Shown here: positions 1 to 64,000 of the stretch, one piece after another
Layout: the number at the start of each line of letters is the position of its first letter
How positions within the stretch are numbered: the first letter of the stretch is position 1
IMG/VR virus record: IMGVR_UViG_3300030330_005745
Span: 1-64,000 of that record
DNA from: a virus
Lineage: Duplodnaviria; Caudoviricetes
Length of the DNA: 64,000 bases
Reading direction: 5' to 3' (one strand)
Notes under the pieces: generated by a model
Told to the model about the DNA's origin: nothing
What the model saw: the letters and a program-made list of their open reading frames with translations, nothing else
Databases searched by the model: none
Made by a program: the position numbers and the translations under genes

Positions 1-2
1 AT

Positions 3-1076
3 AACACTGCTGTTGGTTGCAACGCTCTTACTGATAACACCACAGCAAGCAACAACGTCGCGGTCGGCTACAACGCACTCAACGACAACACCACTGGCTC
101 TAAGAACCTTGCTGTTGGTGCGCTTGCACTTGATGCAAATACCACTGGTAATAACAACACTGCTGTTGGTTACAACTCTCTTGGAGCCAACACCACTGGA
201 AGCAACAACAATGCGTTCGGTGAAGACGCCTTAGCAAATAACACATCTGCAGGCACTAACAATGCTTTTGGTTGTTCTGCTTTGAAGCAAAATACTACTG
301 GCATTCAAAACACAGCTTTCGGACAAGCCGCTGGGAAACAAATCACAACAGGTAGCCAAAACGTTGCTGTTGGATACAATGCTTTGACATCTAACACGAC
401 TGGCACCAAGAACGTAGCCATTGGCGCTCAAGCTTTAGACAGCAGCACTTCCGCAGGTAGTAACACAGTCATGGGCTACACCTCAGCAGATGCCATAACA
501 AGTGGAGGCGGAAATACCATTCTTGGTTACCATTCTGGCCGAGGAATTACCACTGGCAACGACAACGTTATTGTTGGAAATAATGTCAACACAAACACTT
601 CAGATGATAGTAATTCAATCACTATTGGCCTCAATATTGACGCTATAGGCAGCAACTACTTTACATTTGGCAAAAGCGGCAATCGTGTTTACAACCAGTT
701 CACTTCAAACGCATCGTGGACTCGCAGCTCTGATGTTCGCCTAAAGAAAGACATTCAGACCAACACCGATCTGGGTCTTGATTTTATCAATGACCTTCGC
801 ACAGTTACTTACAAGTGGAAAGCACCTTCAGAGCTTGATTCAACCCTTTCTGGTTACGACGCAACCAAGACAGAAGCTGACTACAGCAGCAAGATGTATG
901 GCTTCATTGCTCAGGAAGTTAAGCAAGCTCTAGACGATCGCAATGTCACTGATTTTGCGGGCTGGACCGAAGACAACGAAGGCGTTCAAGGCATCAGCTA
1001 CGAGATGTTTGTCATGCCACTAGTGAAAGCGGTGCAAGAACTTTCGGCTAAGGTTGCAGCACTCGAAGCAAATTAA
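3..1076 (+). CDS. Tail fibre, 5'-truncated, with 14-aa N-T-A-V-G repeats and C-terminal peptidase S74 chaperone domain
   Basis: Frame of ORF 282..1076 is open from base 3 (NTAVGCNALTDNTT...); C-terminus has SSDVRLKKDI, YGFIAQEV and LVKAVQEL, typical of S74 intramolecular chaperones. Confidence 0.9.
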   Translation, partial: NTAVGCNALTDNTTASNNVAVGYNALNDNTTGSKNLAVGALALDANTTGNNNTAVGYNSLGANTTGSNNNAFGEDALANNTSAGTNNAFGCSALKQNTTGIQNTAFGQAAGKQITTGSQNVAVGYNALTSNTTGTKNVAIGAQALDSSTSAGSNTVMGYTSADAITSGGGNTILGYHSGRGITTGNDNVIVGNNVNTNTSDDSNSITIGLNIDAIGSNYFTFGKSGNRVYNQFTSNASWTRSSDVRLKKDIQTNTDLGLDFINDLRTVTYKWKAPSELDSTLSGYDATKTEADYSSKMYGFIAQEVKQALDDRNVTDFAGWTEDNEGVQGISYEMFVMPLVKAVQELSAKVAALEAN

Positions 1077-1106
1077 TCTATAATTTATTGGGATTACTTT
1101 AAACAC

Positions 1107-1307
1107 ATGACCGCTTCTCAAGAAAAGCTCAACGCTATCGTCCAAGAGCTTGAGTCTGTAATCGCTCAGCACAATGAAGCGATTCGTACCGCTGAATCCT
1201 GCAAAGAACGTGCAGTCTTTCTTCAAGGTGCAGCACAAGCTCTTCGGGAACTGGAAGGTACAGAACCTGTTGTTGAAGCTGAACCCTCCTCAGTAGAAGC
1301 CGAGTGA
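1107..1307 (+). CDS. Small coiled-coil protein between fibre genes (possible fibre assembly factor)
   Basis: 66-aa helical, heptad-like ORF; function inferred from position only. Confidence 0.6.
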   Translation: MTASQEKLNAIVQELESVIAQHNEAIRTAESCKERAVFLQGAAQALRELEGTEPVVEAEPSSVEAE

Positions 1308-1345
1308 AGTAAAATAGGAACATATAAATAAGTTCCTATATCTAA

Positions 1346-4300
1346 ATGGCCTACATTGGACAGCAACCGGTAGTCGGTCGTTATATCCTCCTGGATCAAA
1401 TTTCAGGAGGATTTAATGGGACAACCAGTGGGTTCACGATGTCCACCGCTGGAGGTCAGCAAGGCGTAACGCCTGGGTTGGCTCAAAATGTCTTGCTGTC
1501 CTTGGGCGGTGTCATCCAACATCCTGGTACTGACTACACCATATCTGGCTCTGGCCTTACCTTTACAACACCACCAGCATCCGGTACAACTTTCTTCGCC
1601 ACGGTCTTGGGCGATGCACAGTCTGTTGGTACGCCTAGTGATGGCACCGTAACCCCTGCATCTATTGCCGAGGGATTTGATTTTTCGTTCCCGAACATGA
1701 CCGTTACGGGAGCATTGACTGTTAGTGGTTTAACGACAACGAGCGGCCTAACGGTTACTGGAGACGCAACCGTTCATGGCTTAACTGTTGGCCGTGGTCT
1801 TGGATCTGTTGCGACGAACACGGTCCTGGGCAACAACGCACTAGACGCAAACACCACGGGCAACAACAACACCGCTATTGGTGACGAAGCTCTGTCGGCT
1901 TGCACAGAGGGCTTTAGAAATACCGCAGTTGGCGCGAGCACGTTGGTTCTTCTCACCACGGGAGACAACAACGTTGCTATTGGTGCAGACGCACTTGAGG
2001 CAACTACTACGGGAAATGACAACGTAGCGGTTGGTTTTGACGCGCTTACTTTAAACACAACAGGCAATAACAATACTGCTGTTGGAGATTCTGCTTTAGA
2101 ATCTGCAACTACCGCATCTAATAACGCAGCATTAGGTGCAGATGCCCTTAAAGCCAATACAACTGGCACGTCTAACGTTGCTGTTGGCTATCAGGCTATT
2201 GATGCAAATACAACCGGTGATGCAAACACTGCGGTCGGTAGATCCGCGCTGACTAGCAACACCACTGCTAATAATAACGTTGCTGTAGGTAAACATGCTC
2301 TGTTGGTTAACAGCACTGGCACGTCTAACGTTGCTGTTGGTACAGATGCCCTTGATGCCAATACAACTGCCTCAAACAATGTTGCTGTTGGTCAATCAGC
2401 ACTAACAAATAACACAACTGGTGCTGAGAACACAGCGGTAGGTTTCCAAGCCTTAGAAAAGAACACGACTGCTAACAACAACATTGCCGTTGGTTATCAA
2501 GCTCTAGAAGAAACCACTACTGGCACGTCTAACGTTGCTGTTGGCTATCAGGCTATTGATGCAGGCACAACTGCTTCAAACAATGTTGCTGTTGGTCAAT
2601 CAGCACTAGGAGCTATCTCCACGAATGGCAACTGTGTCGCTGTCGGTCATCAGGCTCTGTTGAACACTACCGCCGGAAACCTAACCGCCGTCGGCTATCA
2701 AGCCTTAAGGATGAATACCAGTGGTACCAATAATGTTGCCCTTGGTCTTCAGGCGCTAAACCTTAATACCAGTGGCAATAACAACACTGCTGTTGGATAC
2801 CAAGCTTTAGATGCTAATACAACTGGAGATGCCAACACCGCAATGGGTCTTAACGCCCTTGGTGCCACCACCACTGGTGATAATAACGTAGCTGTTGGAT
2901 CTGGGGCTTTAGATGTAAACACTACCGGTTCTAGCAATGTTGCTATTGGGCAGAATACTGCTGGCGCCATAACCACTGGCATCCGAAATGTTGCCATTGG
3001 TCAATCAGCTTTAGCAGGAAATACAACTCAATCTCAGAATGTTGCGATTGGGCATGATGCTTTAAATTCTGCTACCGCTAGTAACAATACAGCCGTTGGC
3101 TACAAAAGTTTAGCAGCTAACACCACTGGCACGGAAAACGTAGCTGTTGGCTCACTTGCCCTTGACGCAAATACAGATGGTGGTAACAACACTGCCGTTG
3201 GCAGTCAAGCTTTAGGAAACAATACTGGCGGTGGAAACACAGCAGTTGGCCGTGCTGCATTAAACGCTAATACAAGTGCTGATAATAATACAGCTGTTGG
3301 TTTTAACGCATTGCTCGATAACACCACAGGTGAAAGAAATACAGCTGTTGGTTGTCGTGCTCTTGACGGAAATACCAATCAGGCTGACAACACTGCTGTT
3401 GGTTTCAATTCACTATCTGCTCTCACCTCAGGCAACAGTTGCACTGCTGTTGGATCACAAGCTCTTGAAAATTGTACTAGCGGGTCTGACAACACTGCTG
3501 TTGGTCAAAAGGCACTCGAAGCAAACACCAGCGGTGGTTACAACACCGCAGTGGGGCGTGAAACTCTGATAGCAAACACTACTGGCGATGGAAATACTGC
3601 GGTTGGCGGACTTGCGCTCGACGCAAATACTACGGCCGACGGCAATACTGCAATGGGTTGGGCAGCCCTAAGTGCTAACACTACTGGCAGTCAAAACGTA
3701 GCTGTTGGATATCAGGCTTTAGAGGCAAACACTATAGCTGGTGATAATACTGCTATTGGGTACGGTGCCCTTCAAGACAATACAACTGGCAGTAGTAACA
3801 CTGCCTGTGGACACCGTGCGCTTGCTCGAAATACCACTGGTACCTTCAACGTTGCTGTTGGACGGATTGCGCTAGATAACGTTACCACTGGCTCGCAAAA
3901 CATTGCCGTGGGTTACAACGCTGGCGGCTCAATTACCACAGGAAATGAGAACGTTTGCATCGGTCAAGATACAGGCGATAGAATCACAACTGGCGATCGA
4001 AATGTACTCATTGGCGACGACGCTGATGTTGATGTTTCTGGCAGAGATCGCGCTTGTGCTCTTGGTCAGGGCGTATCGACCTTTGCCACTGATTCCACGA
4101 CCCGGATTCTCGGTGATAACGGTGTTTACAACACAGGCAACACCTCCAATTGGAGTACAACCTCTGATCGTCGTCTGAAGAAGAACATTGTTGATTGCAC
4201 GATTGGTCTTGACACAATCAAGCAAATTGTCGTGCGCAACTTTGAATACAGGACCGCATCGGAAATCACAGATGCAGAACTGCAAAATAATCTCGACATT

Positions 4301-4504
4301 TACACGATTCCTAAAACGGGTGTTCAGGTTGGTGTTATCGCGCAGGAGCTTGAGGCTGTAATTCCAACAGCTGTCGCAACAGACGACAATGGCGTCAAGC
4401 AAGTTCAGCAGGACGAAGTGTTCTGGCACATGCTTACTGCCATCAAGGATCTTGCTGCAGAAAATGACGCACTCAAGGCTAGACTTGACGCAGGTGGACT
4501 CTGA
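1346..4504 (+). CDS. Long tail fibre / receptor-binding protein with many 14-aa repeats and C-terminal S74 domain
   Basis: 1052 aa; cyanophage-type N-terminus MAYIGQQP; repeated NxAVGxxAL; SDRRLKKNI and GVIAQELE at the C-terminus. Confidence 0.92.
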   Translation: MAYIGQQPVVGRYILLDQISGGFNGTTSGFTMSTAGGQQGVTPGLAQNVLLSLGGVIQHPGTDYTISGSGLTFTTPPASGTTFFATVLGDAQSVGTPSDGTVTPASIAEGFDFSFPNMTVTGALTVSGLTTTSGLTVTGDATVHGLTVGRGLGSVATNTVLGNNALDANTTGNNNTAIGDEALSACTEGFRNTAVGASTLVLLTTGDNNVAIGADALEATTTGNDNVAVGFDALTLNTTGNNNTAVGDSALESATTASNNAALGADALKANTTGTSNVAVGYQAIDANTTGDANTAVGRSALTSNTTANNNVAVGKHALLVNSTGTSNVAVGTDALDANTTASNNVAVGQSALTNNTTGAENTAVGFQALEKNTTANNNIAVGYQALEETTTGTSNVAVGYQAIDAGTTASNNVAVGQSALGAISTNGNCVAVGHQALLNTTAGNLTAVGYQALRMNTSGTNNVALGLQALNLNTSGNNNTAVGYQALDANTTGDANTAMGLNALGATTTGDNNVAVGSGALDVNTTGSSNVAIGQNTAGAITTGIRNVAIGQSALAGNTTQSQNVAIGHDALNSATASNNTAVGYKSLAANTTGTENVAVGSLALDANTDGGNNTAVGSQALGNNTGGGNTAVGRAALNANTSADNNTAVGFNALLDNTTGERNTAVGCRALDGNTNQADNTAVGFNSLSALTSGNSCTAVGSQALENCTSGSDNTAVGQKALEANTSGGYNTAVGRETLIANTTGDGNTAVGGLALDANTTADGNTAMGWAALSANTTGSQNVAVGYQALEANTIAGDNTAIGYGALQDNTTGSSNTACGHRALARNTTGTFNVAVGRIALDNVTTGSQNIAVGYNAGGSITTGNENVCIGQDTGDRITTGDRNVLIGDDADVDVSGRDRACALGQGVSTFATDSTTRILGDNGVYNTGNTSNWSTTSDRRLKKNIVDCTIGLDTIKQIVVRNFEYRTASEITDAELQNNLDIYTIPKTGVQVGVIAQELEAVIPTAVATDDNGVKQVQQDEVFWHMLTAIKDLAAENDALKARLDAGGL
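2162..2608 (+). repeat. Near-exact internal DNA repeats in the fibre gene
   Basis: 45-nt exact repeat at 2162-2206 and 2519-2563 (first 26 nt also at 2315-2340); 42-nt repeat with 1 mismatch at 2363-2404 and 2567-2608. Confidence 0.9.
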
Positions 4505-4506
4505 TT

Positions 4507-4800
4507 ATGAAACTTGTTTTTAACATCCTGCTAACTGTATTAGCACTGTTCCCTAACTTATTGATTGGCTACTTGTACATCAACAAGGATGCAATCATCG
4601 AGCAACAAAAAGAAGCCCTGATGAAAGGCATCGGAGGACAGCTATCCAGCCAACTTGGCAAGCAAACAGAAGCTTTAACTGGCAACATGGATTCTTTATT
4701 CGCTGACAAGATCAAACCCGAAATGGACACGCAACACCAAGGACAACTTGATGCGCTGCCCAAGGAAACAGGCCCTGCAATTCCTTTTACAACGCCGTGA
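4507..4800 (+). CDS. Membrane-anchored hypothetical protein
   Basis: N-terminal hydrophobic helix followed by a coiled coil. Confidence 0.7.
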   Translation: MKLVFNILLTVLALFPNLLIGYLYINKDAIIEQQKEALMKGIGGQLSSQLGKQTEALTGNMDSLFADKIKPEMDTQHQGQLDALPKETGPAIPFTTP

Positions 4801-5534
4801 TTAACATTCCGGACATTGGGGTACGATCCATACGGATTGTGCAAATCCCTGATGTCCATTCTTGGACACAAATCGCACCTCTAAATATTCCTCATGCACC
4901 CCCAGTAACCCTGGAGATCGGACTGCCGATCATCAACATTCCTGGTTGTGTTGAAGCACATGAAAAAAACGACAAGTCATCGACAATTTCTAGCGATGAT
5001 CTTAGAGGCGTCATGGTTTTCTGCGATGCAGGAGTACCTTCATACAACCCGATTAATTACAATCCAGAACAATTAATACGTTCAAGCATCCCAGCAATAC
5101 CAAATACGACGAAGCCTTCTACACCTGAAACACCAGTAATCCCCAGTAATCTCCCCGGTACTAGGAAGGAATTTAAACCAGCAGCTCCTGACGACACACA
5201 AGAAGAATGCACAGAAAACTGTGATGAAAAACCTCAATTAATTGAAGAAATTAAACCAGAAAAGGAGTTAAATATTACTGACTATTTACCTGATTTACCT
5301 ACAACTACTACGACGGCAGTCATTGCTGTTGTTGCGACTTCTTCTGCTCTATTAGCAAAGCCGCTTGCCGACTTGCTTCTAAAACTGATAAAGCCGACTG
5401 TGAAGAAGGCCCAGAAGAAACTGCTTGACGCACTTGGGAAGAAGACGAAGACTGAATCGGTGCGTGAGCGTGTCCTTGCTCAGCGTGATCGGAACCGTGC
5501 GATTCTTGCTTTACGGCGGGCTTTGAAGAAATAG
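4797..5534 (+). CDS. Conserved cyanophage-type protein, Pro-rich, with a C-terminal hydrophobic/basic segment
   Basis: GTGA overlap with the upstream gene; GCVEAHE, CDAGVPS and AKPLADLLLK motifs recalled from cyanophage hypotheticals. Confidence 0.75.
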   Translation: MINIPDIGVRSIRIVQIPDVHSWTQIAPLNIPHAPPVTLEIGLPIINIPGCVEAHEKNDKSSTISSDDLRGVMVFCDAGVPSYNPINYNPEQLIRSSIPAIPNTTKPSTPETPVIPSNLPGTRKEFKPAAPDDTQEECTENCDEKPQLIEEIKPEKELNITDYLPDLPTTTTTAVIAVVATSSALLAKPLADLLLKLIKPTVKKAQKKLLDALGKKTKTESVRERVLAQRDRNRAILALRRALKK

Positions 5535-6324
5535 GAATTGAATGCGTGTGTTGTGGAAGATGTCCTGGTGGATTAACCAGAATTACATCCTCACATACTT
5601 TGAAATAAGGTGATTTGGGATGAAAAAGTATGCCTTGTTTTTTCAAATTTCCACAATGTTTTAACCTTCCAATCTCAAAATCTAATCTCTTTGTAGCCAA
5701 TATTTGCTGCTGTATTGCAGTCTGGGTATCAACTGCTGTTTTACAACGTTCTTGCAATCCGCCATCTAAAGGAATAGACAGCGTGGCAGACAGCCCAAAA
5801 TTGATATTATGCGAATTCTTTTGCCCAGTACGTACAGGAACTTGATATAAAACATCTCCCGGATTTAGCAGGTTTCCATCATCATCTGCCCGCATGTCAT
5901 ACACATTATCCATGTAATGTGATTCATATGGAACTTGCCAAGAATTACTAGATGTTACGAACGGGGTAAAATTCAGCGTTGGTCCTTGACAGCTGATTCC
6001 ATTTGAATAGGTGTTGGTGATATAGGGTCCCTGTAAAACCTGGATTGCTTGATTTGTAACTGAACCGCTACTATTAGCAATAGGGTTAGCAGTTGCACTA
6101 ACGCCACCGACAGTATCGCTGTAAGCCGGAGAAGAAAATAAGGTGGCACAACCTATTGCGTAAAAATAGACGTGGTTTCTGTGACGCTTTGGATTTCTGT
6201 GGTTCTTTCGATCACCGTGTGATTCGAGAGCCCTGCCCCTTGGTAGGTCTCTGTGAACGTGAAAGCGCCGCCAGGTGTTTGCAACGACCAGTTGGGCTTG
6301 TTTTGTAAATCCAAACCAGTCCAT
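5320..6324 (-). CDS. Exported cyanophage-type protein (VGGVSATANPIANSSGSVTNQAIQ family); start uncertain
   Basis: Signal-peptide-like segment ending AYS-D; only in-frame ATG lies 172 nt inside the upstream gene. Confidence 0.75.
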   Translation of the reverse strand: MDWFGFTKQAQLVVANTWRRFHVHRDLPRGRALESHGDRKNHRNPKRHRNHVYFYAIGCATLFSSPAYSDTVGGVSATANPIANSSGSVTNQAIQVLQGPYITNTYSNGISCQGPTLNFTPFVTSSNSWQVPYESHYMDNVYDMRADDDGNLLNPGDVLYQVPVRTGQKNSHNINFGLSATLSIPLDGGLQERCKTAVDTQTAIQQQILATKRLDFEIGRLKHCGNLKKQGILFHPKSPYFKVCEDVILVNPPGHLPQHTHSIPISSKPAVKQESHGSDHAEQGHAHAPIQSSSSSQVRQAVSSGPSSQSALSVLEASRQAALLIEQKKSQQQQ

Positions 6325-6608
6325 GTGCTAGTGACTCCGTTCACCGTATTGCTGTCTCTGGTAACAGCCCCTGGTGAAATACTAGCTCCTGAATGTTTAA
6401 TATTGGTACCGGTCACGGAATACTGAAAACCCGTGTTGTAGTCCATTGAGTTAATAACTTCAGAAACTTTTGTCGAAGTTTCTGTCCTTGACACCATGGA
6501 CCCCTGCTGAAAATTTGGTACTACCGGAACGCTATACGCTGACTGAAATAAGCCATGAAGAATACCCAGGAGTAAACCCAGTCCAATACCTTCTTGTAAA
6601 CGTGTCAT
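6153..6608 (-). CDS. Exported hypothetical protein (VPVVPNF family)
   Basis: Signal peptide ending AYS-V; beta-rich mature part. Confidence 0.8.
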   Translation of the reverse strand: MTRLQEGIGLGLLLGILHGLFQSAYSVPVVPNFQQGSMVSRTETSTKVSEVINSMDYNTGFQYSVTGTNIKHSGASISPGAVTRDSNTVNGVTSTWTGLDLQNKPNWSLQTPGGAFTFTETYQGAGLSNHTVIERTTEIQSVTETTSIFTQ

Positions 6609-7109
6609 CTATCGGACAGTCACTTCCGTCACAAATTGTCCAATTGCTGTGGTGCCTGCGCCTCCTGGATTGATCGTGGTAATACCAGCTGAATTGATTA
6701 CACCACTTAATGTTCCAGCCACGCCGCCTGCAGTGGTAGTCACCGTTCCGTAAGCAGGTAAATTAGACACAGTGCCAGTGGAAACAGAGACACCTGTAGG
6801 AATAGCATCGCCGTAGGTAAACGACTCAGACAGGCTGAAAGCAGATCCTGAGGTAGAAATTCCATAGCTACCGGCTCTTAAAGTTGCGGCGGCGGTAACA
6901 CTTGCTGGCGCAGTCAAGCCACCCATGGTCGATACACTTGCGTTATTTCCTGCAACAGAATAAGTACTACCAATGCGTGTTGCTTGTGTGGCGGCAGCGT
7001 CAACAGTGAGCTGTACCGATGAACTCATGCGATGGATGATATCCGCTTGTACAGCGCCAGGAGCCAAACTTAATACTGCAGCTGTAGCCAAGATAGTTTG
7101 GGTTTTCAT
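6609..7109 (-). CDS. Exported Ser/Thr/Gly-rich protein (ADIIHRMSSSVQLTV family)
   Basis: Clear signal peptide ending VQA-D; abuts the next gene. Confidence 0.8.
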   Translation of the reverse strand: MKTQTILATAAVLSLAPGAVQADIIHRMSSSVQLTVDAAATQATRIGSTYSVAGNNASVSTMGGLTAPASVTAAATLRAGSYGISTSGSAFSLSESFTYGDAIPTGVSVSTGTVSNLPAYGTVTTTAGGVAGTLSGVINSAGITTINPGGAGTTAIGQFVTEVTVR

Positions 7110-7177
7110 TACTTATACGTTACTTATACCCCAAGTTTACCATTGGGTAAAATTAGGATTGGGGATAATATCTAACA

Positions 7178-7498
7178 ATGAAACTAGGACCTAACCCAAA
7201 AGAATTAACTGAATACTTAGGTAGTTTAGTTCCAGTAGGTGTCCTCACTTGGGCTTTGGCAGTTTTAACTGCAAGTTACCTTGGTATTGCGACCAAGATT
7301 GATGCGGCTTTTATTTCATCCTTGGTAACAAGTGTCCTTGCTGTGTACGGCATCTCTAAAAAAGATGACGGTAAAAAAGGCACTACAATAAAGAAAGTTA
7401 CCCCAACCGAAGGTAAGGGTAAAGAAACGTCTCCAGACCAAAAATTCACTGCTCCAAAGATCCCATCACCGGATACCGGAAATGAAAAACAAAGCTAG
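7178..7498 (+). CDS. Two-TM small membrane protein with a basic tail (holin-like candidate)
   Basis: Two hydrophobic helices then a Lys-rich C-terminus. Confidence 0.7.
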   Translation: MKLGPNPKELTEYLGSLVPVGVLTWALAVLTASYLGIATKIDAAFISSLVTSVLAVYGISKKDDGKKGTTIKKVTPTEGKGKETSPDQKFTAPKIPSPDTGNEKQS

Positions 7499-7643
7499 AG
7501 ACAAACAAATCAAAGTGAACGTTTGTTGGGAAACAGCAGACGAACGCAAGTGCCATACGTTTAATAAGGATGAAGCCTACGCATTAAAAACCGCCATCGA
7601 AAATGACGGCGGTACGGTGTGGTGGTTTAGCCCTGTCGAGTAA
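7482..7643 (+). CDS. 53-aa hypothetical protein (not in ORF track)
   Basis: Hand translation MKNKARDKQIKVNVCWETADERKCHTF...WWFSPVE; overlaps the upstream stop. Confidence 0.55.
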   Translation: MKNKARDKQIKVNVCWETADERKCHTFNKDEAYALKTAIENDGGTVWWFSPVE

Positions 7644-7805
7644 TCACTCTTTAGGGAATAAGCCGTTCTTGATAAATAACACGGCTTGGTCATCGATAGT
7701 ATTGTCGGTACTTTCCGCCAGTTTGGTAAGAAGATCTACGATCAACTTCTTGACTTGCGGAGAGTTTAAAAATGTGAACAGAACGGGACGAATTAAAGCA
7801 ATCAT
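7644..7805 (-). CDS. 53-aa cyanophage-type small protein (STDNTIDDQAV motif)
   Basis: Hand translation MIALIRPVLFTFLNSPQVKKLIVDLLTKLAESTDNTIDDQAVLFIKNGLFPKE. Confidence 0.75.
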   Translation of the reverse strand: MIALIRPVLFTFLNSPQVKKLIVDLLTKLAESTDNTIDDQAVLFIKNGLFPKE

Positions 7806-7863
7806 TTTGTTACCGGTATAGTCTCACTTATTCTACGGACATAGATCAACGTACAATAATCAA

Positions 7864-8064
7864 CTACCTGTCAAATTCATACTCTGCCTCGACGTAAATC
7901 TCTGCGGTGTGTTCAGAATTCCCTTGTTGACATGCTTTCCGAACTTTTCCGGCGTAATAATCAACAGGTGCAAAGGAATCATTAAGATCCGGCTCTGAAC
8001 TAAAAAAATCGTCAAAGTCTTTCTGATCTACCGTGTAAGACCAGTTCTTTTCTTCGCTTGTCAT
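7864..8064 (-). CDS. Acidic hypothetical protein
   Basis: 66-aa ORF filling the intergenic space. Confidence 0.5.
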   Translation of the reverse strand: MTSEEKNWSYTVDQKDFDDFFSSEPDLNDSFAPVDYYAGKVRKACQQGNSEHTAEIYVEAEYEFDR

Positions 8065-8200
8065 TAAACGTCGTAAACTTTACACATTGGAGCAGATGGG
8101 TTGTGCTCGCAATAACACTCTACACAAGTTACTTCGCCTCTATCGCATGGACACGGAGACTTTTTACCGAAGAGATTCTTAATTGCTTTAAAGACTTTTT

Positions 8201-8926
8201 TCATGGTCTTGTGACAAGGGGTAGAAGAATATCAGGGAAAGGATTGTCTGGAGTGTGTTCACGATCCCAGGCAGTACGCCATTCCGTCAATGAATGTTCG
8301 TGTTCAGTCGCGCCAGTAAATTCTGGGCCAAGGTCGCATTGAATTGCGCTGTCTACATCTAGATCTTCATAAATAATCCTGGAAAAATCTTCAAGCAAAA
8401 GAACCGGAACTGGATCCGCAATTTCAATAACTATACCAACAGCATAGTCAATTAATTCATTCCGTGTATTTGAAATACACAGCATATAGTCGCCAGGCTC
8501 TAACGTGAAATACAGTTCATTTCCACGATCAAGTCGAGCAGAATTAAATTCATTATAGAAATCTGATGTAGCCCCCATGAAGGAACCTGCGTAAGGATAC
8601 GCTACATTTCCGTCACTATCTTTTGTGGAGATACTATCTGCCTGAAATATATTTCTGGCTTGTATTGGATTACGGTTTAAATCATATGCAGAAAGGTTTA
8701 TATGTTTCGCTCGATTACCACCTTTGGCTGTAATAATCCAACCAGGTGTATTTAAAGTAAATTTAAACCAGTGGTTATAAGTATTGCCGCCATAGCCACC
8801 CTGAACTACCTGGTTGGTTGGCCCAAGCTTTCCACGGAGATATCGAACCGAGGTCTGTGCAAATGAGCCAATTGGAAACGGATTTTGAGCCGTCCGCTGT
8901 CTTTGGCTCAATTGGTTACGGGCCAT
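8201..8926 (-). CDS. Hypothetical protein, beta-sandwich-like (PPC-like) core
   Basis: NHWFKFTL and LEPGDYMLCIS patterns resemble pre-peptidase C-terminal-type domains. Confidence 0.65.
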   Translation of the reverse strand: MARNQLSQRQRTAQNPFPIGSFAQTSVRYLRGKLGPTNQVVQGGYGGNTYNHWFKFTLNTPGWIITAKGGNRAKHINLSAYDLNRNPIQARNIFQADSISTKDSDGNVAYPYAGSFMGATSDFYNEFNSARLDRGNELYFTLEPGDYMLCISNTRNELIDYAVGIVIEIADPVPVLLLEDFSRIIYEDLDVDSAIQCDLGPEFTGATEHEHSLTEWRTAWDREHTPDNPFPDILLPLVTRP

Positions 8927-8943
8927 TATTTATAATTATTTGT

Positions 8944-9606
8944 CTATCCTTCATCATAATCTGGGGCATCTTTAACACAAAGAGGATGTGCAATAGTCGG
9001 TTTGTATTGATTTTGCACTACTTCCTGTGTCTTGCCGAGGAGTCGGGCACGGCTCATAAGCATTAGTTTCTCCGCTTCATATTTTGTACAGAACGGATGG
9101 ATACGTTTTGGTGGCATACCTGCATTCCAAGTAGACACCATATGTAGTGGGTTGCCACACCAAGGGTTTCCGCAGACGCGGGTGACAAACATCGAGCCGA
9201 CATCACCCCATGCAGCCTGGTAAATAGCCTTGTGTACATTTACACGTTCTGATTTTTGCTTGCTGTATATCGCCCGATAAGACGGCATGTAAATACGCTG
9301 CGGACCTTTTGAACCAGGGAGGTCGATTTCCCAGCAGTCATTTATATCGGATACCCTAATTCGCTTCCAAAGTTTTTCATATTTAACTTTGTATTCAGGA
9401 TCCATGTAATTGATATCGAATCCACAGATGTTGGACTTGATCTTCAAAACGCAGTGGTAACACCAGTGGTGCGTCATGTCCCGGATGGTATGCCCATGTG
9501 GACAGACGAATCCCCTGTAGTAGCCATGTTCTCGGAGTTCTTGGTCACTGAGAAGATGAATGTCCCGGACGTAGCGGAACTGAGCTTCGCTCACGATGTT
9601 TGCCAT
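8944..9606 (-). CDS. His-Me finger / zinc-binding endonuclease-like protein
   Basis: DCWE...VNVHKAIY...CGNPWCGNPLHM, plus an N-terminal CPHGH/CYHC zinc motif. Confidence 0.65.
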   Translation of the reverse strand: MANIVSEAQFRYVRDIHLLSDQELREHGYYRGFVCPHGHTIRDMTHHWCYHCVLKIKSNICGFDINYMDPEYKVKYEKLWKRIRVSDINDCWEIDLPGSKGPQRIYMPSYRAIYSKQKSERVNVHKAIYQAAWGDVGSMFVTRVCGNPWCGNPLHMVSTWNAGMPPKRIHPFCTKYEAEKLMLMSRARLLGKTQEVVQNQYKPTIAHPLCVKDAPDYDEG

Positions 9607-9607
9607 G

Positions 9608-9934
9608 TCAGCCCCAGGGATCCAGGTAGTGTCGTTGTGGACGCATTTTGTACCTGATCAGCAGGTCAAGTCGGTTGTCTTTTTCGATATTGAAGCGGTC
9701 GTGAACGACTGCGTGGTTGTCTGGGCATTCTCCAGTGCGGAGGTAGTAGACAATCCTGTGCGCCAGATACTCTTCATTGTCCAGAGGGACAATGTAATAC
9801 CCGTTGATTTTGTTGCGGCGAGTAACAAAACGGTTTTTTCTGACCCAACGCAAGCCACTTGGATGTTCGTCCGTCAGCTCTAAACGTTCCTGAATGATCC
9901 ATAGAGGAGGCATTTCGCGGTAAACGCGTGACAC
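9608..9934 (-). CDS. HNH endonuclease-like protein (possibly degenerate)
   Basis: GLRW...GYYIV...YLAHRIVYYLRTG...VVHDRFNIEKDNR pattern of phage HNH proteins. Confidence 0.65.
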   Translation of the reverse strand: MSRVYREMPPLWIIQERLELTDEHPSGLRWVRKNRFVTRRNKINGYYIVPLDNEEYLAHRIVYYLRTGECPDNHAVVHDRFNIEKDNRLDLLIRYKMRPQRHYLDPWG

Positions 9935-10115
9935 AGAAAACCGGAATGAAAGAGATTTTTTCTATATCTAATATAAACGCCATTTTGAGGATTTTGTCGT
10001 TGTTCATTCCGGTTTTTACTAAGTCTCATGAGAAACGGAATGTACATGGACACTTTGCCCAAAGTGGCGTCTGCGTTATCTATAAAAGAAAATACGTTCA
10101 TTCCGGGTTTTTGTG
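9932..10115. repeat. Nested imperfect palindrome, candidate replication origin
   Basis: GGAATG/CATTCC boxes at 9943, 10005, 10037 and 10099, symmetric about 10023.5; outer arms match 17/19. Confidence 0.75.
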
Positions 10116-10162
10116 CACCGCAAGGTTCTTGGTTTGGTCTCAACCTAAGACTTATAGACCAT

Positions 10163-10192
10163 AAAAAAGCCTCCCGCTGGGGACGGAAGGCT
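10163..10192 (-). terminator. Intrinsic terminator after the glycosyltransferase gene
   Basis: AGCCT...AGGCT stem followed by a U6 tract on the minus strand. Confidence 0.7.
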
Positions 10193-10213
10193 CGGATGGG
10201 TCTGCGCTCGGCC

Positions 10214-11485
10214 TTAGCTTACCTCAGCCAGCTTCTTTTTCGTGCGTTTTGTTTTTTTCTTTTTCCTCTTCGATACCGTTTCCAGTTCCACGCCGTGATC
10301 GACCTCCTGTAGGACATCCTCAAAAATCCCACCAAATTGCGACGCGACTGTCTCCCACGCAAATTGCGTATCCGTAGCTCTCTGATAACAGAGTTCCGCA
10401 ACCGCCTCACGTTTACCTGGGCTTTCGTAAAGTTCCGTAAGGAGTTCAGCCAGGTGGTCCCCCGACGGGCACGGCATTTCTCGGGCATAGTTCGTGTCTA
10501 CATCAACGTGATCGCATCTGATCAGCTTGCCATAACCTTCAAAGATTTCTTTGCAAGATGTGTGGTTCGGGACGATTTGGGCGACCTTACATGCCGCATG
10601 TTCAAAGTTGACCAGGCCCCAGCCCTCACCCTTGCAGGTATTTACGCCTACGTCACAGGCGTTATAGATGCAGTTCAGCATGTCCACCTCGACGTTAGGC
10701 GGCTGATCCCCCTGGGCAGTACGGATGATTCGGCCATTTGGATCGAGGCCCTGCTTCTTCATTTCCCGTGCGAACACCGGCATGATGTCCCAGCCTTGGT
10801 CCTTGCCGCCCATGTGTAAATACAGCTGAGCGTCCGGTTTGTCTTTGGCAAATTTGGCAAAACCTTCGATTGTGATGTCGATACGCTTGCGGAACTGGTT
10901 CCGGTTACCGTTAAAAACAATGAAAATATCAGGATCTAGACCCAGTCTCTTCCGGGCTTCCTTCTTATCCATCGGATAGAACTGATCTGGCGTCATGCCA
11001 TGAGGAATCACTGCAACAGGCTGGGTGATACCACCGGCAATAAATTCGTGTGCGCCGAATTCGGTGTAGGAAATGACGGCATCCCACTTGTTGGCTGTGT
11101 CGGACAGTCCACCGATCCAGTTGTAGGAGTCCATGGGGGCATAGCCCACGAACTTAAATTTCTTCTGCTCGTGCAGGTCAGCAATCTGTTGGTATTGCTG
11201 GTTGATAATCCAGATGTCGTTGATGGTGAAGACGATGTCGGGCTTCTCTCGCTCTACGATCTCCCGAATCCGTTGCACGCCAAAGGGTTCCGTCTGGTAC
11301 CGGTTGGACGACGGGAACATTTTGTACCGGTCTTGTAGCGGTGTTGGGTCACCCCACCAGTTATGACCGAGGACACAGATTTCGAACTTATCGTCAAGAT
11401 GCTTGAGTACATTCTCAGTGACACGGGCAAACCCGGTCATGGCGACAATATCCCCACACCACAAAAGCTTTGGTTTCTTACTCAT
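10214..11485 (-). CDS. Glycosyltransferase, GT-B fold (GT4-like)
   Basis: TGFARV, IPHG, NRNQFRKRID and EGWGLVNFEHAAC (ExxGxxxxE) motifs. Confidence 0.88.
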   Translation of the reverse strand: MSKKPKLLWCGDIVAMTGFARVTENVLKHLDDKFEICVLGHNWWGDPTPLQDRYKMFPSSNRYQTEPFGVQRIREIVEREKPDIVFTINDIWIINQQYQQIADLHEQKKFKFVGYAPMDSYNWIGGLSDTANKWDAVISYTEFGAHEFIAGGITQPVAVIPHGMTPDQFYPMDKKEARKRLGLDPDIFIVFNGNRNQFRKRIDITIEGFAKFAKDKPDAQLYLHMGGKDQGWDIMPVFAREMKKQGLDPNGRIIRTAQGDQPPNVEVDMLNCIYNACDVGVNTCKGEGWGLVNFEHAACKVAQIVPNHTSCKEIFEGYGKLIRCDHVDVDTNYAREMPCPSGDHLAELLTELYESPGKREAVAELCYQRATDTQFAWETVASQFGGIFEDVLQEVDHGVELETVSKRKKKKTKRTKKKLAEVS

Positions 11486-11509
11486 TTAGCGGTAATATTC
11501 TCCACCCAA

Positions 11510-11869
11510 CTATACACAGTTTGAAGGAGTTATCGACCTTACAAGTTCTTTCTCCTCTACATTTTCAGCGGCAAGTCTATTTTTTAAATACTGTGCAGCT
11601 GCGTGAGTATCAGTTTCTTCTCCGCAGGTATAAAGATCGATAGCGCAGTAGCCGATCTCAGGCCAGGTGTGGATTGAAGCGTGGGATTCAGCAAGGAGTG
11701 CCAAGACTGTCACACCTTGTGGTTCGAATTTATTGCTGATGATCCGCAAAACGTTAGCTTTTGCCATGCGTAATGCGGATTCCAGTGCCTGCACCAGTAG
11801 TTGGCGGTCATCCAGCACAATTTTGCTGCATCCGTACATGTCCAGAATCAGGTGCCGACCGTCGCTCAT
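11510..11869 (-). CDS. speD: S-adenosylmethionine decarboxylase proenzyme
   Basis: GRHLILDMYGC, LAE-SHASIHTWPE self-cleavage site, DLYTCG. Confidence 0.95.
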   Translation of the reverse strand: MSDGRHLILDMYGCSKIVLDDRQLLVQALESALRMAKANVLRIISNKFEPQGVTVLALLAESHASIHTWPEIGYCAIDLYTCGEETDTHAAAQYLKNRLAAENVEEKELVRSITPSNCV

Positions 11870-14493
11870 TCCTCTTCTCCTGTTTTGGGCTCGTGGTTTT
11901 TATCGATGATGTCGCCGTAGTGAACACGCCATTCATCTTTGTTTAAACCCACCTCGACGATAGAGGGGAACTTCTCATATTTCTGGTCAGATGAGCGGCA
12001 AGCCACGTTGACCACCCGCATTCCCCTACGATTCTTGAACTTGTAGACGTTGAGTTGGAGCTGGTGAACACAGATGTCCATCAGCAGGGACTCAAAACGA
12101 CTGCGGCCCAGGATGTTGCTGTTGGACGACCGAGCAAATTCGCAGTAGCTGGCATAGAGCCACTTATCCCAGTTGACGAAAATATTGGACGTGCCCCCTG
12201 GGGAATGCTTAGCCAATCCAATGGGAGTGGAGATGCCCGGATCAAAGATGAGGCAGTGCTCCATCCAATCCATGATCTGGTTGGATTTCAGGATCTGTTC
12301 ACGGTGATGCTTGGCAAAGAAGTCAACTTTCTTATTGGTTTCCATCAGGTATTCCCGCATCTCTGCCTCCGAGAGATCGAGGACCCAATTCACCAATCCG
12401 GGAAGGAGTTCCGAAAAGTCACCGAAAGGATGACCTCTGTCATCCATATCAATAAGCGTACGCTGTTCTGCAGAGCTGCCGGTGAAAGGGCGATCGAAAG
12501 GAATGGTAAGCCGACGGCGAGCAAGACCAGAAGTGGGATCTGTCGTTTGAATCGGTTCATTGGCCGTGATCATGACCAGTCCGTTGAACTTAAACGGTTT
12601 CTGGGAACCTGACTGAAACTTGCGTTCATTACGTATCAAATCACGTCCAGTCAGTGCCTTCAGCACGGAGACTGATCCGCCGTAACGTTCCACATCATTG
12701 AAGAGCAGAAGCTTTTTCTTGTAGAGGTTTGCGGTTTCGAAACGGTTTTTCTCCAGGTGCTCCAGAGAGGAGATCATGGCGTTGTCATCACCCACCAAAG
12801 CGTGAGCGAGGTTGGAGTAAGTGGATTTACCTGACTTACCAGGACCAACAATTTCAACGAATTTTTGGACCTCGGAGTTACCCATCAGCACGGCACGGAG
12901 CCATGCACGAAGGACCTGCACACGGCCCCAGTTGCCATCCTGAGCGTTCTTAAGCCACTTAATGATGGGTTCACAAGTAGCACTAGGATCGTACTCATAG
13001 GGGAGCTGCTGGGTCATATACATCTCCCGATCGAACGGCAGAAGCTCCTTGGATTCGACGTCCAAGATCCCGTTCGTGAAGAGAAGTTGGTTGTTACCTT
13101 CGTACCAATCTTCGAAGATGACGCTGATCCGCAGCTGCTCCATCACGTCATTGATGAGGTTCATGCTGTAGCCATTCGGCAGCAGATCCTCTTTCACCAT
13201 CTCAAATTTATTTTTGATCTCACCTTTGATTTCGATGTCCGAAAGCTGAGTCCAAAGACCTTTGCTTTTGTATTCGTAAAGGTAGAAGCAGCCTTGCGTC
13301 TGGCAGTAGCGCAGATTCCCTTTCCAAAGTTGAAGGACAATATCAGTTACGGTATCCGATGAAGGATTGCGCTTCTTGCTGTCTTTCCCTTTCTTGTCGT
13401 TGATTACCGGTTGTGCCCAACCACCACGACTCATTGAGGGGAAGGGGAGATCTGTTGTGCTGACTGTTTTTTTCTTAGGCCGTACGTCTTGGCTTTCGAT
13501 TTCAGCAAGCAGTTGTGCTGCATGTTCCAGCGTTACGTCATCAACGCCGAGTGCTTTGTAGTCCTGCGATGGTTTCCATCCGTGCTCCTGGGCGACATGG
13601 ATCAGAGAACCGATGCCACGTCCACCTTCTTTACTGAAGGAACGCCAACGGCGAGCACATTCACCGTCTTTGTATTTGTCAGATTGATGGGACCAGGAAT
13701 CCCACTGATCTAACAGTGATTCGTCTAGCGAATGAAGCGACTGGCCAACGGTGATCCAGATGTCATAGTCATCGGCAGCCTCTGGGGGCATTGCCCACAT
13801 TGCTTCAGCGGCCAGTTGGATGTCCCGTTCCAGGGAGATCTCAGCGTTAATTGCAAAGCCAGGGCCGACGATCCGAGTGGTTTCACTTGCCGGTACGCCT
13901 TGCTTGACGTTCTTATTGATGATGGCGTTCAGTAGCCAGTCCGGCAGTTCAGGCAGGCTGTCAACCCATTCGAAACCCTGGCCCTCAGCGGTGTAGTATC
14001 CTTCCGTCTCAGGGTGAAGGCCCATCACCACCCCTTGGTGGCGCTTCCACAGAACCTCTAGTTTTTCCTTGTTCTCTTCTGCATGCCAGGTGTATTTGTT
14101 TCTGACGAAATGCTTATGCTTTTCGCGGTCTAGCTTGTATAGTTTCTTCTCACGGCCCTCTTTGCCACTGAGAACTGTCAGGGTGTTGGGCAGTGCAGTT
14201 GCGAAGTCTGTTCCGGCAACTTCTTCGATGAGTTTGTAAACACTTGGGCCATCGATATCGACCCAAACCAAGCCATAAGGATGATTGTAGACAGGACCAC
14301 CCAGTACTCCGACGGCTTTACAGTGCCCGGTGAGTGTCTCCTCCTCAATTTCTCGTACGCTATAGGGGTTGTTCTGCCATCCCGAAATGTACGGGTCCTT
14401 ATTGGCACCCAGCGGCGTAAGCGGCCAGTCGATCGGTAGATAGTCAAGGCGGATTTCTCCTGGTCGTAATGACTGTGGTTGCTTATTTGCCAT
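11866..14493 (-). CDS. Primase-helicase: Prim-Pol + PriCT-2 + P4/D5-family SF3 helicase
   Basis: WVDIDG primase motif; YDIWITVGQSLH (PriCT-2); Walker A GPGKSGKST; LLLFND; MITANE. Confidence 0.92.
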   Translation of the reverse strand: MANKQPQSLRPGEIRLDYLPIDWPLTPLGANKDPYISGWQNNPYSVREIEEETLTGHCKAVGVLGGPVYNHPYGLVWVDIDGPSVYKLIEEVAGTDFATALPNTLTVLSGKEGREKKLYKLDREKHKHFVRNKYTWHAEENKEKLEVLWKRHQGVVMGLHPETEGYYTAEGQGFEWVDSLPELPDWLLNAIINKNVKQGVPASETTRIVGPGFAINAEISLERDIQLAAEAMWAMPPEAADDYDIWITVGQSLHSLDESLLDQWDSWSHQSDKYKDGECARRWRSFSKEGGRGIGSLIHVAQEHGWKPSQDYKALGVDDVTLEHAAQLLAEIESQDVRPKKKTVSTTDLPFPSMSRGGWAQPVINDKKGKDSKKRNPSSDTVTDIVLQLWKGNLRYCQTQGCFYLYEYKSKGLWTQLSDIEIKGEIKNKFEMVKEDLLPNGYSMNLINDVMEQLRISVIFEDWYEGNNQLLFTNGILDVESKELLPFDREMYMTQQLPYEYDPSATCEPIIKWLKNAQDGNWGRVQVLRAWLRAVLMGNSEVQKFVEIVGPGKSGKSTYSNLAHALVGDDNAMISSLEHLEKNRFETANLYKKKLLLFNDVERYGGSVSVLKALTGRDLIRNERKFQSGSQKPFKFNGLVMITANEPIQTTDPTSGLARRRLTIPFDRPFTGSSAEQRTLIDMDDRGHPFGDFSELLPGLVNWVLDLSEAEMREYLMETNKKVDFFAKHHREQILKSNQIMDWMEHCLIFDPGISTPIGLAKHSPGGTSNIFVNWDKWLYASYCEFARSSNSNILGRSRFESLLMDICVHQLQLNVYKFKNRRGMRVVNVACRSSDQKYEKFPSIVEVGLNKDEWRVHYGDIIDKNHEPKTGEEE

Positions 14494-14498
14494 TATTT

Positions 14499-14714
14499 TT
14501 ATTCGTTAACTTCCACTTTAAAGTGCTTGTTTGCGAAACGTTCGTCGTTCAGCAACATAAATGCATGCAAATGCATGACTGTTGGAAGATGGAAACAGTC
14601 GCCTTCATTGGCCGCCTCCATATAATTTTTGAGCGCAAAAAGCCACTCACCCATATGCACATGGATGTCCATGAGGGTCCCCAGTTGAGCGTCTCTATAT
14701 CCTAGGCTGGTCAA
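14499..14714 (-). CDS. Hypothetical protein
   Basis: 71-aa ORF directly upstream of the primase. Confidence 0.55.
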   Translation of the reverse strand: MTSLGYRDAQLGTLMDIHVHMGEWLFALKNYMEAANEGDCFHLPTVMHLHAFMLLNDERFANKHFKVEVNE

Positions 14715-14794
14715 TCCCGGGTGAGATTAGGCATTTATTTAGATAACAAAGTCTCATAAGTCTTGTGATAAGTATTTAAGTTTTGTAACTTTTC

Positions 14795-15649
14795 TTAGAT
14801 CAAGTCGGGGTCGTACACATTGCAGTTTTCAATTTGCTTGTAGTATTCCTCGACGATTTTGTACCAATCCTCCCGCAGGATGTCCAAGAACCTCCGCGAG
14901 ATCTTGAAAATCTGAGTACGGGCAGGCGTTGAGACCAAGATGGCAGCCTGCTGAACCTTCATGTCCAGGGTCTGCTCGATGGCGATGTCGTACGCAGCCA
15001 GTTGCTTACAGGTTTTTTTGAACTTCATGTGGCCGCCCAACAGGTCACGCCATTCTGGTGACCCCTTTTCCAAGTCTTTCGGCCAGCGTCGGCTGTAGGG
15101 TTTCACGCTGGTTTTCAAATCAGCAAGCGTGAGTTTGCCATTGGCAACAGCAATGATGTCAGGCGCACCGGCCCAGGCTCTGCCCTCGCTGTCACTACCC
15201 CAAACCCGGGCGACTTCATCAGCACCCATCGTGAAGTCAAACTTATCTAGTACAGGGGATTCAGCCCAGAGAACTTCTTCGAATTGATCCAGGATTGGCG
15301 GCATGCCTGCCCAGAAATCCTTGTATTCATCAGCGATCTCAGGGTTTTTATTCCCTTTGAGGTAGCACTCCATCCCGTAGTGAATGGCGGTACCACGCTC
15401 GGCAGCCTTCTCTTTTACACCTGGGTTGTTTTTAGACCACATCTCCAGCTTCCGTTTGTTTGCTTCGGATGCTGTCTCACCGATGATGGTTGTCACTGAC
15501 GGAGCAGGGCCAGTGGGCAGAGGCGTAGTGTAGTGCCGTTTGCCGTTAAGGGATATTCGTGCGGCGGTCTTATTCAGACCACGCATACGAGTTTGTTTCT
15601 CCTCCTCGGATAGATTCCAGGGATCGTTGATATCTACCTGTTCAATCAT
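14795..15649 (-). CDS. PD-(D/E)XK exonuclease
   Basis: PSVTTI, ERGTAIH, AGAPD, ADLKTS and QLAAY motifs. Confidence 0.88.
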   Translation of the reverse strand: MIEQVDINDPWNLSEEEKQTRMRGLNKTAARISLNGKRHYTTPLPTGPAPSVTTIIGETASEANKRKLEMWSKNNPGVKEKAAERGTAIHYGMECYLKGNKNPEIADEYKDFWAGMPPILDQFEEVLWAESPVLDKFDFTMGADEVARVWGSDSEGRAWAGAPDIIAVANGKLTLADLKTSVKPYSRRWPKDLEKGSPEWRDLLGGHMKFKKTCKQLAAYDIAIEQTLDMKVQQAAILVSTPARTQIFKISRRFLDILREDWYKIVEEYYKQIENCNVYDPDLI

Positions 15650-15698
15650 TAGGTTATGAAAACCTTTGTTAGATTATTGTAGGGGCAAACTAACAACA

Positions 15699-15809
15699 AT
15701 GAAAGGTTTTTACTTTGCCATATTTGGCATCTTAGGCGCGATTCTGCTTCTTGCAGGGGTTGACTTCTATTATTTGCTGCAGGATACCAATTCGATCTAC
15801 CACAAATAA
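15699..15809 (+). CDS. 36-aa single-TM peptide
   Basis: Hand translation MKGFYFAIFGILGAILLLAGVDFYYLLQDTNSIYHK. Confidence 0.5.
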   Translation: MKGFYFAIFGILGAILLLAGVDFYYLLQDTNSIYHK

Positions 15810-15811
15810 TT

Positions 15812-15970
15812 ATGGTGAATTTAGTTCGCTTTTATTTTGACACAGACGAGGAATGCAGGACGGGTTGCTTTGACGGTAAGCCAATCGAAGATGTGGACGC
15901 GGATAAGGCGGATGATTTCGAACAGTATTTGATCGACCAAAATATTGGCTACATTCGGATTGATCTCTAA
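15812..15970 (+). CDS. 52-aa acidic protein
   Basis: Hand translation MVNLVRFYFDTDEECRTGCFDGKPIEDVDAD...IRIDL; tight spacing with neighbours. Confidence 0.55.
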   Translation: MVNLVRFYFDTDEECRTGCFDGKPIEDVDADKADDFEQYLIDQNIGYIRIDL

Positions 15971-15979
15971 GACCAAGCC

Positions 15980-16825
15980 GTGACCAAGACGATTGCATTT
16001 CTTACCTTATGGCGTGATAACGAGAAGATTTTAGATCGTTCTTTGTCTCAACTTGAGACTATGGAAGACGAGCTAATCCCCAAGGGGTACCGTTTTACCT
16101 ACGCTTTTCTTGAGAACGATTCGAAAGATGAGACTGCAATGAGACTGTACAAGTGGTTGCGTGAGCGGCGCGGCTTCTTGATCTCAGAGCAAATCGATGC
16201 ACCCAAGTGGGGAAGCGTTGCATTAACTGAACGTACCCGATGGCTTGCCCGATATCGCAACGTATGTTTAGCGGCGTTGGATTTCTGGAAGTATGACTAC
16301 CTTGTTGTGGCCGATAGTGATGTTCACTTCAAGCCAGATCTATTGACACAGATGGTTGATCATCTTGATCAGAATCCTGACTGGGGAATGATCACACCGA
16401 ATACTGTGCAGAATGTTGCGGATCACGTTGGTGAAACTGATCTGCCCTCCTACTTCGACAGCTGGACGTTAATTGATAAACAGAAAATGCAAGGCATGAC
16501 CTTTGCTGCCAATCCGTTTTTGTCTTCGCATGATCGTGAGGACTGGGAGAAAGGTCACCCGATCTCTGTGTATAGCGCCTTCGGTTCAATCGCCATGATC
16601 CGTGGTGAAATTCCTCAGGAATATGAGGTGCATTGGAGTGCTGAGGTTGGTTGTGAACACACGGGTTTGTGTGAAGACATCACCAAGATTGGCTACGAAA
16701 TTATTGTTGACCCCAAGTTACATGCAGAAATTATTCACGAGGAGCCGGTGATTCCCGACCCCGCCGTGGTAAAAATGCATCAGGATCGCCTTAAGTTAGC
16801 TGAGGCCTCCACTTTGCTCGAGTAA
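15980..16825 (+). CDS. Glycosyltransferase, GT-A fold (CAP59/Anp1-like)
   Basis: FLENDSKDET, LARYRN, DxD motif ADSDV, SAFGSIAM, CEH. Confidence 0.8.
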   Translation: MTKTIAFLTLWRDNEKILDRSLSQLETMEDELIPKGYRFTYAFLENDSKDETAMRLYKWLRERRGFLISEQIDAPKWGSVALTERTRWLARYRNVCLAALDFWKYDYLVVADSDVHFKPDLLTQMVDHLDQNPDWGMITPNTVQNVADHVGETDLPSYFDSWTLIDKQKMQGMTFAANPFLSSHDREDWEKGHPISVYSAFGSIAMIRGEIPQEYEVHWSAEVGCEHTGLCEDITKIGYEIIVDPKLHAEIIHEEPVIPDPAVVKMHQDRLKLAEASTLLE

Positions 16826-17836
16826 ATCGTGGTCGATCATCTCCTGGACGAGAGTTTCGAAGGTGTACTTTGGCAACCAACGCAGTTGTTTCAGTGCTTT
16901 TCGAGGATCTCCCAGGAGAGTTTCAACTTCAGCAGGACGATAATACTGAGGACTTACTCGGATGATTGTTTGTCCTAGTGTCCTGCTGTAACCAATTTCA
17001 TGCTCACGCTCCCCTTGCCATTCAAGGTTTAAGTTGAGTCGATCCGCTGCAACTTCGCAGAATTGTCGAACGCTGTGCTGCATACCCGTGGCGATCACAT
17101 AATCTTCGGGCTTTTCTTGCTGCATCATGCGCCACATGGCATCCACATAGTCGGAAGCATGGCCCCAATCCCGCTTGGCTTCTAGGTTTCCAAGTTCAAT
17201 AAACTCTTTTTTCCCTTTTAAAATTTGCGCCAGACCCTGTGTGATCTTCTTCGTCACGAAATTTTCGCCACGAATCGGGCTTTCATGGTTGAAGAGGATG
17301 CCGTTACAACCAAATAAGTCGTAGCTTTCCCGGTAGTTGACGGTCAGCCAGTAGGAAAAAAGTTTGGCAACACCGTAGGGACTGCGTGGATAGAAGGGTG
17401 TCGCCTCATTTTGGGGGCATTCTTGTACCTTGCCGAACATTTCGGAGGTCGAAGCCTGGTAAAAACGGGGTGCATCACTACCCATTGACCGGCATGCCTC
17501 AAGGACATTCATCGGTCCAAGTGCATTTGCAGTCGCGGTACTGACTGGGGATTGAAAACTGATCCCAACATGGCTTTGCGCTGCCAAGTTGTAGACCTCA
17601 TCTGGTACAAAGTCGTGAACAATCCGTGTCAGTGACGGGGCGTCCGTAAGATCTGAGTAGAAAAGTTCAATGCTTTCAGGGATTTTGCCGCCAAAAACCC
17701 ACTCTAATTTTTTTAGTTGTCCAGGAACAGACGTACGTCTCAGAATACCGGCGACGGTATAACCAATGTCGTAAAGCCTTTTTGCAAGATATGCGCCATC
17801 TTGTCCAGTGATTCCTGTGATTAAAGCTCGCGTCAT
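16796..17836 (-). CDS. gmd: GDP-mannose 4,6-dehydratase
   Basis: ITGITGQDGAYL, YNLAAQSHV, YQASTSEMFG, SPYGVAKL, RDWGHA; start placed at MTRALIT. Confidence 0.97.
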   Translation of the reverse strand: MTRALITGITGQDGAYLAKRLYDIGYTVAGILRRTSVPGQLKKLEWVFGGKIPESIELFYSDLTDAPSLTRIVHDFVPDEVYNLAAQSHVGISFQSPVSTATANALGPMNVLEACRSMGSDAPRFYQASTSEMFGKVQECPQNEATPFYPRSPYGVAKLFSYWLTVNYRESYDLFGCNGILFNHESPIRGENFVTKKITQGLAQILKGKKEFIELGNLEAKRDWGHASDYVDAMWRMMQQEKPEDYVIATGMQHSVRQFCEVAADRLNLNLEWQGEREHEIGYSRTLGQTIIRVSPQYYRPAEVETLLGDPRKALKQLRWLPKYTFETLVQEMIDHDLLEQSGGLS

Positions 17837-17923
17837 TGGCCCCCTATAGCGATATTCTGTTGGCACATAATGCATACCAACTCACTTTTACAGCTAAAGT
17901 ATAGCCGTAAGTGATAACGAGAC

Positions 17924-19096
17924 ATGAGATCTTTCAAGTGGCCTTTACAGCGCAATACGATTGGGCTGCAAGAGCGTCTATCACAGATTAAATTTTGGGC
18001 AACTGCTGATCGTTTTACGAACGGACCTGAGGTACGTGCGTTTGAAAAAGAGTGGTCAGATTGGCAAGGAAGTGAATACTCTCTTTATGTAGGCAATGGA
18101 TCTGTTGCAAACTTTCTGCTGTTAGATGCGGTCAAAGAAAAATTTTTCCCCAAACACGAGAAGCTAACGATCTTTGCGCCTGCAATTAACTGGGCGACTA
18201 ATATCTCGACGTTCTTTCAGCAACGTCATAACGTTTATTTCTACGACATTGACTACACCAGCTACAGCCCGACCATTGAGTCAGTCACTGAATTAGCAGA
18301 GAAAGGTATTAAGCCTGACATTATTTACCTGACGCATGTCTTGGGCATCTCGAATGATATGCAACGTGTGAAAGATCTATGGCCTGGGGTCATGATCATC
18401 GAAGACTGCTGTGAGTCCCATGGTGCTGTAGATCCTAGAAGTGGGGCCAAAGTTGGAACGACAGGCATTGGTTCTACTTTTTCGTTCTACTTCGGCCACC
18501 ACATGAACACGGTCGAAGGCGGAATGATCAGTGTCAATGACCGTGATTTGTATAACTTGATGCGTGCCAAGAGGTCCCACGGTCTATCCCGTGAGATGTT
18601 GCCGCATCAACGCAACCTTGTTGAGCATGAATACAGCGATATCGACCCATCATTCTTGTTCCCCACTAAGGGTTACAACTTCCGCAACACTGAAAGCGGT
18701 GCAGTTCTTGGTCGAGTACAGCTCAAAAAGCTCGATACATGGAACAAAAAAAGATCTGAAAACTACTATGCCTTCTGTATGCAGATGGCACCACAGCATT
18801 GGATTGAGCATGTAGCAACACCTGAGGGTAACTCTGCGATGACTTTGCCGTTCCATTGTTGTACGGAACGACAGGCATCTCATCTGAAAAAAGAATTGAA
18901 GAAGCGTGGTATTGAAACCCGGCCTTTTTTGGTCGGCAACCTTTTGCTGCAACCGTTCATGAGTGGCTATACATCTCCGATTAAGTTGCCAAATACAGAA
19001 AGAATGCATACACATTCGTTCTACATTGGTAATAATCAGTTTGTTACACCCGCCGATATTCGGGCATTGGCGCAGGAGTTGAAATGCGTATTCTGA
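17924..19096 (+). CDS. colD: PLP-dependent GDP-4-keto-6-deoxymannose 3-dehydratase-like enzyme (DegT superfamily, His-type)
   Basis: EDCCESHGA, STFSFYFGHHMNTVEGG (His where aminotransferases have Lys), RSHG, GYNFR, RPFLVGN; divergent from gmd. Confidence 0.8.
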   Translation: MRSFKWPLQRNTIGLQERLSQIKFWATADRFTNGPEVRAFEKEWSDWQGSEYSLYVGNGSVANFLLLDAVKEKFFPKHEKLTIFAPAINWATNISTFFQQRHNVYFYDIDYTSYSPTIESVTELAEKGIKPDIIYLTHVLGISNDMQRVKDLWPGVMIIEDCCESHGAVDPRSGAKVGTTGIGSTFSFYFGHHMNTVEGGMISVNDRDLYNLMRAKRSHGLSREMLPHQRNLVEHEYSDIDPSFLFPTKGYNFRNTESGAVLGRVQLKKLDTWNKKRSENYYAFCMQMAPQHWIEHVATPEGNSAMTLPFHCCTERQASHLKKELKKRGIETRPFLVGNLLLQPFMSGYTSPIKLPNTERMHTHSFYIGNNQFVTPADIRALAQELKCVF

Positions 19097-19809
19097 TTTG
19101 TAGCATCATCCGCAACCGTCGTCCCTATCTTTTTAATTGGAAGGACTTGATCCTCTGCTTGGCAGATGAGAACCCTGATGTTCTGTTTGATCTGTCTGTT
19201 TACGAGAATGATTCAACCGATGGCACTGCTGAGTACCTGCACAGTATTCTTCCTGAACTGCAGAAGGAACTTTTCCAAGTAAGCATCACGTGTGAGAAGA
19301 ACGATAAGCCGTACTTCCCCTCGGTGAAAGATGAAGATCGTGTAACGCTTCTGGCCGAAGCACGTAATCGGACTCTGGATCAGATGGATCTGGATGTGTA
19401 CGACAAGATTGTTTTCATTGAACCAGACGTTGATTATGACCCGGATCTCATCAGCGAATTGTTTTATATGGCGTCGGACATTTGCTCACCTTACAGTCTG
19501 CAGCCTGAGAACTACCCAAGTTTCCCTTGGATTTATGACTGCTGGGCAACCAGGGTCAAGATGACGGATGACGAATTCACCGGCCCCAATTTATATGAGA
19601 TGCCTCCTTGCCTAGAGGTTGATTCAACCTTTAATTGTTTCTGTGTGTATAAGGCTAAACCGTTCCAAGAAGGTGCCCGATTTTCAGGAATTAATCCTGC
19701 AACCGGCACCTGGGACTGCGACACCACCAATATCTGTGCTGAGTTTGCGCAACGGGGATACGATCAAATCCATTTATACCGTATAGCTCTAACTCATAAT
19801 GCCAACTGA
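19084..19809 (+). CDS. Glycosyltransferase, GT-A fold, paralogue of 15980
   Basis: VYENDSTDGT, LAEARNRTL, EPDV, YDCWA, STFNCFCVY. Confidence 0.78.
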   Translation: MRILICSIIRNRRPYLFNWKDLILCLADENPDVLFDLSVYENDSTDGTAEYLHSILPELQKELFQVSITCEKNDKPYFPSVKDEDRVTLLAEARNRTLDQMDLDVYDKIVFIEPDVDYDPDLISELFYMASDICSPYSLQPENYPSFPWIYDCWATRVKMTDDEFTGPNLYEMPPCLEVDSTFNCFCVYKAKPFQEGARFSGINPATGTWDCDTTNICAEFAQRGYDQIHLYRIALTHNAN

Positions 19810-19948
19810 AGAAGAACGCTGGGCAGAATTCAATCGAAAGCTGGCTCAGCTGATACCAAATCCCCCTGCAAATTGGCGGGAAAAAGCTAAACCCTGCAAA
19901 TATCAAGCCATTCTTGATGAAAGAAAGGCGAAGAAAACGTTAGAATGA
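19799..19948 (+). CDS. 49-aa basic hypothetical protein
   Basis: Hand translation MPTEEERWAEFNRKLAQLIPNPPANWREK... Confidence 0.45.
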   Translation: MPTEEERWAEFNRKLAQLIPNPPANWREKAKPCKYQAILDERKAKKTLE

Positions 19949-20022
19949 AGACGCTCAAATGCAAACGTTTCCGAAAGCGGTTTAAGGAACTATGATCCCG
20001 GCATGAGCACCCGGGATTTTTT

Positions 20023-20796
20023 ATGAGCACTCTTGTTGCCAACCTGCCGCCTGTCAAAGTTTGGGTTCGACGTGAGTATCTACGTGATCTTCGTGACGGC
20101 CATGGAGAATATACACCTGGCTATTGGGTAACTTGCAAGTCACTATCTGGACGTGCGCTTTATTTTGAAACGTATCTAACTGAGTATGGTGCGCTATATG
20201 ACAAGCTTCCTATCAGTGCTTTTCTTGCTTGGGATTCTGATCATCCCGACGAGCCCGTGGCTCCTACTCCTGATTTGCCGCTGACTGATCTTCAGTTCTG
20301 GAATGGATTTGACACCGGTCTTGTGGTGGTCGAAAAGAATCTGATCTTCAACATGGAGTTTGAAGTGATGACGCGGGATGCAGGTATCCAACGCGGATCT
20401 TATCTGTTCACGATCGACAATTATCATCCGCACCGCAATGAACCTGACTTTTACTTTGCGGAGATGCCCGATGAGCATAAGTCCCACAACATTGTGGAGC
20501 TAGAGAACGGTCAGATTGGTGCCTATCCAAACAATAGGTGCCGCATGGTTGATCCTTCGCTTACCAACCATGACCTGAAAACGCCTGACTTCAAAGTTTC
20601 GACGCGCTATTTTAATGTAGAGCATGCTCCCAAGTGGGGCAGGCTTGGTGAGACAGATGATTATTTCTGGAAGACACCAAATGAAACTACAACACCAAAA
20701 GAGGAGCTTGTTACTGACACTGCGTGCAAGATTGAGTTTGATGCTCTTGGCGCTGAGTTTTATAAATCAGCCCGGAATGAGCAAACCAACGCATAG
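20023..20796 (+). CDS. Conserved marine phage protein of unknown function (LVANLPPVKVWVR family)
   Basis: 257 aa, aromatic-rich; EHKSHN and GAYPNNR motifs. Confidence 0.8.
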   Translation: MSTLVANLPPVKVWVRREYLRDLRDGHGEYTPGYWVTCKSLSGRALYFETYLTEYGALYDKLPISAFLAWDSDHPDEPVAPTPDLPLTDLQFWNGFDTGLVVVEKNLIFNMEFEVMTRDAGIQRGSYLFTIDNYHPHRNEPDFYFAEMPDEHKSHNIVELENGQIGAYPNNRCRMVDPSLTNHDLKTPDFKVSTRYFNVEHAPKWGRLGETDDYFWKTPNETTTPKEELVTDTACKIEFDALGAEFYKSARNEQTNA

Positions 20797-20932
20797 TTTG
20801 CGTTGTGTTCATGCTCAAGAGATTATTGCGGTTCTAAAAGAGGACCGGAGTTTACCTGAAACGGCGAAGGCAAACATCATTAAAAGGGTGTTTGTCAATT
20901 CTCCTTCCCACTGCAAATTTAAAAATGGATGA
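20777..20932 (+). CDS. Small hypothetical protein
   Basis: Internal ATG of track ORF 20624..20932 overlapping the upstream stop. Confidence 0.45.
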   Translation: MSKPTHSLRCVHAQEIIAVLKEDRSLPETAKANIIKRVFVNSPSHCKFKNG

Positions 20933-21095
20933 TCACACTTTTGAAAACTGGATCAGAGTCAAAGATGCTCTAGAAGAAGCAGGAAAAACTGACTGTTTGT
21001 TCTATCGAAGAGCCACAACAATTGTAAATGGAGGTAAACTAACCAAAGATCCTTTCGAGTTACCTACTCTTGAGTTGCCGGAGGAGAAAGAATAG
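20925..21095 (+). CDS. Small cyanophage-type protein (ENWxRVK...FYRRA)
   Basis: MDDHTFENWIRVKDALEEAGKTDCLFYRRA; pattern recalled from cyanophage hypotheticals. Confidence 0.65.
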   Translation: MDDHTFENWIRVKDALEEAGKTDCLFYRRATTIVNGGKLTKDPFELPTLELPEEKE

Positions 21096-21354
21096 CCAAA
21101 TACGGTTAGCTTTTTATAAACGGAAGCAGGAATGTTGCCGTTGTGGATGTAGCGATCACCGTGTCCTTGAGTTTCATCATGTCAATGAGAAGAGCTACAA
21201 CATTGCCGACATGGCATCTCGGGGATACGCCTGGTCCAGGATCGAAGACGAATTAAAAAAATGCGAGACAGTCTGTGCAAACTGCCATCGCATTCTTCAT
21301 CATGAACAGAAGTTACTCAGCGAAGACTTGCCTTCACCATCCACGCAGCCTTGA
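21070..21354 (+). CDS. HNH endonuclease
   Basis: CxxCG...LEFHH...CETVCANCHRILH. Confidence 0.85.
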   Translation: MSCRRRKNSQIRLAFYKRKQECCRCGCSDHRVLEFHHVNEKSYNIADMASRGYAWSRIEDELKKCETVCANCHRILHHEQKLLSEDLPSPSTQP

Positions 21355-21802
21355 AGGCATCGCCCGTTAGTTCTGCCAAGAAGTGAGCGATATCAATGGC
21401 ACCGATCTTGGTGGCAACAGGCTCAAGCTTTTTACACTTCATGCCAAGCGTTTCAAGATTCTTGGAGTACACATAGAGTTGTGTGCCACTTTGATAGCTA
21501 TCAACATGATCAAACTTGGAGGCAGCACTCCGTAATCCTTTGCCGCACATTGGCATCAGGTAATCCATGCTGCGGATGTACTCAGACATCTTGTCGAACT
21601 GTTCAAGATGTGCTTCGTATTGATCCTTAAGGAAAGCATGTACTGCCAGGAAGTTTGTCCCCTCATAGTTGAGGTGGATCAAATGTGATTGCGTCTCCAG
21701 TTCCTTCAAGTATGCAGAGATTTCAATGCATTGCTTGATGAATTTACCGATTGCAGATTTTGAATCCTGCGGTTCGGGCTCTTGTCGTGTTGGGGTTTCC
21801 AT
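21317..21802 (-). CDS. dps: Dps/ferritin-like DNA-protection protein
   Basis: SHLIHLNYEGTNFLAVHAFLKDQYE...DKMSEYIR ferroxidase pattern. Confidence 0.85.
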   Translation of the reverse strand: METPTRQEPEPQDSKSAIGKFIKQCIEISAYLKELETQSHLIHLNYEGTNFLAVHAFLKDQYEAHLEQFDKMSEYIRSMDYLMPMCGKGLRSAASKFDHVDSYQSGTQLYVYSKNLETLGMKCKKLEPVATKIGAIDIAHFLAELTGDAFKAAWMVKASLR

Positions 21803-22071
21803 CAGGCTTGAGGTAGGTTTCCTGCTTCGTACTGAGCAATTGCGTCCATCATTTCAAAGAATCGATCACGCATTGCATAACCAGCTTCCTTGATGCAGAA
21901 CTCTTCCCAAAGCCCGGTGTAAACGCCGTGCATTGGATGATCCTTATTGTCTCTTCCGTAGACTTTGTAGCAATGGTCCATGAAGATTGCACGTTTCTGC
22001 TGCTCTTCAATGTCCCAGCCTTCAAGGTTGTTCATAGGCCTGAATGCCAGTGATACTGGTGAATACAGCAC
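21802..22071 (-). CDS. Hypothetical protein
   Basis: 89-aa ORF coupled to dps (YTGLWEEF). Confidence 0.6.
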   Translation of the reverse strand: MLYSPVSLAFRPMNNLEGWDIEEQQKRAIFMDHCYKVYGRDNKDHPMHGVYTGLWEEFCIKEAGYAMRDRFFEMMDAIAQYEAGNLPQA

Positions 22072-22225
22072 CTATCTTAGGGCTGATTTCAAAAGTCAGA
22101 TCACAAAGCTCTGCTTCTATAGATTCTGCAACTTCCCGTGGAGTTTTACCTGAAAACGAATCGTAATCAAGATCAACGTCCACGGAAAGTGAAACAGTGA
22201 GCGATTGGCTTTGAACAGGTTCCAT
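22022..22225 (-). CDS. Small acidic hypothetical protein
   Basis: 67-aa ORF in the operon. Confidence 0.55.
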   Translation of the reverse strand: MEPVQSQSLTVSLSVDVDLDYDSFSGKTPREVAESIEAELCDLTFEISPKIGAVFTSITGIQAYEQP

Positions 22226-22267
22226 TAACTAAAAACAAGTTATTGTTCTTAGTTTAGTTTAATCTGC

Positions 22268-22498
22268 TCAGGGGTTAGCGCCGGAAGCGATAGCGGCGTT
22301 CAGAGGAGCCAGATCTTCGGTGGTCCAATAGGTTTTGTCCACCATGAGTTCAAGGTGCTCAACGTTACGGTTAACGGTGTCAACTTCCTCAGCAGTGCGG
22401 GAAGCCTGGCCCATCAGGTCGTTGATCAGGTTCACGGAATCAAGAGCAGCACTGTAATGCCCGGAGATCTCGGCTGCGGAGGGGGTTTCAGAAGACAT
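22268..22498 (-). CDS. Small helical protein downstream of the fibre (putative fibre assembly protein)
   Basis: RNVEHLELM...WTTEDLAPLNAAI; directly follows fibre 3. Confidence 0.7.
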   Translation of the reverse strand: MSSETPSAAEISGHYSAALDSVNLINDLMGQASRTAEEVDTVNRNVEHLELMVDKTYWTTEDLAPLNAAIASGANP

Positions 22499-22560
22499 GG
22501 TAATTACTTGGCAAACTTAATTGTAATTGTTCCTTGTTTATTTTATCAAGGAGTGCTTTA

Positions 22561-24750
22561 CTATGCAGATTCTAGTTCTGCAATACGTACTTCAAGAGCT
22601 GTGTTCTTGGCAGACAGTTCCTGCACCGCCCTGACTAAGACAGGAATGAGTTTTCCATAAGAAGCCTCAAGTCGATCTGGGTTGTTATCCATAACCAGCT
22701 TCAGATAGTCGGTATCAGTGTCTTTTTGCAGCTGTTGCAGGTCTTGGGCAATGAAGCCAGCCTCATAAGTTCCGTCTTTGCTGTTTCCGTCGCGTGTTTT
22801 CCATTCAAACTTGACAGGCTTCAAGCGTGAAACAAAATCAAGCCCTTCACCCAGTTCGGCGATATTGATTTTGTCGCGTCCGTCAGAAAGGCTGGTAATT
22901 GATGTCTGATTGCAACGAAGCGTGTTCAGGCTTGAATTGCCTAAAGTCATTTCATTATTTACAGACGAGCTGCTAGGAGATGCACTTTTACCGATGAGAG
23001 TATTGTTGTTTCCAGAAAGAGAATCGCTGCTGCTTGTGAGGATGCTAGGACCAATCAGAACATTGTTGCTACCACTAATGTTATGGGCGGTTCTGTAGCC
23101 CATGCTGATGTTATTGCTGCCGCTTGCATACCTTTGTGAACCTTCTCCGAGTGCAATATTGTATTCGCCGGTTGTTGTGTCTTTTAGACAATTTTCACCC
23201 AAACCAATGTTGTAAGACCCCGTGGTAACTTTTTCTAAAACTTCCCTTCCTAGCGCGATATTGCTCCTTCCTGTTGTCACGCTGTCCAAAGGCTTTGTAC
23301 CAATGGCAACGTTAAAGGTGCCAGTCATGCCGGCTGAACTGCCTCCACATGCTTGTTCTCCGATACCAACATTGCCGCCGCCACTTGTGAGGTCTTTACA
23401 TGCCTGCTTGCCTATAGCCACATTTATGTCTCCGCTGCTTATGTCTTGCATCGCCTGCTCGCCGATCGCAATGTTGCCATCTGCTTTATCTGAACCGGTT
23501 TCAATCGGGCTTACAAAAGCATTTGTACCACCAGATATATTTTTGTTTGCGTCTTCCGTCAGCAAACCACCGCCGCCACCTGCATCAGCCAGTGTGATAT
23601 TGCCGTTGCTTGAATTAAAAGTCAGAACTTGACCGTCAGACGCTCCAGATTGCAGGCCAGGAATCCGAAGGCTGGTAACGTTTGCATCCCCTAAAGTGAT
23701 TTCATTAGAAACCGTATTGCTACTTGGTTGAGCGTTATGTCCAATAGCGGTGCTGTTGCTGCCCGTTGTAAATGTGGTGCCAGCTTCGTGGCCCAAAAAT
23801 GTGTTATTATTCCCAGTTGTTACATCCTCTCCAGCCTGCTCACCAACAATAACGTTTGAATGGCCAGTAGTTGATGTCGTTAATGCCTTTCTGCCGATGA
23901 CAACATTGTTATAGCCTGATGTTAAAGCATCGGCTGCGAAGCTACCGATAACGGTGTTACCGCTCGCGTCTTCAAGTTGATAGCCAGCTCTATATCCAAT
24001 CAGGACGTTTTCATCACCATCAACTTCATAGCCCGCTTGATAGCCAATAACCACACACCTACTGAAATTGTCCTGTTGATATTTAGCTTCATGACCGACG
24101 ACGACGTTAGCATTACCCGGGCCTCTTCCTGCGTATGTACCGATACAAACACTATTTGTAACGCTATTGGTAGTACTTGCGGCACTAACACCGATAGCAA
24201 TGTTGCTATTAGTTGTTGTGAAGTTTCTGCCAGCGTGAGTACCCAAGCATACGTTGTAATAACCTGTTGTTATATTTTCAGCTGTCTCAAATCCAAGAGC
24301 AGTGTTATCGAATCCGGTCGTTAAATCCTTGATGGCAGTATGACCAACTGCCGTATTTCTGTTGCCGGTCGTGAGTGCATTAAGTGCGTTATATCCAAGA
24401 GCAGTTGCCTGGTTAGTAGTGCCATCATCGTTGACAAGAGCACCAGTTCCAAGGCCGATCGATTCGCCACTGTCGTAGGTGACAGCATCAGACAAGTCGT
24501 TGATCGCGGATGCACCACCACCACCAGCATCTGCAAAAGAAAAGTTACCACTTCCATCTGTAACTAATGCTTGACCATTAGTACCGTCTGCTGCTGGTAA
24601 GGTCCAGATTCTATTTGTGCTGACTGTTGCAGCTGCTTTAAAGCCTACGTAGTTGCTGCCATCGCTATCTCCAAAACGCAACTCTCCTTGCTCATCAAGG
24701 ACCAGAGGTTGAGTCAGATCAGCAATAAGTTGTGCCTTTGTTTGCGACAT
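22561..24750 (-). CDS. Third tail fibre with repeat shaft and S74 chaperone
   Basis: 729 aa; NxxIGxxA repeats; LSDGRDKINI, AGFIAQDLQ, LVRAVQEL. Confidence 0.9.
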   Translation of the reverse strand: MSQTKAQLIADLTQPLVLDEQGELRFGDSDGSNYVGFKAAATVSTNRIWTLPAADGTNGQALVTDGSGNFSFADAGGGGASAINDLSDAVTYDSGESIGLGTGALVNDDGTTNQATALGYNALNALTTGNRNTAVGHTAIKDLTTGFDNTALGFETAENITTGYYNVCLGTHAGRNFTTTNSNIAIGVSAASTTNSVTNSVCIGTYAGRGPGNANVVVGHEAKYQQDNFSRCVVIGYQAGYEVDGDENVLIGYRAGYQLEDASGNTVIGSFAADALTSGYNNVVIGRKALTTSTTGHSNVIVGEQAGEDVTTGNNNTFLGHEAGTTFTTGSNSTAIGHNAQPSSNTVSNEITLGDANVTSLRIPGLQSGASDGQVLTFNSSNGNITLADAGGGGGLLTEDANKNISGGTNAFVSPIETGSDKADGNIAIGEQAMQDISSGDINVAIGKQACKDLTSGGGNVGIGEQACGGSSAGMTGTFNVAIGTKPLDSVTTGRSNIALGREVLEKVTTGSYNIGLGENCLKDTTTGEYNIALGEGSQRYASGSNNISMGYRTAHNISGSNNVLIGPSILTSSSDSLSGNNNTLIGKSASPSSSSVNNEMTLGNSSLNTLRCNQTSITSLSDGRDKINIAELGEGLDFVSRLKPVKFEWKTRDGNSKDGTYEAGFIAQDLQQLQKDTDTDYLKLVMDNNPDRLEASYGKLIPVLVRAVQELSAKNTALEVRIAELESA

Positions 24751-24803
24751 CTTCCGTAAAACTATTTCCGTCTCTCTATTTTACGGCTTGTAGTCTGGGT
24801 AAT

Positions 24804-24828
24804 AAAAAAGCCCGCTTGGTGCGGGCTT
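24804..24828 (-). terminator. Intrinsic terminator after the beta-barrel gene
   Basis: AAGCCCGC/GCGGGCTT stem plus U6. Confidence 0.8.
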
Positions 24829-24848
24829 GTCAGTATGTAGTTAAAAAA

Positions 24849-25214
24849 TCAGAAGTTCCACTTCAGGCCTGCTTTGGAGCCATAGGAGGCATCATCAGCA
24901 AAGACACCAGACAGTTCACCGTAGACTGACAGTGATTCGGTAGCCGCCACAGAGAAACCAGTCTTGGCGCTGAGGTCAGTGCTGTTGCTGCCGGTAGCAG
25001 GATTCGAGAGGTAAGGACCACCCTGGAGATACCATCCAAGCGCACCGGTAGTGCCTTCAATACCAACATGGATGTCAGTACCGTGACCAGCACCCTTACC
25101 TTTCTTGTCCCAACCTGCGTTGTTCTCAATGTTTAAGTAAGGTCCAGCCAGGACGGGGCTTGCAATCAGACAGGAGATGCAAGCAACTGAGAATGCTTTA
25201 ATTGCTTTAAGCAC
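24849..25214 (-). CDS. Small outer-membrane beta-barrel-like protein
   Basis: Signal peptide ending VLA-G, amphipathic beta strands, C-terminal ...GLKWNF beta-signal. Confidence 0.75.
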   Translation of the reverse strand: MLKAIKAFSVACISCLIASPVLAGPYLNIENNAGWDKKGKGAGHGTDIHVGIEGTTGALGWYLQGGPYLSNPATGSNSTDLSAKTGFSVAATESLSVYGELSGVFADDASYGSKAGLKWNF

Positions 25215-25267
25215 AGTAAGTAAGCGAAATTGCCTACGAATTTTAGTATTAAAAAACAGTTTGTCTA

Positions 25268-25534
25268 CTACTGTTCGTACAGTTTTTCAAGTGAATTCGT
25301 CTTGGTTTTCTCGTAGTAACCAATACGTTCTTGGATGATGTTGTAGTAGCTGATGGCTGCATCAACCATTTCTTCAGCATTCATTTGTGCTGCGAGGCTT
25401 TCATTTGCCAGCATTGCAGCGGTCAGGATTGTGACGCCCCACTCATTCTTGGAGCCAGCAATAGCAGAAAGCGGTGTCCCTTCCTGCGTAAACCCCGCAA
25501 TCAAGTTAGTTAACTGATCAGGATTTTGCGCCAT
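25268..25534 (-). CDS. Hypothetical protein
   Basis: 88-aa helical ORF. Confidence 0.65.
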   Translation of the reverse strand: MAQNPDQLTNLIAGFTQEGTPLSAIAGSKNEWGVTILTAAMLANESLAAQMNAEEMVDAAISYYNIIQERIGYYEKTKTNSLEKLYEQ

Positions 25535-25568
25535 GGGAACACCGCCGTTTCATTTAATTGTATCGGCC

Positions 25569-25877
25569 CTAGTTTTCGTGCCGAGCAATCCAGTACCAGT
25601 AGCAGTTAGCAGCGTTCTGATGGAAACGTTTGCTGTTGAGAAGCTTCAGCTTTTTAGCTTCAAGCTCCTCGACCTTATCTGCGTTACCAGGGAGGATGTC
25701 ATCACCATTGCAGAGCATTGATGTCTCCAGTTCATTGGCTTCAATCTGAAGCTCAATGTCCTTCATGGTTTGCTGGTAGCACTGCATTTTGATCTGTGCG
25801 TCAGACAGATCCGTCGGTGCCTCCAACTTCTGGTACAGGTTGCCCGAGATATTCGGGTGCTTCCACTTCCAATTCAT
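25569..25877 (-). CDS. Coiled-coil hypothetical protein (start uncertain)
   Basis: 3' part of track ORF 25569..26141; upstream part overlaps the Gp157-like gene. Confidence 0.55.
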   Translation of the reverse strand: MNWKWKHPNISGNLYQKLEAPTDLSDAQIKMQCYQQTMKDIELQIEANELETSMLCNGDDILPGNADKVEELEAKKLKLLNSKRFHQNAANCYWYWIARHEN

Positions 25878-26520
25878 TGCTAACGAGGCGTCGTGTTCGT
25901 ATCGAAAATTCTTGTATGACTTTGACTCCGTCTGGTAGTTGCTGTCCGTTCGCATGGGCGTCGCGTATTGCATCGAGATTCGGGAGGATTTCTGTAGTTG
26001 TTTTGGGTTCCGTTCTTTCTTCAAGAACTTCTCCTGACATTGAACGTACCACGGTGTGCTTAGTGACGCACACTTCTTGCTGGATGCAGAAGGAATCTTG
26101 TTCAGAAGGTTCCCATAACTGCGGATCCGTTTTGATTTCAACTGCTAGCTCCTTGCGTTTAGATACAGTGAACTGATAGTTACGCCCATTGATCTTGTTG
26201 GTATCAAGGGGCAAAGAACGGCGCAAATACTTGACCAGTTCTTTTAGCTGCCGCACCTGAGATTCGTGGTGCTTTTGTGCCTCCTGTAGTTTTACTTTCT
26301 CTTTTTTAGCGCGTTCCGCACTGTCTTCGTGATGGGCGAGCGCGTAGTAGATACGATCCACCTTTTCAGACCGTAGCTTGGAACAGGCTTCCAACTCTGC
26401 CCGCGCCAAGTCTTGGGACTCAGGAGTGAGAAGAGGAAAAGAGCGTTCCAGGGCACCATAGTGCTGGTAAAGCTGCAGGACGTTGAGCTTTTCTAGTTTA
26501 GTTTGAGTAATTTGTTCCAC
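25801..26520 (-). CDS. Siphovirus Gp157-family protein
   Basis: Coiled coil (EKVDRIYY...ERAKKEK) followed by KINGRNYQFTV and LPDGVK. Confidence 0.7.
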   Translation of the reverse strand: MEQITQTKLEKLNVLQLYQHYGALERSFPLLTPESQDLARAELEACSKLRSEKVDRIYYALAHHEDSAERAKKEKVKLQEAQKHHESQVRQLKELVKYLRRSLPLDTNKINGRNYQFTVSKRKELAVEIKTDPQLWEPSEQDSFCIQQEVCVTKHTVVRSMSGEVLEERTEPKTTTEILPNLDAIRDAHANGQQLPDGVKVIQEFSIRTRRLVSNELEVEAPEYLGQPVPEVGGTDGSV

Positions 26521-26528
26521 GGTTCGTA

Positions 26529-26648
26529 TCAGAAGGAGGTGACGTGGGATTGGATTCGATTCATTGCATATGCCAGCAGCCCAGCGGCTGCTGTCAAAAG
26601 AAGATCTCGAAGAATGGGAAGAGCGGTAGCGAGAATGGTCTCGAACAT
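26529..26648 (-). CDS. 39-aa hydrophobic peptide
   Basis: Hand translation MFETILATALPILRDLLLTAAAGLLAYAMNRIQSHVTSF. Confidence 0.6.
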   Translation of the reverse strand: MFETILATALPILRDLLLTAAAGLLAYAMNRIQSHVTSF

Positions 26649-26669
26649 TGAAGGAATGGTTTAGGTGTC

Positions 26670-26696
26670 CGTCAGTTTTAGGTCGTGACCAGGACC
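26670..26696 (-). ncRNA. Pseudoknot leader motif, copy 1
   Basis: GGUC-CUGGUCAC-GACC-UAAAAC-UGACG; stem 1 GGUC/GACC, loop GUCA pairs with UGAC. Confidence 0.7.
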
Positions 26697-26715
26697 TGGA
26701 GTCTAAGGGGGTGTG

Positions 26716-27657
26716 TCAACCCCCTTTCTTCCAGATGTGCTTGAGCTGTTGCAGGCTGTCACCGGGATATGGGACGTAGCCTGCTTCGAGCATGTTGTCG
26801 AAGAGTTCCCAACTGTCATCTTCTGTAAAAGTTTCGCCCTTGCGGTAGTGCCGCCAGTGACTGAGCGGTGCGTTTACACCGGACTTGGTATGGATAAGGG
26901 TCATGCGTCCCTTGGTATTGCCGTCTTCAGGCGGTGCATACCACCAGGCAACACACTTTTCTGGTACGTCGTTGCATTCGATCCGAATCTGAGACCGCTT
27001 GCTGATGAACTCGCGGTACTTCTCAACCCAGCTCAAGTGTTTGCAACGTGGTTTGAAATGTGGGATCTCTTCCTTGAACGCTTGTAGATGATTGAACTGG
27101 CGATGAAAGGACCCACATGAGCAATAAGGTTCGCCAAAACTAGCTTGCTCTTCCTGCTCTTCGTCAAAGTCACCATCCAAGTCAAGGAGCCGAGGTTTAA
27201 TGTGAAACCCGTCTGGTGCAATGAGATACCCAATATCGAACTGTTCGTTCTGGAGTACGGGGAGTAAGGCATCTTTCGTATCGAAGTGGATGAGCTGATC
27301 AGCAAACCGTGCCTGGAAACGAGCGTTGGGATTGAGCCGTTCGCCTAGTGAGTGTGTGTATGACCAGCCTTTGAACAGGACATAACCGTTGTCCCGCCAT
27401 GCGCTGGGTCCACGATAATTAGGTCCAAGGTACGCAAAGAAGTTCGGTAGTCTGTTTGTGAACTTCGTGAACGCGGCGCAAACCTTTTCCCTGGCAAACT
27501 CTTGGCTGGTGCCGTCAGTGCGAGTGATGCAAACGTTGTCGCCAACAAGACTGATGCCCGCAATGTCAGTGTCATCAAAGTCATCGAATGCTCGGCGTAA
27601 ATTAGAACGGCAATAAATGAGAGACTGTGCCTCATTTAGTTTGGTTTTGGTTTCCAT
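26716..27657 (-). CDS. SWIM zinc-finger protein
   Basis: YCSCGSF...PRCKHL (CxCx(n)CxH); start placed at METKTK. Confidence 0.75.
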   Translation of the reverse strand: METKTKLNEAQSLIYCRSNLRRAFDDFDDTDIAGISLVGDNVCITRTDGTSQEFAREKVCAAFTKFTNRLPNFFAYLGPNYRGPSAWRDNGYVLFKGWSYTHSLGERLNPNARFQARFADQLIHFDTKDALLPVLQNEQFDIGYLIAPDGFHIKPRLLDLDGDFDEEQEEQASFGEPYCSCGSFHRQFNHLQAFKEEIPHFKPRCKHLSWVEKYREFISKRSQIRIECNDVPEKCVAWWYAPPEDGNTKGRMTLIHTKSGVNAPLSHWRHYRKGETFTEDDSWELFDNMLEAGYVPYPGDSLQQLKHIWKKGG

Positions 27658-27714
27658 TTGAATAGTTTGAGTTTGGTAAGATGTATGTAACATCCAAACA
27701 ATCTTGGATATCAC

Positions 27715-27975
27715 ATGGACAACATCAAGTACGTTTCGTTAAGTCAATTCCAGATTGAACCAACGTTGGACGATAAGTTCTGGCTGGAAAAGATTAAACG
27801 ATTCGTAGATGATTGTGAATCAACCTCCACATTGAAAGAAGTGGCGACCATGTTAGCCACGATCGCCACCACAAGACAGGGTGTAATTCGTGGGTTGATC
27901 CAAGACATGTTCATCTTCCAGAATGTTTCTGTCGATGAGCAGGACGTGTCCAACCCAGATATTACTTCAAAGTGA
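27715..27975 (+). CDS. nblA: NblA-like phycobilisome degradation adaptor
   Basis: LDDKFWLEKIKRFVDD...LKEV...VIRGLIQD aligns by eye with VEQQFDLQKYRQQVRD...LEDL...IFKGMIRQ of cyanobacterial NblA (recalled sequence). Confidence 0.6.
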   Translation: MDNIKYVSLSQFQIEPTLDDKFWLEKIKRFVDDCESTSTLKEVATMLATIATTRQGVIRGLIQDMFIFQNVSVDEQDVSNPDITSK

Positions 27976-28974
27976 GGCGTCTTCGCCAGTGGGGTTCTGC
28001 TGAGCAGGCAGGGCAGGTGCATCGATGGTGCGATTGGCAGGGGCGATCATTAGACCGTCCTTCATGCCGTAGCTGCCACCGAGCTTCTCAGCGTCCTGCT
28101 TGGCATGCTGGTTGATGTAATCAGCAAACAGATCCTGGAACTTCCAAGCACTCTCACGGTTGTCATCCGGGATGGTGAGGTTGTCCAGTGATGCAATAGC
28201 TGTGTCTTGATCGCTGTACTCAGGGATGTCAAACCCTTCGATGCAGCAGATCTCGACGTTGTTTGCACCGCGCATGTCGTTCACCAGAGTCGGGATGAAG
28301 ACTGTGGTGGCAAAGAACTTCTCGTTGAAAGCCAGGGGCACTTCAGCGTCCAGTGCTTTGCACAGACACTTGGACATTTCTTTCTCGTACATCTTGACCT
28401 TCTCGGCCATGTCCGTGCCGTTCAAACCTTTGAGGGTAAGGACGATGGGAATCTTGTGAGCGGGCACATTGTCTTTGGTCAGGATGTTGACCAAGTACTT
28501 GGTGCGAACGCTGTACTTACGCTTGTACATCTCACCTTTGGCATTCGCCAGATCAGATGCAGTCTTGTCTGCTTCAAAGAGTTCCTTAACTTCAGGATCC
28601 TCAAAGGTGCCGATGGTTTGACGCATGCCACCGGTTTCTTCGACCATCAGCGGTGAACGCAGCAGAATCTGCAGCCGAGGAACGATGAAGTTCAGTCCTT
28701 CTTCGATAGAGGTGTTGGGTGCCAAGCCAAAGGTTTGCTTGTAATCCCAAAGGACCGAGCCTTTGTCAAAGTCAGTTTCCTTGGCAGTCCAATTGCAGGT
28801 GTCCAGATCGGACTTGCGGATGAACCAACCACGGGTCTTGGATTTGTTCAGAGGTTGAATCGTAACGAGGTTCTGGTAGCCAGAGACAAACTCTTTGGAT
28901 TGGAACATCCGGAAGGAGTCAAGGCTGCGCTTGGTGATGGATGAAGCTTTTTTCACAGTGAGGTTCGTAGTCAT
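27967..28974 (-). CDS. DUF5895-like protein (putative ssDNA-binding/annealing)
   Basis: PRLQILLRSPL, YLVNILTKDNVPAHKIPIVLTLKG, TVFIPTL; acidic flexible tail; next to SSB. Confidence 0.65.
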   Translation of the reverse strand: MTTNLTVKKASSITKRSLDSFRMFQSKEFVSGYQNLVTIQPLNKSKTRGWFIRKSDLDTCNWTAKETDFDKGSVLWDYKQTFGLAPNTSIEEGLNFIVPRLQILLRSPLMVEETGGMRQTIGTFEDPEVKELFEADKTASDLANAKGEMYKRKYSVRTKYLVNILTKDNVPAHKIPIVLTLKGLNGTDMAEKVKMYEKEMSKCLCKALDAEVPLAFNEKFFATTVFIPTLVNDMRGANNVEICCIEGFDIPEYSDQDTAIASLDNLTIPDDNRESAWKFQDLFADYINQHAKQDAEKLGGSYGMKDGLMIAPANRTIDAPALPAQQNPTGEDASL

Positions 28975-28986
28975 GAAATGAAAAGC

Positions 28987-29013
28987 GGGCAGTTTTACGT
29001 CTTGCCCAGGACG
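28987..29013 (-). ncRNA. Pseudoknot leader motif, copy 2
   Basis: CGUC-CUGGGCAA-GACG-UAAAAC-UGCCC, 12 nt before the ATG at 28974. Confidence 0.75.
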
Positions 29014-29117
29014 ATTTTAGTTCTATCCGCCAGCAGCGAATGTAAACATTAATAACACTGTCATTAGCATTGCTGGAAGTAGAAGCAATACCAACAACTG
29101 CAGCTGATCAACTGTCA

Positions 29118-29999
29118 TTAGAACGGAGCGTTTTCATCATCGGTCGGTGGAGGACCGTAGGCACCAGGGAGATCAGGAAGATTCCCCCTTGCACCTACTG
29201 GTTCTTGTACCTTCCAAGGATCACTGGCAGGTTCTTGCGCAATCGCTGCTTGATGCGGAGAGCTGGGAACTTCTTGTTCCTCAGGATCACCAGTACGTCC
29301 ACCCCAAAGGGATGTCACCTCCTGTCCTCCTGCCACGTTTGCTTTTGATTCAACAGGCTTTTGATCAGCAATACCCTTGGGTGCCAAGGTCATGTTGATG
29401 AGCTGCAGCTTGGTTAGCGTGCGTTGCTCTTTGGTTTCTTTATCGGTCCACGAATCAGTGACGATGCGTGCCTCGATTGTCAGACCAGTACCCTTCTTGG
29501 TGTAGTCAGCGATCAGCTTCGCAGGCTGAAAGCGATCGTCGAAACCATTGATGGCGTAGAAGTTGAACAGGTTTGACTCTCCCTTCTTGGTGACAACAGA
29601 GAGAGTTTGGTTTGTGATCATGTGGTTTGGCGTGGTCTTGCACTGCCGTGTGTCTTCAGGATTGATGTCCTTGACACATCGACCTGCCAATACCACGTTG
29701 TTCAGGATTGGGAACTGTTCAACATCGACAGGAGTTACCACTCCACCATGCAATGAAAACGTCCTGGACTCCAGGTCGTACTGAATCTTGGCACCATGGA
29801 TGTAGACACCCATGCCTTTCTTCATGGCACGAAAGCGGTTGCCCTGCTTCTCGCCATAAATGGTCAGCTCAAGATCAGTGGGAGCTTTCTTCCCATAAGG
29901 AGGAAGTGTGATTTTACAGCGCATGACTGTATTGGTTGCGCCCGTGAAAGCCTCGCGGGGATCTTCCCGGAGTTGAGCGCACACTGTGACGAAGTTCAT
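29118..29999 (-). CDS. ssb: Single-stranded DNA-binding protein with two OB folds
   Basis: NNVVLAGRCVKD, IEARIVTDSWTDKET, acidic tail ending DDENAPF. Confidence 0.85.
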   Translation of the reverse strand: MNFVTVCAQLREDPREAFTGATNTVMRCKITLPPYGKKAPTDLELTIYGEKQGNRFRAMKKGMGVYIHGAKIQYDLESRTFSLHGGVVTPVDVEQFPILNNVVLAGRCVKDINPEDTRQCKTTPNHMITNQTLSVVTKKGESNLFNFYAINGFDDRFQPAKLIADYTKKGTGLTIEARIVTDSWTDKETKEQRTLTKLQLINMTLAPKGIADQKPVESKANVAGGQEVTSLWGGRTGDPEEQEVPSSPHQAAIAQEPASDPWKVQEPVGARGNLPDLPGAYGPPPTDDENAPF

Positions 30000-30019
30000 C
30001 GTAGGTACGGAAATGTGTT

Positions 30020-30045
30020 GGCAGTTTTACGTCTTACCTAGGACG
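30020..30045 (-). ncRNA. Pseudoknot leader motif, copy 3
   Basis: CGUC-CUAGGUAA-GACG-UAAAAC-UGCC upstream of ssb. Confidence 0.72.
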
Positions 30046-30051
30046 TGAGGA

Positions 30052-31914
30052 TCAATGCGTCTCCGCCCAGGAATGACCTACGCGTGAGTCGCCCTCAATC
30101 TTACATCTGAATCCAAAAAACTCTTGAGCTTCTGGGAATGCTTTCATGGCTTCTTCACGAATTTTTTCTGTGTGCTGCGGCGAGCAAGCCAACTGAATTT
30201 CATCGTGGATCATCAGCATTTGTTCCCATTGGTGTCCGTGGGGTAAACCCAAGCGGCCTTCGATGTTCTTGTGGGTGTTAATGACAACCTGTTTCATCAG
30301 GATTGCACCAGCTGATTGAAGCAAGACGTTTAGACCCTTGAATGCAGACCTGCAAACCAGAGGACGACGATCAAGACCGATCAAATACCCACGAATTCCA
30401 ATCGTTTCTTCAATCTGATTCTTTAACTTTTTAAGCGCAGGGACACCAGTCATGAAGCCGTTGATGGCTGCCTTACCCATGGTTGCAAGCTTGTCGGGGT
30501 TCTTTTCATTTGGATCAATGATTGTCCCCGCCTTAATTGCACCACAGCCGTACAACATCCCGTACAGAAGACGCTTGCTGATGTCCCTGGTTTCAACACC
30601 GAACTGCTCCTGGTTGTAGGTGTGAATGTCTACTTCTGGATTCACAACCAGTGCTGCGTACTCTCCGTCATCCCACAATGCTAGGTACCCAGCCAAACAG
30701 CGTAGCTCCAGTGCCTTGGCATCAATACCGATTAAGTCCCAACCATCAGGTGGATGAAACAAGCTGCGGCATTCATGGCCGTAAGGTGAATAACCAGCGG
30801 GGACTTGCCCAAGGTTGGGAGATTTATGGGCTGCTCGCCCGGTGATACATCCATTGGTAATTACATTGCCGTGCATCCTGCTGGTTTGATTGTCAACCAA
30901 CTTGAGCCAAGCATTACTTCCATCTGCGATTTGACCAAGACGTTTCTTGATCAACATGTATTCGGCTAGAGGTTTTGCTTCGGGGTATGGGAGTCGTTCC
31001 AACACTTCGTCATTAAGGATTGGATTTCCTTTTTCAGTTTTCTTTTCTGGTTTCCATCCGTACTTTCGTGTAAGTCGATCAACAATTTGCTGACGCGATC
31101 CAGGATTGAATTTCTCATATCGGATCTTTTCGAATGGCTGTCCTGCAACATAACCTCGTTTGGCATTGTTTACCTTTGGTGTAAACCATTCGCTGTGCTT
31201 GATGGGCGGGAAGATCTCTTCTAAATGTTCTTCGATAGCTTTTTGTTTTGCTCTAAGAACATCCACGAGATCAAGAGCTGCATCAATATCAAAAGGAACA
31301 CCTGCTCTAATTTGTTTGTTAATTGCATAAGCAAATTCATGTTCAAGTTTAAGCGATGATCCCGGGTAGTTTTGTTTCCCGATGTGTAACCAAAGCTTCT
31401 TAGTGACTTCAACGTCTTGGATGCAGTACGCCAACATCTCCTCAGAAAATTCGGAGAAGTCTTTGAAGTCGATCTTATGATTGGCCAGTCGCCATCCCCA
31501 GGCCTTAAGTGAAGCGGATCCACGCAGCTTAGGTGGAACCTCCGGATATTGTTCTGTGTCGAGGTCATATAAGACCTCTGCGGGCCAGATGAGTCGTGTG
31601 CAGATGAGTGTGTCAAGAATCCGTGCAGAATGCTGGAAGTTGTAAAGCTTTTCGAGTACGGGGATATCGTAAAAGATTACATTGTGACCAATGAGAATAT
31701 CGGCACTTGCCAAATGAGCAAGAGCCCTATCAACAGCATCAGGCCCGTAAGTAAAAGTCTGACCTCTCTTAATGTCATAGATAACGACACAGTGAGTAAG
31801 AGTGACTTCATCGTAAAGACCATCAGTTTCGATGTCAAAAATTAGCCACGTTTCATTTTCTGAATCGGGCTTCAACGCAAATGCTGAGTTCTTGACCTGC
31901 GAGATATTCGTCAT
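30052..31914 (-). CDS. polA: DNA polymerase family A with 3'-5' exonuclease (T7-like)
   Basis: FDIETDG, GHNVIFYD, YCIQDV exo motifs; GIDAKALELR, SKRLLYGMLYG, IHDE polymerase motifs. Confidence 0.96.
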   Translation of the reverse strand: MTNISQVKNSAFALKPDSENETWLIFDIETDGLYDEVTLTHCVVIYDIKRGQTFTYGPDAVDRALAHLASADILIGHNVIFYDIPVLEKLYNFQHSARILDTLICTRLIWPAEVLYDLDTEQYPEVPPKLRGSASLKAWGWRLANHKIDFKDFSEFSEEMLAYCIQDVEVTKKLWLHIGKQNYPGSSLKLEHEFAYAINKQIRAGVPFDIDAALDLVDVLRAKQKAIEEHLEEIFPPIKHSEWFTPKVNNAKRGYVAGQPFEKIRYEKFNPGSRQQIVDRLTRKYGWKPEKKTEKGNPILNDEVLERLPYPEAKPLAEYMLIKKRLGQIADGSNAWLKLVDNQTSRMHGNVITNGCITGRAAHKSPNLGQVPAGYSPYGHECRSLFHPPDGWDLIGIDAKALELRCLAGYLALWDDGEYAALVVNPEVDIHTYNQEQFGVETRDISKRLLYGMLYGCGAIKAGTIIDPNEKNPDKLATMGKAAINGFMTGVPALKKLKNQIEETIGIRGYLIGLDRRPLVCRSAFKGLNVLLQSAGAILMKQVVINTHKNIEGRLGLPHGHQWEQMLMIHDEIQLACSPQHTEKIREEAMKAFPEAQEFFGFRCKIEGDSRVGHSWAETH

Positions 31915-32086
31915 TTTTGTTAATCCAGTTCAGGATTTGTTGCGCACCAGCACGGTGAGGATGGGAATAAATCCGCCCAAGGGCAGATGTTGAATCTAGA
32001 TCGATCAGCTGAAAACTGTTGGTTTCCATACAAGGTTTGATACCTTGAGGTTTACCATTCTTCCAGGTAGCGATGACGTAACTCAT
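31853..32086 (-). CDS. Hypothetical protein
   Basis: 77-aa ORF upstream of polA. Confidence 0.5.
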   Translation of the reverse strand: MSYVIATWKNGKPQGIKPCMETNSFQLIDLDSTSALGRIYSHPHRAGAQQILNWINKNDEYLAGQELSICVEARFRK

Positions 32087-32140
32087 CTGTCAGTTTATTA
32101 ACCAACAGATGATATTAGATCTTGTAGGTTATGCAACCTA

Positions 32141-32890
32141 CTACTTGCTGTATCCAACAAAGCCTCCTTCTTTTTTACGTTTCGATAGTGCTTTGGAGGC
32201 TTCGGTGTTAGCACGTTGGCTGCCATGGACCAGCAATGCAAACGGTTTGTCACCCAAGCAGTGGCTGTCGTCATGGTCAATTTCTAGACCAAGGTCAGCT
32301 GCTTCTTGTTCTGTATAGACCACCTGTGAGGTGCGAATAAAAACGTCAGGATTTTTATTTATAATTGCATCGAGGTTACCGCCCTTCGATGCTGTCAAAT
32401 AAAAATTGCTAGGAATTTGGTCTTTGAGATTGAGCCACATGTTGAGTGACTTGGTGTAGGCATAGAAGGTTTGCTTGGGCCGCTGCTTTGCAACGAGCAT
32501 CCATGCCCGCATGTATTCTTCTGTCCAGAAGTCACCAGACTCATGGACACGGATTAGTTTCTTAGGTTTGGTAACCGTAAGAGAGACATCGATCAGATCA
32601 CGGAGCAGCATGGCTTGGTTGCCATTGCTGTACATGGTCTTACGGATTAGATCCCAGTTGTGCCAGCGTGCTTCTCTGACGTTGGGCCGCACTTCACTCA
32701 TTGCAGCAAAGCAACGGAAGTCTTTTGCGTCGGTGCCGTTGTTGTTGGGAATGTCAGTGATCTTGCCTGTCACGCGGTCTGCATAGGTACGGCAGACACC
32801 AGCGTGTGGACAGGAATAGCCTGCTGGCAGTGAGAAGATTAGTCTGTTGCGGAGCTTACCGTTGCCGGTAGAGAACTTGAGGGTTTGCAT
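32141..32890 (-). CDS. GP88-family protein
   Basis: SLPAGYSCPHAGVC, FRCFA, IRVHESGDF and FYAYTKS motifs. Confidence 0.75.
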   Translation of the reverse strand: MQTLKFSTGNGKLRNRLIFSLPAGYSCPHAGVCRTYADRVTGKITDIPNNNGTDAKDFRCFAAMSEVRPNVREARWHNWDLIRKTMYSNGNQAMLLRDLIDVSLTVTKPKKLIRVHESGDFWTEEYMRAWMLVAKQRPKQTFYAYTKSLNMWLNLKDQIPSNFYLTASKGGNLDAIINKNPDVFIRTSQVVYTEQEAADLGLEIDHDDSHCLGDKPFALLVHGSQRANTEASKALSKRKKEGGFVGYSK

Positions 32891-32919
32891 TGAGATAGTT
32901 TGATAAGTTGTGCTTATGT

Positions 32920-32959
32920 ATGGGACTTACACAGCGTCTGCACCCGCGCTGATGCCCAT
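32920..32959 (-). ncRNA. CAU/WGUAAGU internal-loop hairpin, copy 1
   Basis: AUGGG-CAU-CAGCG...CGCUG-UGUAAGU-CCCAU. Confidence 0.65.
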
Positions 32960-32962
32960 CAA

Positions 32963-33424
32963 TCAATCCATGTACTTACTTTCAATCCTTTCTACATAAT
33001 GCATCGTTGCTTCTGCAATAAACAATGAAATATTTCCTTGATAATGTTCTTCATTTAAAAACGAAGCAGCTTCTTTAATTCTTTTCTGTTCTTCTTCAGT
33101 GAATGCAACACCTACGGCACCAGGTACCGTCTTGGGAGTGTATTCGTTTTTGACATAAGCAGGATTATCTTCCATCCATCGTTCGATGTCTGTGCGTTTG
33201 AAATAAAGGTTACGTCCACTCTTCATCAAAGGTTTTGGAAAGAGTCCGGACTTTATCTTTCGGTGGATTGTGTACCGACTGACGTCAAGCTCATCCATTA
33301 CTTCTTGCATGCTCCAGCGGTCCTTACATTCTTTTAAAGTTTTGACTGGACCAGTGGAATAGGTGTTGGAGTTTGCCCATTCCTTTTCATTAGCCAGACG
33401 TCTTTTTGCTGCTTGGGGTGTCAT
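32963..33424 (-). CDS. AlpA/excisionase-like winged-HTH regulator with a C-terminal ribbon-helix-helix-like segment
   Basis: WSMQEVMDELDVSRYTIHRKIKSGLFPKP...FKRTDIERW; start placed at MTPQAAK. Confidence 0.8.
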   Translation of the reverse strand: MTPQAAKRRLANEKEWANSNTYSTGPVKTLKECKDRWSMQEVMDELDVSRYTIHRKIKSGLFPKPLMKSGRNLYFKRTDIERWMEDNPAYVKNEYTPKTVPGAVGVAFTEEEQKRIKEAASFLNEEHYQGNISLFIAEATMHYVERIESKYMD

Positions 33425-33473
33425 TGCAGTAGCGGTTGTTACAGGTGTGTAAAGGAGAGGTAAGATAAAGGAA

Positions 33474-33522
33474 CGTTCACCTCTATCTTGGAGGCGCAAC
33501 CAACTGATCCACGGAACGGGGG
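33474..33522 (+). promoter_or_regulatory. Glutamine-II (Downstream-peptide) riboswitch
   Basis: CGUUCACCUC...GAGGCGCA...GGAACGGGG with CGUUC/GAACG and CCUC/GAGG pairing, upstream of a YRG peptide. Confidence 0.85.
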
Positions 33523-33545
33523 ACAGTCTTATGCGGAGAACCAAA

Positions 33546-33692
33546 ATGAAACTCGTCTATCGCGGAGTTCCATACGAGCGCAAGGAAGCTTTTACCAGCT
33601 ACCTGTGTACTCAAAACCTCAAAGTCCAACGGGCTGAAGCGGAGAAAGAGCACGATCGTCGCAATAATAGCAAGAAAGAAATGATCGTTTGA
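33546..33692 (+). CDS. DUF4278-family peptide (48 aa)
   Basis: Hand translation MKLVYRGVPYERKEAFTSYL...KKEMIV; LxYRGVxY signature. Confidence 0.85.
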   Translation: MKLVYRGVPYERKEAFTSYLCTQNLKVQRAEAEKEHDRRNNSKKEMIV

Positions 33693-33712
33693 CGGTTGTT
33701 ACACTGTTAGAT

Positions 33713-33738
33713 AGGCTGCCTCCGGGTGGCCTTTTTTT
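33713..33738 (+). terminator. Intrinsic terminator after the DUF4278 peptide
   Basis: AGGCUGCC-UCCG-GGUGGCCU stem plus U tract. Confidence 0.8.
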
Positions 33739-33891
33739 ATGGACAAAGAAGAACTGAAAGAAAAGATCATTGAATTGATTGAACAAGACATTGAAGATGG
33801 TGAGGTGTTGCCTCACTATGGTTTGATTGCGGATTGGAAGATTCGGTACATGGATCTAGCTAAGCTGATCTGGCAGTACCTCCACGTTTGA
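33739..33891 (+). CDS. 50-aa hypothetical protein
   Basis: Hand translation MDKEELKEKIIELIEQDIEDGEVLPHYGL... Confidence 0.5.
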   Translation: MDKEELKEKIIELIEQDIEDGEVLPHYGLIADWKIRYMDLAKLIWQYLHV

Positions 33892-33893
33892 AC

Positions 33894-34145
33894 ATGCTCA
33901 CGTCATTTATATCTTTAGTGTTGGCATCCGTAATGTGGGTACAGGTGCCGCAATGGGAGAATGACTGGTCCAAATGTGCAGTTGATGTACCTGATGTGGG
34001 TTGTCATTGGTACATCGTTAATCCTGACAATACCTTTGGTAAGGGATTTTCCTGGGAGAATGCCCCATGGTTCAGCGCCGAGGGTCTCCTTGATGTCTCA
34101 AAGTTGGAGAACACCATGTTGACCCTCCAAGGCAAAAAAGACTAA
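33894..34145 (+). CDS. Small exported Trp/Cys protein, cyanophage type
   Basis: Signal-like N-terminus; WVQVPQWENDWSKCAVDVPD...CHWY. Confidence 0.7.
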   Translation: MLTSFISLVLASVMWVQVPQWENDWSKCAVDVPDVGCHWYIVNPDNTFGKGFSWENAPWFSAEGLLDVSKLENTMLTLQGKKD

Positions 34146-34322
34146 CTATTCCACATGCTTCCATGTCCTCCGATGGACGATAGCACTGATGGCGTTTTGG
34201 CTCATACCAGTTTCTTTTGCAAGTGAATAAATAGTTCGTCCCTCTGCTCTTTTCTTACGAATGTCTATAACATTTTTTTCAGTAAGAATTGAGCGTCCAT
34301 TCTGTTCTCCTACTGTTGTCAT
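34146..34322 (-). CDS. Stand-alone HTH (HNH C-terminal-type DNA-binding domain), 58 aa
   Basis: Hand translation MTTVGEQNGRSILTEKNVIDIR...LAKETGMSQNAISAIVHRRTWKHV; ATGA overlap with thyX. Confidence 0.7.
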   Translation of the reverse strand: MTTVGEQNGRSILTEKNVIDIRKKRAEGRTIYSLAKETGMSQNAISAIVHRRTWKHVE

Positions 34323-34972
34323 TTCTTGAATGCAACCTCTGCAATGGTGGGGAGCTTTTCAGTAAAGATAGTCTTGCAGCCTTCAGCGATATCCTTATGT
34401 TCTTTCTGTGTGCCGTTGCCTGTACGTAATTGGATGTAGTGAATCCAACTGCGGAGAGTCCCGCACATGTATAAACGAGTAGGTGTTGCCAATGGAAGAA
34501 TTGCCCTGGCACATTCTTTAGCTACACCGTCGCTAATCATTTGGCTATAAAGATCCTCAGCCATACTGAAGACGTTTGCAATCTTGTCTTCATAGCAAGC
34601 ACGTTGCCAGTCTGACAAGTTGTCAACGCTGTTCTGCCTGTTCTTGAGATCTTGTGTTCTTAGTTCAGGCATTTCTGCACCACCAAGTTCTTGGGTGCTG
34701 GCGTAGCGTTGTGAAAATTCCTGGAATGTGAAGGACCTATGCCTCAGCAACTGAGGTGAAATTGCTCTGGTTGTGTTGATCTCAATGCACATTGATGCCA
34801 TTTCAAATGGTGACCAATGCTCGTGATCAATGAGATAACGAATCAAACGTGGAGCTGTCAAGTTGTTGTCTTGATTGGAAGGGTTGCTAACCCTTGCCAT
34901 CATCGTGATCAGTTGCTCTGCCAGGGGTGTGACCCAGACAAGCTTGGTGAGCGGGTGCAGATTTTGATTCAT
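34319..34972 (-). CDS. thyX: Flavin-dependent thymidylate synthase
   Basis: HWSPFE, RHRSFTFQEFSQRY, ARAILP, RSWIHYIQLR. Confidence 0.96.
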   Translation of the reverse strand: MNQNLHPLTKLVWVTPLAEQLITMMARVSNPSNQDNNLTAPRLIRYLIDHEHWSPFEMASMCIEINTTRAISPQLLRHRSFTFQEFSQRYASTQELGGAEMPELRTQDLKNRQNSVDNLSDWQRACYEDKIANVFSMAEDLYSQMISDGVAKECARAILPLATPTRLYMCGTLRSWIHYIQLRTGNGTQKEHKDIAEGCKTIFTEKLPTIAEVAFKK

Positions 34973-35307
34973 TAGGCAGCACGATTGTAGTCGTCATCAA
35001 GACGTTCAATGTCGGCCTCAGACAGGTGAGAGCCCCGTTGAACCTCGATGATGCCAAGTCCCTCTGGGCCTGCTTCTGCACGATGTACGGCATTCTCAGG
35101 CACAAAGAGAGTGGTCCCTGGAGCAGCTGGAGTAACAGTGTTACCGCAGGTGAGTTTACCGGATCCTTGAACGATTACCCAATTCTCAGAGCGATGCCAA
35201 TGGCGTTGCAGACTGATGCGTTGGTTCGGATGAATCCAAATCTTTTTAACTAAAAAACCTTCGCCTGTTTTTATGGTTTCAAAGTATCCCCAAGGACGTT
35301 TTTCCAT
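34972..35307 (-). CDS. Cupin, type II mannose-6-phosphate isomerase C-terminal domain
   Basis: RPWGYF, VKKIWIHPNQRISLQRHWHRSENW, IEVQRG, DIERLDDDY. Confidence 0.88.
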   Translation of the reverse strand: MEKRPWGYFETIKTGEGFLVKKIWIHPNQRISLQRHWHRSENWVIVQGSGKLTCGNTVTPAAPGTTLFVPENAVHRAEAGPEGLGIIEVQRGSHLSEADIERLDDDYNRAA

Positions 35308-35612
35308 TACAGCTTTACATCGCTGTAATAATTATCCATGGTGTTACGGTAATCATCAACAACCTTTTCAATGTTTTCAGCAGCACAAAGGCGCATCTGA
35401 TCTACTTCAACAGGTTGTTGGAGATGATCCCATTTGACTTGAATGAACTTCCGACGGCGCGTACCAGTCCTGGTCTTTTGTGTTTTAAGAATCAGATCAG
35501 TGACGGTACCGAAGCGTTGACCCATGTTGATCGAAGTCATCTTGGGTTTGTCTGCAACGCGTTCACCCACTTGGAAACGAAAAGTGGGGTCAAATTTTTC
35601 TTGACTAGGCAT
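35307..35612 (-). CDS. Hypothetical protein (SH3/KOW-like)
   Basis: FQVGERV...GTVTD...IQVKWD. Confidence 0.6.
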   Translation of the reverse strand: MPSQEKFDPTFRFQVGERVADKPKMTSINMGQRFGTVTDLILKTQKTRTGTRRRKFIQVKWDHLQQPVEVDQMRLCAAENIEKVVDDYRNTMDNYYSDVKL

Positions 35613-35925
35613 TGGTTTGAGGAATGGTGTCGAGGTGGAGGTTTTCTAAAGCGAGCAGCGTTGCTGTTGTGCCAAGGATACGAAAAGCATCCTCAATTAA
35701 TTCATAGTTGTTTGACTCGTTGTTGTAATAATCGTTGAGGATTTTTTCAGCCTGCTCAAACCCCCCTGGGTCACCAGTGAGTCTGGTCAGGATGACACTA
35801 GACATGTTGTCCGTAAACATCTCTGAGAGTTTTTTACGGACGACAGGCCACGTCCATGATGGAACAAGATCAATGACTTGATGAACAAGTTGAAGATCTG
35901 TTAACGAGTGTTCGTGTGAAATCAT
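35605..35925 (-). CDS. Hypothetical protein
   Basis: Start placed at MISHEH, just after the hairpin/U tract. Confidence 0.6.
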   Translation of the reverse strand: MISHEHSLTDLQLVHQVIDLVPSWTWPVVRKKLSEMFTDNMSSVILTRLTGDPGGFEQAEKILNDYYNNESNNYELIEDAFRILGTTATLLALENLHLDTIPQTNA

Positions 35926-35926
35926 G

Positions 35927-35950
35927 AAAAAACCCCGGGTGTACCGGGGT
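35927..35950 (-). terminator. Terminator-like hairpin abutting a start codon
   Basis: ACCCCGG/CCGGGGU stem plus U tract, then C-AUG. Confidence 0.7.
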
Positions 35951-35971
35951 CGATGCTCTCCCCGTGCCAGG

Positions 35972-36331
35972 TTAGGCAGGGGTTGCTTCAGTTTCAACTA
36001 CTTCTTCAAGCATTCCTGACTCTTGAAGTTTGTCGAGCATGGCAACCATGATGTTGGCATTCTCTTGGGTCTTTTCCATGAAGTGTTTGGCTTTTTCTGC
36101 AGTGATGCTGTGAACGCAGCCATTGTCTTCGATGAAGACCCATGAGCCATCTGGTTGTGGCTTGCCCTTCTCCAGTGCCCAACGTTCGCAATTGCGGATA
36201 TATTGGATCTGGAGGTTGTGTGAGTCAGTCAGACCACGGTCGTCGATCCAGGTGAGGCCGACGTTGTACCGAGTGTCTTCGTCTTTGAAGCAATGAGGCT
36301 GAGGAAGAAACTGTTTGAAAGCTCCTAGCAT
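35972..36331 (-). CDS. Hypothetical protein
   Basis: Start placed at MLGAFKQF, downstream of the tRNA. Confidence 0.6.
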   Translation of the reverse strand: MLGAFKQFLPQPHCFKDEDTRYNVGLTWIDDRGLTDSHNLQIQYIRNCERWALEKGKPQPDGSWVFIEDNGCVHSITAEKAKHFMEKTQENANIMVAMLDKLQESGMLEEVVETEATPA

Positions 36332-36351
36332 TGTCTTGTGTAGGTTTGGTT

Positions 36352-36440
36352 TGGTGAGAGTGGTGGGACTTGAACCCACATAGCCATTACTGACTGACAG
36401 ATTTTAAGTCTGTTGCGTCTACCAATTCCGCCACACTCTC
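36352..36440 (-). tRNA. trnL: tRNA-Leu(UAA), with encoded CCA
   Basis: GAGAGUG/CACUCUC acceptor stem, GGUAGAC D-arm, ACAGA-CU-UAA-AA-UCUGU anticodon arm, long variable arm, GUUCAAGUC T-loop, ACCA end. Confidence 0.95.
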
Positions 36441-36444
36441 AGGT

Positions 36445-36481
36445 CTAGGACTTACACCACCCTTGGCTTGTGGATGCCTAG
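36445..36481 (-). ncRNA. CAU/WGUAAGU internal-loop hairpin, copy 2
   Basis: CUAGG-CAU-CCAC...GUGG-UGUAAGU-CCUAG, 4 nt before the tRNA 5' end. Confidence 0.65.
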
Positions 36482-36485
36482 CTGA

Positions 36486-38276
36486 TCAGGACTTTAGTTG
36501 TTCCTCACGGACGTGCAACGCTTCCTTGAATGCATGTTCAACATTGGAACGTTCAACATCATCAAGACGTTTGTTACCTACATCCGCAATTTGAACAACG
36601 CTCATCACACCGTTGTCAACCGTTAGTTGAATGGTGTAACGAGGTTTGTTCTCGATCATGCACAAGATGATGAGATGTTTCATCTTCTTGATTCCTTCTG
36701 CATATCCATGTCCACCACCAACGCAGTTACGTACGGCACGGCCCCACGCAGCAAGTTGGTGTGTGTCATGCGGTTGGAAGAACGAGAAGTAACCATCGCC
36801 AGGTAGGGTGCCTGACTGTGTGTGGTTGATTACATCGTTGAAAGGGATACGCATGGGGTTTGGAAACAATTTCTGTGGTAGATCAATGTTGGGGTTGGTG
36901 ATCTTCCAGGTCTCTGCCATGAGATGGTCATGCCATTCCTGGAGACGCCAACGCTTTGGCTTGATGTTGTCGAGCCGACCGGATGCAATGCATTGGGTCA
37001 GCATCTGATAGGTATCACGCCAAAGATGGAAGTAAATATGTATGTTGCCTGTCTTACTATCTGTGCTGATGTATTCTCTTTCTTCTAGTTCACGTTGGTA
37101 ATACGTGTGCATCATGTTGAGGTATGACTCAACAGGAAGATTGTCACGCATCCATTGTTTACCTGTATCACTGTGATAACCAGGAAATTCACAGCAACGC
37201 AACCAGTTGTACCTGGAATGAAGCAGGTTTAGATCCATGTCACGATAAATAGCTTTAACGTGATGCATTGAATCAATAAACTGATTAAGAATTGCATACG
37301 GTCTGACAAGAAGCCTGACATCATATTCATCTTTTTCAGTTTCTTCTTCATGGATGGCAAAGGTATCTTTCATGGCTTGTGCCACCATTGATCTAAACCA
37401 TTTAGCGGACCACACATCTTCTAACCAAGGACCACTCCAACGTTTACGTAATAGATCAATAATGGTATCAACATCGTGAACATAATCATCGCCTCCAGAC
37501 AACCACTTAGGCCTTGAATAAGACCCCGACATAATTTTTGTGAAGGTACAATTTGCTGGGTTCAAACGTTTGAAATAATGAGCATTATTATTGCCGATAA
37601 ATGTAGGGATACCTTTAAGTAATTCTGCTTGCCATTTATTAATAGCCTTTGAAATTTCATGAGTAGCACCCCAGGTGTTGATGCGATGAGTTTCGGTTAC
37701 TTTCCTCCAATAACTACCGGTGTAACCATCAACAAACTCATCTTTGGTAAAGAATAAAGTTTTGCGATACCAGAAGGTACGGCCATCTTTGATGCGTGGG
37801 AGCATGTCATCTTGTGTGCCATGCACATGATCAAACATTCCTTTATTGACATAACTGCCTTTAGCAATAAAACGTTCATCGCATTGCTTACGTGCTGCAG
37901 CTGTATCTTTGAAGGTAAAGCTAAGGCCATAGACATAGCCATCATCTTTACGTCGTGGTATCCAGGCAGCAACCCACAGTTGTTTGTGGTAGTAAATAAC
38001 TGCCACAGGTTTAGGTTCTTCACCGAAGACAGGCTTGGTAATTAGGTGTACCTTTCCTTGTTTGACAGACTTTGAATTGATGTTGTCAACAACTTCGTTC
38101 CAAGTTCTGTCGTTGACGATGTCAGATGGGATAAGGTTCGAGGGCCTGCCGTTGGGATGTGTATTCTTCTTTTTGGCTTTGCGATCTTCTGCAGCCATGA
38201 CAGCTGCAAGTTTCTTGCGGGTTTGGTCATAGCCTGCAACTTCAAGTGCAAGCTGATCGGGGAGATTGAAATGCAT
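36486..38276 (-). CDS. PcfJ-domain protein
   Basis: C-terminal QLAAWGRAVRNCVGG...YTIQL...QIADVGN pattern. Confidence 0.75.
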   Translation of the reverse strand: MHFNLPDQLALEVAGYDQTRKKLAAVMAAEDRKAKKKNTHPNGRPSNLIPSDIVNDRTWNEVVDNINSKSVKQGKVHLITKPVFGEEPKPVAVIYYHKQLWVAAWIPRRKDDGYVYGLSFTFKDTAAARKQCDERFIAKGSYVNKGMFDHVHGTQDDMLPRIKDGRTFWYRKTLFFTKDEFVDGYTGSYWRKVTETHRINTWGATHEISKAINKWQAELLKGIPTFIGNNNAHYFKRLNPANCTFTKIMSGSYSRPKWLSGGDDYVHDVDTIIDLLRKRWSGPWLEDVWSAKWFRSMVAQAMKDTFAIHEEETEKDEYDVRLLVRPYAILNQFIDSMHHVKAIYRDMDLNLLHSRYNWLRCCEFPGYHSDTGKQWMRDNLPVESYLNMMHTYYQRELEEREYISTDSKTGNIHIYFHLWRDTYQMLTQCIASGRLDNIKPKRWRLQEWHDHLMAETWKITNPNIDLPQKLFPNPMRIPFNDVINHTQSGTLPGDGYFSFFQPHDTHQLAAWGRAVRNCVGGGHGYAEGIKKMKHLIILCMIENKPRYTIQLTVDNGVMSVVQIADVGNKRLDDVERSNVEHAFKEALHVREEQLKS

Positions 38277-38298
38277 GATGTTGTGTAGGTATGAGAAA

Positions 38299-38326
38299 GG
38301 GGCAGTTTAGTGTCATGCCCAGGACA
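38299..38326 (-). ncRNA. Pseudoknot leader motif, copy 4
   Basis: UGUC-CUGGGCAU-GACA-CUAAAC-UGCCC. Confidence 0.75.
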
Positions 38327-38332
38327 TTTGAG

Positions 38333-38590
38333 TCAGTCTAGATACCGATCGGATGTGTCAATGACTTTCCAGTTAAGGTCAAGATCATCAACGTAACGGA
38401 GGAAAGCAGCTCCATCGTGGGGGAATGGTACCTCTGGATCAACTGCAAAGCTTGCTTCGCATAGTGCCGGGCCGTATTCAGCAGGTTCAAGCATAGTTTG
38501 TGCATGGACAAGAACCATGTCTTCAACCGTTGCTTCCACATAGACACGTTGATCGTCAAAGGTAGTTTCATGGATTGAGATAACAGCCAT
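38333..38590 (-). CDS. Early hypothetical protein
   Basis: 85 aa, acidic; EPAEYGPALC. Confidence 0.65.
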   Translation of the reverse strand: MAVISIHETTFDDQRVYVEATVEDMVLVHAQTMLEPAEYGPALCEASFAVDPEVPFPHDGAAFLRYVDDLDLNWKVIDTSDRYLD

Positions 38591-38853
38591 TAGTTGATCT
38601 GTTTGCGAACGGTCAGATGTTTGACCATGGCATAACCCATGGAATGAATCGATGAATCCTTCGATGCAAAGATCCCATTGGGACCATACTCCTCAAAGTA
38701 TTCTTCGAAGGCATCAATGATGCGTTGCCTGTTGCTCATGTCTGCAGTTCTGTATGCAGCCATAAGTTTTTGAGCAAAGCCGCCACCGTAGGTTTCGATG
38801 CGTTGGACAGTTGCTTCGATCGTTGGATCGGTAGGTGTGAGCTTGTTGAGCAT
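38590..38853 (-). CDS. Early hypothetical protein (YGGGF motif)
   Basis: IETYGGGFAQKLMAAYRTADMSNRQRIIDAF, a pattern common in small phage proteins. Confidence 0.65.
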   Translation of the reverse strand: MLNKLTPTDPTIEATVQRIETYGGGFAQKLMAAYRTADMSNRQRIIDAFEEYFEEYGPNGIFASKDSSIHSMGYAMVKHLTVRKQIN

Positions 38854-38861
38854 GAGTTGAT

Positions 38862-39059
38862 TTAGAACAGTTTGATGTTGCGCTTGGACAGGCCAGTGCC
38901 CGGGATTCCAACGGAACCACGGACACCAGACCCACGAACATTCATTGTGAACAAGAATGGTCCAAGCTTGATTGATTTGCTGAATGACTTCACACCACGT
39001 TCAGTGATGTTGAAGCCACCGACAGTTTTGTCGAAGTTGAATGCAGATCTTTTAGTCAT
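38862..39059 (-). CDS. DUF4236-like small basic protein
   Basis: FSKSIKLGP...SVGIPGTGLS. Confidence 0.7.
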   Translation of the reverse strand: MTKRSAFNFDKTVGGFNITERGVKSFSKSIKLGPFLFTMNVRGSGVRGSVGIPGTGLSKRNIKLF

Positions 39060-39393
39060 TTAGTGGAATACTTTTGCGTTTAAATGGTTCAGTCCAGGGA
39101 GTACGATGATCCATGTAAATAATGTCATCGGTATGTGAGGTGACGTCACCTTTGTAAGCTTTGAAGAAATAACGATCAGCTTCTTTGTACTTTGGTACAA
39201 AACAAGACTCACTGGCAAATTCCCAGTCAGCAAGCTGACAACAAAGCTCTTCATAAACTTCAAAAGGATCTTGTCTTTGATCTTGGAACTTTTGATTCCA
39301 AGCGTCAAAATCCCCCCTGGTCATTACAGCTTCTTCAATAATTGGAACAAGTCTGTAATGAACAAGAGTTACAAGTTCTTGTTTGTCTGTCAT
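39052..39393 (-). CDS. Early hypothetical protein
   Basis: 113-aa ORF in a coupled run. Confidence 0.55.
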   Translation of the reverse strand: MTDKQELVTLVHYRLVPIIEEAVMTRGDFDAWNQKFQDQRQDPFEVYEELCCQLADWEFASESCFVPKYKEADRYFFKAYKGDVTSHTDDIIYMDHRTPWTEPFKRKSIPLND

Positions 39394-39680
39394 TGTTTGT
39401 CGGGATTGAGAGCGTCAGGCAGGATGTACCTTGGATCATCCTTTTCCATGTTCGACATAACGAACACTTCTCCTGTATTTGGATCAAGGAATCCACCGAT
39501 GAATCCTGCGCCGCAAGAGTCAGCTTTTTCCCTGAGTTGTGCAGTGAGCTGCATCATGCGCAGCTTGGTGGACTGTGGAGTGTTGTCCGGTACAGCAGGT
39601 TGGTTTGGCATAGTGAAATCAGGTGTAGGAATGGTGAATGAATGAGCAGTGTAGGCGGTGGTTTCACCGATGATTAACAT
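39390..39680 (-). CDS. Early hypothetical protein
   Basis: 96-aa ORF (GFIGGFLDP); start uncertain. Confidence 0.55.
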   Translation of the reverse strand: MLIIGETTAYTAHSFTIPTPDFTMPNQPAVPDNTPQSTKLRMMQLTAQLREKADSCGAGFIGGFLDPNTGEVFVMSNMEKDDPRYILPDALNPDKQ

Positions 39681-39737
39681 AGAACTTTAGCTTTTCTTAA
39701 GGATGCCGAAGACAAAGGCCCCGACATCCCAAGGTAT

Positions 39738-39980
39738 CTACTTGTAATGCAGTTGTCTAGTCCTGTAATCCAAGACGCTTTCCGTCCATGTGGAATCAGG
39801 ATGATCAAGGACAGCACGGCGGGCTTTTTCGACGGCCTCTTCCGTGCCACCACAGTTCAACATCAATGCAACAGCAGTGTCTAGGTCTGCGAGCAGATGT
39901 GAGACAGCATTTGGAAGTCCACGGGGTATAGTTCTACCTTTCTGTTCGTAATACTCAGTGATGTAGTCAGGATAATCCAT
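39738..39980 (-). CDS. Early hypothetical protein
   Basis: 80-aa ORF. Confidence 0.55.
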   Translation of the reverse strand: MDYPDYITEYYEQKGRTIPRGLPNAVSHLLADLDTAVALMLNCGGTEEAVEKARRAVLDHPDSTWTESVLDYRTRQLHYK

Positions 39981-40196
39981 GAGATGAAGAAGAAAGATTG
40001 AAGGGTTATCTATAAGAACTAAAAGATATCTTGGTACTCTCCCTGCGGGGGTCCGGGGGGATTGATTCTTCTACTTCGATCAATCCCATGTTCTTACCTT
40101 CTGTATCAATCTGTGATGCCAGATGTCTTGCAAATGCACCACGTCTTCTTGGATTGAAGACTGTCTTCTTGGGCTTGTTTGTCCTGGGACGTGCCA

Positions 40197-40553
40197 TCAA
40201 ATTAAAGCGAGGATGGTCAGCCAACTATCGGGGTGGTCAGGTTCGACTTCATCGTCTGCCGGTGTTAAGCAGGTTGAATCGAGTGCCCACTCCTCGATTT
40301 CTCCGTTGGAAGGGACAGGGTACCATCCTTCGAGCGAGTCCTCGATGTTTTCTGGCTTCCAGTAACACTGGAGTTTGCCACTTGGGTCTTTGAAGACACA
40401 GCCCGTGATCGGGTGCGTGTTTTCGTCTTCTTGGTTGTAGAGGAGCGGGTCGTAGTTGACTTCTGCGGGGAACTGCTCTTGGCACTCCTCTTCTGTGAAG
40501 GGGACGTAACCGGTGAGTTCTTCTGCGATGCGTTTGGTTTCTGGATGAAGCAT
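40197..40553 (-). CDS. Acidic early protein
   Basis: 118 aa; EIEEWALDSTCLTPADDEVEPDHPDSWL. Confidence 0.7.
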   Translation of the reverse strand: MLHPETKRIAEELTGYVPFTEEECQEQFPAEVNYDPLLYNQEDENTHPITGCVFKDPSGKLQCYWKPENIEDSLEGWYPVPSNGEIEEWALDSTCLTPADDEVEPDHPDSWLTILALI

Positions 40554-40642
40554 GAGATCAACTCCGTGATGATGATTGAGATGATGACAATGATGTGCAG
40601 GATGACATCATCGTGTGTGTCATTCTTGGTGGTAGTCGGCAT
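40265..40642 (-). CDS. Overprinted ORF: N-terminal TM helix plus Ser/Thr/Lys/Arg-rich tail
   Basis: MPTTTKNDTHDDVILHIIVIISIIITELISCFIQ...; TM segment fills the gap between two genes. Confidence 0.4.
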   Translation of the reverse strand: MPTTTKNDTHDDVILHIIVIISIIITELISCFIQKPNASQKNSPVTSPSQKRSAKSSSPQKSTTTRSSTTKKTKTRTRSRAVSSKTQVANSSVTGSQKTSRTRSKDGTLSLPTEKSRSGHSIQPA

Positions 40643-40796
40643 CGCCTGCCACCTCCTCTGACATGAGTTCTTGCATGAGCTGTTCTTGCTCGTTGGCAAT
40701 GTCGTTGAGAACGAATTGCTGGTCTTGGGTGTACTCAGTTTTGACAGCATCGTTGAGACGTTGCTGGTCGAGTAGCCAGGTCTTGATAAGAGACAT
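40620..40796 (-). CDS. 58-aa acidic protein
   Basis: Hand translation MSLIKTWLLDQQRLNDAVKTEY...EEVAGDADYHQE. Confidence 0.6.
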   Translation of the reverse strand: MSLIKTWLLDQQRLNDAVKTEYTQDQQFVLNDIANEQEQLMQELMSEEVAGDADYHQE

Positions 40797-40819
40797 GATG
40801 TGAAATGGTATAGGTCAGT

Positions 40820-40846
40820 GAGTAGTTTAAGGACGTGCTCAGGTCC
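40820..40846 (-). ncRNA. Pseudoknot leader motif, copy 5
   Basis: GGAC-CUGAGCAC-GUCC-UUAAAC-UACUC. Confidence 0.68.
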
Positions 40847-41260
40847 ATTGGTCAGTCACTGTAGTGTTGTTTGAGTTTGTGATAATTGGCATTCACCCAC
40901 TCATCCAAGCCATACATGACGATTTGAATTGGATCTTGACCGGATAATTCTCCGAGTTCAATCAATCGATCCATTGTTCTTTGTGAATAAAGAATCTGCT
41001 GGAGAAGTTCGTTTGATTCAGTCATCGGAGTAGTCCGCGCAGATGATCTGGCACAGGACTTTACCCGGGAAGTTGTCGTGGAATTTGGCATAAGCTTGAC
41101 CGATAGTAGAACCACTGACCTTGTAGAAGTGTCGCGATTGCATCGGTTGCTCACCGACATCAGCTTGGTCGACGTACATGATTTCCCAATCGCGTACGTC
41201 TCCTTCCGGGCCAGGATTTAGTGATTGATACGGCATAGATTGTGTGCAACCACACACATC

Positions 41261-41518
41261 CTAGTCAGCCGTATGTCTTGTGATTGGAAGGTCATACTTC
41301 TCAATCAACATTGACTCAAATTGAGCCAATACTTTTACCTTGGAACCTTTGAAGCCGTACTCTTTCTTCACAGTTGAATACACACTGGGAAGGTTACGAG
41401 ACAGCTTCATGCCTTTGGTTTCAAGCAGTAAAGCTTTGTGGAGAGTGAGAAGTCTGAACTTGGAGGTGTCATCGCCAGTAATAACGAAGCCACCGTCGTC
41501 ATAGGTTTGAATAGCCAT
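41261..41518 (-). CDS. Early basic hypothetical protein
   Basis: 85 aa; LLLETKGMKLSR. Confidence 0.65.
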   Translation of the reverse strand: MAIQTYDDGGFVITGDDTSKFRLLTLHKALLLETKGMKLSRNLPSVYSTVKKEYGFKGSKVKVLAQFESMLIEKYDLPITRHTAD

Positions 41519-41519
41519 G

Positions 41520-41542
41520 AAAAAACCCGGCGTGTGCCGGGT
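41520..41542 (-). terminator. Terminator-like hairpin abutting a start codon
   Basis: ACCCGG/CCGGGU stem plus U tract, then C-AUG. Confidence 0.7.
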
Positions 41543-41566
41543 GGTAGTGTGTGAGTTAGTTGAAAG

Positions 41567-42010
41567 TTACACCGTTACATGACGCCATGCACGGTTCGCA
41601 TGGATGTTTGCAATGGTGTCTTTAGATACGCTGTAGCCTTGAGCAATGTCCATGTAAGCTTTGTGCTTACTGCCGTACTCTTTCATCATCCCTTGGTTGT
41701 TCAAGATCTCTTTGATCTCACGAACGTCAGACTCAGAGAGCTTGGGGTTACCACGACGGCCAGTCTTGGAGTCGTTGGTGATTTTGGACACCAGCATCTT
41801 GACTGGTGCAGAGGGATGAATTTGTTTGGTGGTGTCTGGTGCCTCGATCAGATCTGCGATTGGTGCTGCGAGAGCAAACTTCAGATCCATGGTGCGTGCT
41901 CCCTTCTTAATGGAGAAGGTAACGCTGCTGTCATTGCTGATAACGCAGACGTGATCAGGGGTGGAGACGTTGATTTCGGACAAGTTGTCCATGGGATTTG
42001 TCGAGTACAT
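41567..42010 (-). CDS. Protein with a C-terminal HNH-associated HTH
   Basis: GNPKLSESDVREIK...IAQGYSVSKDTIANIHANRAWRHV. Confidence 0.7.
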   Translation of the reverse strand: MYSTNPMDNLSEINVSTPDHVCVISNDSSVTFSIKKGARTMDLKFALAAPIADLIEAPDTTKQIHPSAPVKMLVSKITNDSKTGRRGNPKLSESDVREIKEILNNQGMMKEYGSKHKAYMDIAQGYSVSKDTIANIHANRAWRHVTV

Positions 42011-42095
42011 GCAAAAGATAGTGAGTCTTGGGAGTAAAGCAACCCCTGCTTACGAGCTGTTGTAATAGTGATGGGCGCAAGCAGGGGGAGGGGGT

Positions 42096-42290
42096 CTACT
42101 GTGCGAGATAGCTGATATGGATGCAGTATTTGGCATCACCCAGGAAAGACTTGTAGGTCACAAGTCTGTGGTAGTCAGCCATTCGTTTGCATGTTGCCGT
42201 TTCATGGGCGTTCATGGCTTTCTGCCCCACAATGACGAGGAGAAAACCAAGACCAGCACCAAGAAGGACGGCGGTTATGGGCTTAGTCAT
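42096..42290 (-). CDS. Small membrane-anchored early protein
   Basis: N-terminal TM helix, 64 aa. Confidence 0.6.
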   Translation of the reverse strand: MTKPITAVLLGAGLGFLLVIVGQKAMNAHETATCKRMADYHRLVTYKSFLGDAKYCIHISYLAQ

Positions 42291-42319
42291 GAGCTAGTGA
42301 CTGTTAAGAAAAGATTAAG

Positions 42320-42728
42320 CAGGATGGTGAGTCCTGCAGAGAAGGCCCGAAGGCCCTCAGTGCAGAAGTCAATCAACTGACCGTAGAACTTCAATGATCC
42401 AACGACAAGTCTTTGCTTTGTCGAGATCAATTGCTTCATCTATGAATTGATAGTCATACCATTTATCATCGACACAGAAATCGATGCATCCACTTTTCAG
42501 ATGAGCTCTTGGAATGTTCTTCCAATTTGATTCTTCATTTACATTGATAGAAAAGAATGCAAACAGAACACCACATTTAGAAACTTGTAGTTCAAAATCT
42601 TCATCAAAGGCATTGATCCATTCAGTTTGTCTAATAACTTCTTTGAGAGAGCCACGGGTCATGAGATGCTTTGCAATGTAATACAGGATGTTGAGTCCTG
42701 CAGAGAAGGCCCGAAGGCCCTCAGTGCA
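42320..42728 (-). repeat. Two 45-nt direct repeats (1 mismatch) forming UUCG hairpins and flanking one gene
   Basis: CAGGATG(G/T)TGAGTCCTGCAGAGAAGGCCCGAAGGCCCTCAGTGCA at 42320-42364 and 42684-42728. Confidence 0.9.
42369..42662 (-). CDS. AT-rich early hypothetical protein between the repeats
   Basis: Start placed at MTRGSLKE, 97 aa. Confidence 0.6.
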   Translation of the reverse strand: MTRGSLKEVIRQTEWINAFDEDFELQVSKCGVLFAFFSINVNEESNWKNIPRAHLKSGCIDFCVDDKWYDYQFIDEAIDLDKAKTCRWIIEVLRSVD

Positions 42729-42732
42729 AGAG

Positions 42733-43131
42733 TCAGAGACTTGCCGCTTGTTCAGGCGTAAGCTCTTTGGAGAACGGTTTGTCGGCCTTGGGTTGTGGCT
42801 TGGAGCCAAAGATGTACTGCTGCACGGTCATCTGCAGCTCTGGCTTTTGGAGTGGCTTTAGCTCATCGTCCTTCATGTAGAAGGCACGGATTGCTTTGAT
42901 GCGACCCATGAGTGTCAGCTCCTGACCGGTCTGCAGGTTGCCGTTGCGGTATGCAGTGAGCAACCCATTGCTGTTGGTGAAGTGAACACATGCAGTAATC
43001 TCATCACTGAGATTGGTGTACACCTTGACAGACAAGAAGTTCTGGTCGTTGTACTCAACCTCTTCGAGATTGGCAACACGACCGTGTACCGTCAGCTGTT
43101 GAGCGTCGGGATACTTGATGGATTCAGTCAT
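42733..43131 (-). CDS. Second SSB-like OB-fold protein
   Basis: LTVHGRVAN...LQTGQELTLMGRI pattern. Confidence 0.6.
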   Translation of the reverse strand: MTESIKYPDAQQLTVHGRVANLEEVEYNDQNFLSVKVYTNLSDEITACVHFTNSNGLLTAYRNGNLQTGQELTLMGRIKAIRAFYMKDDELKPLQKPELQMTVQQYIFGSKPQPKADKPFSKELTPEQAASL

Positions 43132-43220
43132 GGTTTGAACTGAGGTAGTGTGCTGGAGCCCATCCCAGCTTTGGGCAATAACTGCCGAAGGGTTTGCACC
43201 TTCGGACCCGCTTGTACGGA

Positions 43221-43358
43221 TCAGTTGGGTTCAATGAAGCGTGCAATCTTGCGACGCACGTCATTAGTTTTCCTGATCAATTGTTCCTTTGATCTGTCAT
43301 GCTGCAGCTTGTGTGCTGCTGCGATCAGACCGGAGGCAATGGTCTTGCGAATTCCCAT
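43221..43358 (-). CDS. 45-aa basic early protein
   Basis: MGIRKTIASGLIAAAHKLQHDRSKEQLIRK... Confidence 0.55.
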   Translation of the reverse strand: MGIRKTIASGLIAAAHKLQHDRSKEQLIRKTNDVRRKIARFIEPN

Positions 43359-43385
43359 GGTGAATAAAGAATCAGAATGAATGAT

Positions 43386-43418
43386 CTTGGACTTACTTGT
43401 GATACTCACAATGCCAAG
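43386..43418 (-). ncRNA. CAU/WGUAAGU internal-loop hairpin, copy 3
   Basis: CUUGG-CAU-UGUGA...UCACA-AGUAAGU-CCAAG. Confidence 0.65.
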
Positions 43419-43771
43419 TTGACTTACAGTTCTACGCCGCGCCGGGTAGGCGAAGGCTCTAAATCCGATCTCATGCGCAATAATTACGATGAAAACGCCA
43501 GTATTTATACTCAAATTCAATCATTTCTATCTAATTGTTGTGGAATGGTGACATAAACACGGCTAATCGAAGGGTTCGCACTGCACATCGAAGGCAGTAC
43601 ATGGTACCCATGCCGTAGTTTCTTTTTTTTCCTTACACATGCGCAATCGGACAGGCGGTGGGAGAACCGTCAGGTAAATTTGTTCCCTATTCGAGACATA
43701 TAGGGGTCCAAACTTTTAAGTAAAAATGCGATTTTGTACGTAAACCGGGGACTTTGCCCAAGAAAACACAC

Positions 43772-43796
43772 AAAAAAACCAGGTATTTCTACCTGG
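43772..43796 (-). terminator. Intrinsic terminator
   Basis: CCAGGU/ACCUGG stem plus U7 after gene 43823..44035. Confidence 0.65.
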
Positions 43797-43822
43797 CCAT
43801 AATTTAAATTTTCAAAAAATTA

Positions 43823-44035
43823 TTATTCTCCCTGTTTGCGCCTATATGCGATCACCGCTTTGGCAGCTTTTTGGAATGCATCCTCGTCAGGCAACTCATA
43901 TGCCAGTTCTTTCTTGGCGGAAGTAACGAAGTCCCGCACTTCGAGGGAGTCTTTACCCTCTGCAGCCATACTTAATGCTTTATTTTTGATGGCTTCCAGG
44001 CCTTCAACCCGTTTTTGGCGCGTACCTGCGTCCAT
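43823..44035 (-). CDS. Small helical protein
   Basis: 70 aa, divergent from the virion arm. Confidence 0.65.
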   Translation of the reverse strand: MDAGTRQKRVEGLEAIKNKALSMAAEGKDSLEVRDFVTSAKKELAYELPDEDAFQKAAKAVIAYRRKQGE

Positions 44036-44133
44036 TTCCTGGTTCTTTACAGTATTCTCTAAATATAACCGTCCTATTTCTTGGATTTCTCAAGAATAGA
44101 ATGTGTGAAGGCAAATAAACAGCTATAAGGGCT

Positions 44134-45774
44134 ATGAATTCCTACCCGCAGGCGCAAGATGGCGGTAATAAGTTTGTAGAAGGTCTTGCTGCCGGTGGAT
44201 TACTGGCTGGCTTGGGATATTTTTCCCTAAATCCCCAACGTAGGGCCGAAGCCAGGCAAAAGATCGCAAATATGGTCAACCCTGACGCTAAATCAGCGAC
44301 AGCAGGTGTTCGTCAAGTCAGTTTACAAGATAAAGCCAACCTTGAGACTGCAGCAGCCGGTGTTCCTACCTCTGCAGCACCCCCTGGACCTACTGCAGCA
44401 GAACGTAAAGCAGTATATAAGGCGGTCGCACAAAAACCAGAGGCTGAATTACCTCAAGTCACCCGTCCTCAAAGCGGAGTAGACGTCGAACTCATCACTG
44501 ATCCGGTCACAGGAGAAAAGTTTGCCCCTGGCCGCAGCCCTGCAGGGACTACCCCACGTAGTTATCTAGAAGATCAAGGGTTTGTCGATAACACAATGGT
44601 GGATCAGCAAGATGCACGTGTTGGTTTGCAAGTTGATCAATCTGTTGCTGCTATCAATGCTGCAGAAGATCAAGCCACTGGTCGAGTCATGCGGCGTCTT
44701 CAAGCCAATGAAGATCTAGACATCGGTGCTGTTAACGCAGCTAAAGAACAAGCCGAAGCAGTTTTAGAAGACACAATTTCTAGAAATCCCGAATTAGCCA
44801 GCGATACGCCCCTGGATGCAGCCGCAAATTCTGTGGCACGCAGTCTTCCGGACGGTGCTCCAATCGATCAGGCGGAAACGGGTGCTCGTATGCAGGGTCC
44901 GATTACTGCACAAGAATTAGTTGATCAAGCAAAACAAGAAATGATTGACATGCGTCTTCGCGTTACTGAAGACCTTGTCAAAAGCACCGGCCAAGAACCC
45001 AGGCCCAGTCAAGTCGAACGCGCACTCGCTGGTCGATTACAGACACAACAACAAGGAGATCCTGGCCGCATGATGACCGGTTCAGGCTTACAAAGAGTAG
45101 AACTTCCTGAAGGAGCAGCAAGCCAGACAGTCACTAGCGTCGGTGCCAGTGAAACTCTTCCAGAAAGAGCTGTTGTTAACATCGGTCCACAGGCGGCTGT
45201 TACAAAAACTGCTGCAGGCACTGCAATCCGAGGCGCTTCGCCTGTCATGGATGTTGCACAACCTGTCGAAAGAACACGCCCTGTTTTTGGTTCTAGTGAG
45301 CCCTTAGTTCCAGGGGCACCAGATGAACGGATGCCTGATCGCCCCGGATCAGAAAGCGCGTTCCAACAAATTCAATCTGCACCAGTCGGTCGTATTGATG
45401 ACTATGCCGAAAATGTAGATCGAGGCGTAACTGCAGGCGGTATTGGTGTCTATGGCCGCGAGCCGAAATTTGTCCCTGGGGCTATGAGTAAAGCTACCGG
45501 TAAATACTCGGCTGCTTCTCAGCGCAAGCCTACAGATCTTCCGTTCAAGGAAGCACCTTCTGGCGGCGCTAAATTCAGTGATCTCAGCTCTGATCAGCTC
45601 AAGTCTTTTATTGAGCGTGCACCGGAGGGACGTGTCAAGCAAGCTGGTTTAGACGAAGCCCGCCGCCGTGAAAATACCGGAGCTTCCTTACAGGCGTCAG
45701 AAGCTTTACGTCGTGCCAGAATTGAAGGACGTGATCCCCAATCTGTTCTCCGTGATTTAGGTTTTGGAGTCTGA
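44134..45774 (+). CDS. Large low-complexity Ala/Gln/Pro-rich protein (putative internal virion protein)
   Basis: 546 aa with an N-terminal hydrophobic patch; first gene of the plus-strand arm. Confidence 0.7.
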   Translation: MNSYPQAQDGGNKFVEGLAAGGLLAGLGYFSLNPQRRAEARQKIANMVNPDAKSATAGVRQVSLQDKANLETAAAGVPTSAAPPGPTAAERKAVYKAVAQKPEAELPQVTRPQSGVDVELITDPVTGEKFAPGRSPAGTTPRSYLEDQGFVDNTMVDQQDARVGLQVDQSVAAINAAEDQATGRVMRRLQANEDLDIGAVNAAKEQAEAVLEDTISRNPELASDTPLDAAANSVARSLPDGAPIDQAETGARMQGPITAQELVDQAKQEMIDMRLRVTEDLVKSTGQEPRPSQVERALAGRLQTQQQGDPGRMMTGSGLQRVELPEGAASQTVTSVGASETLPERAVVNIGPQAAVTKTAAGTAIRGASPVMDVAQPVERTRPVFGSSEPLVPGAPDERMPDRPGSESAFQQIQSAPVGRIDDYAENVDRGVTAGGIGVYGREPKFVPGAMSKATGKYSAASQRKPTDLPFKEAPSGGAKFSDLSSDQLKSFIERAPEGRVKQAGLDEARRRENTGASLQASEALRRARIEGRDPQSVLRDLGFGV

Positions 45775-45985
45775 TATGGCTAAGAAGAAAAAAGACTGGA
45801 TCAAAAAGGCTGACATCAAAGAAGGGGCCTTTACTGCAAAGGCAAAGAAGAAAGGCATCACCTCTGCCCAACTACAGGAGAACGTTCTCGCCAACCCAGA
45901 CGAGTACGATGAAAAGACTGTGAAGCAGGCCAACCTCCGTAAGACGTTGGTAGGATTGAAAAAGAAGAAAAAAGAGAAAAAGTAA
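45764..45985 (+). CDS. Small Lys-rich protein
   Basis: MAKKKKDWIKKADIKEGAFTAKAKK...QANLRKTL. Confidence 0.75.
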   Translation: MESDMAKKKKDWIKKADIKEGAFTAKAKKKGITSAQLQENVLANPDEYDEKTVKQANLRKTLVGLKKKKKEKK

Positions 45986-46612
45986 ATGAAGGACCACCGC
46001 CTTGACCTAGGCCGCTACGTACGTAACCCCTTCAATCGCCAGGGGGATATTAAAAAGCGCCTTGACTTTGACGACTTGTTTAGGTCCAAGGCGACCAGCG
46101 GTGATTACCCCTGGAACCCCTCAAGGTTTACTTCCCAGGATTTACTACGGCGTTCACAAACGCGCAAAACAAAATTAAATCCGGATTTGAACTTCGTAGG
46201 CAATTCCCCGTTCTTTGATGGTAACGAGAATGTTTCATCTGACTATGAGCTATTCGAAGGTCTTGGACGTTTCAATCGTCCTGTGGATTATGACTTTGAT
46301 GAAGGCCGAGCCCTTACTTCGCAGCGCCCTCAGAACCAGCCTGATTTCAATCCCCTCTGGGTCGAAGCATATGAGATGAGCCCCACGGTTAAGCCTGGGG
46401 AAACTGCAAAGAATCCAATGCCGCGCTTGCGTAATCCTGATCCAAATGGTTTCTTGATGGCGCAAGCAGAAAGACGTGCGGAAGACGAAGCAGAAGACAA
46501 ACGTTCTATCTCTCAGCTTCTTAGTGAAGAAGGACCACAGTCAAAGAAGAAAGAAAAGAAAGAAGAACGTGAAGGCAAAGAAACTGCAATTGAAGAACAA
46601 GAAAATAACTGA
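45986..46612 (+). CDS. Hypothetical virion-arm protein
   Basis: 208 aa, charged C-terminus. Confidence 0.7.
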   Translation: MKDHRLDLGRYVRNPFNRQGDIKKRLDFDDLFRSKATSGDYPWNPSRFTSQDLLRRSQTRKTKLNPDLNFVGNSPFFDGNENVSSDYELFEGLGRFNRPVDYDFDEGRALTSQRPQNQPDFNPLWVEAYEMSPTVKPGETAKNPMPRLRNPDPNGFLMAQAERRAEDEAEDKRSISQLLSEEGPQSKKKEKKEEREGKETAIEEQENN

Positions 46613-46640
46613 GATAAAATAGATTTAACGAGGTAAGAAA

Positions 46641-47321
46641 ATGATCCGGCAGCTTGCAAAATTAGGTACATACGCCCGTCCAATCATCAATTTTGGCAAG
46701 AGCCTTGTTGACCCCAAGGAATACGCTGCTGACCTTAAGGCGTTGGCGGGAACTCGTTTAGGTAAAGCTGCCCTGGCCGATGGTGGAAAAGAGTTACTGA
46801 AAAGCTCTGTTCCAGGGGCCGTAATTACAACTGGCCTTAGTACCTTGACGACGGGAAATCCTTTTGCCGGTCTCCTGATCGGTGCGACTGACCTTGGTGC
46901 GAGCTTCGGTTTATCTCGAGCGTTGGCCGGAAGAACGGGCAAAGTCTTAGGCATGCCCTTGTCAGGTCAATATTCTTACCGTGTAAAAGACGGTTTAAAA
47001 ACCGCCAAAGGCACCCCACGGAAGCAAGTGAATCTTACGGATTCGTCAGTGGTTAACCGTGTGTATGAGCAGAGCATGCCTCAGACGATTGCCCAGCTCG
47101 CTGGAAGCGTGGGTGCCGTGGTGGCATTGGAGCCAAGATTTATGCCGCAGGCTTATAACGAAAGTCAAGCTGTGACACAACAACAGCAGTTGGCACAAAT
47201 GAAATATCTAAACAATATGAATACGCCTAATACGGCTGACGGAACTTTGTACCAAGTTCAAGGTATTCCTCAACGACGTGAGCAAGAAAGAATGGCACCT
47301 ATGCCGGGAATGTACCGATGA
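46641..47321 (+). CDS. Putative internal/ejection protein
   Basis: Gly/Ala-rich hydrophobic segments. Confidence 0.6.
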   Translation: MIRQLAKLGTYARPIINFGKSLVDPKEYAADLKALAGTRLGKAALADGGKELLKSSVPGAVITTGLSTLTTGNPFAGLLIGATDLGASFGLSRALAGRTGKVLGMPLSGQYSYRVKDGLKTAKGTPRKQVNLTDSSVVNRVYEQSMPQTIAQLAGSVGAVVALEPRFMPQAYNESQAVTQQQQLAQMKYLNNMNTPNTADGTLYQVQGIPQRREQERMAPMPGMYR

Positions 47322-48250
47322 GTATTGTTAACCAGTTAAAAACCGGTTTTAAAACAGCCGAGCAGGTAATGACCGGTCGGCAAGATTATCGGCATAGTGT
47401 TTTTGACCCACGTTTTGCGCGGGATCTACGTGAAGGTTATGTTAATACCGCACCTGTTTCTAGAGCAACCGGAAAACGTTTAGACGATCCGATCAATACA
47501 AAACCATTAACCACACCTGCTGAATTTGTTGGTGCATATGCGGCACGTCTAGCAACCGATATTGGCACGGATGGAAGCCGTCAATTTTACTGGCGTTACA
47601 ACCATCCTCTTGCAATTGCGGAAAAAGCTGTTGAACAAGCTGTACCACAGTTAGGTGATGTTTCTAGTCCTCTGAAAAAAGCCGCCTTGACGGGAGGAAT
47701 TGGAGGCGTTACTGCAGCTTCTTTAGGTACTTTTGATGTAACCAACCCAGGAGAATTATTTCGTCCTAAGGGGTATGCTCAAACTTACGCTGAAAAAGGT
47801 TCCGAAGACCGTCGGAAAACAGCTGAGCCTGGCATGGAAGTTTTCGACCGTTTCTTCTTAGGCCGTCGTGGCCGTCCTTTGAAATATGAAACTGCTAAAG
47901 CGGACATTCCAAGTTTAACTCCGGAGCGGTACGGTAAAGCAATGCGTAGTCAATATCAAGATCGGGGTGTTTTAGGCCTTGGTCTTCTCAAAGCTACAGA
48001 TGAAAATTTACAAGGTGAACCCGAAGTTAAAGTTGTTGGTTTTCCTGTAGGGTTACAAGCGGTAGGTGCAGTTGGAGGCGGTACCGCTGCCCTGCGTAAA
48101 TCGATGGATAAAAACCTGCCCACACGAAAAGCAGGTGTCGCAGCTCTTGCTGGATCTTTAGCAGGTGCAACTGTTGGCAAGCTGGTCAACTTAGGTATTG
48201 CTAGCGCACGTAATAATCCTGAAAAGTTACCCTCTACTCTTGAGTATTGA
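47318..48250 (+). CDS. Putative internal/ejection protein
   Basis: Gly-zipper-like hydrophobic segments near both ends. Confidence 0.6.
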   Translation: MSIVNQLKTGFKTAEQVMTGRQDYRHSVFDPRFARDLREGYVNTAPVSRATGKRLDDPINTKPLTTPAEFVGAYAARLATDIGTDGSRQFYWRYNHPLAIAEKAVEQAVPQLGDVSSPLKKAALTGGIGGVTAASLGTFDVTNPGELFRPKGYAQTYAEKGSEDRRKTAEPGMEVFDRFFLGRRGRPLKYETAKADIPSLTPERYGKAMRSQYQDRGVLGLGLLKATDENLQGEPEVKVVGFPVGLQAVGAVGGGTAALRKSMDKNLPTRKAGVAALAGSLAGATVGKLVNLGIASARNNPEKLPSTLEY

Positions 48251-48290
48251 GGTTGTAAAATTAAACTATTAAGGTCAACCCTAGAGTGGA

Positions 48291-49076
48291 ATGAATACTT
48301 TTATTGGCTATCCAGGGGGAGGAGTTAGCGCCCCGCCTACGGGAGCTTATCCCCTGGCATTGGCTAATCCCCAATTGGGTTCTTTGAATCCACAAGTCAT
48401 TCGAACCACTACAGCGGCAGGTGCCAAACGTGGCATTGATTTCGCAAAGCTTTTAGGCCAAGGTAGAGCGGCTGCAATTAAAGGGGCGCAGGGCGCAGGA
48501 AAATTTGCAGGAGCCTATGCCCCTCTTATCGGAGGTGCCATGGAGCTGGCGGAAGGAGACGTTGCTGGTGCAGTCGGTAGCACCGCAGGTGGCTACTTGG
48601 GAGCCTTGGCTGGTCAAGTGTTAATTCCGATTCCTGGAGTTGGCGCAGGGGTTGGCGCAATTGCAGGATCAATGTTAGGTAGCGGTGTTGCAGATGCAAC
48701 GAAGAATTTATTACCTGATTTAGAAATCGCTGGCTTGGCGATCGGTGAACGCGCCAAACGGCGTAAAGAAGCTGCTTATCAACGGGGTGAAACTGAAAAA
48801 GATATCAAACTCCAACAAAAATTACAAAGCGAATATTTAACAGGAACTCTTGCACCTTTCCTTGATCAACAACGTCGGCAACAAGTTACTGCTCAGCAGT
48901 CGTTGTTGAACACTCAAGGCGCTATTTACCAAAAGCTTGCTCGTACAGCAGGTAGTTTCCAACTTGCCGGTCAAGGGATGGCCGAAAGCGGCGCACTTGC
49001 CCGTACGGCGCTAGCAAACAATCCTTATGCTGGAGCGACAATCAAAGCACCTAACATTACTTTCGGGAGGGGTTGA
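48291..49076 (+). CDS. Glycine-zipper protein, putative ejection protein
   Basis: GAVGSTAGGYLGALAGQVLIPIPGVGAGVGAIAGSMLG followed by a coiled coil. Confidence 0.65.
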   Translation: MNTFIGYPGGGVSAPPTGAYPLALANPQLGSLNPQVIRTTTAAGAKRGIDFAKLLGQGRAAAIKGAQGAGKFAGAYAPLIGGAMELAEGDVAGAVGSTAGGYLGALAGQVLIPIPGVGAGVGAIAGSMLGSGVADATKNLLPDLEIAGLAIGERAKRRKEAAYQRGETEKDIKLQQKLQSEYLTGTLAPFLDQQRRQQVTAQQSLLNTQGAIYQKLARTAGSFQLAGQGMAESGALARTALANNPYAGATIKAPNITFGRG

Positions 49077-49753
49077 TCATGGAAAGAACCAGAGGAATTA
49101 TTTCGGGACCTCTTGCTAATCTTTTTGGTTTCGGTAAAAACGCTTCTACGTCCCCAGTAGTTCCGGGGATGGCCGCAGGCAACATGAGTGGCTTGCAGCC
49201 TACCCAGGCTGACATGTCTTGGTACAACAAGACAATGCGAAATCAAGCTGTCGATAAAATTCGACAAACACTTCCACCGGAAGACCAAGGCAGATTTGAT
49301 ACTGTTATCGCACAAAATCCTGATAATCCTCTTGAAGCAGCACGGCAATTTCAACCCAGCACGACCAGTTATTTACCCCCGGGTGCTAAAGAATTGGTTG
49401 AAGGACCACAAGTAGATCCAAATATCGGGGCAGAGTATGCAGGACTAACTGGCTTACTTGAGCAATCTAATAAGGCAGCAGATGCGCGTTTAGATCGCAT
49501 GCTTGATTATCAAACTAAAGCAGCTGAGCGGGCTCAACAGTTTGGCAAGGAAGCAGCTGCAGAAGCTTTCAAGTATGAAATGATGGGTCGTATCCCCGAC
49601 ACCATTATGGCTGGTCTGGCAGGATCTGGGCAGCTGATGAGGGAAGGTGCAAAAGATATCTCCAATACCGTAATGCGTGGTGTTGAAGCATTGCCTAAAC
49701 CCAACATTGCAGCACGTACTTATCAACAACCTACCTTTAGGTATTTCAAATAG
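49073..49753 (+). CDS. Putative internal virion protein
   Basis: Gln/Ala-rich helical protein in the operon. Confidence 0.6.
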   Translation: MIMERTRGIISGPLANLFGFGKNASTSPVVPGMAAGNMSGLQPTQADMSWYNKTMRNQAVDKIRQTLPPEDQGRFDTVIAQNPDNPLEAARQFQPSTTSYLPPGAKELVEGPQVDPNIGAEYAGLTGLLEQSNKAADARLDRMLDYQTKAAERAQQFGKEAAAEAFKYEMMGRIPDTIMAGLAGSGQLMREGAKDISNTVMRGVEALPKPNIAARTYQQPTFRYFK

Positions 49754-49772
49754 GTTGCAGTAAACTAAAGCC

Positions 49773-50387
49773 ATGCTTTCACAGTCATCTTCTACATTTG
49801 CCAGCGCCTTCCAAGGGGGTTTTAATCCTACAAACTTTGGTTTAGGCAAAGGCTCAAGTATTGCAGATGCTTATTTAGCAACAGATAGACCTAGTTTTGG
49901 CGGAAGTAATTCAGGAGGAGGAATGGATCCCTTAACGGCTGGCTTAGGTTTTGCCAATCTTGGTGCAAGTATTTTCGGTGGGATGGCCCAGCGGAGAACC
50001 CAAGCCAACATCGCTAACGCGCAGTTAGCTGCGGCAGCGGATCAACTCAAGAATCAAGTTGAGATGACCCGCGATATGAGCAAATTCCAGGAAGCAAGTA
50101 ATATTAACAACCTGGTTTTTTCTGCGGGTACAGGTGCAGATCTGGCGTATGACCGCCAAAGAAAAGCAGCACTTTTTACGCAAGGTCCTTTACGGGAGTT
50201 GAAGTTAGCTGGCGATATGGCTGAACGCCGAGCTTTTCTTGGTCTTCAGGGATCCGAAGAAGCCAAAGCATTATCTCGTCGTCAAAATAAGGAAGCTTTA
50301 AAACGTACTCTTGCAGATAGACAAGGAGCTATGATGGGTATGTTCGGCCGGATTGCACCTGTCAACGTCGAAAACTTATTTGTTTGA
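49773..50387 (+). CDS. Putative DNA pilot-like internal protein
   Basis: MDPLTAGLGFANLGASIFGG followed by a Gln/Ala coiled coil. Confidence 0.6.
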   Translation: MLSQSSSTFASAFQGGFNPTNFGLGKGSSIADAYLATDRPSFGGSNSGGGMDPLTAGLGFANLGASIFGGMAQRRTQANIANAQLAAAADQLKNQVEMTRDMSKFQEASNINNLVFSAGTGADLAYDRQRKAALFTQGPLRELKLAGDMAERRAFLGLQGSEEAKALSRRQNKEALKRTLADRQGAMMGMFGRIAPVNVENLFV

Positions 50388-50397
50388 GGTATAAATA

Positions 50398-51285
50398 ATG
50401 TACGGAAGTCCTAAAGTAACCTATCAATCACCAAAGATTGAAAAGGATAAAAGTTTTGAAAAATATCTGGACTACCAGATTACAAGACAACAAAACATAG
50501 ACGATCGCGCACAGCAAGCAATAGATGATGAAAATGAACGTACTCGAATTAGGAATGAAGCAGGTGCAGCGGGATACGGAAGCTACGCTGATAACATACA
50601 GAATCAGTTAAATGCTGGCCTAATTAGTTTTAATGACGCACAAAGTCGTTTAGAAGGTTATCGTGCTAAATACGATATGCCAGCAGGTGACCGTGCAACT
50701 GCACTCACACAAAACTATTTAGAAAATATTCTTCCGGGACGTCGTGATACCGGTATTACTGCTGCGTACGAAGAGATCTTGGGTCGGGCAGCCACTCCAG
50801 AAGAACGGCAGAAAGCAACGGATCGGTTTGCTCAAGGTTATTACACCAACGTTAAAGATCTGCGAGATTCATTATTAAAGGGAAGTGAGTACCAAGATAA
50901 GTTCAACAAGAGCTACTTGGACAACTACTACGACACGATGTTTGGCAAGCAGGATAAAACTGCTGAAGGTAAGCTGACAGGTGTCCGTACCTTTAAGTTT
51001 GATAAGAACTTGCTTCCTTCCTACGGAGGTGATCTGGCCGACAGAACAAAAGTTAGCCTGCCTAATTTTGCTGATCAATTCAAGGGCACACCTGCGGAAA
51101 TTGAAGCGCAACTTCAAAATGTGCGTGATAGTCGTCAGTTCCTTTACAGTGCTGGTCTGACTAATTTACAGGGTGAAATTAACAAAGAAACCACCAAGCT
51201 CAAGAACGAAGGACAGAAAGAACTTCAGAAGATTAAGGGACAGGGTGACCTGTATAAATCTCTGGTCGGCACGTTTAGCTTCTAA
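50398..51285 (+). CDS. Putative internal virion protein
   Basis: 295 aa; AAYEEILGRAAT DUF4214-like helix. Confidence 0.6.
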   Translation: MYGSPKVTYQSPKIEKDKSFEKYLDYQITRQQNIDDRAQQAIDDENERTRIRNEAGAAGYGSYADNIQNQLNAGLISFNDAQSRLEGYRAKYDMPAGDRATALTQNYLENILPGRRDTGITAAYEEILGRAATPEERQKATDRFAQGYYTNVKDLRDSLLKGSEYQDKFNKSYLDNYYDTMFGKQDKTAEGKLTGVRTFKFDKNLLPSYGGDLADRTKVSLPNFADQFKGTPAEIEAQLQNVRDSRQFLYSAGLTNLQGEINKETTKLKNEGQKELQKIKGQGDLYKSLVGTFSF

Positions 51286-51330
51286 ATATTCACTTGTTAT
51301 AATTAATTCAGTTCCGACTCTTATAAGGAA

Positions 51331-51507
51331 ATGGCTCAAACTCCCGCAGGACAAGCTACTCAGGACGATTACTTTGACATTACTAAGTTCGAAGAGCTCC
51401 TGAACCGCTTGGAAGCTTCTAAAGGCCGTCAGCAGCGCCAGAAGTCTCTCGAAGGTCGTCGTGACATCTTCGCCACCGGCCTGGCTGGCATGATGGGCAA
51501 CTTCTGA
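51331..51507 (+). CDS. 58-aa protein (not in track)
   Basis: Hand translation MAQTPAGQATQDDYFDITKFEELLNRLEASKGRQQRQKSLEGRRDIFATGLAGMMGNF; C-ending codon bias like the capsid gene. Confidence 0.75.
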   Translation: MAQTPAGQATQDDYFDITKFEELLNRLEASKGRQQRQKSLEGRRDIFATGLAGMMGNF

Positions 51508-51533
51508 TAATTTCTTCTAGGATTTTATAAGCC

Positions 51534-51782
51534 ATGACTAGCAGTGTACCCGCCGGACAAACCGATGCCGATGATTGGTTTGATCTAGATAAGTACAAGA
51601 AAGCTGCTGGCGTGGCTTACGAATTTTCCAAAAAGAAAATGGAGACTGCCGGTGAGCAAGAACGAGAAACCATCGGTAAGGGCGCAAGCGAAAGCCGCGA
51701 ATCAGCGGCACAGCAGCAGCGATTCCGCCAGGAAGACGAAAAGCGGGACTACGATCAGGCCCAACGAGCTTATCGATATTGA
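51534..51782 (+). CDS. 82-aa charged protein
   Basis: PAGQTDADDWFDLDKY; similar N-terminus to the previous ORF. Confidence 0.7.
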   Translation: MTSSVPAGQTDADDWFDLDKYKKAAGVAYEFSKKKMETAGEQERETIGKGASESRESAAQQQRFRQEDEKRDYDQAQRAYRY

Positions 51783-52269
51783 GTTATTCGACACCTGGGT
51801 CGATAACTTAGACGCCGCTACTCAAGAATCGTTCACTGCTTTTTGCTCAGATAACTACTCCGTTATTGAGATCTATTTGTATGCCAGATTTCTTGGCTAC
51901 AAAGGCAGTATTCAGCCCTGTGACCTCTGGGTCAAAGACAACTACAAGAAACCGGATCACCGGAAAAAACTCTTGTATGAAATTGACGAGATGCAAGAGG
52001 ACATCCGTAAACTGCGTGAAGACGTAGAAAATGGTGCTGTCAAGCGCGATGCTGGTGTTGCACGTGTTGCTTCCATGCAGAAAGAACTTCGTGGTCATAT
52101 TGACCAGGTAGAGAAGTTTACAAGTACCCGTGACAGAAAAGGTTTGTTGATGGCAGGTGCAGACCGTGCTATCCGTGAACTAATGTTTATTTTTAAAGAC
52201 GATCCCATCGAGATTCCTTTGGAAGAAGCAACGATGAGCGTATGGGCAAGAATGCAGCTGGAAGAATAG
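51652..52269 (+). CDS. Helical protein upstream of terL (terminase small subunit candidate); start uncertain
   Basis: Position and coiled-coil content; only ATG lies 131 nt inside the upstream gene. Confidence 0.55.
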   Translation: MSKNEKPSVRAQAKAANQRHSSSDSARKTKSGTTIRPNELIDIELFDTWVDNLDAATQESFTAFCSDNYSVIEIYLYARFLGYKGSIQPCDLWVKDNYKKPDHRKKLLYEIDEMQEDIRKLREDVENGAVKRDAGVARVASMQKELRGHIDQVEKFTSTRDRKGLLMAGADRAIRELMFIFKDDPIEIPLEEATMSVWARMQLEE

Positions 52270-52323
52270 GGCAATTAAAATAAGTTCATACGCAGAGCAC
52301 TATAAGTGCGACAGTAATTAAAA

Positions 52324-52488
52324 ATGGCTAAGAAGAAAATGCCGCCTCAGCTTCTTGAGTACTTCAAGAAGAAAGAAGCCAAAAAAGAAGATGGCTCTGA
52401 GATGAGCGACAAGGAAAAGCGTAAAGCTGCCTTGGAAAAAGCACGTAAATATAAAGAGCAGAAAAAAGACAAGAAAGAAGAAAAATAA
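52324..52488 (+). CDS. 54-aa Lys/Glu-rich protein
   Basis: Hand translation MAKKKMPPQLLEYFKKKEAKKEDG...KKDKKEEK. Confidence 0.7.
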   Translation: MAKKKMPPQLLEYFKKKEAKKEDGSEMSDKEKRKAALEKARKYKEQKKDKKEEK

Positions 52489-52519
52489 GATAGCATTTAA
52501 GTAGTATTGATCTACTGTC

Positions 52520-54046
52520 GTGCCAAGTTATACGCACCTTGCTTATCGACGAAATGCCAAGGCTGCGGCACGCAATCAACAAATTAAGAAGCCAAAGAAC
52601 GCGGAACTTCTAAAGAAAGCCCGTGAAGACTTTGGCTTTTTCTGTGAGTATGTAGCAGATAAACCGCCCGCAGAACATCACCAGCATTGGCATCGTCACT
52701 TTGTCACGGATCAAGATAGTTCTTGTCTGATTAAGATTGCTGGCCCTAACGTTGATCTTCTTGCACCACGGGGTTCTGCCAAATCAACGGTCTTAGGCCT
52801 TCTTACAGCCTGGGCCATAGGTATTCACACCCACGAAAAACTACCGCTACAAATCCTGTACTTGTCCTACACCGTGGACATTGCAAGATCTAAGTCAGCA
52901 ACAATAAAACGGATTATTGAAAGTAAACGGTATCAAGAAGTATTCCCTTCTGTACGTCTTCTCAAGAACGTAACAAGTAACGAATACTGGTCGATAGACC
53001 ATAAGTTTGCAGGTATTGATACCACAGGTGAAGAACAGTTCACACTATGTGCTGCTGGACTCAAAGGCTCAGTGACATCAAAGCGTTCTCACCTGGTGAT
53101 GATTGATGACGCTATTAAATCAGCAGCTGACATTGCCAACCCTGACATCAGGAAACAGATGCAGGAAAACTGGAATGCAGTTATTGCACCAACGATGTTT
53201 GAAGGTGCCCGAGCTATTTGCCTGGGAACGCGTTTTAGACATGACGACATTCATTCAACAACATTCAACGAACAAAACAACTGGAGTCAAATTGTTTTGT
53301 CGGCTATTCTCAACGATCCTGAAACAGGAGATGAGAAGTCCTATTGGCCTGAAATGTGGTCTCTGGACTACCTGAAGGAAAAGAAACGACAAGCACCGAT
53401 TGCATTCTCGTTCCAGTACATGAATCAGGTTGTCAGACAAAATGAATTGTCGTTGGCACCAGAACTAATTGTTAAGGCAGAGATCTCCACCGAGTTTGAC
53501 ACCTTGGGGGTAGGCGTGGACCTTTCTGCAGGAACCAAGGAGAAAAACGATTACACCGTCATGGTCCTAGGGGGACGTATTGGTGATCGCATTCATATCA
53601 TTGATTACAGGCGGATCAGGGTTATGGGTAACCTTGAAAAGCTCGATGCGATGAAAGAACTTCTCAATGATTGGTCGATCATTGGTATTGATGAAAACAA
53701 GAACTACTACCCGACTTTCTCCACCTGTGATATCTGGTCTGAAGCTGTGCAATACCAGGCTTCACTGGAGGCTGATTTCAAGCGGGTCTGCCTCAATAAC
53801 GAGGGTCTCTACAACCTCATTTGGCATCCCGTAAAAGGTTTCCGTGCAGATAAGCTTGCACGGTTCCGTGGAATCATGGGCATGTTTGAAGACCGGAAGA
53901 TTATCTTTAACCGTTACCGGAACTTCACAAATCTCTTCGAGGAACTCACGAATTTCGGCGTTAGTAGCCATGACGATTGTGTGGATGCGTTGGTTTGGCT
54001 TGTTAACGGTCTAGCTAGAAAAGGGCAGTTACACCTCGATTACTAA
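52520..54046 (+). CDS. terL: Terminase large subunit
   Basis: APRGSAKST Walker A, VMIDD Walker B, GTRF motif III, GVDLS and HDDCVDAL nuclease motifs. Confidence 0.93.
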   Translation: MPSYTHLAYRRNAKAAARNQQIKKPKNAELLKKAREDFGFFCEYVADKPPAEHHQHWHRHFVTDQDSSCLIKIAGPNVDLLAPRGSAKSTVLGLLTAWAIGIHTHEKLPLQILYLSYTVDIARSKSATIKRIIESKRYQEVFPSVRLLKNVTSNEYWSIDHKFAGIDTTGEEQFTLCAAGLKGSVTSKRSHLVMIDDAIKSAADIANPDIRKQMQENWNAVIAPTMFEGARAICLGTRFRHDDIHSTTFNEQNNWSQIVLSAILNDPETGDEKSYWPEMWSLDYLKEKKRQAPIAFSFQYMNQVVRQNELSLAPELIVKAEISTEFDTLGVGVDLSAGTKEKNDYTVMVLGGRIGDRIHIIDYRRIRVMGNLEKLDAMKELLNDWSIIGIDENKNYYPTFSTCDIWSEAVQYQASLEADFKRVCLNNEGLYNLIWHPVKGFRADKLARFRGIMGMFEDRKIIFNRYRNFTNLFEELTNFGVSSHDDCVDALVWLVNGLARKGQLHLDY

Positions 54047-54074
54047 GCGTAGAATTAAAAAAAAGATTGGTCCA

Positions 54075-54368
54075 GTGGGTCCAGAGTATATTGCTGCGTT
54101 TGCAACCTTGATCGTATCCGCCTTTACAGGTGGGGGCTGGGTTGCAAGCAAGATTATTGACCGGCAAAAAGAGCGGATTCAACAATCTTTCGACTACATC
54201 AGTTCACAGAAAAACAGGATCGACATGTTGGAAGATCAAGTCAATCGCATGCCGTTAGATTACGTGCTGAAGGTGGATTTTCTCAGAGAAATCCAGGACA
54301 TGCACGAAAACTTTCGACAAATTAACAATAAGCTTGATAAGCTTATGGAAAAGATATTTGAGAAATGA
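54075..54368 (+). CDS. TM plus coiled-coil protein (holin/hemolysin-like)
   Basis: N-terminal TM; RMPLDYVLKVDFLREIQ...INNKLDKL. Confidence 0.65.
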   Translation: MGPEYIAAFATLIVSAFTGGGWVASKIIDRQKERIQQSFDYISSQKNRIDMLEDQVNRMPLDYVLKVDFLREIQDMHENFRQINNKLDKLMEKIFEK

Positions 54369-54547
54369 GTTACATTTTGGAGATCGAAGAAGATCAAAAC
54401 GGTGATCAGTACGTTACTTTCCCCGAAGACATCTTGGAAGAACTAGGTTGGTTAGAGGGCGATCTCCTCGAATGGAACATGAAAGGAGAAGGAATCACTC
54501 TTACCAAACTGAATAATCCATCGGGTTACGAAGTTATAGAAGAGTAA
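54365..54547 (+). CDS. AbrB/MazE-like small protein
   Basis: VTFPEDILEELGWLEGDLLEW. Confidence 0.65.
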   Translation: MSYILEIEEDQNGDQYVTFPEDILEELGWLEGDLLEWNMKGEGITLTKLNNPSGYEVIEE

Positions 54548-54572
54548 AATAAAAAGATCGAGCGGATAGATT

Positions 54573-54902
54573 ATGTACTACGCAGGCCAGTCTGGTATTG
54601 CAGGAGCTGTAGGAAACCTGGCTGGAGTCAGCTTCCCGATTCGTGGTGGTGCCTCGGTAGGTAGACCGTTACTTCCCAATCAAAAAGAATTAAAAGGGGA
54701 TAAGCGTGATCCTAGCTTTCCTCCGGAAGAAGCTATTCCGTTACGCCTTCCTTTGGCAGGCATCCCTGGTTCTAGTAATCTGCCCGGTGCTGTAGGCAAC
54801 ATGCAAGGTGTTGCCAATGCAGGTCTCTACGGCGGGCCTCAGTTCAACCAGCCAGGAAACGTAAGTCTTCCTAATGGTTTCGTCAACAAGATGGTTTCCT
54901 GA
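54573..54902 (+). CDS. Gly/Pro-rich hypothetical protein
   Basis: 109 aa. Confidence 0.55.
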   Translation: MYYAGQSGIAGAVGNLAGVSFPIRGGASVGRPLLPNQKELKGDKRDPSFPPEEAIPLRLPLAGIPGSSNLPGAVGNMQGVANAGLYGGPQFNQPGNVSLPNGFVNKMVS

Positions 54903-55189
54903 TGGCACAAGACGACTCAAAATATACAAAGCCAGGTCTGCGCGAAAGCATCAAAAAGCGCATCATGGCTGGCTCCAAGGGGGGTAAGCCCGGTCAGTGG
55001 TCTGCTCGAAAAGCCCAGATGGTTGCCGCCGAATATAAAAAGAAAGGCGGTGGTTATAAAGGTGGTGAGGGCAAGAAACAGAAAGACTTGAAAAAGTGGG
55101 GTAAGGAAAAGTGGATGACAAAAGATGAATATGAAAAACGTAAAAAAGCCCGTGGTGCAGCCAAAAAGTACAAGGACAGCAAAAAATGA
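54902..55189 (+). CDS. DUF5872-like Lys-rich protein (N-terminal part)
   Basis: YTKPGLRE...GGKPGQWSARKAQM...YKKKGGGY...LKKWGKEKW. Confidence 0.75.
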   Translation: MAQDDSKYTKPGLRESIKKRIMAGSKGGKPGQWSARKAQMVAAEYKKKGGGYKGGEGKKQKDLKKWGKEKWMTKDEYEKRKKARGAAKKYKDSKK

Positions 55190-55869
55190 TTAACTTTCAG
55201 GATTTATTAAATCGGGCAACCACCAAGGCTCAAGGATTTGTCATGGCAGGTCAAGAAGCTTTGCCAGCTATTTTGGGAGGTGTGATCGGAAGGGATCGAG
55301 TGGATACATCTGTTGATCCACGGATGGGACAAGGTTTGATTAATGCTTACCGGACGGCACAGAAACGTGGTTCTGACGTCATTGATTACGAAGACTATGA
55401 CATGTCTACCCCAGGAGGGATTGGTGCTAAATATACTTTTGGCACAGTAGGAAAAGATAACCTTAGATTTGATCAGGCCGGTAACGTAGTAGGTATTCGG
55501 GGTGAAAAATACGATACAGATAAAACTCCAATGCAGGCATTACGGGAAGGTAAGAAACGTTTAGAAGGAGGTGATATTACTGCTGGTATTTATAAACCCT
55601 TTGAAGCATTACTTGGTGCGGTGCAAGGCAGGGGACTAACCACTCATAATGTTGATTTTCAACAACCAGTTGCACCTAAGCCCACTACTCCTGTAAATGC
55701 TTCTGCACCAAATCTGTCGCCTACGCAACCAGAAGCGTACAGAGTCAAATCGGGAGATACTCTGTCAGCCATTGCAAAGCGTTTAGGCACAACAGTAGAA
55801 GATCTTGCCCGTAAAAATCAAATTCGTAACGTCAATCAAATTCAAATCGGACAACAAATACGAAGATAA
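55186..55869 (+). CDS. LysM-domain protein
   Basis: C-terminal YRVKSGDTLSAIAKRLGTTVEDLARKNQIRNVNQIQIGQQI. Confidence 0.9.
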   Translation: MINFQDLLNRATTKAQGFVMAGQEALPAILGGVIGRDRVDTSVDPRMGQGLINAYRTAQKRGSDVIDYEDYDMSTPGGIGAKYTFGTVGKDNLRFDQAGNVVGIRGEKYDTDKTPMQALREGKKRLEGGDITAGIYKPFEALLGAVQGRGLTTHNVDFQQPVAPKPTTPVNASAPNLSPTQPEAYRVKSGDTLSAIAKRLGTTVEDLARKNQIRNVNQIQIGQQIRR

Positions 55870-55875
55870 TAAAAA

Positions 55876-56052
55876 ATGATCACATCGGCTTTGCTTGCAT
55901 GGTCACTTAGTTGCTCTCAGTACCACGGAGCAATTAAACGGCTGTACGCAGATCCGTTTTTTGCAAAGCCTGAAAATCGAGAAGAAAGACTTGACTTACA
56001 CTATTTCTTTAAAAGTAAAACATGGCCTGAGTGCCTAGAACTGGAGGTTTGA
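55876..56052 (+). CDS. 58-aa small protein
   Basis: Hand translation MITSALLAWSLSCSQYHGAIKRLYADPFF...WPECLELEV. Confidence 0.5.
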   Translation: MITSALLAWSLSCSQYHGAIKRLYADPFFAKPENREERLDLHYFFKSKTWPECLELEV

Positions 56053-56053
56053 A

Positions 56054-56263
56054 ATGGCAGACAAAGCAATTCAGAAAGACGGTTCTACTAAACGTTACTT
56101 GCCTGAAAAGGCATGGGCGTCTTTATCCAAAGAAGAAAGGGAGGAAACCGATGCCAAAAAACGAGCCGGGAGCCGCAAGGGAAAACAGTTCGTTGCCAAT
56201 ACAGAACGAGCAAAAAAAGCAGGACGCGCAGCCCGTCGCTACAAAGATAAAAAGAAAAAGTAA
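56054..56263 (+). CDS. Lys-rich protein resembling the DUF5872 C-terminal half
   Basis: KRYLPEKAWASLSKEEREETDAKKRAGSRKGKQFVANT. Confidence 0.7.
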   Translation: MADKAIQKDGSTKRYLPEKAWASLSKEEREETDAKKRAGSRKGKQFVANTERAKKAGRAARRYKDKKKK

Positions 56264-56399
56264 AAAGCTTGTAAAAAAAGCGATCAAGAATGCGCACCTT
56301 TATAGTCGTGCTGAAATTCTCTACTTCAAGATGTGGCTTGAATTAAAGAAGCAGGCGAAGACTGCTAAGATCAATAAAGATAAATAGGAAAATAGTTGG

Positions 56400-58748
56400 A
56401 TGGCTGTAGACGCAAAAGCCAGACTCAAAGAAATTATTGATTCCTATCTCGATAAGGATGGGGGTTCCCATATCGATACGGGTATTGTTGCGTCTCACCT
56501 AGCCCAGATGAAACTGTTCGGCATCCGACAGGGTGTCGAGTTTTTTCCTGCGCAAGACAATTTTGGAAGTCAGCGCAAAGATTTTGTTGACCGTGTAATC
56601 AAATACAACCAGCTGGATACACGCCTGGATTCTATCTGGGACTATTTCTTGTGTGATGGACAAGGGATGTTTTACATCCGTCCTACACAGAACAACTATC
56701 GTCTCTATTACTTCCGTCGTCACGAATATCGAAGTTTCTACAACATCGACGGTGAGTTAGATGAAGTGGTCATCATCTACAGCTATAAAGTCCGCCAAGG
56801 ACTTGGTTACCAGCAAGACATCGAGTCTGACACGATTTCTGGTCCAGCAGGTATGGGCCGTGGTGGTGTCAAGCGTTATATTCGTCTGTCTATTAAACGT
56901 AAAACTATCGAAGAAACACACTCAGAAGGTGAAATTTCATTCGATACTAATTACCAAGCCATACAAGGGAAGACTAAAACATTTAAAAATTCACTTGGAT
57001 TCATTCCTTGTGTTGAAATTTTTAACAACGCTAAAGGCTTTTCTGCAGAAGGTGTCGGTGAATTTGATGCGTTAGCGAATCATATTTGTACGCATGATGA
57101 CATGATCCGCACAATGCGGAAGAACGTAACCTTTTTTGGGAATCCTACGCTACTTTCTTCAAGGCCAAAAACTGATTTAATGGAATCAGGTGGAGATGCT
57201 GTTGTTCAGCGTCCCTCTATTGCAGCTAGTTCAGGTTTTTCTGGCCCCGGTGCTTTAAGCCAATCTCGGTTTAAGTCAGATCCCGTATCCCGTGGAGTAG
57301 ATGGTCAGATCCGAGTACCGCGAGTAATTGCAAACTTGGAACCGAATGACCGTGTTGGCTATATCGTTCCTGACGCGATTACCGGTGACCAAAACTCTTT
57401 CGCTCGACAGTATAGGGAAGAAATTCGTACTGCTCTTGGCGGTGTGGATGAGCTGTCGATTTCTGCTGGTGTTACTGCAACTGAGTACAAATCCTTATTT
57501 GGGCGCGTCGCCGCGACATCCAAGAAAAAGAGCAACTCAATTTACACGTACGGAATCTGTCGTTGTCTTGAACTAATTATTTATCAAGAAGAAAAGTTAT
57601 TCCGTGACAGTCTTGCCGCTGCCGCTGGGTTGGAAAAACCTCTTGAGTTAGCAGAAACAGCTACTGCAGAAGATATTGCAGGCTATGAGCAGGCAATGGA
57701 AATGTATGAAGAACAGACCAAACAGTTAATGATGGCCTGTCTTCAAACACAGCAAATTCCACCAGGTGTTTTTGGTTTAATTCCTGATGGTGACGTCACC
57801 ATTCAATGGCGTTGGATGGGTCCTGTGTACGAAGATTCGACCCAAGATGTATTAAATAACTCCATTGTTGTACGAAATCTGCAAGAATTAGGTGTTGATA
57901 GCATTGAGGCACTGAAATACCTCTTCCCCTCAAAAACGGATGAGGAAAGGGCCGCGATGCTATCGGGGTTCCCATTCAGGATGGTGAACGAATTGCAGGG
58001 TGCATACTCTCAATTTGCCCGCCTTGTGGGGGGAATGATGCAGACCCCTCACCCGCAATCACCGGATTTACCGATGGCTGCGGATCCCCGATTGGATTTA
58101 ACCCCATATCTGTATCGCACCTTAGAAGCCTTACAAAAGGAGATGAGTTATGCAGGACGCTACCGTCCAATCGATCCCACAGACGAGCCAAGCGTCGTCA
58201 GCCGTCGCTCCGAGCAGCTACGTGGCAGCAGCACCGGCGGCAGCTCCGGCACCGGCAGCAGCGCCGGCGGCTTATCAAGTGGGTACGAGCTACCCCCAAG
58301 CGGTACCTCAGGCAGCCCCCAGCTACCAATCCGCCCCTACTCAGTACGCCCCCCAATCCCAACCGGAGGCACAGAACAGCCCCTGGGAATCGGCATTCAA
58401 CAAGGTGGTGGGTCTACTGAGTCAACCAGTCCAATCCCCGTTCCAGGCTCAACCGTCTCAAGCGCCGACAGCATTTACCCCGGCGAACTACGGACAACAG
58501 AGCGCCCCGGCTACGCAACAATCGGATCCGCTGACCTGGTCTCCCAACCAGGTATCCTCTCCCAGCTCTTCCCAAACCTCCTCGAGTCCCTCCTTGGATC
58601 AAGTGGCGGACCTGGTGGGGATGAGCGCGGAAAGCCGTCAGGTGATGGACGCGTTCGGAGTCGAGGCACCGGTTCTTCTGAACAACTACGCGGTGGAACT
58701 GGAAGGTCTGGTCGACAGCGCCGTGGCGTGGGGAAATCGCGCAACTAA
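56400..58748 (+). CDS. Portal protein (putative), with a long low-complexity C-terminal extension
   Basis: Size and position between terL and scaffold/capsid; last ~200 codons overlap the scaffold gene. Confidence 0.75.
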   Translation: MAVDAKARLKEIIDSYLDKDGGSHIDTGIVASHLAQMKLFGIRQGVEFFPAQDNFGSQRKDFVDRVIKYNQLDTRLDSIWDYFLCDGQGMFYIRPTQNNYRLYYFRRHEYRSFYNIDGELDEVVIIYSYKVRQGLGYQQDIESDTISGPAGMGRGGVKRYIRLSIKRKTIEETHSEGEISFDTNYQAIQGKTKTFKNSLGFIPCVEIFNNAKGFSAEGVGEFDALANHICTHDDMIRTMRKNVTFFGNPTLLSSRPKTDLMESGGDAVVQRPSIAASSGFSGPGALSQSRFKSDPVSRGVDGQIRVPRVIANLEPNDRVGYIVPDAITGDQNSFARQYREEIRTALGGVDELSISAGVTATEYKSLFGRVAATSKKKSNSIYTYGICRCLELIIYQEEKLFRDSLAAAAGLEKPLELAETATAEDIAGYEQAMEMYEEQTKQLMMACLQTQQIPPGVFGLIPDGDVTIQWRWMGPVYEDSTQDVLNNSIVVRNLQELGVDSIEALKYLFPSKTDEERAAMLSGFPFRMVNELQGAYSQFARLVGGMMQTPHPQSPDLPMAADPRLDLTPYLYRTLEALQKEMSYAGRYRPIDPTDEPSVVSRRSEQLRGSSTGGSSGTGSSAGGLSSGYELPPSGTSGSPQLPIRPYSVRPPIPTGGTEQPLGIGIQQGGGSTESTSPIPVPGSTVSSADSIYPGELRTTERPGYATIGSADLVSQPGILSQLFPNLLESLLGSSGGPGGDERGKPSGDGRVRSRGTGSSEQLRGGTGRSGRQRRGVGKSRN

Positions 58749-59130
58749 CGCAATCAAAGGTTACGCCAACTTTGCGGTTAACGAGCATCAAGAGAACCTC
58801 GCCTATAACGAGATTCTTACCAACCCTGATGTTCTCAGCGATTACACCCTGAAGTTCTTCGGCCCTGAAGGTCCGTACCCTGTGTACGAGAACGAAGGTC
58901 AGTTGGAAACCCAAGGTTATCCCACCGCTCCTGTTGAGCAGCAGCAAAATGTTATGGCCCAAATCGGCCAGCAAATGCCTGCTCCCCCTCAGGCAGAAGC
59001 ACCCCAAGCCCCCGAAAACTTCTGGGGTACTTTCAGCGAGCAAATGGCCCGTGATCCCCAGAACGCCTGGCGGACTCTGAACCAGGCTCAGCCTCAAACT
59101 GTTGCAAACAAACTGTTTGTAATGGAGTGA
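58150..59130 (+). CDS. Capsid scaffolding protein (putative)
   Basis: Gln/Pro/Ala/Ser-rich, directly upstream of the major capsid gene. Confidence 0.7.
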   Translation: MQDATVQSIPQTSQASSAVAPSSYVAAAPAAAPAPAAAPAAYQVGTSYPQAVPQAAPSYQSAPTQYAPQSQPEAQNSPWESAFNKVVGLLSQPVQSPFQAQPSQAPTAFTPANYGQQSAPATQQSDPLTWSPNQVSSPSSSQTSSSPSLDQVADLVGMSAESRQVMDAFGVEAPVLLNNYAVELEGLVDSAVAWGNRATNAIKGYANFAVNEHQENLAYNEILTNPDVLSDYTLKFFGPEGPYPVYENEGQLETQGYPTAPVEQQQNVMAQIGQQMPAPPQAEAPQAPENFWGTFSEQMARDPQNAWRTLNQAQPQTVANKLFVME

Positions 59131-59251
59131 TAGTTAGCCGGTAATTTTCTTAAATTATCGGCTGCTAAAATTTGTGTTAGATAAGACATATCAATATGTC
59201 TGAATCTTTCATCCGCTAAACATTCCCTGCGACACTGGAGGATAAACTAAA

Positions 59252-60415
59252 GTGTTCATTGATAACGACTTTCCAAAGATTCTTGGTGCGGAGCTGTATC
59301 GCCCCCACCCTGCTTACATCGCGGAAATGGCGGTTGAGCCCGTGGTCGTCCACGACTTCACCCGTCAGCCCGGTCAGACCGTTCAGTTAGACCGCTACAA
59401 GTTCTGGGGTACTCCTGGTACCAAGGACAGCCGTGAGCGCATTGCTGACCAGACCATTGGCACCGCCAACAGCCGCAACATCACCAAGGAGAAGGTGCTT
59501 GTTGTGCTTAAGGAGTACACCGGTCCTGCGGACCCGGGTGATGCAACCCAGCCCAGCACCTTCAAGATTGCTCGTGAAACCCTGGTGACCGCTCAGCGTC
59601 TCCTGCTGGATTCCGGCAACCTGAACATGTTCCACCAGAGCATCGGTTCTCTGACCCTGCTCGACGACTATCGCCGTTGGCGTGACCGCGTCTTCATCGA
59701 CGAACTGTCCAAAGCTGAAGCAAATGGTGCCGCCTCTACTTCTCAAGGTGGTTACTACTTCGCTGGTGGCAAGACCAAGGATTCCTCCGGTCGCGTTTCC
59801 TACACCGCCGATGAGTACGGCACCCAGACCCAGCAGTTCTCTGTCAAGACTGACCTGCTGACTGTTGTTAAGGACCTCCGTAAGCGTAACGTTCCTACTT
59901 ACGCTGATGGCCTGTATCGCGCCATCGTGGATCCCACCTTCATGATGCACCTGCGTCGTGACAGTGACTTCCGCGAGATCGCCCGTTACGCTGGCAATCC
60001 TGGTCAAGGCATGTACATGGGCAACCCCATGATGCCTAACAACTCCAGCTTCTACATGGGTCCTCAGGCTGGTCAGGCCTACTTCCTGGCTGGTGAGCCT
60101 GTGATGCCTACTGGCGTCCAGTTTGAAGGTGTGAAGTTCTTCGAGTCCACCAACTTCCCGACCAAGAACGTCACCTCTTCCTTCGATGGTGGTAGCAACT
60201 ACTCTTCCAGAGAAGTCGCCCAAGGTTACTTCTTCGGTCCTCAGTCCATCGGTGTTGGTATCGGCGGCCCGAACGCTCAGGTGCTGATCAACAACAACGA
60301 TGACTTCAGCCGCTTCATCATCCTCATCTGGCAACTGTACGCTGGCTTCGAGATCCTGAACAAGGACTTCGTGACCACCGGCTTCAGCTTCGTCGAGGAC
60401 GACGGCTCTATCTGA
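59252..60415 (+). CDS. Major capsid protein
   Basis: 387 aa, GTG start, strong C-ending codon bias; HDFTRQPGQTVQL and IVDPTFMMHLRRD fit HK97-fold N4-gp56-like capsids. Confidence 0.88.
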   Translation: MFIDNDFPKILGAELYRPHPAYIAEMAVEPVVVHDFTRQPGQTVQLDRYKFWGTPGTKDSRERIADQTIGTANSRNITKEKVLVVLKEYTGPADPGDATQPSTFKIARETLVTAQRLLLDSGNLNMFHQSIGSLTLLDDYRRWRDRVFIDELSKAEANGAASTSQGGYYFAGGKTKDSSGRVSYTADEYGTQTQQFSVKTDLLTVVKDLRKRNVPTYADGLYRAIVDPTFMMHLRRDSDFREIARYAGNPGQGMYMGNPMMPNNSSFYMGPQAGQAYFLAGEPVMPTGVQFEGVKFFESTNFPTKNVTSSFDGGSNYSSREVAQGYFFGPQSIGVGIGGPNAQVLINNNDDFSRFIILIWQLYAGFEILNKDFVTTGFSFVEDDGSI

Positions 60416-60450
60416 TCCTTATAAATAGATAACTCATCTAGGAGAAATAA

Positions 60451-61251
60451 ATGTCTTATTTGTCGGCTAAGAAAATCTACCCAGGTAACTGGGCAGAACC
60501 CCTGAACGGTTGGTACAAAAACATTGATACCAACGACAGCGGTAGCAACGACAAAACCAAGGGCGGCCCCACTTCGGTGCTGGCCGTTCCTGGTTATCGT
60601 TACTTCCAACAACGCGGTTATGTGGCAGTTCCTTCTGCCTCCGGCACCGCCGTTACCGCTACCGGCGACGTGATCGTTCCTTCCCCTTATCGGAATGACG
60701 ACACCCGTACCGATATCACCGGTATGGTGATCTCTGGCAGCAGCACCATCCCTGCTTACGTTTATCGCGCCACCGTTTCCGTGGCTTCTGGCTGGGGTGA
60801 TGGCCGCGTTGCTTCCGGCGTTTACGCTGCTACCGGCAACGTGATTACCTTCTGTCGTGACAGCAGCGGCCCTGTGTCCGCTAATGGCGCTGGCGAAGGC
60901 GTTGCTCAGGCCAACCTGACCTCCACCGCTGCTGGTGTCCGTGCTGGTGAAATTTACTTCGCTGGTGCCTCAGCTGCTTATAGCTCTCAGCCCTTCCCCA
61001 CCGCTACTGGTGCTGCTGGTCTGGCTACCGGTGTGATCCATAAGCAGATCACCGCTGCTACCACCTTCAAGGTGTTTGCTCGCGCCACCGTGACTGGTAC
61101 CTCCACCTCCGGCGGTTTCTACATCTCTGATGCAGATGCTGATGCAAACCGTAAGGGTTACCTGGTGACTGAAGTCTGCTACCTGCAGCCTGATGAAGCA
61201 CCTGGCTACGAGGATATCGAAGCTTATATCCCCGCCCGCACTATTAGCTGA
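60451..61251 (+). CDS. Abundant virion structural protein (decoration or tail component)
   Basis: Same codon bias as the capsid gene, beta-rich, directly downstream. Confidence 0.7.
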   Translation: MSYLSAKKIYPGNWAEPLNGWYKNIDTNDSGSNDKTKGGPTSVLAVPGYRYFQQRGYVAVPSASGTAVTATGDVIVPSPYRNDDTRTDITGMVISGSSTIPAYVYRATVSVASGWGDGRVASGVYAATGNVITFCRDSSGPVSANGAGEGVAQANLTSTAAGVRAGEIYFAGASAAYSSQPFPTATGAAGLATGVIHKQITAATTFKVFARATVTGTSTSGGFYISDADADANRKGYLVTEVCYLQPDEAPGYEDIEAYIPARTIS

Positions 61252-61289
61252 TTGAGGTAAACTAGGACCAGAAATAAAATCTGGTCCTT

Positions 61290-61700
61290 ATGCTTTATCA
61301 GCACAAAAAGACGGGAACTCGTGTAAAAATTGTCAGTGAGTTTGATAATGGCGATTGGTTTATGGTCCAAGACCAAGACGATCGCATTTTCACCGCTTAC
61401 AAAAACGAGTTAACACCTGACGAGCCCGCCACCAAAAAGGTAAAAACTCTTCAGGTAAAAGATAAAGCAGCAAAGGAAGAACCCCGTAACTTCCCGCCTG
61501 ATACTCGCCTCAATATCAATGGGGCGACTGCACAGATGATCGCAGATCATATTAAGGGTATCGGCATTAAAACAGCCAGAGAAATTAAAGATCTCCAGAT
61601 GTCCTTATCGGGTGAAAGATTCAATAATCTCGAACAACTAAAGCAAATCAAGCGGGTTGATTGGGATTCTGTTATTGCTGCTGATTTGATTAGAGTGTAA
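61290..61700 (+). CDS. Helix-hairpin-helix DNA-binding protein (ComEA/HHH_3-like)
   Basis: LNINGATAQMIADHIKGIGIKTAREI...FNNLEQLKQIKRV. Confidence 0.78.
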   Translation: MLYQHKKTGTRVKIVSEFDNGDWFMVQDQDDRIFTAYKNELTPDEPATKKVKTLQVKDKAAKEEPRNFPPDTRLNINGATAQMIADHIKGIGIKTAREIKDLQMSLSGERFNNLEQLKQIKRVDWDSVIAADLIRV

Positions 61701-61708
61701 GGCTTCTT

Positions 61709-61730
61709 CCCCGGGCAACCGGGGTTTTTT
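61709..61730 (+). terminator. Intrinsic terminator of the capsid operon
   Basis: CCCCGG-GCAA-CCGGGG plus U tract. Confidence 0.85.
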
Positions 61731-61774
61731 ATTGATTACATCAATTTATAATTGAATGACGCGGAGGCTTTGTA

Positions 61775-62236
61775 GTGCAGCTATCTGACTTTGATAAAAG
61801 TAGGGTCAGGTATCACCTGGGCTACTTTACAACTTCTGTCCCAGCGGGTGATTATGCCCGTTTGGAAGAAGCTATGAATACCATTCCGGATTCATTCTTC
61901 TACGACAAAATCACCATTCAGATTGGCCGCTGCGACACTGCAGAAAAGAAAACTGAAGTCGCTGATTCCCCTTCTACCAGAATTGAAACGATCCTGGGCG
62001 ACGTGGATCGTACGATTAAATCCAGCAATGCCAAGGAGGCATTGAAGGTATGGGATGAGATTTACCTGTACGAAACAAACCGTTTGGCAGGTATTCTTTA
62101 CGTTCCTAATTACAAAGATCCTTTCCAGGCACGTTATCGCTACGAACGTTCTGGTGCGGAGTTTATTCAAGCATTACCTGGCCCAGCCGATACAGCTGTT
62201 GGTTCCAGAATCTATTTAAATGAGGTTTGGAGATAA
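61775..62236 (+). CDS. Head-tail adaptor/connector (putative)
   Basis: GTG start; RVRYHLGY motif; position after the head genes. Confidence 0.6.
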   Translation: MQLSDFDKSRVRYHLGYFTTSVPAGDYARLEEAMNTIPDSFFYDKITIQIGRCDTAEKKTEVADSPSTRIETILGDVDRTIKSSNAKEALKVWDEIYLYETNRLAGILYVPNYKDPFQARYRYERSGAEFIQALPGPADTAVGSRIYLNEVWR

Positions 62237-62910
62237 TGGCACAAACAGGTCAGTTGTCGCCCACAGATCGGGCCGCATTTTTAAAAACTTCTCAAAATTT
62301 AGGTTTAAGTCCTTATGAGTTTGGCGGGTTGATCCAACTGGAATCAGGTTTCCGTCCAAATGTTATGGGTGGGGAAGGGGGCCGATATAAAGGCCTAATT
62401 CAATTTGGACCTGGAGCTAGGCAGGAAGTAGGACTCCCTTCCAGGGACATGACTATTGCTGAGCAACTTCCATATGTTGAACGTTATTTTCAACAACGGG
62501 GTTACCAGCCCGGTATGGGAATTCAAAAAGCATATGCAACTGTTTTAGGCGGTAATCCAGACGCAAACATCAACTACAAGGATGCGTTTGGAACCAGTGT
62601 TGCAAGTGCTGTTCCTCGAATGAAAGAAGGCGGAGATCTTTATAAAACAGCGCAACAAGTCTTAGGACCATTAGACACTCAAAGCTATGGAGGAGCAAGT
62701 GCTGCCGCTGGCGGCCTTGACATGAAAAGTAGTGAAAGACAATCTGAGCCTGCTCGATCCTCTATTGTTAGGTCTCTTCTTGGTCAATCTCTTGGTTTGG
62801 AAACTAAGTCGGACCTTAATAAGAAAAATTCGTTAGCAAACTCATTACGGGACTCTGTAATTCAGTCAGTTCTTTCTAACGCCATGAATCCGTTTGGAGG
62901 GATGTTCTGA
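62227..62910 (+). CDS. Lysozyme-fold / lytic transglycosylase-like protein
   Basis: LIQLESGF...YKGLIQFG...EQLPYVERYF. Confidence 0.78.
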   Translation: MEIMAQTGQLSPTDRAAFLKTSQNLGLSPYEFGGLIQLESGFRPNVMGGEGGRYKGLIQFGPGARQEVGLPSRDMTIAEQLPYVERYFQQRGYQPGMGIQKAYATVLGGNPDANINYKDAFGTSVASAVPRMKEGGDLYKTAQQVLGPLDTQSYGGASAAAGGLDMKSSERQSEPARSSIVRSLLGQSLGLETKSDLNKKNSLANSLRDSVIQSVLSNAMNPFGGMF

Positions 62911-63179
62911 TGTCTAAAGTCGCAGATTTTCTAGAAAGTTATCTTGAAGAATACATTTCTTCTGCACAAGGTCCAGGAGAGATTCTTCGAACAAATATTG
63001 CTACTCCTGCTGACATGGGAAAAGTTTTTAGTGGCACCAGTAAATTTAAAGCCGAAAAAACACCAGATCGCTTTCAGGAGTTTCTAACGATACAGAATAA
63101 TCCTGAAGCCTTGTCCCAAAATGTCGTGGCACGATATTCACCAGGATTTATTAACGCGATGTCTATGTTTGGTCGCTAA
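62910..63179 (+). CDS. Hypothetical protein
   Basis: 89 aa, coupled to the previous gene. Confidence 0.55.
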   Translation: MSKVADFLESYLEEYISSAQGPGEILRTNIATPADMGKVFSGTSKFKAEKTPDRFQEFLTIQNNPEALSQNVVARYSPGFINAMSMFGR

Positions 63180-63212
63180 CGCTATAATTAGAAAAAAGCA
63201 GCATAGTTAGAA

Positions 63213-63992
63213 GTGTCTAGTACCTCCACCAATAAACAGCCGCTTCTTGTTGACCGGCCTTTATTTGACTCAGTTCGCGTAACTACACAGACTGTTGGTA
63301 GTGCATCTACTAACACTGTGTTTGTACAGGGTGGTCAGGCACCGTCCATTCTGGTGGATATGGATGCTGCTTTAAGTGAAGACAACAATAATGGTGGTGT
63401 TGTAGATGCCATCACAATTACCAGAAACGATTTTTATCGTGAAGAAGATTTTGAAGTAAATACCACCACTTCAGGATCTGTTATTTCCCTGGTAAGTGGA
63501 CAAGTTGTTTTTGTTTCTAATACAGGTGTTTTAACTAACGGCACTGCTAGCGGATATGGTTACTACACCTATACAGGTTCTAGTACCCTTACAGGTGTTA
63601 ATACAGCTTTAAATTATTCCGGGGGTATTGCCTCTGGCTTTACTTACCAAGGTGTTGCCTACGGTGAAATGCCTGCAGCAACTTTTGTTTTCTACCATAC
63701 ACGCGGAACCACCACACCCATTCCTGCATCTGGTGACTACAAAGTGTTGTTCGCCAAGACGATTCCTGCCAACAGTGGTGTGGTTGACTGTTCTGACTTA
63801 ATGCCTCAACTTGCGACTCCTGTTGCACAGGCTGGTAATACTGATGGCTTAGGTGCTGGTGCCCCCCTCCGTAACAAAGGAATTGTTTTAGAACGTGGCG
63901 ACCGTATTTACGTTGGCGTATTTCCTGACGGTCCGAACATTTCTGGCTACACCCCAGGTGCTCACATTAGTGCGCAAGGCGGATTCTTCTAA
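63213..63992 (+). CDS. Virion structural protein (tail-associated, putative)
   Basis: GTG start; MSSTSTNKQPLLVDRP; Thr/Gly-rich beta protein. Confidence 0.7.
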   Translation: MSSTSTNKQPLLVDRPLFDSVRVTTQTVGSASTNTVFVQGGQAPSILVDMDAALSEDNNNGGVVDAITITRNDFYREEDFEVNTTTSGSVISLVSGQVVFVSNTGVLTNGTASGYGYYTYTGSSTLTGVNTALNYSGGIASGFTYQGVAYGEMPAATFVFYHTRGTTTPIPASGDYKVLFAKTIPANSGVVDCSDLMPQLATPVAQAGNTDGLGAGAPLRNKGIVLERGDRIYVGVFPDGPNISGYTPGAHISAQGGFF

Positions 63993-64000
63993 GCATGGCT

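Follow-up and report, generated by a model that had tools for sequence, protein, structure and literature searches.

A predicted Gmd and ColD-type deoxysugar cassette of an S-EIV1-like cyanophage, set in a variable island and without a recognisable reductase

The 64-kb stretch of DNA analysed here (the window) carries at positions 15980-19809 four adjacent genes in the order GT-A glycosyltransferase, Gmd, 390-aa DegT-family enzyme and GT-A glycosyltransferase. Taken together, our results probably reflect an accessory glycan cassette in which Gmd and a ColD-type 3-dehydratase act in succession, the product is finished, if at all, by something other than a phage ColC/Fcl, and the sugar is transferred by GT-A enzymes. 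The genes and neighbours that bear on this reading are as follows.

10214-11485: GT4 gene, present in S-EIVl
14795..15649, minus strand: conserved backbone gene, 284 aa, no family; left border of the variable island
15980..16825, plus strand: GT-A 1, 281 aa, CAP59/GT21/GT2-like (Pfam, AF2, Foldseek)
16796..17875, minus strand: Gmd (GDP-mannose 4,6-dehydratase), 359-aa ORF (TIGR01472, PF16363)
17924..19096, plus strand: candidate ColD-type GDP-4-keto-6-deoxy-D-mannose 3-dehydratase, P0001, 390 aa (PF01041, His192)
19084..19809, plus strand: GT-A 2, 241 aa, CAP59/Anp1-like (Pfam, AF2, Foldseek)
20023..20796, plus strand: backbone gene, 257 aa, no Pfam match; usually the right border of the island
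34972..35307, minus strand: stand-alone PMI-type cupin, 111 aa (PF01050, 2e-28)

Genomic setting of the cassette

The window is a portion of a complete phage genome of 82,948 bp (CheckV completeness 100%) that is syntenic with Synechococcus phage S-EIVl; it comes from a lake cyanophage, a relative of S-EIV1. Picocyanobacterial viruses of the S-EIV1-like lineage are widespread, and in one survey the genus accounted for about 3% of the marine cyanophage reads (PMC5332604). The cassette is absent from S-EIVl and lies in a variable island beside the primase module. To the left, the product of 14795..15649 is 66% identical to its S-EIVl counterpart and its gene borders all island variants; to the right, the S-EIVl homologue of 20023..20796 is annotated PurM. 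The cassette is kept at this one backbone site across ColD identities of 58-98%. At least three states of the hot spot, which is located near the replication genes, were found among S-EIV1-like phages: empty, the GDP-mannose-based 3-deoxy-sugar cassette, and a cassette with E1-like and RmlC-like genes. Since at least three states replace each other here, rare dideoxy sugars seem to be recurrently selected in these phages. A megablast search of the cassette region against phage records gave no match.

With regard to gmd, its product scored 458.8 bits with TIGR01472 (cut-off 415) and matched PF16363 at 2e-132, and it is 56% identical to the Gmd of S-CAM7. Homologues begin at about residue 14 of the 359-aa ORF, and the true start may be at 17836. 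As the initial annotation described, gmd is divergently paired with the DegT gene, the two start codons being 48 bp apart. Gmd also adjoins a ColD-type gene elsewhere, in over 60 viral loci and in many bacterial ones, which is the majority of the homologue loci of both kinds. A promoter and terminator scan of the divergent pair found fewer promoter-like sites than in shuffled sequence and was uninformative on transcription. The second GT-A gene overlaps the ColD-type gene by 13 bp, through which the two are translationally coupled.

Sequence and structural assignment of the enzymes

P0001 matched PF01041 (DegT/DnrJ/EryC1) at 1.8e-50 over residues 18-385, which assigns it to the PLP/PMP fold of the DegT/aspartate-aminotransferase type. 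Its PLP site reads FSFYFGHHMNTVEGG in translation, the first His being H192. In the alignment this residue occupies the Schiff-base Lys column, at which E. coli O55 ColD has His188 while Per, ArnB and WecE have Lys, and His is invariant there in all 120 homologues aligned. In E1, for which a reference was taken from a gammaproteobacterial genome, C249 and C251 sit in an insert that neither P0001 nor E. coli ColD has, and C262 aligns with P227 of P0001. The alignment thus bears out the earlier reading that the enzyme has His for the catalytic Lys and lacks the Fe-S insert of E1. A missing [2Fe-2S] cysteine motif is what separates ColD from E1 and SpnQ (PMC8987622). Moreover, P0001 retains the ColD residues R219, F240, N248, R250, E329 and R331, while ColD Ser187 is replaced by Gly or Ala in its clade.

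The comparison with ColD, PerA and E1 by HMM and phylogeny that had been proposed as a check places the enzyme with ColD. Among solved structures (phmmer, PDB) it scored 140.8 bits with ColD, 85 with E1 and 51 with perosamine synthase; the best solved relative, E. coli O55 ColD, is just 28% identical. In an IQ-TREE phylogeny rooted on the Lys-type enzymes, the split between ColD and E1 leaves P0001 with ColD (SH-aLRT 91), E. coli ColD being a long basal branch. The RfbH model NF011936 gave 128.4 bits, below its cut-off of 423. These sequence comparisons support P0001 as a His-type, ColD-like 3-dehydratase without an Fe-S insert.

The two GT-A genes that bracket gmd and the ColD-type gene are indeed paralogous, as first suggested, but distantly so (26% identity, E 5e-11). 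GT-A 1 scored 29.9 bits with CAP59_mtransfer (cut-off 28.8) and 29.5 bits with GT21, has an invariant D112-S-D114 motif, and gave an AF2 model of pLDDT 80 with COLGALT1 and Mnn9 as best Foldseek matches. It is optional among relatives and missing in a subclade of 69% identity. GT-A 2, on the other hand, was found in every S-EIV1-like cassette and represents the core's conserved transferase. It scored 58.5 bits with CAP59 (PF11735) and weakly with Anp1, and E113-x-D115 is invariant; its model reached pLDDT 96.5, and Foldseek matched it to COLGALT1 (8.8e-12) and to Mnn9 with GDP and Mn (3.9e-11), with a TMq of 0.74 for each. As judged by the models and motifs, both transferases are predicted to have a GT-A fold with a DXD-type metal site. 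The best structural match, COLGALT1, is a UDP-Gal enzyme, and the GDP-Man enzyme Mnn9 is also among the top matches. A GT-A fold by itself fixes neither donor nor acceptor.

The PMI-type cupin noted earlier at 34972 is also present. Its homologue in ManC/CpsB is the C-terminal mannose-6-phosphate isomerase domain, and it shares 38% identity with that end of the E. coli O157 CpsB. Across relatives the gene goes together with the cassette, being found in six of seven cassette-bearing and none of five cassette-less S-EIV1-like genomes, counts for which a raw Fisher test ignores relatedness; a whole-record search did not find it in S-EIVl. In other viruses it adjoins ColD or is fused beside it, and it probably supplies precursor. 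The GT4 gene at 10214, which the initial annotation counted with the pathway, does exist, but it is part of the S-EIV1 backbone, occurs also in cassette-less S-EIVl, and hence provides no evidence for the pathway. Use of the sugar for DNA glycosylation was set aside: the cassette shows no link to genes of DNA modification, and the GT4-speD-primase unit forms part of the backbone.

The final step and the alternative readings

Neither Fcl nor ColC was found in the window, in agreement with the initial annotation, or in the whole genome of 82,948 bp. In each of eight near-complete cassette-bearing genomes, including that of the source phage, gmd is the only extended-SDR gene (PF01370). ColC/Fcl is therefore absent from the lineage and not merely located beyond the window; of the two earlier suggestions, host-supplied or outside the window, the latter is excluded, and the survey of relatives for a linked fcl or colC found none. 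Searches of the source genome with PF00106 (classical SDR), PF00248 (aldo-keto reductase) and PF01408 (Gfo/Idh/MocA) gave no match. Nor was a GT11 found: tblastn with the S-CAM7 protein gave nothing in the whole source genome, and neither this protein nor its E. coli O55 counterpart had a match in the related cassette loci. A hidden reductase was sought by clustering the neighbouring ORFs of Fcl-less loci, and none emerged. The neighbours that these loci genuinely share are the PMI cupin, GT8-like genes and a family of unannotated proteins of about 245 aa; several other 'families' were rejected because they were shadow ORFs on the antisense strand within ColD or Gmd. As no enzyme for the final step of the colitose pathway was found genome-wide, the finished sugar is probably something other than ordinary colitose.

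A wider sample of 69 viral ColD loci shows a related pattern. A CAP59-like GT-A occurs without Fcl in 31 of them and Fcl without GT-A in 29, whereas the two never occur together; GT11 (15 loci) is confined to those with Fcl. It should be underlined that a raw Fisher test on the GT-A and Fcl counts ignores relatedness, and that a tree-aware test, with three to four phylogenetically independent contrasts, did not reach significance. Because the independent transitions are few, the exclusivity is suggestive only, and to that extent the GT-A/Fcl/GT11 pattern points away from L-colitose. Given a lineage without ColC/Fcl, and GT-A genes that never accompany Fcl in viral loci, the earlier label 'colitose-type' is unproven.

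In the pathway that we propose, Gmd would oxidise and dehydrate host GDP-mannose to GDP-4-keto-6-deoxy-D-mannose, the PMI-type cupin, encoded elsewhere in the genome, feeding mannose-6-phosphate to the pathway. The ColD-type enzyme would then take off the 3-hydroxyl in a PMP-dependent reaction, yielding GDP-4-keto-3,6-dideoxy-D-mannose, with His192 as acid/base and glutamate recharging the cofactor, and would work without an Fe-S cluster or a reductase partner. As predictions from family membership and gene linkage, these two steps are well supported. Since the phage has no ColC/Fcl or other recognisable ketoreductase, the product would be finished by something else: a host Fcl, the NADPH-dependent reductase activity of Gmd itself, or no reduction at all. 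The viral GMD of PBCV-1 also reduces the 4-keto intermediate (PMC5408694). Transfer would fall to one GT-A enzyme or to both, DXD-type proteins of the CAP59/Mnn9 kind that resemble mannosyltransferases, for which phage structural proteins and a lipid-linked host glycan are candidate cytoplasmic acceptors; the earlier choice of virion proteins or LPS is purely conjectural.

The chief alternative concerns the identity of the sugar. In the version closest to the initial annotation, a host GDP-fucose synthase (Fcl/WcaG) might epimerise and reduce the phage product to GDP-L-colitose, which both GT-A enzymes would move. ColC is itself an Fcl-family enzyme (annotated 'GDP-L-fucose synthase family' in E. 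coli O55), ColD is paired with an Fcl-like gene in most bacterial and many phage loci, and an Fcl homologue (E<=1e-30) that could complete colitose is present in 75 of 151 sampled cyanobacterial genomes. The other half of the sample lacks one, however, so the cassette would be host-dependent, and we found no evidence that a housekeeping Fcl takes a 3-deoxy substrate. Moreover, in phages that make an Fcl-type enzyme the transferase belongs to GT11 (the fucosyl/colitosyl-transferase family) and is in no case a CAP59-like GT-A, while Fcl-less cassettes never carry GT11. We therefore regard a host-completed colitose as rather doubtful, and the donor most likely remains D-configured and is not converted to L-colitose.

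Two further readings were considered. Gmd and the ColD-type enzyme could drain GDP-mannose and GDP-4-keto-6-deoxymannose away from the fucose, rhamnose or mannose glycans of the host, the product going unused, which would strip or alter a surface receptor and lock out superinfecting phages. A dead-end product agrees with the missing reductase, and such a 'lock-out' is an idea already put forward for LPS genes of phages (PMC5332604). Nevertheless, metabolic diversion is very unlikely, as the cassette core is never without a GT-A gene, coupled to ColD through the overlap, and the co-occurring cupin would raise mannose supply. Least probable of all, to the point that we hardly entertain it, is a perosamine-synthase-like sugar aminotransferase leading to a GDP-amino sugar. 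Membership of Pfam DegT/DnrJ/EryC1 and public annotation of P0001 homologues as 'aminotransferase' speak for it; against it stand the His shared by P0001 and all its aligned homologues where Per, ArnB and WecE have Lys, the weaker score with perosamine synthase than with ColD (51 against 141 bits), and the absence of transaminase activity from wild-type ColD and E1 (PMC8987622). The 'aminotransferase' annotations of such genes in phage records are thus misleading.

Returning to the accessory glycan cassette, a more specific version can be put forward tentatively, as a possibility well short of an even chance. Fcl-less Gmd-ColD-GT-A cassettes might make a D-configured GDP-sugar that a mannosyltransferase-like GT-A puts on phage structural proteins. 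The sugar would be GDP-4-keto-3,6-dideoxy-D-mannose as such or a form reduced at C4 by Gmd itself, namely GDP-3,6-dideoxy-D-arabino-hexose (tyvelose) or its D-lyxo epimer. We know of no GDP pathway to a D-configured 3,6-dideoxy or keto sugar of that kind. If this is true, the S-EIV1-like 'glycan island' diversifies virion surface chemistry. The reductase-less variant poses a clean experimental question: whether a D-series or keto 3,6-dideoxy sugar arises from GDP-mannose, and whether it ends up on the virion or the host surface.

Comparison with known systems

The chlorovirus PBCV-1 likewise combines GDP-sugar enzymes (GMD/GMER) with its own glycosyltransferases, and its GMD can yield a D-sugar (PMC5408694). 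It is, however, a eukaryotic giant virus without a 3-dehydratase, and glycosylation of the capsid protein is demonstrated there, whereas structural proteins are a candidate target here. E1/RfbH (CDP-6-deoxy-L-threo-D-glycero-4-hexulose 3-dehydrase) shares with P0001 the replacement of Lys by His and carries out the PMP-dependent C3 deoxygenation predicted for P0001, but has a [2Fe-2S] insert and needs the E3 reductase, while P0001 has no such insert. The colitose pathway of E. coli O55/O111 consists of Gmd, ColD/WbdK, ColC/WbdJ and a GT11 transferase. As in that pathway, Gmd is followed in the phage by a His-type, Fe-S-free candidate DegT 3-dehydratase with conserved ColD active-site surroundings. 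In contrast, the phage cassette has neither ColC nor GT11, carries CAP59/Mnn9-like GT-A enzymes, has a ColD of low identity (28%), and lies in an accessory island rather than an O-antigen cluster. Phage-encoded colitose-type genes are not new, as S-CAM7, a cultured cyanomyovirus, carries an annotated gmd-fcl-dehydrase-GT11 run. The complete gmd-fcl-colD-GT11 cassettes of the cyanomyoviruses S-CAM7 and ACG-2014f, both Synechococcus phages, encode an Fcl/ColC-type epimerase-reductase and a GT11, and the S-EIV1-like cassette encodes neither; what they have in common is a phage-borne Gmd with a ColD-like protein, which in the cyanomyoviruses is 41% identical to P0001, belongs to the same virus-rich ColD clade, and often has a PMI cupin close by.

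The cassette genes and the DegT-family enzyme

All four cassette genes proposed in the initial annotation were recovered where it had placed them.

Genes of the cassette (window coordinates, strand, product, profile matches)
15980-16825, +, GT-A1, weak yet above-threshold match to CAP59/GT21
16796-17875, -, Gmd, PF16363 (2e-132) and TIGR01472 (458.8 bits, cut-off 415)
17924-19096, +, DegT-family protein P0001, PF01041 (1.8e-50)
19084-19809, +, GT-A2, clear match to CAP59_mtransfer (58.5 bits), weak match to Anp1

The two transferases are indeed paralogues (26% identity, E 5e-11). Their predicted structures show a GT-A fold for both (pLDDT 96.5 for GT-A2 and 80 for GT-A1), and among solved structures both come closest to COLGALT1 (GT25) and to yeast Mnn9 in complex with GDP-Mn (GT62). 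GT-A1 and gmd converge, with a 30-bp overlap at their 3' ends. All Gmd homologues begin 13 codons downstream of the gmd ORF start; the true start is probably 17836, which would give a divergent gmd/ColD spacer of about 87 bp instead of 48 bp.

The translation of P0001 includes FSFYFGHHMNTVEGG. Searched against all PDB sequences, P0001 matched four E. coli O55 ColD entries best (140.8 bits, E 4.8e-40), followed by E1 (85 bits) and then perosamine synthase (51 bits). To tell ColD from E1 and SpnQ, a review names two features, His in place of Lys and a four-Cys [2Fe-2S] motif that only E1/SpnQ carry (PMC8987622). Reference genes came from E. coli O55:H7 (ColD, ColC, GT11) and O157:H7 (Per, Fcl, Gmd), and the E1/RfbH reference was an equivalog from a gammaproteobacterial genome (540 bits, cut-off 423). 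An alignment of 127 sequences has Lys in the catalytic column for Per, ArnB and WecE, and His there for P0001, ColD, E1 and all homologues. An insert absent from ColD and P0001 alike contains two of the Fe-S cysteines of E1, and a third cysteine is aligned with a Pro. With the Lys-type enzymes as root, a maximum-likelihood tree separates E1 from the clade containing E. coli ColD and all other sequences (SH-aLRT 91); E. coli ColD forms a long basal branch and is only 28% identical to P0001. By these sequence-level tests P0001 is ColD-type, as the initial annotation had read it, and so would work like ColD. It is, however, a member of a large sister radiation, most of it uncharacterised.

The genome and its variable island

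The source record is 82,948 bp long and 100% complete according to CheckV, and the window is its first 64 kb. The genome encodes a terminase, a major head protein, tail-fibre-like proteins, a family A DNA polymerase and a primase-helicase. Among cultured phages, only Synechococcus phage S-EIVl is closely related to it, with a 782-aa virion protein 77.5% identical. The two are syntenic around GT4-speD-primase-orf284 (orf284 being the backbone gene at the left edge of the island), but at the cassette position S-EIVl has only small ORFs. The GT4 gene, previously grouped with the cassette, is real; it therefore belongs to the backbone and lies outside the cassette.

Further genes of the window (coordinates, strand where assigned, product)
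1346-4504, +, tail-fibre/spike-like protein, 1052 aa
11510-11869, -, SpeD-type S-adenosylmethionine decarboxylase (TIGR03330, 1e-36), between primase and GT4; also in S-EIVl
20023-20796, +, 257 aa, no Pfam/NCBIfam match; S-EIVl homologue (79% identical) annotated 'PurM'
21317-21802, -, ferritin/Dps-like, just past the island; also in S-EIVl
22561-24750, -, tail-fibre/spike-like protein, 729 aa
34972-35307, PMI-type cupin, 111 aa, PF01050 (2e-28), the C-terminal PMI domain of ManC

The 'PurM' annotation looks doubtful. Both tail-fibre/spike-like proteins hit one shared set of repeat-rich PHROG families (4636, 6002 and 23837).

Sampling 62 S-EIV1-like contigs via orf284 revealed five island states: nothing recognisable (17/62), Gmd-ColD-GT-A2 (15), the window's own GT-A1-Gmd-ColD-GT-A2 (10), GT-A1 only (5), and another kind of His-type DegT, with FYPAHH as its motif (15, of which six have a distant 4,6-dehydratase). 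The core Gmd-ColD-GT-A2 is kept across ColD identities of 58-98%. In two examples the FYPAHH variant is accompanied by an RmlC-type epimerase, a second SDR and DUF4422/DXD transferases. The S-EIV1-like contigs L212 (2398-7454) and L220 (4043-7467) have another deoxysugar cassette in this same island, beside the orf284 homologue; its His-type DegT shows the E1-like motif SFYPAHHITT.EGG and is joined by an SDR fragment and by DUF4422/DXD glycosyltransferases, and L212 additionally encodes an RmlC-type 3,5-epimerase (PF00908, 1e-60) and a 324-aa 4,6-dehydratase. The S-EIV1-like cassette also occurs, with 59-69% ColD identity, on two short contigs in a Steroidobacteraceae MAG (L042) and a Bacteroidota MAG (L043), which are most likely mis-binned phage fragments.

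With regard to precursor supply, the cupin and the C-terminal end of E. coli CpsB share 38% identity. It is present in 6/7 cassette-bearing and 0/5 cassette-less S-EIV1-like genomes, S-EIVl among the latter (Fisher p 0.015, relatedness ignored), and in other viruses it adjoins ColD or forms, beside ColD, a fusion with a cytidylyltransferase-like domain. This co-occurrence and proximity support the earlier proposal that the cupin is linked to the pathway. The fusions abutting ColD (253-255 aa; L163:6071-6832, L165:11161-11922 and L198:9233-10000, in other viruses) look like a miniature ManC built on a different nucleotidyltransferase domain.

The missing reductase and the transferase type

Sequence and context show a cassette of Gmd, a ColD-type enzyme and GT-A transferases that has no reductase. 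The finishing enzyme ColC/Fcl had been presumed either host-supplied or outside the window. The latter is excluded: gmd is the single PF01370-family gene in all eight cassette-bearing genomes that are near-complete (96-100%; terminal repeats in two), the window's genome gave no match to adh_short, aldo-keto reductase or Gfo/Idh/MocA, and 39 further ORFs scanned against Pfam yielded no oxidoreductase. An Fcl-like gene is also absent from the 62 island contigs (0/62). By contrast, such a gene lies a few kb or less from ColD homologues in most bacterial loci, and cultured cyanomyoviruses have one too.

IMG/VR contains more than 577 stretches that encode a P0001 relative, and we compared 69 viral loci in which ColD is flanked on each side by at least 3 kb. 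A CAP59-like GT-A without Fcl or GT11 was found in 31/69, Fcl with GT11 and no such GT-A in 15, Fcl with neither transferase in 14, and none of the three in nine. Fcl never occurred together with a CAP59-like GT-A (0/69), nor GT11 without Fcl (0/69). The raw GT-A/Fcl association is extreme, but the ColD tree implies about four GT-A changes and only 3-4 independent contrasts, so the pattern is a suggestive lead short of significance. Because GT11 enzymes use GDP-L-fucose-type donors, requiring the epimerase-reductase, and GDP-D-mannose is the donor of CAP59, Anp1 and Mnn9 relatives, Fcl-less cassettes may transfer a D-configured derivative.

Some Fcl-less viral loci have proteins of about 235-258 aa with no Pfam match directly beside ColD (L150:10268-11002, L157:8790-9566, L160:11142-11882, L203:8605-9333, also L011:2450-3151); these are candidates either for a new type of transferase or for the finishing enzyme that is missing.

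Proposed product and comparison with known systems

Gmd and the ColD-type enzyme would together yield GDP-4-keto-3,6-dideoxy-D-mannose. Completion to L-colitose by a host Fcl, the surviving part of the earlier proposal, is possible, as 75/151 sampled cyanobacterial genomes have Fcl. C4 might instead be reduced without inversion, by Gmd or another enzyme, to a D-series 3,6-dideoxyhexose; the GMD of PBCV-1, which makes GDP-D-rhamnose, is a precedent for such reduction by a Gmd-type enzyme (PMC5408694). The keto-sugar could also be transferred unreduced. The transferase pattern and the absence of Fcl throughout the lineage modestly favour a D-configured donor. The acceptor may be virion proteins, for which the 729-aa tail-fibre/spike-like protein, 2.7 kb past the cassette, would be an obvious glycosylation target to consider, or a lipid-linked glycan of the host, for which the 'lock-out' idea offers a parallel (PMC5332604).

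When we searched the literature for colitose together with phage, no paper reporting a phage pathway came up; GenBank cyanomyovirus records do contain the complete cassette, annotated piecemeal. To these our analysis adds the fixed cassette position within an S-EIV1-like phage island that is prone to swapping, a PMI cupin co-varying with the cassette, and a variant with a CAP59-type transferase and no reductase. The cultured cyanomyovirus S-CAM7 has consecutive genes for gmd, a 'GDP-L-fucose synthetase', a dehydrase and a GT11, whereas the S-EIV1-like cassette has no Fcl.

Follow-up and report, generated by a model that had tools for sequence, protein, structure and literature searches.

A coremin-like RNA pseudoknot before replication-arm genes of an S-EIV1-like cyanophage recurs in other phages and bacteria

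Why does the same short pseudoknot precede five different genes in one phage? The window, the whole 64,000-nt stretch of viral DNA that was analysed (IMGVR_UViG_3300030330_005745:1-64000), comes from an S-EIV1-like cyanophage. A sequence-only reading of the window had taken five pseudoknots for a set of translational operators, perhaps read by the phage SSB, or for a ligand-sensing RNA. These proposals are weighed here against other explanations. The copies and the genes around them are as follows.

26670-26696, minus strand: pseudoknot copy 1, stem 1 GGUC/GACC, stem 2 GGUCA/UGAC, 21.2 bits
28987-29013, minus strand: pseudoknot copy 2, stem 1 CGUC/GACG, stem 2 GGGCA/UGCCC, 29.8 bits, precedes the DUF5895 gene
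30020-30045, minus strand: pseudoknot copy 3, stem 1 CGUC/GACG, stem 2 GGUA/UGCC, 26.5 bits
38299-38326, minus strand: pseudoknot copy 4, stem 1 UGUC/GACA, stem 2 GGGCA/UGCCC, 27.5 bits
40820-40846, minus strand: pseudoknot copy 5, stem 1 GGAC/GUCC, stem 2 UGAG/CUCA with one C.A mismatch, 22.5 bits
25801-26648, minus strand: 39-aa ORF (ATG at 26648) and Gp157/Gam-like gene (25801-26520), cistrons behind copy 1
27967-28974, minus strand: DUF5895 protein, 335 aa, cistron behind copy 2
29118-29999, minus strand: ssb, 293 aa, SSB OB-fold at residues 99-200, cistron behind copy 3
30052-31914, minus strand: family A DNA polymerase (polA), stop codon abuts copy 3
36486-38276, minus strand: PcfJ-like protein, 596 aa, cistron behind copy 4
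40620-40796, minus strand: 58-aa ORF behind copy 5

All five intergenic minus-strand copies were found where the earlier reading had placed them, and the downstream genes are those it had listed. A degenerate pattern matches the window five times, against 0.08 matches expected from shuffles. At up to one mismatch, it matches the whole 82,948-bp genome five times on the reverse strand and never on the forward strand, with no further copies. The distance to the start codon, given earlier as about 12-24 nt, is corrected to 11-22 nt from the 3' end of the pseudoknot. The 39-aa ORF whose ATG follows copy 1 by 20 nt is conserved, begins MFE... in all relatives and is itself upstream of the Gp157/Gam-like gene. 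The polA stop codon lies 6 nt before the start of copy 3, and the ssb ATG lies 18 nt past the end of that copy. Copies 4 and 5 start 6 nt and 5 nt after the stop of an upstream ORF and end 22 nt before the ATG of the PcfJ-like gene and of the 58-aa ORF, respectively; relatives keep a 57-58-aa ORF behind a GGAC-type copy. A -10-like TAGACT hexamer stands immediately upstream of copy 4. The start codon of DUF5895, at a spacing of 11 nt, was perhaps called too early, because relatives have homologous GACUACGAA within the leader. The leaders mix C, A and U, and short U runs follow the knot only in copies 2 and 4.

Related loci were fetched with polA as the anchor, and homologues were gathered with a sequence-only model carrying no structure. 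This gave 189 copies in related S-EIV1-like cyanophages, every one on the gene strand, and 110 distinct homologues for the covariation test. Stem 1 is a 4-bp helix (N-G-W-C/G-W-C-N), the first loop is 1-2 nt long and begins with C, and the junction is one variable nucleotide. Stem 2, of 5-6 bp, forms between the hairpin loop and the bases after the UUAAAC linker. Among the 110 homologues, 93% of cells are paired over both helices together. Stem 1 is paired in 99.8% of cells, its first pair being CG in 81, GC in 11 and UA in 10, and its third pair UA in 101 and AU in 9; stem 2 is paired in 88.6%, and five of its six pairs change on both sides. Double changes in the two helices number 129, against 44 in shuffles. 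The covariation score is 0.386, compared with 0.177 in shuffles (none of 500 reached 0.386) and at most 0.083 in slid controls. At each copy the sense transcript thus folds into a compact pseudoknot of the H type, in the 5' leader of a gene, with the stem 1 and loop-to-tail pairings that had been described. The CU loop start and AAAC linker, thought invariant, are so within this genome; relatives have CC in 13/110 and AAAA+G or AAAG in 11/110. Conservation of stem 1 and the linker exceeds what structure alone requires. No family in Rfam 15 was matched, even at E<=10, as the earlier reading had supposed; the element goes unannotated because Rfam has no family for it.

The knots are strand-specific and confined to the replication arm. 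Five complete genomes, including that of the isolate S-EIV1, carry 4-7 copies each within about 16 kb around polA. In all 143 unique S-EIV1-like contexts an ATG-initiated ORF follows within 60 nt, at 19-23 nt in 98 of them, and the overall spacing to the ORF is 12-60 nt. Over the 16 nt after the knot the leader is pyrimidine-rich and unstructured, with 5.9% G versus 24% in control sequence. Could the repeat be a signal in the DNA, that is, a promoter, a primase site or a protein-binding site? A TAGACT-type hexamer at -13 to -8 in 32/142 contexts is in keeping with this. The idea is nevertheless extremely improbable, given the compensatory changes in two interleaved helices, the frequent G.U pairs (26 U-G at one pair), which would be A.C mismatches on the opposite strand, and the restriction of matches to one strand orientation. 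Upstream of the knots in the S-EIV1-like contexts, no conserved sequence was found besides the stop codon and the hexamer, and many copies begin 5 nt past a stop codon, leaving a promoter no space.

The closest known relative of the knot, coremin/xrRNA_C, was not named in the sequence-only reading, and our literature search found no paper tying coremin to phages. Coremin is a 20-nt motif of plant RNA viruses, of sequence GUCCGAAGACGUUAAACUAC, which resists Xrn1 and belongs to class xrRNA_C (PMC6546385). Its hp1 is a 3-4-bp G-U-C/G-A-C stem with a loop YGAD (4 nt) or YGNNAD (6 nt); in BNYVV the loop requires Y first and A next to last (PMC6546385). The spacer is UUAAACUAC, in which A16, A17, C18, U19 and A20 are essential, and in BNYVV mutation of any of these five bases, or a change of the loop-closing C-G to G-C, abolishes Xrn1 stalling (PMC6546385). 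The 5'->3' exoribonuclease stops one nucleotide before hp1, and resistance requires a second hairpin, hp2, directly downstream (PMC6546385). The phage equivalent of hp1 matches the coremin stem at G-C (110/110), U-A (101, plus 9 A-U) and the closing C-G (109/110). Its loop starts with C and has A next to last in 110/110, the last base being U in 89, C in 14 and A in 7. The linker UUAAACU keeps AAA in 110/110, C in 99/110 and U in 101/110. The positions of coremin critical against Xrn1 are the near-invariant positions in the phages, and both elements are intergenic and occur in several copies per genome. The phage loop misses the coremin consensus in its second base (U or C, not G) and its length (7-10 nt). 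The equivalent of A20 is G in 97/110 copies and pairs with the loop. No hp2 is present; the 16 nt after the knot cannot form a hairpin, and the covarying stem 2 is found instead. Judged by its shared core, the phage knot represents coremin in a naturally occurring Watson-Crick form.

More than 116 viral contigs and about 100 stretches of bacterial genomes carry a pseudoknot whose conserved stem and linker match. Among 125 bacterial copies, 81 pair at every one of the five stem 2 positions, versus 32 with shuffled partners. Canonical coremin stems with a CGAA tetraloop and a CGAAAU hexaloop occur on knot-bearing contigs L080/L105 and L287. The neighbours elsewhere are unrelated (scaffold genes, a YHS-domain gene, hammerhead ribozymes, terminators and short upstream ORFs) and share no metabolic theme.

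This spread bears on the proposal of a translational operator through which the phage SSB, or some other early protein bound to it, would co-regulate a set of replication and recombination genes. Replication or recombination genes do stand behind all five copies, each knot is followed by an unstructured pyrimidine-rich leader like that of the T4 gene 32 operator, and stem 1 and the linker are conserved beyond structural need. Against this, the core recurs beside unrelated genes in unrelated phages and bacteria, its conserved positions are those critical in coremin, a protein-free element, and another structured leader takes the place of the knot before orthologous gp88 in relatives. Pfam searches named no dedicated RNA-binding domain in the 30 arm ORFs tested. 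We consider an operator quite improbable; the proposal is unsupported because neither the spread nor the gp88 replacement is expected of it. A riboswitch that senses a small molecule through a pseudoknot aptamer like that of preQ1-I is very improbable. The knot recalls preQ1-I in size and architecture; copies also occur in tandem, and some Firmicutes have an SD or a U-tract immediately next to the 3' strand of stem 2. However, the Rfam search gave no match, stem 2 is a stable helix, the neighbour genes have no common metabolic theme, and a pocket equivalent to preQ1-I L2 is missing because the junction is a single variable nucleotide. In this phage no SD or terminator overlaps the fold, and among S-EIV1-like contexts an SD-like word lies within 30 nt after the knot in 1/114 and a U-tract in 14/114. 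A preQ1-I-like riboswitch was accordingly rejected, and ligand sensing appears unlikely in this phage.

The reading we prefer, with slightly less than even confidence, is that the knot would be a protein-independent roadblock shielding or insulating the downstream cistron. Without a dedicated protein, it would act as a mechanically robust stop that punctuates a long early transcript. Cyanobacteria have essential RNase E and RNase J (PMC8682795). RNase J, a 5'->3' exoribonuclease in cyanobacteria, or 5'-end-dependent entry of RNase E would halt at the knot, and a stable mRNA would result, starting at the knot and retaining some 20 nt of G-poor, unstructured leader from which translation would initiate without an SD. 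With at least 4-5 nt between it and the upstream stop codon, the knot would also stay folded during upstream termination and shield the downstream start site from upstream ribosomes. The recurrence of a coremin-like core in unrelated phages and bacteria favours a protein-free roadblock, as does the presence of another structured leader at the orthologous position in relatives. Several observations speak against it. The phage leaders have no hp2, which coremin and its Watson-Crick variants need against Xrn1. In contig L144 an ORF, a knot and a type III hammerhead form a unit that is present four times, cleavage falling 7 nt 3' of the knot, and a U-tract or terminator follows 8-17% of instances; in both situations the knot comes to lie at the 3' terminus of the upstream RNA, which 5'->3' shielding leaves unexplained. 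Nor does the distribution of the knot across bacterial classes follow RNase J. At E<=0.01, the knot was matched in 10/151 genomes of Bacilli, 3/151 of Alphaproteobacteria, which have RNase J, and 1/151 of Gammaproteobacteria. A match to RNase J was absent in one of five knot-bearing genomes.

Ribosomes rather than nucleases may be the target, the knot blocking post-termination sliding or re-initiation, pausing termination or stimulating recoding. Lying 4-9 nt past a stop codon, it would abut the mRNA entrance of the terminating ribosome and uncouple adjacent cistrons. When upstream ORFs of 50 codons or more are counted, their stop falls 3-9 nt ahead of the knot in 61/114 S-EIV1-like, 40/117 bacterial and 66/165 other viral contexts, and it is almost never closer than 4 nt. 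In several bacterial phyla an upstream ORF of 16-27 codons ends just before or within the knot. Coremin itself stalls scanning ribosomes (PMC10520033) and stimulates -1 frameshifting at about 30%, an effect also seen in an E. coli colony screen (PMC10321173). However, roughly every second copy lacks an upstream ORF close by, as with copy 2, 104 nt after the end of ssb, and copy 1, 19 nt after a hairpin. Read-through frames stop within a few codons, out of frame with the next gene. A -1 PRF stimulatory pseudoknot was rejected, since the five copies are preceded by sense codons and then a stop, and none by a slippery X XXY YYZ heptamer. Overall, action on ribosomes is unlikely.

The knot might instead belong to the upstream cistron as a 3'-end element. 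It would then act as an intrinsic terminator or attenuator built on a pseudoknot, or it would stop 3'->5' exonucleases once the RNA has been cleaved or terminated a short way downstream. A U-tract follows directly in 12% of S-EIV1-like (14/114), 17% of bacterial and 8% of other viral instances; contig L267 has three tandem knot-plus-terminator units, and the hammerhead units of L144 and the nearness of knots to upstream stops agree with it. In the window, by contrast, the knots are followed by mixed C/A/U leaders and a gene within 11-22 nt, termination would silence ssb, DUF5895 and PcfJ, and an ORF follows in every S-EIV1-like context. We regard this role as distinctly unlikely.

The wider proposal that goes with the roadblock, which we hold a shade more tentatively, is that these knots may be the first exoribonuclease- or ribosome-resistant (xrRNA-like) RNAs of DNA phages and bacteria, a 27-nt protein-free module with a coremin core that would define stable sub-messages of polycistronic transcripts across many phyla. 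To our knowledge, RNAs that resist exoribonucleases have been described only in eukaryotic RNA viruses. A coremin-like relative, common in DNA phages and present in bacteria, would, if true, carry the concept to mRNA decay by RNase J and RNase E, and would explain how a compact phage gives the genes of one long transcript differing stability and translation. The shared core raises the question of convergence versus common origin across kingdoms. The present alignment could seed an Rfam family, and at 27 nt the knot is an attractive candidate part for synthetic biology, to stabilise mRNAs or insulate cistrons.

Polycistronic phage mRNAs are known to carry repeated signals for processing and stability, namely the T7 RNase III sites and the SP82 5' stabiliser. 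Like the knots, they are conserved structures repeated between early cistrons, and they set mRNA ends and stability; they are long hairpins cut by RNase III, whereas the knot is a 27-nt pseudoknot. The T4 gene 32 operator is likewise an H-type pseudoknot at the 5' edge of an unstructured leader before the gene of a ssDNA-binding protein. It is single-copy, specific to gene 32 and read by gp32, whereas five copies serve five genes here and the phage-type knot is also found in genomes and contexts without ssb; an ssb-specific operator of this type was rejected on the five different genes and the unrelated neighbours elsewhere. The luteovirus -1 frameshifting pseudoknots (BWYV, PLRV) resemble the knot in their short stem 1, 2-nt C-first loop 1, 1-nt junction and A-rich loop crossing the minor groove of stem 1. 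Their activity depends on an overlapping -1 frame and on a slippery heptamer located 5-9 nt upstream, and the phage knots have neither; BWYV, an ordinary frameshifter, does not stall Xrn1 (PMC10321173). Coremin of BNYVV, cucumoviruses and other eukaryotic RNA viruses shares with the knot the GUC/GAC stem with C-G closure, the pyrimidine loop start, the penultimate loop A and the UUAAACU linker. It has a 4-7-nt loop, a hypothesised non-canonical loop-spacer contact and an obligatory hp2, whereas the knot has its longer loop, 5-6 bp of Watson-Crick pairing after UUAAAC, G for A20 and no hp2, in DNA genomes whose bacterial hosts have RNase J, not Xrn1. The laboratory-selected xrRNA_WCC variants, with Watson-Crick loop-spacer pairing, retain Xrn1 resistance and frameshift stimulation, and hp2 is still needed against Xrn1 and dispensable for frameshifting (PMC10321173). 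Their stem 2 has 4 bp, whereas the phage knots are natural, do without hp2 and have a longer stem 2; Hit1 (GGGG-CCUA) and Hit2 (GGCG-CGCU) carry canonical pairs on the coremin scaffold (PMC10321173), as the phage knot does.

The five knot sequences (27-nt H-type RNA pseudoknots, numbered 1-5 within 26670-40846) were as described in the sequence-only reading. A degenerate knot pattern matched exactly these five in the window, all on the minus strand, compared with 0.08 expected, and no further copies were found in the whole 82,948-bp IMG/VR virus record, whose first 64 kb make up the window. The genes behind copies 1-5 were also those named earlier: a conserved 39-aa ORF ahead of a Gp157/Gam-like gene, DUF5895, SSB, a PcfJ-like gene, and a 58-aa ORF. 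A loose structural scan gave a sixth candidate at 25327 (-), with a CGUA/UACG stem and a UUGG/CCAA contact; as it falls within an ORF, does not have the conserved core, and was missed by the sequence model, it was treated as chance.

The family A DNA polymerase of the window is 66% identical to its counterpart in Synechococcus phage S-EIVl, a polar freshwater cyanophage; no other isolate exceeds 60%. The order ThyX, gp88-like, polA, and ssb around polA is common to both. A cyanophage outer-membrane-protein domain and a Glutamine-II riboswitch fit a cyanobacterial host. All five knot sites lie within the minus-strand arm (~21-43.5 kb), which carries replication and recombination genes. The Glutamine-II (downstream-peptide) riboswitch (33471-33527 (+), 47.5 bits) is on the strand opposite to the arm genes and is directly followed by a 53-aa ORF and two further small plus-strand ORFs (33531-34145 (+)); the long minus-strand HTH ORF probably has its true start later than 33544. 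A solitary 86-aa plus-strand ORF (27715-27975 (+)) is also found within the arm. In the loose structural scan, near-identical sequence occurred at genome positions 319 and 82870 (+), at both record ends, which suggests terminal direct repeats.

Using polA as an anchor, 57 related viral loci were fetched. In loci with 64-80% polymerase identity, the polA-ssb spacer held the same knot, with loop and tail sequences that differ yet remain complementary. A homologue model was built from 58 copies without structure, so as to avoid circularity, and was searched against 985 kb on both strands. The 189 matches were all on the gene strand and in S-EIV1-like loci only, at least seven of them in S-EIVl itself. 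Each of five complete genomes has 4-7 copies, all within ~16 kb around polA on a single strand. The covariation alignment comprised 110 distinct rows, with the pseudoknot ..((((.[[[[.[[.))))......]]]]]].... imposed. Paired cells amounted to 93.1% (81.4% in shuffles), both sides had changed in 129 cells (44 in shuffles), and the covariation score was 0.386 compared with 0.177 in shuffles, none of 500 reaching the observed value. When the partners were slid by 1-3 columns, the score was 0.083 or lower. The covarying two-helix pseudoknot proposed from the window was thus upheld in homologues gathered by a structure-free model, and the knot is a real RNA element with strong support. G.U pairs are frequent in the alignment, which fits an RNA of the gene strand and speaks against double-stranded DNA; a reading of the element as a DNA signal is unlikely.

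Stem 1 has 4 bp (N-G-W-C/G-W-C-N), of which the G-C and the loop-closing C-G are essentially invariant. The loop has C first and A-(U/A/C) last, the linker is UUAAAC (AAA in 110/110), and stem 2, formed by the loop and the bases 3' of the linker, is freely variable. An ATG-initiated ORF begins within 60 nt downstream in 143/143 unique contexts, in 98 of them at 19-23 nt. The leader between knot and ORF contains 5.9% G compared with 24% in control sequence, and no SD was found in it. On the upstream side, a long ORF has its stop codon exactly 5 nt ahead of stem 1 in 57/142 contexts and 6 nt ahead in nine, and the distance is almost never shorter; across the S-EIV1-like, bacterial, and other viral sets, 34-54% of knots have an upstream stop at a distance of 3-9 nt. 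When the A site of a ribosome holds a stop codon, an RNA structure that begins 5 nt further on lies immediately beyond the mRNA entrance, which is the geometry of frameshift stimulators. We read the 5-nt pile-up as the tightest packing that leaves the knot folded during ribosome termination. In locus L038, the knot begins one nucleotide past a tRNA.

Replacement of the SD by the knot was considered and rejected, because SD-less, G-poor leaders typify the whole early arm: in a rough ORF map, SD-like words are nearly absent from the minus-arm genes, and the majority of leaders are G-poor whether or not a knot is present. The minus arm at 25-43.5 kb, with its SD-less, C/A/U-rich, and G-poor leaders, differs from the plus arm at 44-72 kb; in a crude ATG-first ORF map, many late structural genes carry GAGG- or AGGA-type SDs, and on this basis translation of early and of late genes seems to be initiated in different ways.

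Positions -40 to -1 held little information beyond the stop triplet at -8 to -6 and a -10-like TANNNT hexamer, which overlaps the upstream stop in 32/142 contexts, copy 4 among them. Given this overlap, certain primary transcripts may carry a knot at their extreme 5' end. A promoter as a general explanation was rejected on the sparse upstream information and on the lack of TAGAYT enrichment in the genome, and was kept as a remark on copy 4. The -10-like hexamers and two terminator-like elements of the window are as follows.

38335-38340, minus strand: TAGACT/TAGATT hexamer, 8 nt before knot 4
31993-31998, minus strand: TAGACT/TAGATT hexamer, 7 nt ahead of a small GCCC/GGGC hairpin that precedes polA
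26700-26705, minus strand: TAGACT/TAGATT hexamer
~35926-35955, minus strand: terminator-like GC-rich hairpin with U6 run
~41519-41548, minus strand: terminator-like GC-rich hairpin with U6 run

The hexamers are possible early or middle promoters that would place a structure at the transcript 5' end. The GC-rich hairpin/U6 elements stop a single nucleotide short of the ATG that starts the following gene (…GGGGUUUUUUC-AUG) and constitute a third type of structured junction in the early arm.

A second conserved leader element, CUGGGCAU-variable hairpin-UGUAAGUCCCAG, was found at positions equivalent to those of the knot. It has no Rfam match, is present in many copies in loci L006-L063, and occurs three times in the window.

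~32920-32965, minus strand: CUGGGCAU-hairpin-UGUAAGUCCCAG element
36441-36490, minus strand: CUGGGCAU-hairpin-UGUAAGUCCCAG element
43385-43430, minus strand: CUGGGCAU-hairpin-UGUAAGUCCCAG element

gp88, a gene near polA (MKLLKFSTGN), is preceded by the CUGGGCAU element in the window (~32930) and by a GGAC-type knot in relatives. In L018 and L009, either the knot or the CUGGGCAU element comes after the same upstream flank, and in L033/L034 the CUGGGCAU element precedes the gene after polA, the usual position of ssb. The element also adjoins the 5' side of tRNA genes. This interchangeability argues for a generic role, marking or protecting a cistron boundary, rather than for the site of one regulator.

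An exact pattern, consisting of the commonest stem 1 and linker with loop and tail free, was found in more than 116 viral contigs among the matches listed and in 117 stretches of bacterial assemblies, whose taxa include Firmicutes, Saccharibacteria, Chloroflexi, and Delta- and Alphaproteobacteria. Of 125 bacterial matches, 81 have stem 2 paired at all five positions, compared with 32 when the partners are shuffled; hence, about 100 of these are genuine pseudoknots. Contexts outside the clade are unrelated to ssb and include prophage scaffold genes, small acidic proteins, hammerheads, terminators, and upstream ORFs, so the operator read by phage SSB that had been suggested for the five copies is unlikely. 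A riboswitch is likewise an unlikely reading. Rfam returned nothing at the knots of all five copies and 12 bacterial loci at gathering and permissive thresholds; the sole matches in the knot-locus searches were a tRNA, a Glutamine-II riboswitch, and the hammerheads of L144.

L144, a bacterial MAG contig, carries at 2332-5825 (-) a tandem array of four units, each made up of an ORF with its stop, a gap of 7-12 nt, a knot, and a type III hammerhead. Two of the hammerheads pass the Rfam cut-off, and once cleaved, each upstream message would end 7 nt past its knot. L267 has three tandem repeats of knot plus short intrinsic terminator at 4620-4800 (+), which look like a serial attenuator. A conserved 16-27-codon upstream ORF with an SD (e.g. 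MKRFMIPRIAHCKEGC) was found in L078, L093, L145, L159, L074, L095, L082, L171, L153, and L072 (Chloroflexi, Zixibacteria, Firmicutes, and Deltaproteobacteria), with its stop 4 nt before the knot or at a UGA/UAA inside it. In Anaerolineales, the knots stand in tandem behind this ORF and are followed by a YHS-domain gene. The arrangement looks like a leader-peptide switch, possibly metal-related.

The analysis established the fold, conservation pattern, placement, and autonomy of the knot. As to function, we infer a protein-independent roadblock, which would halt 5'->3' decay and insulate the downstream start site, so that each knot-led cistron would become a separately stable message. In cyanobacteria, RNase J and RNase E are both essential (PMC8682795). 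Several points weaken the roadblock reading. Phage knots lack hp2, the second hairpin of the plant-virus motif coremin, and in some contexts a hammerhead or terminator directly follows the knot, which then stands at the 3' terminus of the upstream RNA. Matches to the knot model at E<=0.01 occurred in 10/151 Bacilli, 3/151 Alphaproteobacteria, and 1/151 Gammaproteobacteria, a distribution confounded by phylogeny. RNase J was found in 4/5 knot-bearing genomes, and in this genome sample, a further weakness, knot occurrence did not distinguish RNase J-bearing taxa from those lacking the enzyme. For these reasons, a ribosome-directed role and a 3'-end role for the upstream RNA both stay live beside the roadblock.

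Coremin (xrRNA_C) consists of GUCCGAAGACGUUAAACUAC followed by hp2, and its stalling of Xrn1 requires the hp1 stem with a C-G closing pair, a YGAD or YGNNAD loop, and spacer nucleotides A16, A17, C18, U19, and A20 (PMC6546385, PMC10520033). It also blocks scanning ribosomes (PMC10520033) and stimulates -1 frameshifting; a randomisation screen yielded variants with Watson-Crick loop-spacer pairing that retain Xrn1 resistance and frameshift stimulation, whereas Xrn1 is not stalled by ordinary frameshifter knots (PMC10321173). No papers pairing "coremin motif" with "phage" were found in the literature searched, and as far as searched the knot is unannotated and unpublished. Canonical coremin-type stems, GUC-CGAA-GAC then UUAAACUGC and GUC-CGAAAU-GAC then UUAAACUAU, occur on L080/L105 (Selenomonadaceae MAG) and L287 (viral contig), which also bear several Watson-Crick-type knots. 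The phage knot shares the identical stem and UUAAACU with coremin, and its near-invariant positions are the mutation-sensitive positions of coremin. It differs in its longer loop, which forms a canonical stem 2 of 5-6 bp, in having G where coremin has A20, and in the missing hp2. Judged by sequence, the knot appears to be a Watson-Crick, hp2-less variant of coremin/xrRNA_C in an unexpected host range.

Follow-up and report, generated by a model that had tools for sequence, protein, structure and literature searches.

What would one small hairpin be doing ahead of a tRNA gene, of a GP88-family gene and of the first early gene of the same phage? An initial annotation raised this question for a 64,000-nucleotide stretch of viral DNA (hereafter the window; positions 1 to 64,000 of IMG/VR record IMGVR_UViG_3300030330_005745), which is a member of the Synechococcus phage S-EIV1 lineage. 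We examined the hairpin, its relatives in other genomes and what lies next to them.

Three copies in an S-EIV1-like genome

The three minus-strand copies reported by the annotation were all recovered, and their P1 and P2 stems pair as it had described. The pattern GGCAT-N8-30-GTAAGTCC matched 3 times in the window, for 0.02 matches expected by chance (100 shuffles), and over the full 82,948-bp record it was found three times on the reverse strand and never on the forward strand. A covariance model trained solely on copies from other contigs scored the three at 33.6, 31.4 and 24.4 bits, the next-best match in the window reaching 11 bits.

Copy 1 (32920..32959, minus strand, 31.4 bits) is made of a P1 of 5 bp, CA, a long P2 hairpin, GUAAGU and P1′, and has an orthologue in close relatives. 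It is preceded, 3 nt away, by the stop codon of an HTH_17 ORF (32963..33544, minus strand), whose 5′ part overlaps a Gln-II riboswitch on the plus strand and is therefore probably an over-call. A G-poor, C/A/U-rich leader of 29 nt (32891..32919, minus strand) then leads to the ATG of the GP88-family gene (PF17338; 32141-32890, minus strand), the neighbour that the annotation had named.

Copy 2 (36445..36481, minus strand, 33.6 bits) lies, again as proposed, 4 nt 5′ of a tRNA-Leu(UAA) gene (36352..36440, minus strand; detected by ARAGORN, Rfam tRNA score of 62.9 bits). On its other side, the stop codon of a 596-aa ORF with a weak PcfJ-like match (36486..38276, minus strand) is 4 nt ahead of the hairpin. 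Copy 3 (43386..43418, minus strand, 24.4 bits) stands in the leader of the gene that opens the early arm on the minus strand, and the assignment to the first early gene was correct: a 27-nt G-poor leader (43359..43385, minus strand) separates it from the ATG of a 45-aa basic, Arg/Lys-rich ORF (43221-43358, minus strand).

A covarying hairpin around a 2 x 6 loop

The internal loop had been described as CAU facing WGUAAGU. Its conservation was borne out, as 5′-CA and 3′-GUAAGU between the stems are nearly invariant across the family. Its extent was not: across homologues, the last base of CAU is paired to the base at W (U.U, U-A, C-G, G-C and G.U; in copy 3 the N-N′ pair is U-A), and the true loop is therefore 2 x 6, 5′-C-R / 5′-R-U-A-A-G-Y. 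The same covariation contradicts a fold in which CAU would pair with GU..G around an AA bulge. Among 100 distinct sequences, 98.8% of the cells were paired in the true register, against 20-60% in slid controls, and 75 double-change cells were counted versus 10.7 in shuffles, a value of 75 being reached in 0 of 500 shuffles. Homologues have thus lost neither the loop consensus nor the pairing, either loss being what the annotation had named as a refutation of its proposal. In 80 related loci, 69 of the 70 model matches were on the gene strand.

P2 ranges from 2 bp closed by a tetraloop to more than 20 bp, and the distance from GGCA to GUAAGU from 8 to ~60 nt. Common forms have a P1 of 5 bp and a P2 of 2-3 bp, helices that sum to as few as 7 bp, and the minimal form has two helices within 26-28 nt. 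The copies fold with modest energies of −7 to −14 kcal/mol (z-scores between −0.8 and −2.5), so that it is recurrence and covariation that make the case for the motif, and not its thermodynamic stability. A wobble-pair strand test gave 14 G.U versus 9 A.C, and the preference for RNA over single-stranded DNA is therefore drawn solely from gene-strand orientation and spacing. The bases beside the 3′ edge of P1 show no conservation, as one would not usually expect of a defined scissile site.

A family restricted to phages of picocyanobacteria

In a first 14-base pattern scan of viral contigs, both stems were paired in 9 of ~118 loci, the rest being mostly chance matches. More than 240 distinct copies are found in viral contigs. 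In S-EIV1 itself, copies occupy 41439-41475 and about 40729-40784 of the record; complete relatives carry 1 to 6 copies each, and some copies lie in late structural modules, directly upstream of a major head gene. The family is restricted to phages, the carriers being phages of picocyanobacteria (Synechococcus-type) from diverse lineages, including an unrelated 109-kb contig and T4-like cyanophage fragments. The isolates S-H38, S-RSM4, Sf-CH11, S-CBWM1, S-LBS1 and S-CBS3 had no element in the regions checked.

Across 185,579 cellular genomes, scanned twice, a single true copy turned up; its contig is small and phage-like and had been binned with a Melainabacteria MAG. Nothing further came from 101 Cyanobacteriota genomes searched with the model, which is insensitive to long-P2 copies. 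A pattern search of 401 cyanobacterial genomes gave 32 matches, similar to the reversed-pattern control, and by eye canonical copies were present only on the phage-like contig and in one other genome. A mimic of a host RNA was rejected on this basis, since matches in these about 400 genomes are not enriched over the control.

The covariance search that the annotation had recommended was run against Rfam 15 at a permissive E<=10, and no family matched the element in the window (30-46 kb), in a canonical short copy or in a vipr-element-vrRNA stretch. Literature searches on the loop word and on PF17338 returned nothing relevant. The motif is uncatalogued, abundant, strongly covarying and confined to picocyanobacterial phages. 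While the hairpin itself had been correctly read, the annotation had missed this cyanophage-wide family, the pre-tRNA site as its most conserved one, and a direct contact with VIPR guide RNAs.

tRNAs and leaders follow the hairpin

The strongest positional rule concerns the downstream side of the hairpin, and the most conserved site of the motif is the pre-tRNA placement. The position of copy 2 is kept in nearly all relatives; hairpin and tRNA-Leu(UAA) were both mapped in 17 of them, and there the two are 3-4 nt apart. A second set comprised 30 tRNAs, of which 20, among them a tRNA-Asn of the unrelated 109-kb contig, are preceded by a copy at 3-5 nt, and in the T4-like cyanophage fragments 4-6 nt separate the hairpin from tRNA-Leu(UAG), the first tRNA of the array.

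Ahead of genes, the hairpin-to-ATG gap is 23-32 nt, and post-element leaders contain 4% G. ACUUA-like words, which would allow pairing between loop and leader, occurred 4 times in downstream leaders for ~2 expected, a difference that is not significant. Behind some copies, promoter-like or terminator-like sequence takes the place of a leader.

The hairpin abuts VIPR guide RNAs

At another group of loci, the neighbouring protein is a homologue of Vipr (profile search against PDB, chain 36pp_D, E = 8e-35; predicted structure with a pLDDT of 85.9). There, the YNNGG tract begins at the first base past P1 in 12 of 12 loci, and in 31 of 33 it is in fixed register with the hairpin. Among 64 loci found via Vipr alone, a strict search detected 54 sense and 0 antisense copies, distributed in 36 loci; of the loci that it missed, nearly all have a copy when inspected by eye, one that either has an imperfect P1 or overlaps the vipr stop codon. 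In one cyanophage clade the element thus adjoins both a vipr gene and a YNNGG-repeat guide RNA, as a component of a VIPR system does. The window's genome has neither Vipr nor a GG-pentamer tract, so its three copies do not belong to such a system and the role of the element is general, not VIPR-exclusive.

The vrRNAs published so far end in a conserved, structured 3′ tail, and no 5′ element has been described for them. For other VIPR arrays, a 2026 preprint (10.64898/2026.04.26.720920) describes hammerhead ribozymes that lie between the guide RNAs, with sRNA-seq support. The element-bearing Vipr loci gave no Rfam ribozyme match. The abutment of hairpin and guide bears on how guide 5′ ends are formed, in this newly described RNA-guided system, by phages without hammerheads.

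A candidate signal at RNA boundaries

The annotation had spoken of an RNA-processing, stabilising or protein-binding element, which pointed in the right direction but was too wide to test. Given its coding-strand placement just 5′ of a tRNA, a VIPR guide RNA or a leader, the element most likely marks an RNA-RNA boundary. Reading from sequence and position, we favour, with a little less than even confidence, an RNA punctuation or processing signal that would set the 5′ end of the downstream RNA. The hairpin would form on the sense strand where a coding region ends and a functional RNA follows, be it a tRNA, a VIPR guide RNA or a G-poor leader that opens the next cistron. We infer that it acts as RNA and that it is most likely cut endonucleolytically, at the 3′ base of P1 or close by; the RNA downstream would thereby be freed, and the upstream mRNA would keep the hairpin as its 3′ cap. 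Recognition or catalysis would fall to the CA/GUAAGU loop, with P2 serving as a variable spacer. A host RNase might make the cut, or the RNA might cleave itself.

Among the relatives that resemble S-EIV1, a conserved ORF of ~74 aa runs through the pre-tRNA copy into the tRNA, so that cleavage there would yield a non-stop mRNA. A pre-tRNA element would also be redundant, because RNase P would cut there anyway. Both points count against a cleavage role, as do the copies with no leader behind them.

That one device recurs ahead of tRNAs as well as between cistrons points to a general means by which cyanophages cut or insulate polycistronic RNA. Should the loop be read by a host RNase, this would be a new RNase specificity; should the RNA cut itself, a new minimal ribozyme; either way, synthetic biology in cyanobacteria could use the motif as a compact insulator part. 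With S-EIV1 as a cultured carrier, it is directly testable. The bolder proposal, that the hairpin is a new class of self-cleaving ribozyme of ~26-30 nt, a universal separator of guide RNAs, tRNAs and cistrons filling the role of the hammerheads of other VIPR arrays, appears unlikely to us.

Other roles were weighed against the processing signal. The hairpin might stay at the 5′ end of the downstream RNA and block 5′-end-dependent decay (by RNase E or J), acting at VIPR loci as a 5′ handle or stop that sets the start of the Vipr filament on the guide RNA. We hold this for rather unlikely, yet its flush, fixed register with the first YNNGG repeat, the published vrRNAs with a structured 3′ tail and no described 5′ element, and copy 3 at the start of the window's early transcript would all suit it. 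A retained cap would however be useless to a tRNA, whose leader is removed, simple 5′ protection needs no conserved loop, and phages that lack Vipr carry the element just as commonly. An operator for a trans-acting RNA-binding regulator of phage or host, controlling translation or stability of the flanking genes in the manner of T4 RegA or of chloroplast PPR-type intercistronic caps, would account for invariant unpaired bases on variable stems, for the modest hairpin stability, for the steady 23-32 nt to the ATG, and perhaps for the Arg/Lys-rich 45-aa protein encoded first after copy 3. It is distinctly unlikely: translation control leaves the pre-tRNA and pre-vrRNA sites unexplained, the 45-aa protein has homologues in close relatives only, and an all-against-all comparison of the available fragments found no protein family common to all element-bearing lineages.

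A signal at the DNA level is very improbable. An extruded hairpin or single-stranded DNA would serve as a promoter or priming site, with a start just past P1. The spacings suit a start at the 3′ edge (0 nt to vrRNA, 3-5 nt to tRNA, 23-32 nt to ATG), the wobble counts are compatible with DNA, and the early arm is poor in sigma-70-like promoters (3 found vs 17 expected). However, the GGCA-GUAAGU distance of 8 to ~60 nt rules out a duplex promoter, the carriers are too diverse for one special polymerase, no T7-like RNA polymerase was identified, and the largest ORFs are tail-fibre-like proteins, a primase-helicase and a glycosyltransferase. As for a processive antitermination site of the lambda nut or HK022 put type, through which polymerase would read past downstream terminators, copy 3 is promoter-proximal, U-run terminator-like hairpins lie downstream (41542-41525 and 35951-35931), and several copies come after stop codons, like nutR. 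We give it hardly any credence, as it explains neither the vrRNA register nor the 3-5 nt tRNA gap and sits poorly with a copy number of 1 to 6 in complete relatives and with copies directly 5′ of a major head gene.

Comparison with known elements

Several classes were considered, and of these the intrinsic terminator, the sigma-70-type promoter and three known internal-loop motifs were rejected. For an intrinsic terminator, a G+C-rich hairpin with a U-run after it, 0 of the 3 window copies were among terminator-like sites, and a U-run was present in only 8 of 243 contexts. For a sigma-70-type promoter, the spacing of the conserved blocks is too variable compared with the fixed 16-18 bp between two hexamers, and no promoter-like call was made at any copy. 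For an N4-type hairpin promoter, which would call for a virion RNA polymerase encoded by the phage and able to read DNA hairpins, PF00940 was unmatched, as it also was in control genomes; no giant ORF was seen, and the large ORFs scanned were assigned otherwise. The consensus strands of the kink-turn (tandem G.A), sarcin-ricin/loop E (AGUA/GAA) and 11-nt tetraloop receptor (CCUAAG/UAUGG) were compared by eye with CA/GUAAGU, which fits none of them.

A hammerhead is a three-helix junction with a conserved CUGANGA and GAAA core. Both words are absent from our consensus, which has no three-helix junction and no Rfam hammerhead match. The hammerheads of VIPR arrays nevertheless occupy the same place in the locus, at vipr/vap-vrRNA and vrRNA-vrRNA junctions (10.64898/2026.04.26.720920, fig. 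S19), and, like the element, are small sense-strand RNAs whose stems vary while the core is invariant. By inspection, the element lacks the hammerhead core, and its minimal form has only two helices, in 26-28 nt.

When the intercistronic RNase III sites of T7 are cleaved, the upstream mRNA ends in a hairpin cap and the RNA downstream gains a defined 5′ end. These sites are also intercistronic hairpins with an asymmetric internal loop, but of unrelated loop sequence. A T7-type RNase III site, which needs about two turns of dsRNA around the internal loop, was rejected: the common forms of the element, with their 5 bp and 2-3 bp helices, are too short. Cas6-type enzymes cut CRISPR repeat hairpins at the 3′ base of the stem, and there a hairpin directly 5′ of the guide segment sets the guide 5′ end, as the element would at VIPR loci; the partner protein family is RAMP-like in both systems. 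The element, unlike these repeats, occurs without Cas6 and also in genomes without Vipr, and we know of no RNA cleavage by Vipr.

Lambda nut sites (boxB) are likewise hairpins on the sense strand, present in few copies and conserved in their unpaired bases; one is found close to where the early transcript begins, the others after stop codons. The element differs in having no boxA-like partner or N-like protein across lineages (the 45-aa early protein was rejected as such a partner, its homologues being confined to close relatives), and its exact tRNA and vrRNA register is foreign to nut. HDV-like theta ribozymes adjoin phage tRNAs (PMC10879173) and are thus, like the element, small structured RNAs right beside viral tRNA genes; the element has an unrelated fold and consensus and sits 5′ of the tRNA.

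The element in the window and its conservation

The element is a small two-stem hairpin (P1 and P2) present three times on the minus strand of the window, at 32920-32959 (copy 1), 36445-36481 (copy 2) and 43386-43418 (copy 3). The initial annotation had reported these copies and their stems, and its coordinates and strand were recovered exactly, as were the 4 nt it had placed between copy 2 and the start of tRNA-Leu(UAA). A spaced pattern of the element matched the window 3 times, where shuffled sequence predicts 0.02 matches, and the rest of the full 82,948-bp virus record had no match. With a covariance model trained solely on copies from other contigs, the window copies scored 33.6, 31.4 and 24.4 bits, while the next-best window match scored 11 bits. 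Copy 1 lies 3 nt past a stop codon and 29 nt ahead of the ATG of the GP88-family gene. Copy 3, for which an upstream ORF is absent, lies 27 nt ahead of the ATG that opens the minus-strand arm's first ORF, a basic one of 45 aa.

In 80 loci around GP88 homologues (63-100% identity), 70 covariance-model matches were detected, of which 69 fall on the gene strand. Complete relatives have 1 to 6 copies, located in each on a single strand of a single arm. A second scan, using the commonest P1, yielded at least 120 loci, and all scans brought the collection to at least 243 copies in distinct contexts. Across 100 distinct element sequences, 98.8% of cells at stem positions were paired, and double-change cells amounted to 75 versus 10.7 in shuffles, a value of 75 being reached in none of 500 shuffles. 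When the partner column was slid as a control, pairing fell to 20-60%. Since the sequences were aligned by fitting to the model, and some of them derive from a pattern that fixed P1, the unbiased pairs are those of P2, where double changes number 19 and 26. P2 can be as short as 2 bp, closed by a stable tetraloop, and can exceed 20 bp. We conclude that the status of structured element is well supported.

The internal loop had been described as an invariant CAU / WGUAAGU. Its core is indeed nearly invariant; the third base in CAU shows covariation with W, so that the loop reads 5'-C-R opposite 5'-R-U-A-A-G-Y. As the predicted folding stability is ordinary (z-scores of -0.8 to -2.5), the invariant loop resembles a core for recognition or catalysis, not a stability device.

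Distribution

None of the copies matched Rfam 15, even with E<=10, and no published description of the element was found in the literature. When 185,579 cellular genomes were scanned twice, a single true copy emerged, located on a phage-like contig of 2.5 kb. A covariance-model search of 101 Cyanobacteriota genomes revealed no additional copies, and a pattern search of 401 genomes returned 32 matches, about equal to the reversed-pattern control. The element is phage-specific and undescribed, and it is new as a motif.

The window's DNA polymerase shares 66% identity with its counterpart in Synechococcus phage S-EIV1, which has two copies, one scoring 30.4 bits and placed 30 nt ahead of a gene start. 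The element is also carried by a lineage close to S-CBWM1, where it stands immediately 5' of the major head gene, and by another close to S-LBS1 and S-CBS1/3. It further occurs in T4-like cyanophage fragments that have tRNA arrays and the wcaG RNA, and in marine contigs with genes in common with the window. All carrier lineages traceable by relatives or gene content are picocyanobacterial phages. In the S-CBWM1-like lineage, the stretch separating the element from the Shine-Dalgarno sequence of that head gene contains another covarying hairpin (L253:2846-2893 and relatives), in which UGGUUGCAACCA alternates with UGUGUGCACACA.

Position relative to neighbouring genes

The upstream stop codon is usually 2-8 nt from the element, most commonly 3-4 nt, with exceptions. 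Downstream, the gap to tRNA-Leu(UAA) is 3-4 nt in the 17 relatives with both mapped. In a second set, 20 of 30 tRNAs have a copy 3-5 nt 5' of them, one being a tRNA-Asn on an unrelated 109-kb contig, and in the T4-like fragments the first tRNA of the array follows at 4-6 nt. The distance to an ATG is 23-32 nt, through leaders of 4% G. The downstream spacing rule is thus tighter than the upstream one.

Association with VIPR guide RNAs

An all-against-all protein comparison identified one protein that adjoins the element in four groups of contigs not otherwise related, and its profile matched the solved 'SUSP1 Vipr protein' with E = 8e-35. According to the 2026 preprint describing them (10.64898/2026.04.26.720920), VIPR systems combine a RAMP-like Vipr protein with guide RNAs in which 9-16 YNNGG repeats are followed by a 3' tail, and some of their arrays are reported to be interspersed with hammerhead ribozymes; cyanophages go unmentioned there. 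The order of the cyanophage loci is vipr, element, 10-23 YNNGG pentamers and tail hairpin. The first base past P1 is the pentamer start in 12 of 12 loci, and the register between element and pentamers is fixed in 31 of 33. In uncultivated relatives of cyanosiphoviruses S-LBS1 and S-CBS1/3, the locus, with Vipr homologue, YNNGG repeats and tail hairpin, lies 5' of the head-tail joining gene (L299:3081-3970, L335, L041, L353 and ~60 more, L362-L425).

Among 64 loci gathered via Vipr alone, the element not being used, 36 contained strict copies (54 sense, 0 antisense). By inspection, nearly all the remaining ones have a copy with an imperfect P1 or overlapping the vipr stop. In one Vipr subclade (L388, L400-L406 and L413-L423, the clade of L022), the element overlaps the last vipr codons and the UAA within GUAAGU is the vipr stop codon.

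On the marine contig L117 (8440-9900, minus strand), five copies within 1.3 kb are interleaved with tracts of period 5 and a tail hairpin, a stretch that is a predicted guide-RNA array punctuated by the element. The constant dinucleotide of these tracts is UU, not GG, and each unit closes with a hairpin of 6 bp, the ACUUA loop of which is the complement of UAAGU in the element; this array may represent a variant of the guide-RNA code or, alternatively, a contact between loops. The link of the element with both tRNAs and VIPR guide RNAs is striking. Vipr and the pentamer tract are both absent from the window's own genome, meaning that the element is a general device and not a part of VIPR.

Possible mechanism

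The feature shared by these contexts is a sense-strand hairpin whose 3' edge keeps a short, fixed spacing to the point where a functional downstream RNA begins. We infer that the element would act as punctuation setting the 5' end of that RNA. The likeliest route would be cleavage at the P1 base or close to it, performed by an RNase of the host, by a phage protein or by the RNA itself. Processing would be the most economical reading, because the published VIPR hammerheads are equivalently placed and ribozymes adjoin phage tRNAs (PMC10879173). No protein common to all carriers was found in the all-against-all comparison, and the traced carriers infect related hosts, so that a host enzyme and self-cleavage would both fit. 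An RNase III site was rejected, the helices of the element being too short. A U-run 3' of the element was present in only 8 of 243 contexts.

Several points weaken the punctuation reading: a pre-tRNA element is redundant with RNase P, the presumed cut-site bases lack conservation, and an ORF runs through the pre-tRNA copy. This conserved ORF of ~74 aa, ~220 nt upstream of tRNA-Leu in relatives (L139-L215), has synonymous third-position variation and a TAG stop within the tRNA gene; the element there is 34 or 40 nt long, which keeps the reading frame. The window's genome does not have it. The wobble-pair strand test is a further weak point: it counted 14 G.U versus 9 A.C, a split with no clear bias, and the hairpin may, less probably, be a single-stranded DNA signal.

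Other signals around the window copies

Sigma-70-like promoter matches are depleted in window 32000-44200 (3 versus 17.3 +/- 4.5 expected). A terminator-like hairpin (43798-43777, minus strand) is followed by a ~360-nt region leading up to copy 3. Two G+C-rich hairpins with a U-run, at 35951-35931 and 41542-41525 (minus strand), are terminator-like in appearance, yet they are placed in gene leaders and abut the ATG directly (UUUUC-AUG). Finally, within the minus-strand arm, the plus strand carries a Glutamine-II riboswitch aptamer (33471-33527; 47.5 bits, gathering score 33), followed 3' by a 53-aa ORF (33531-33692) and a terminator-like hairpin (33713-33732).
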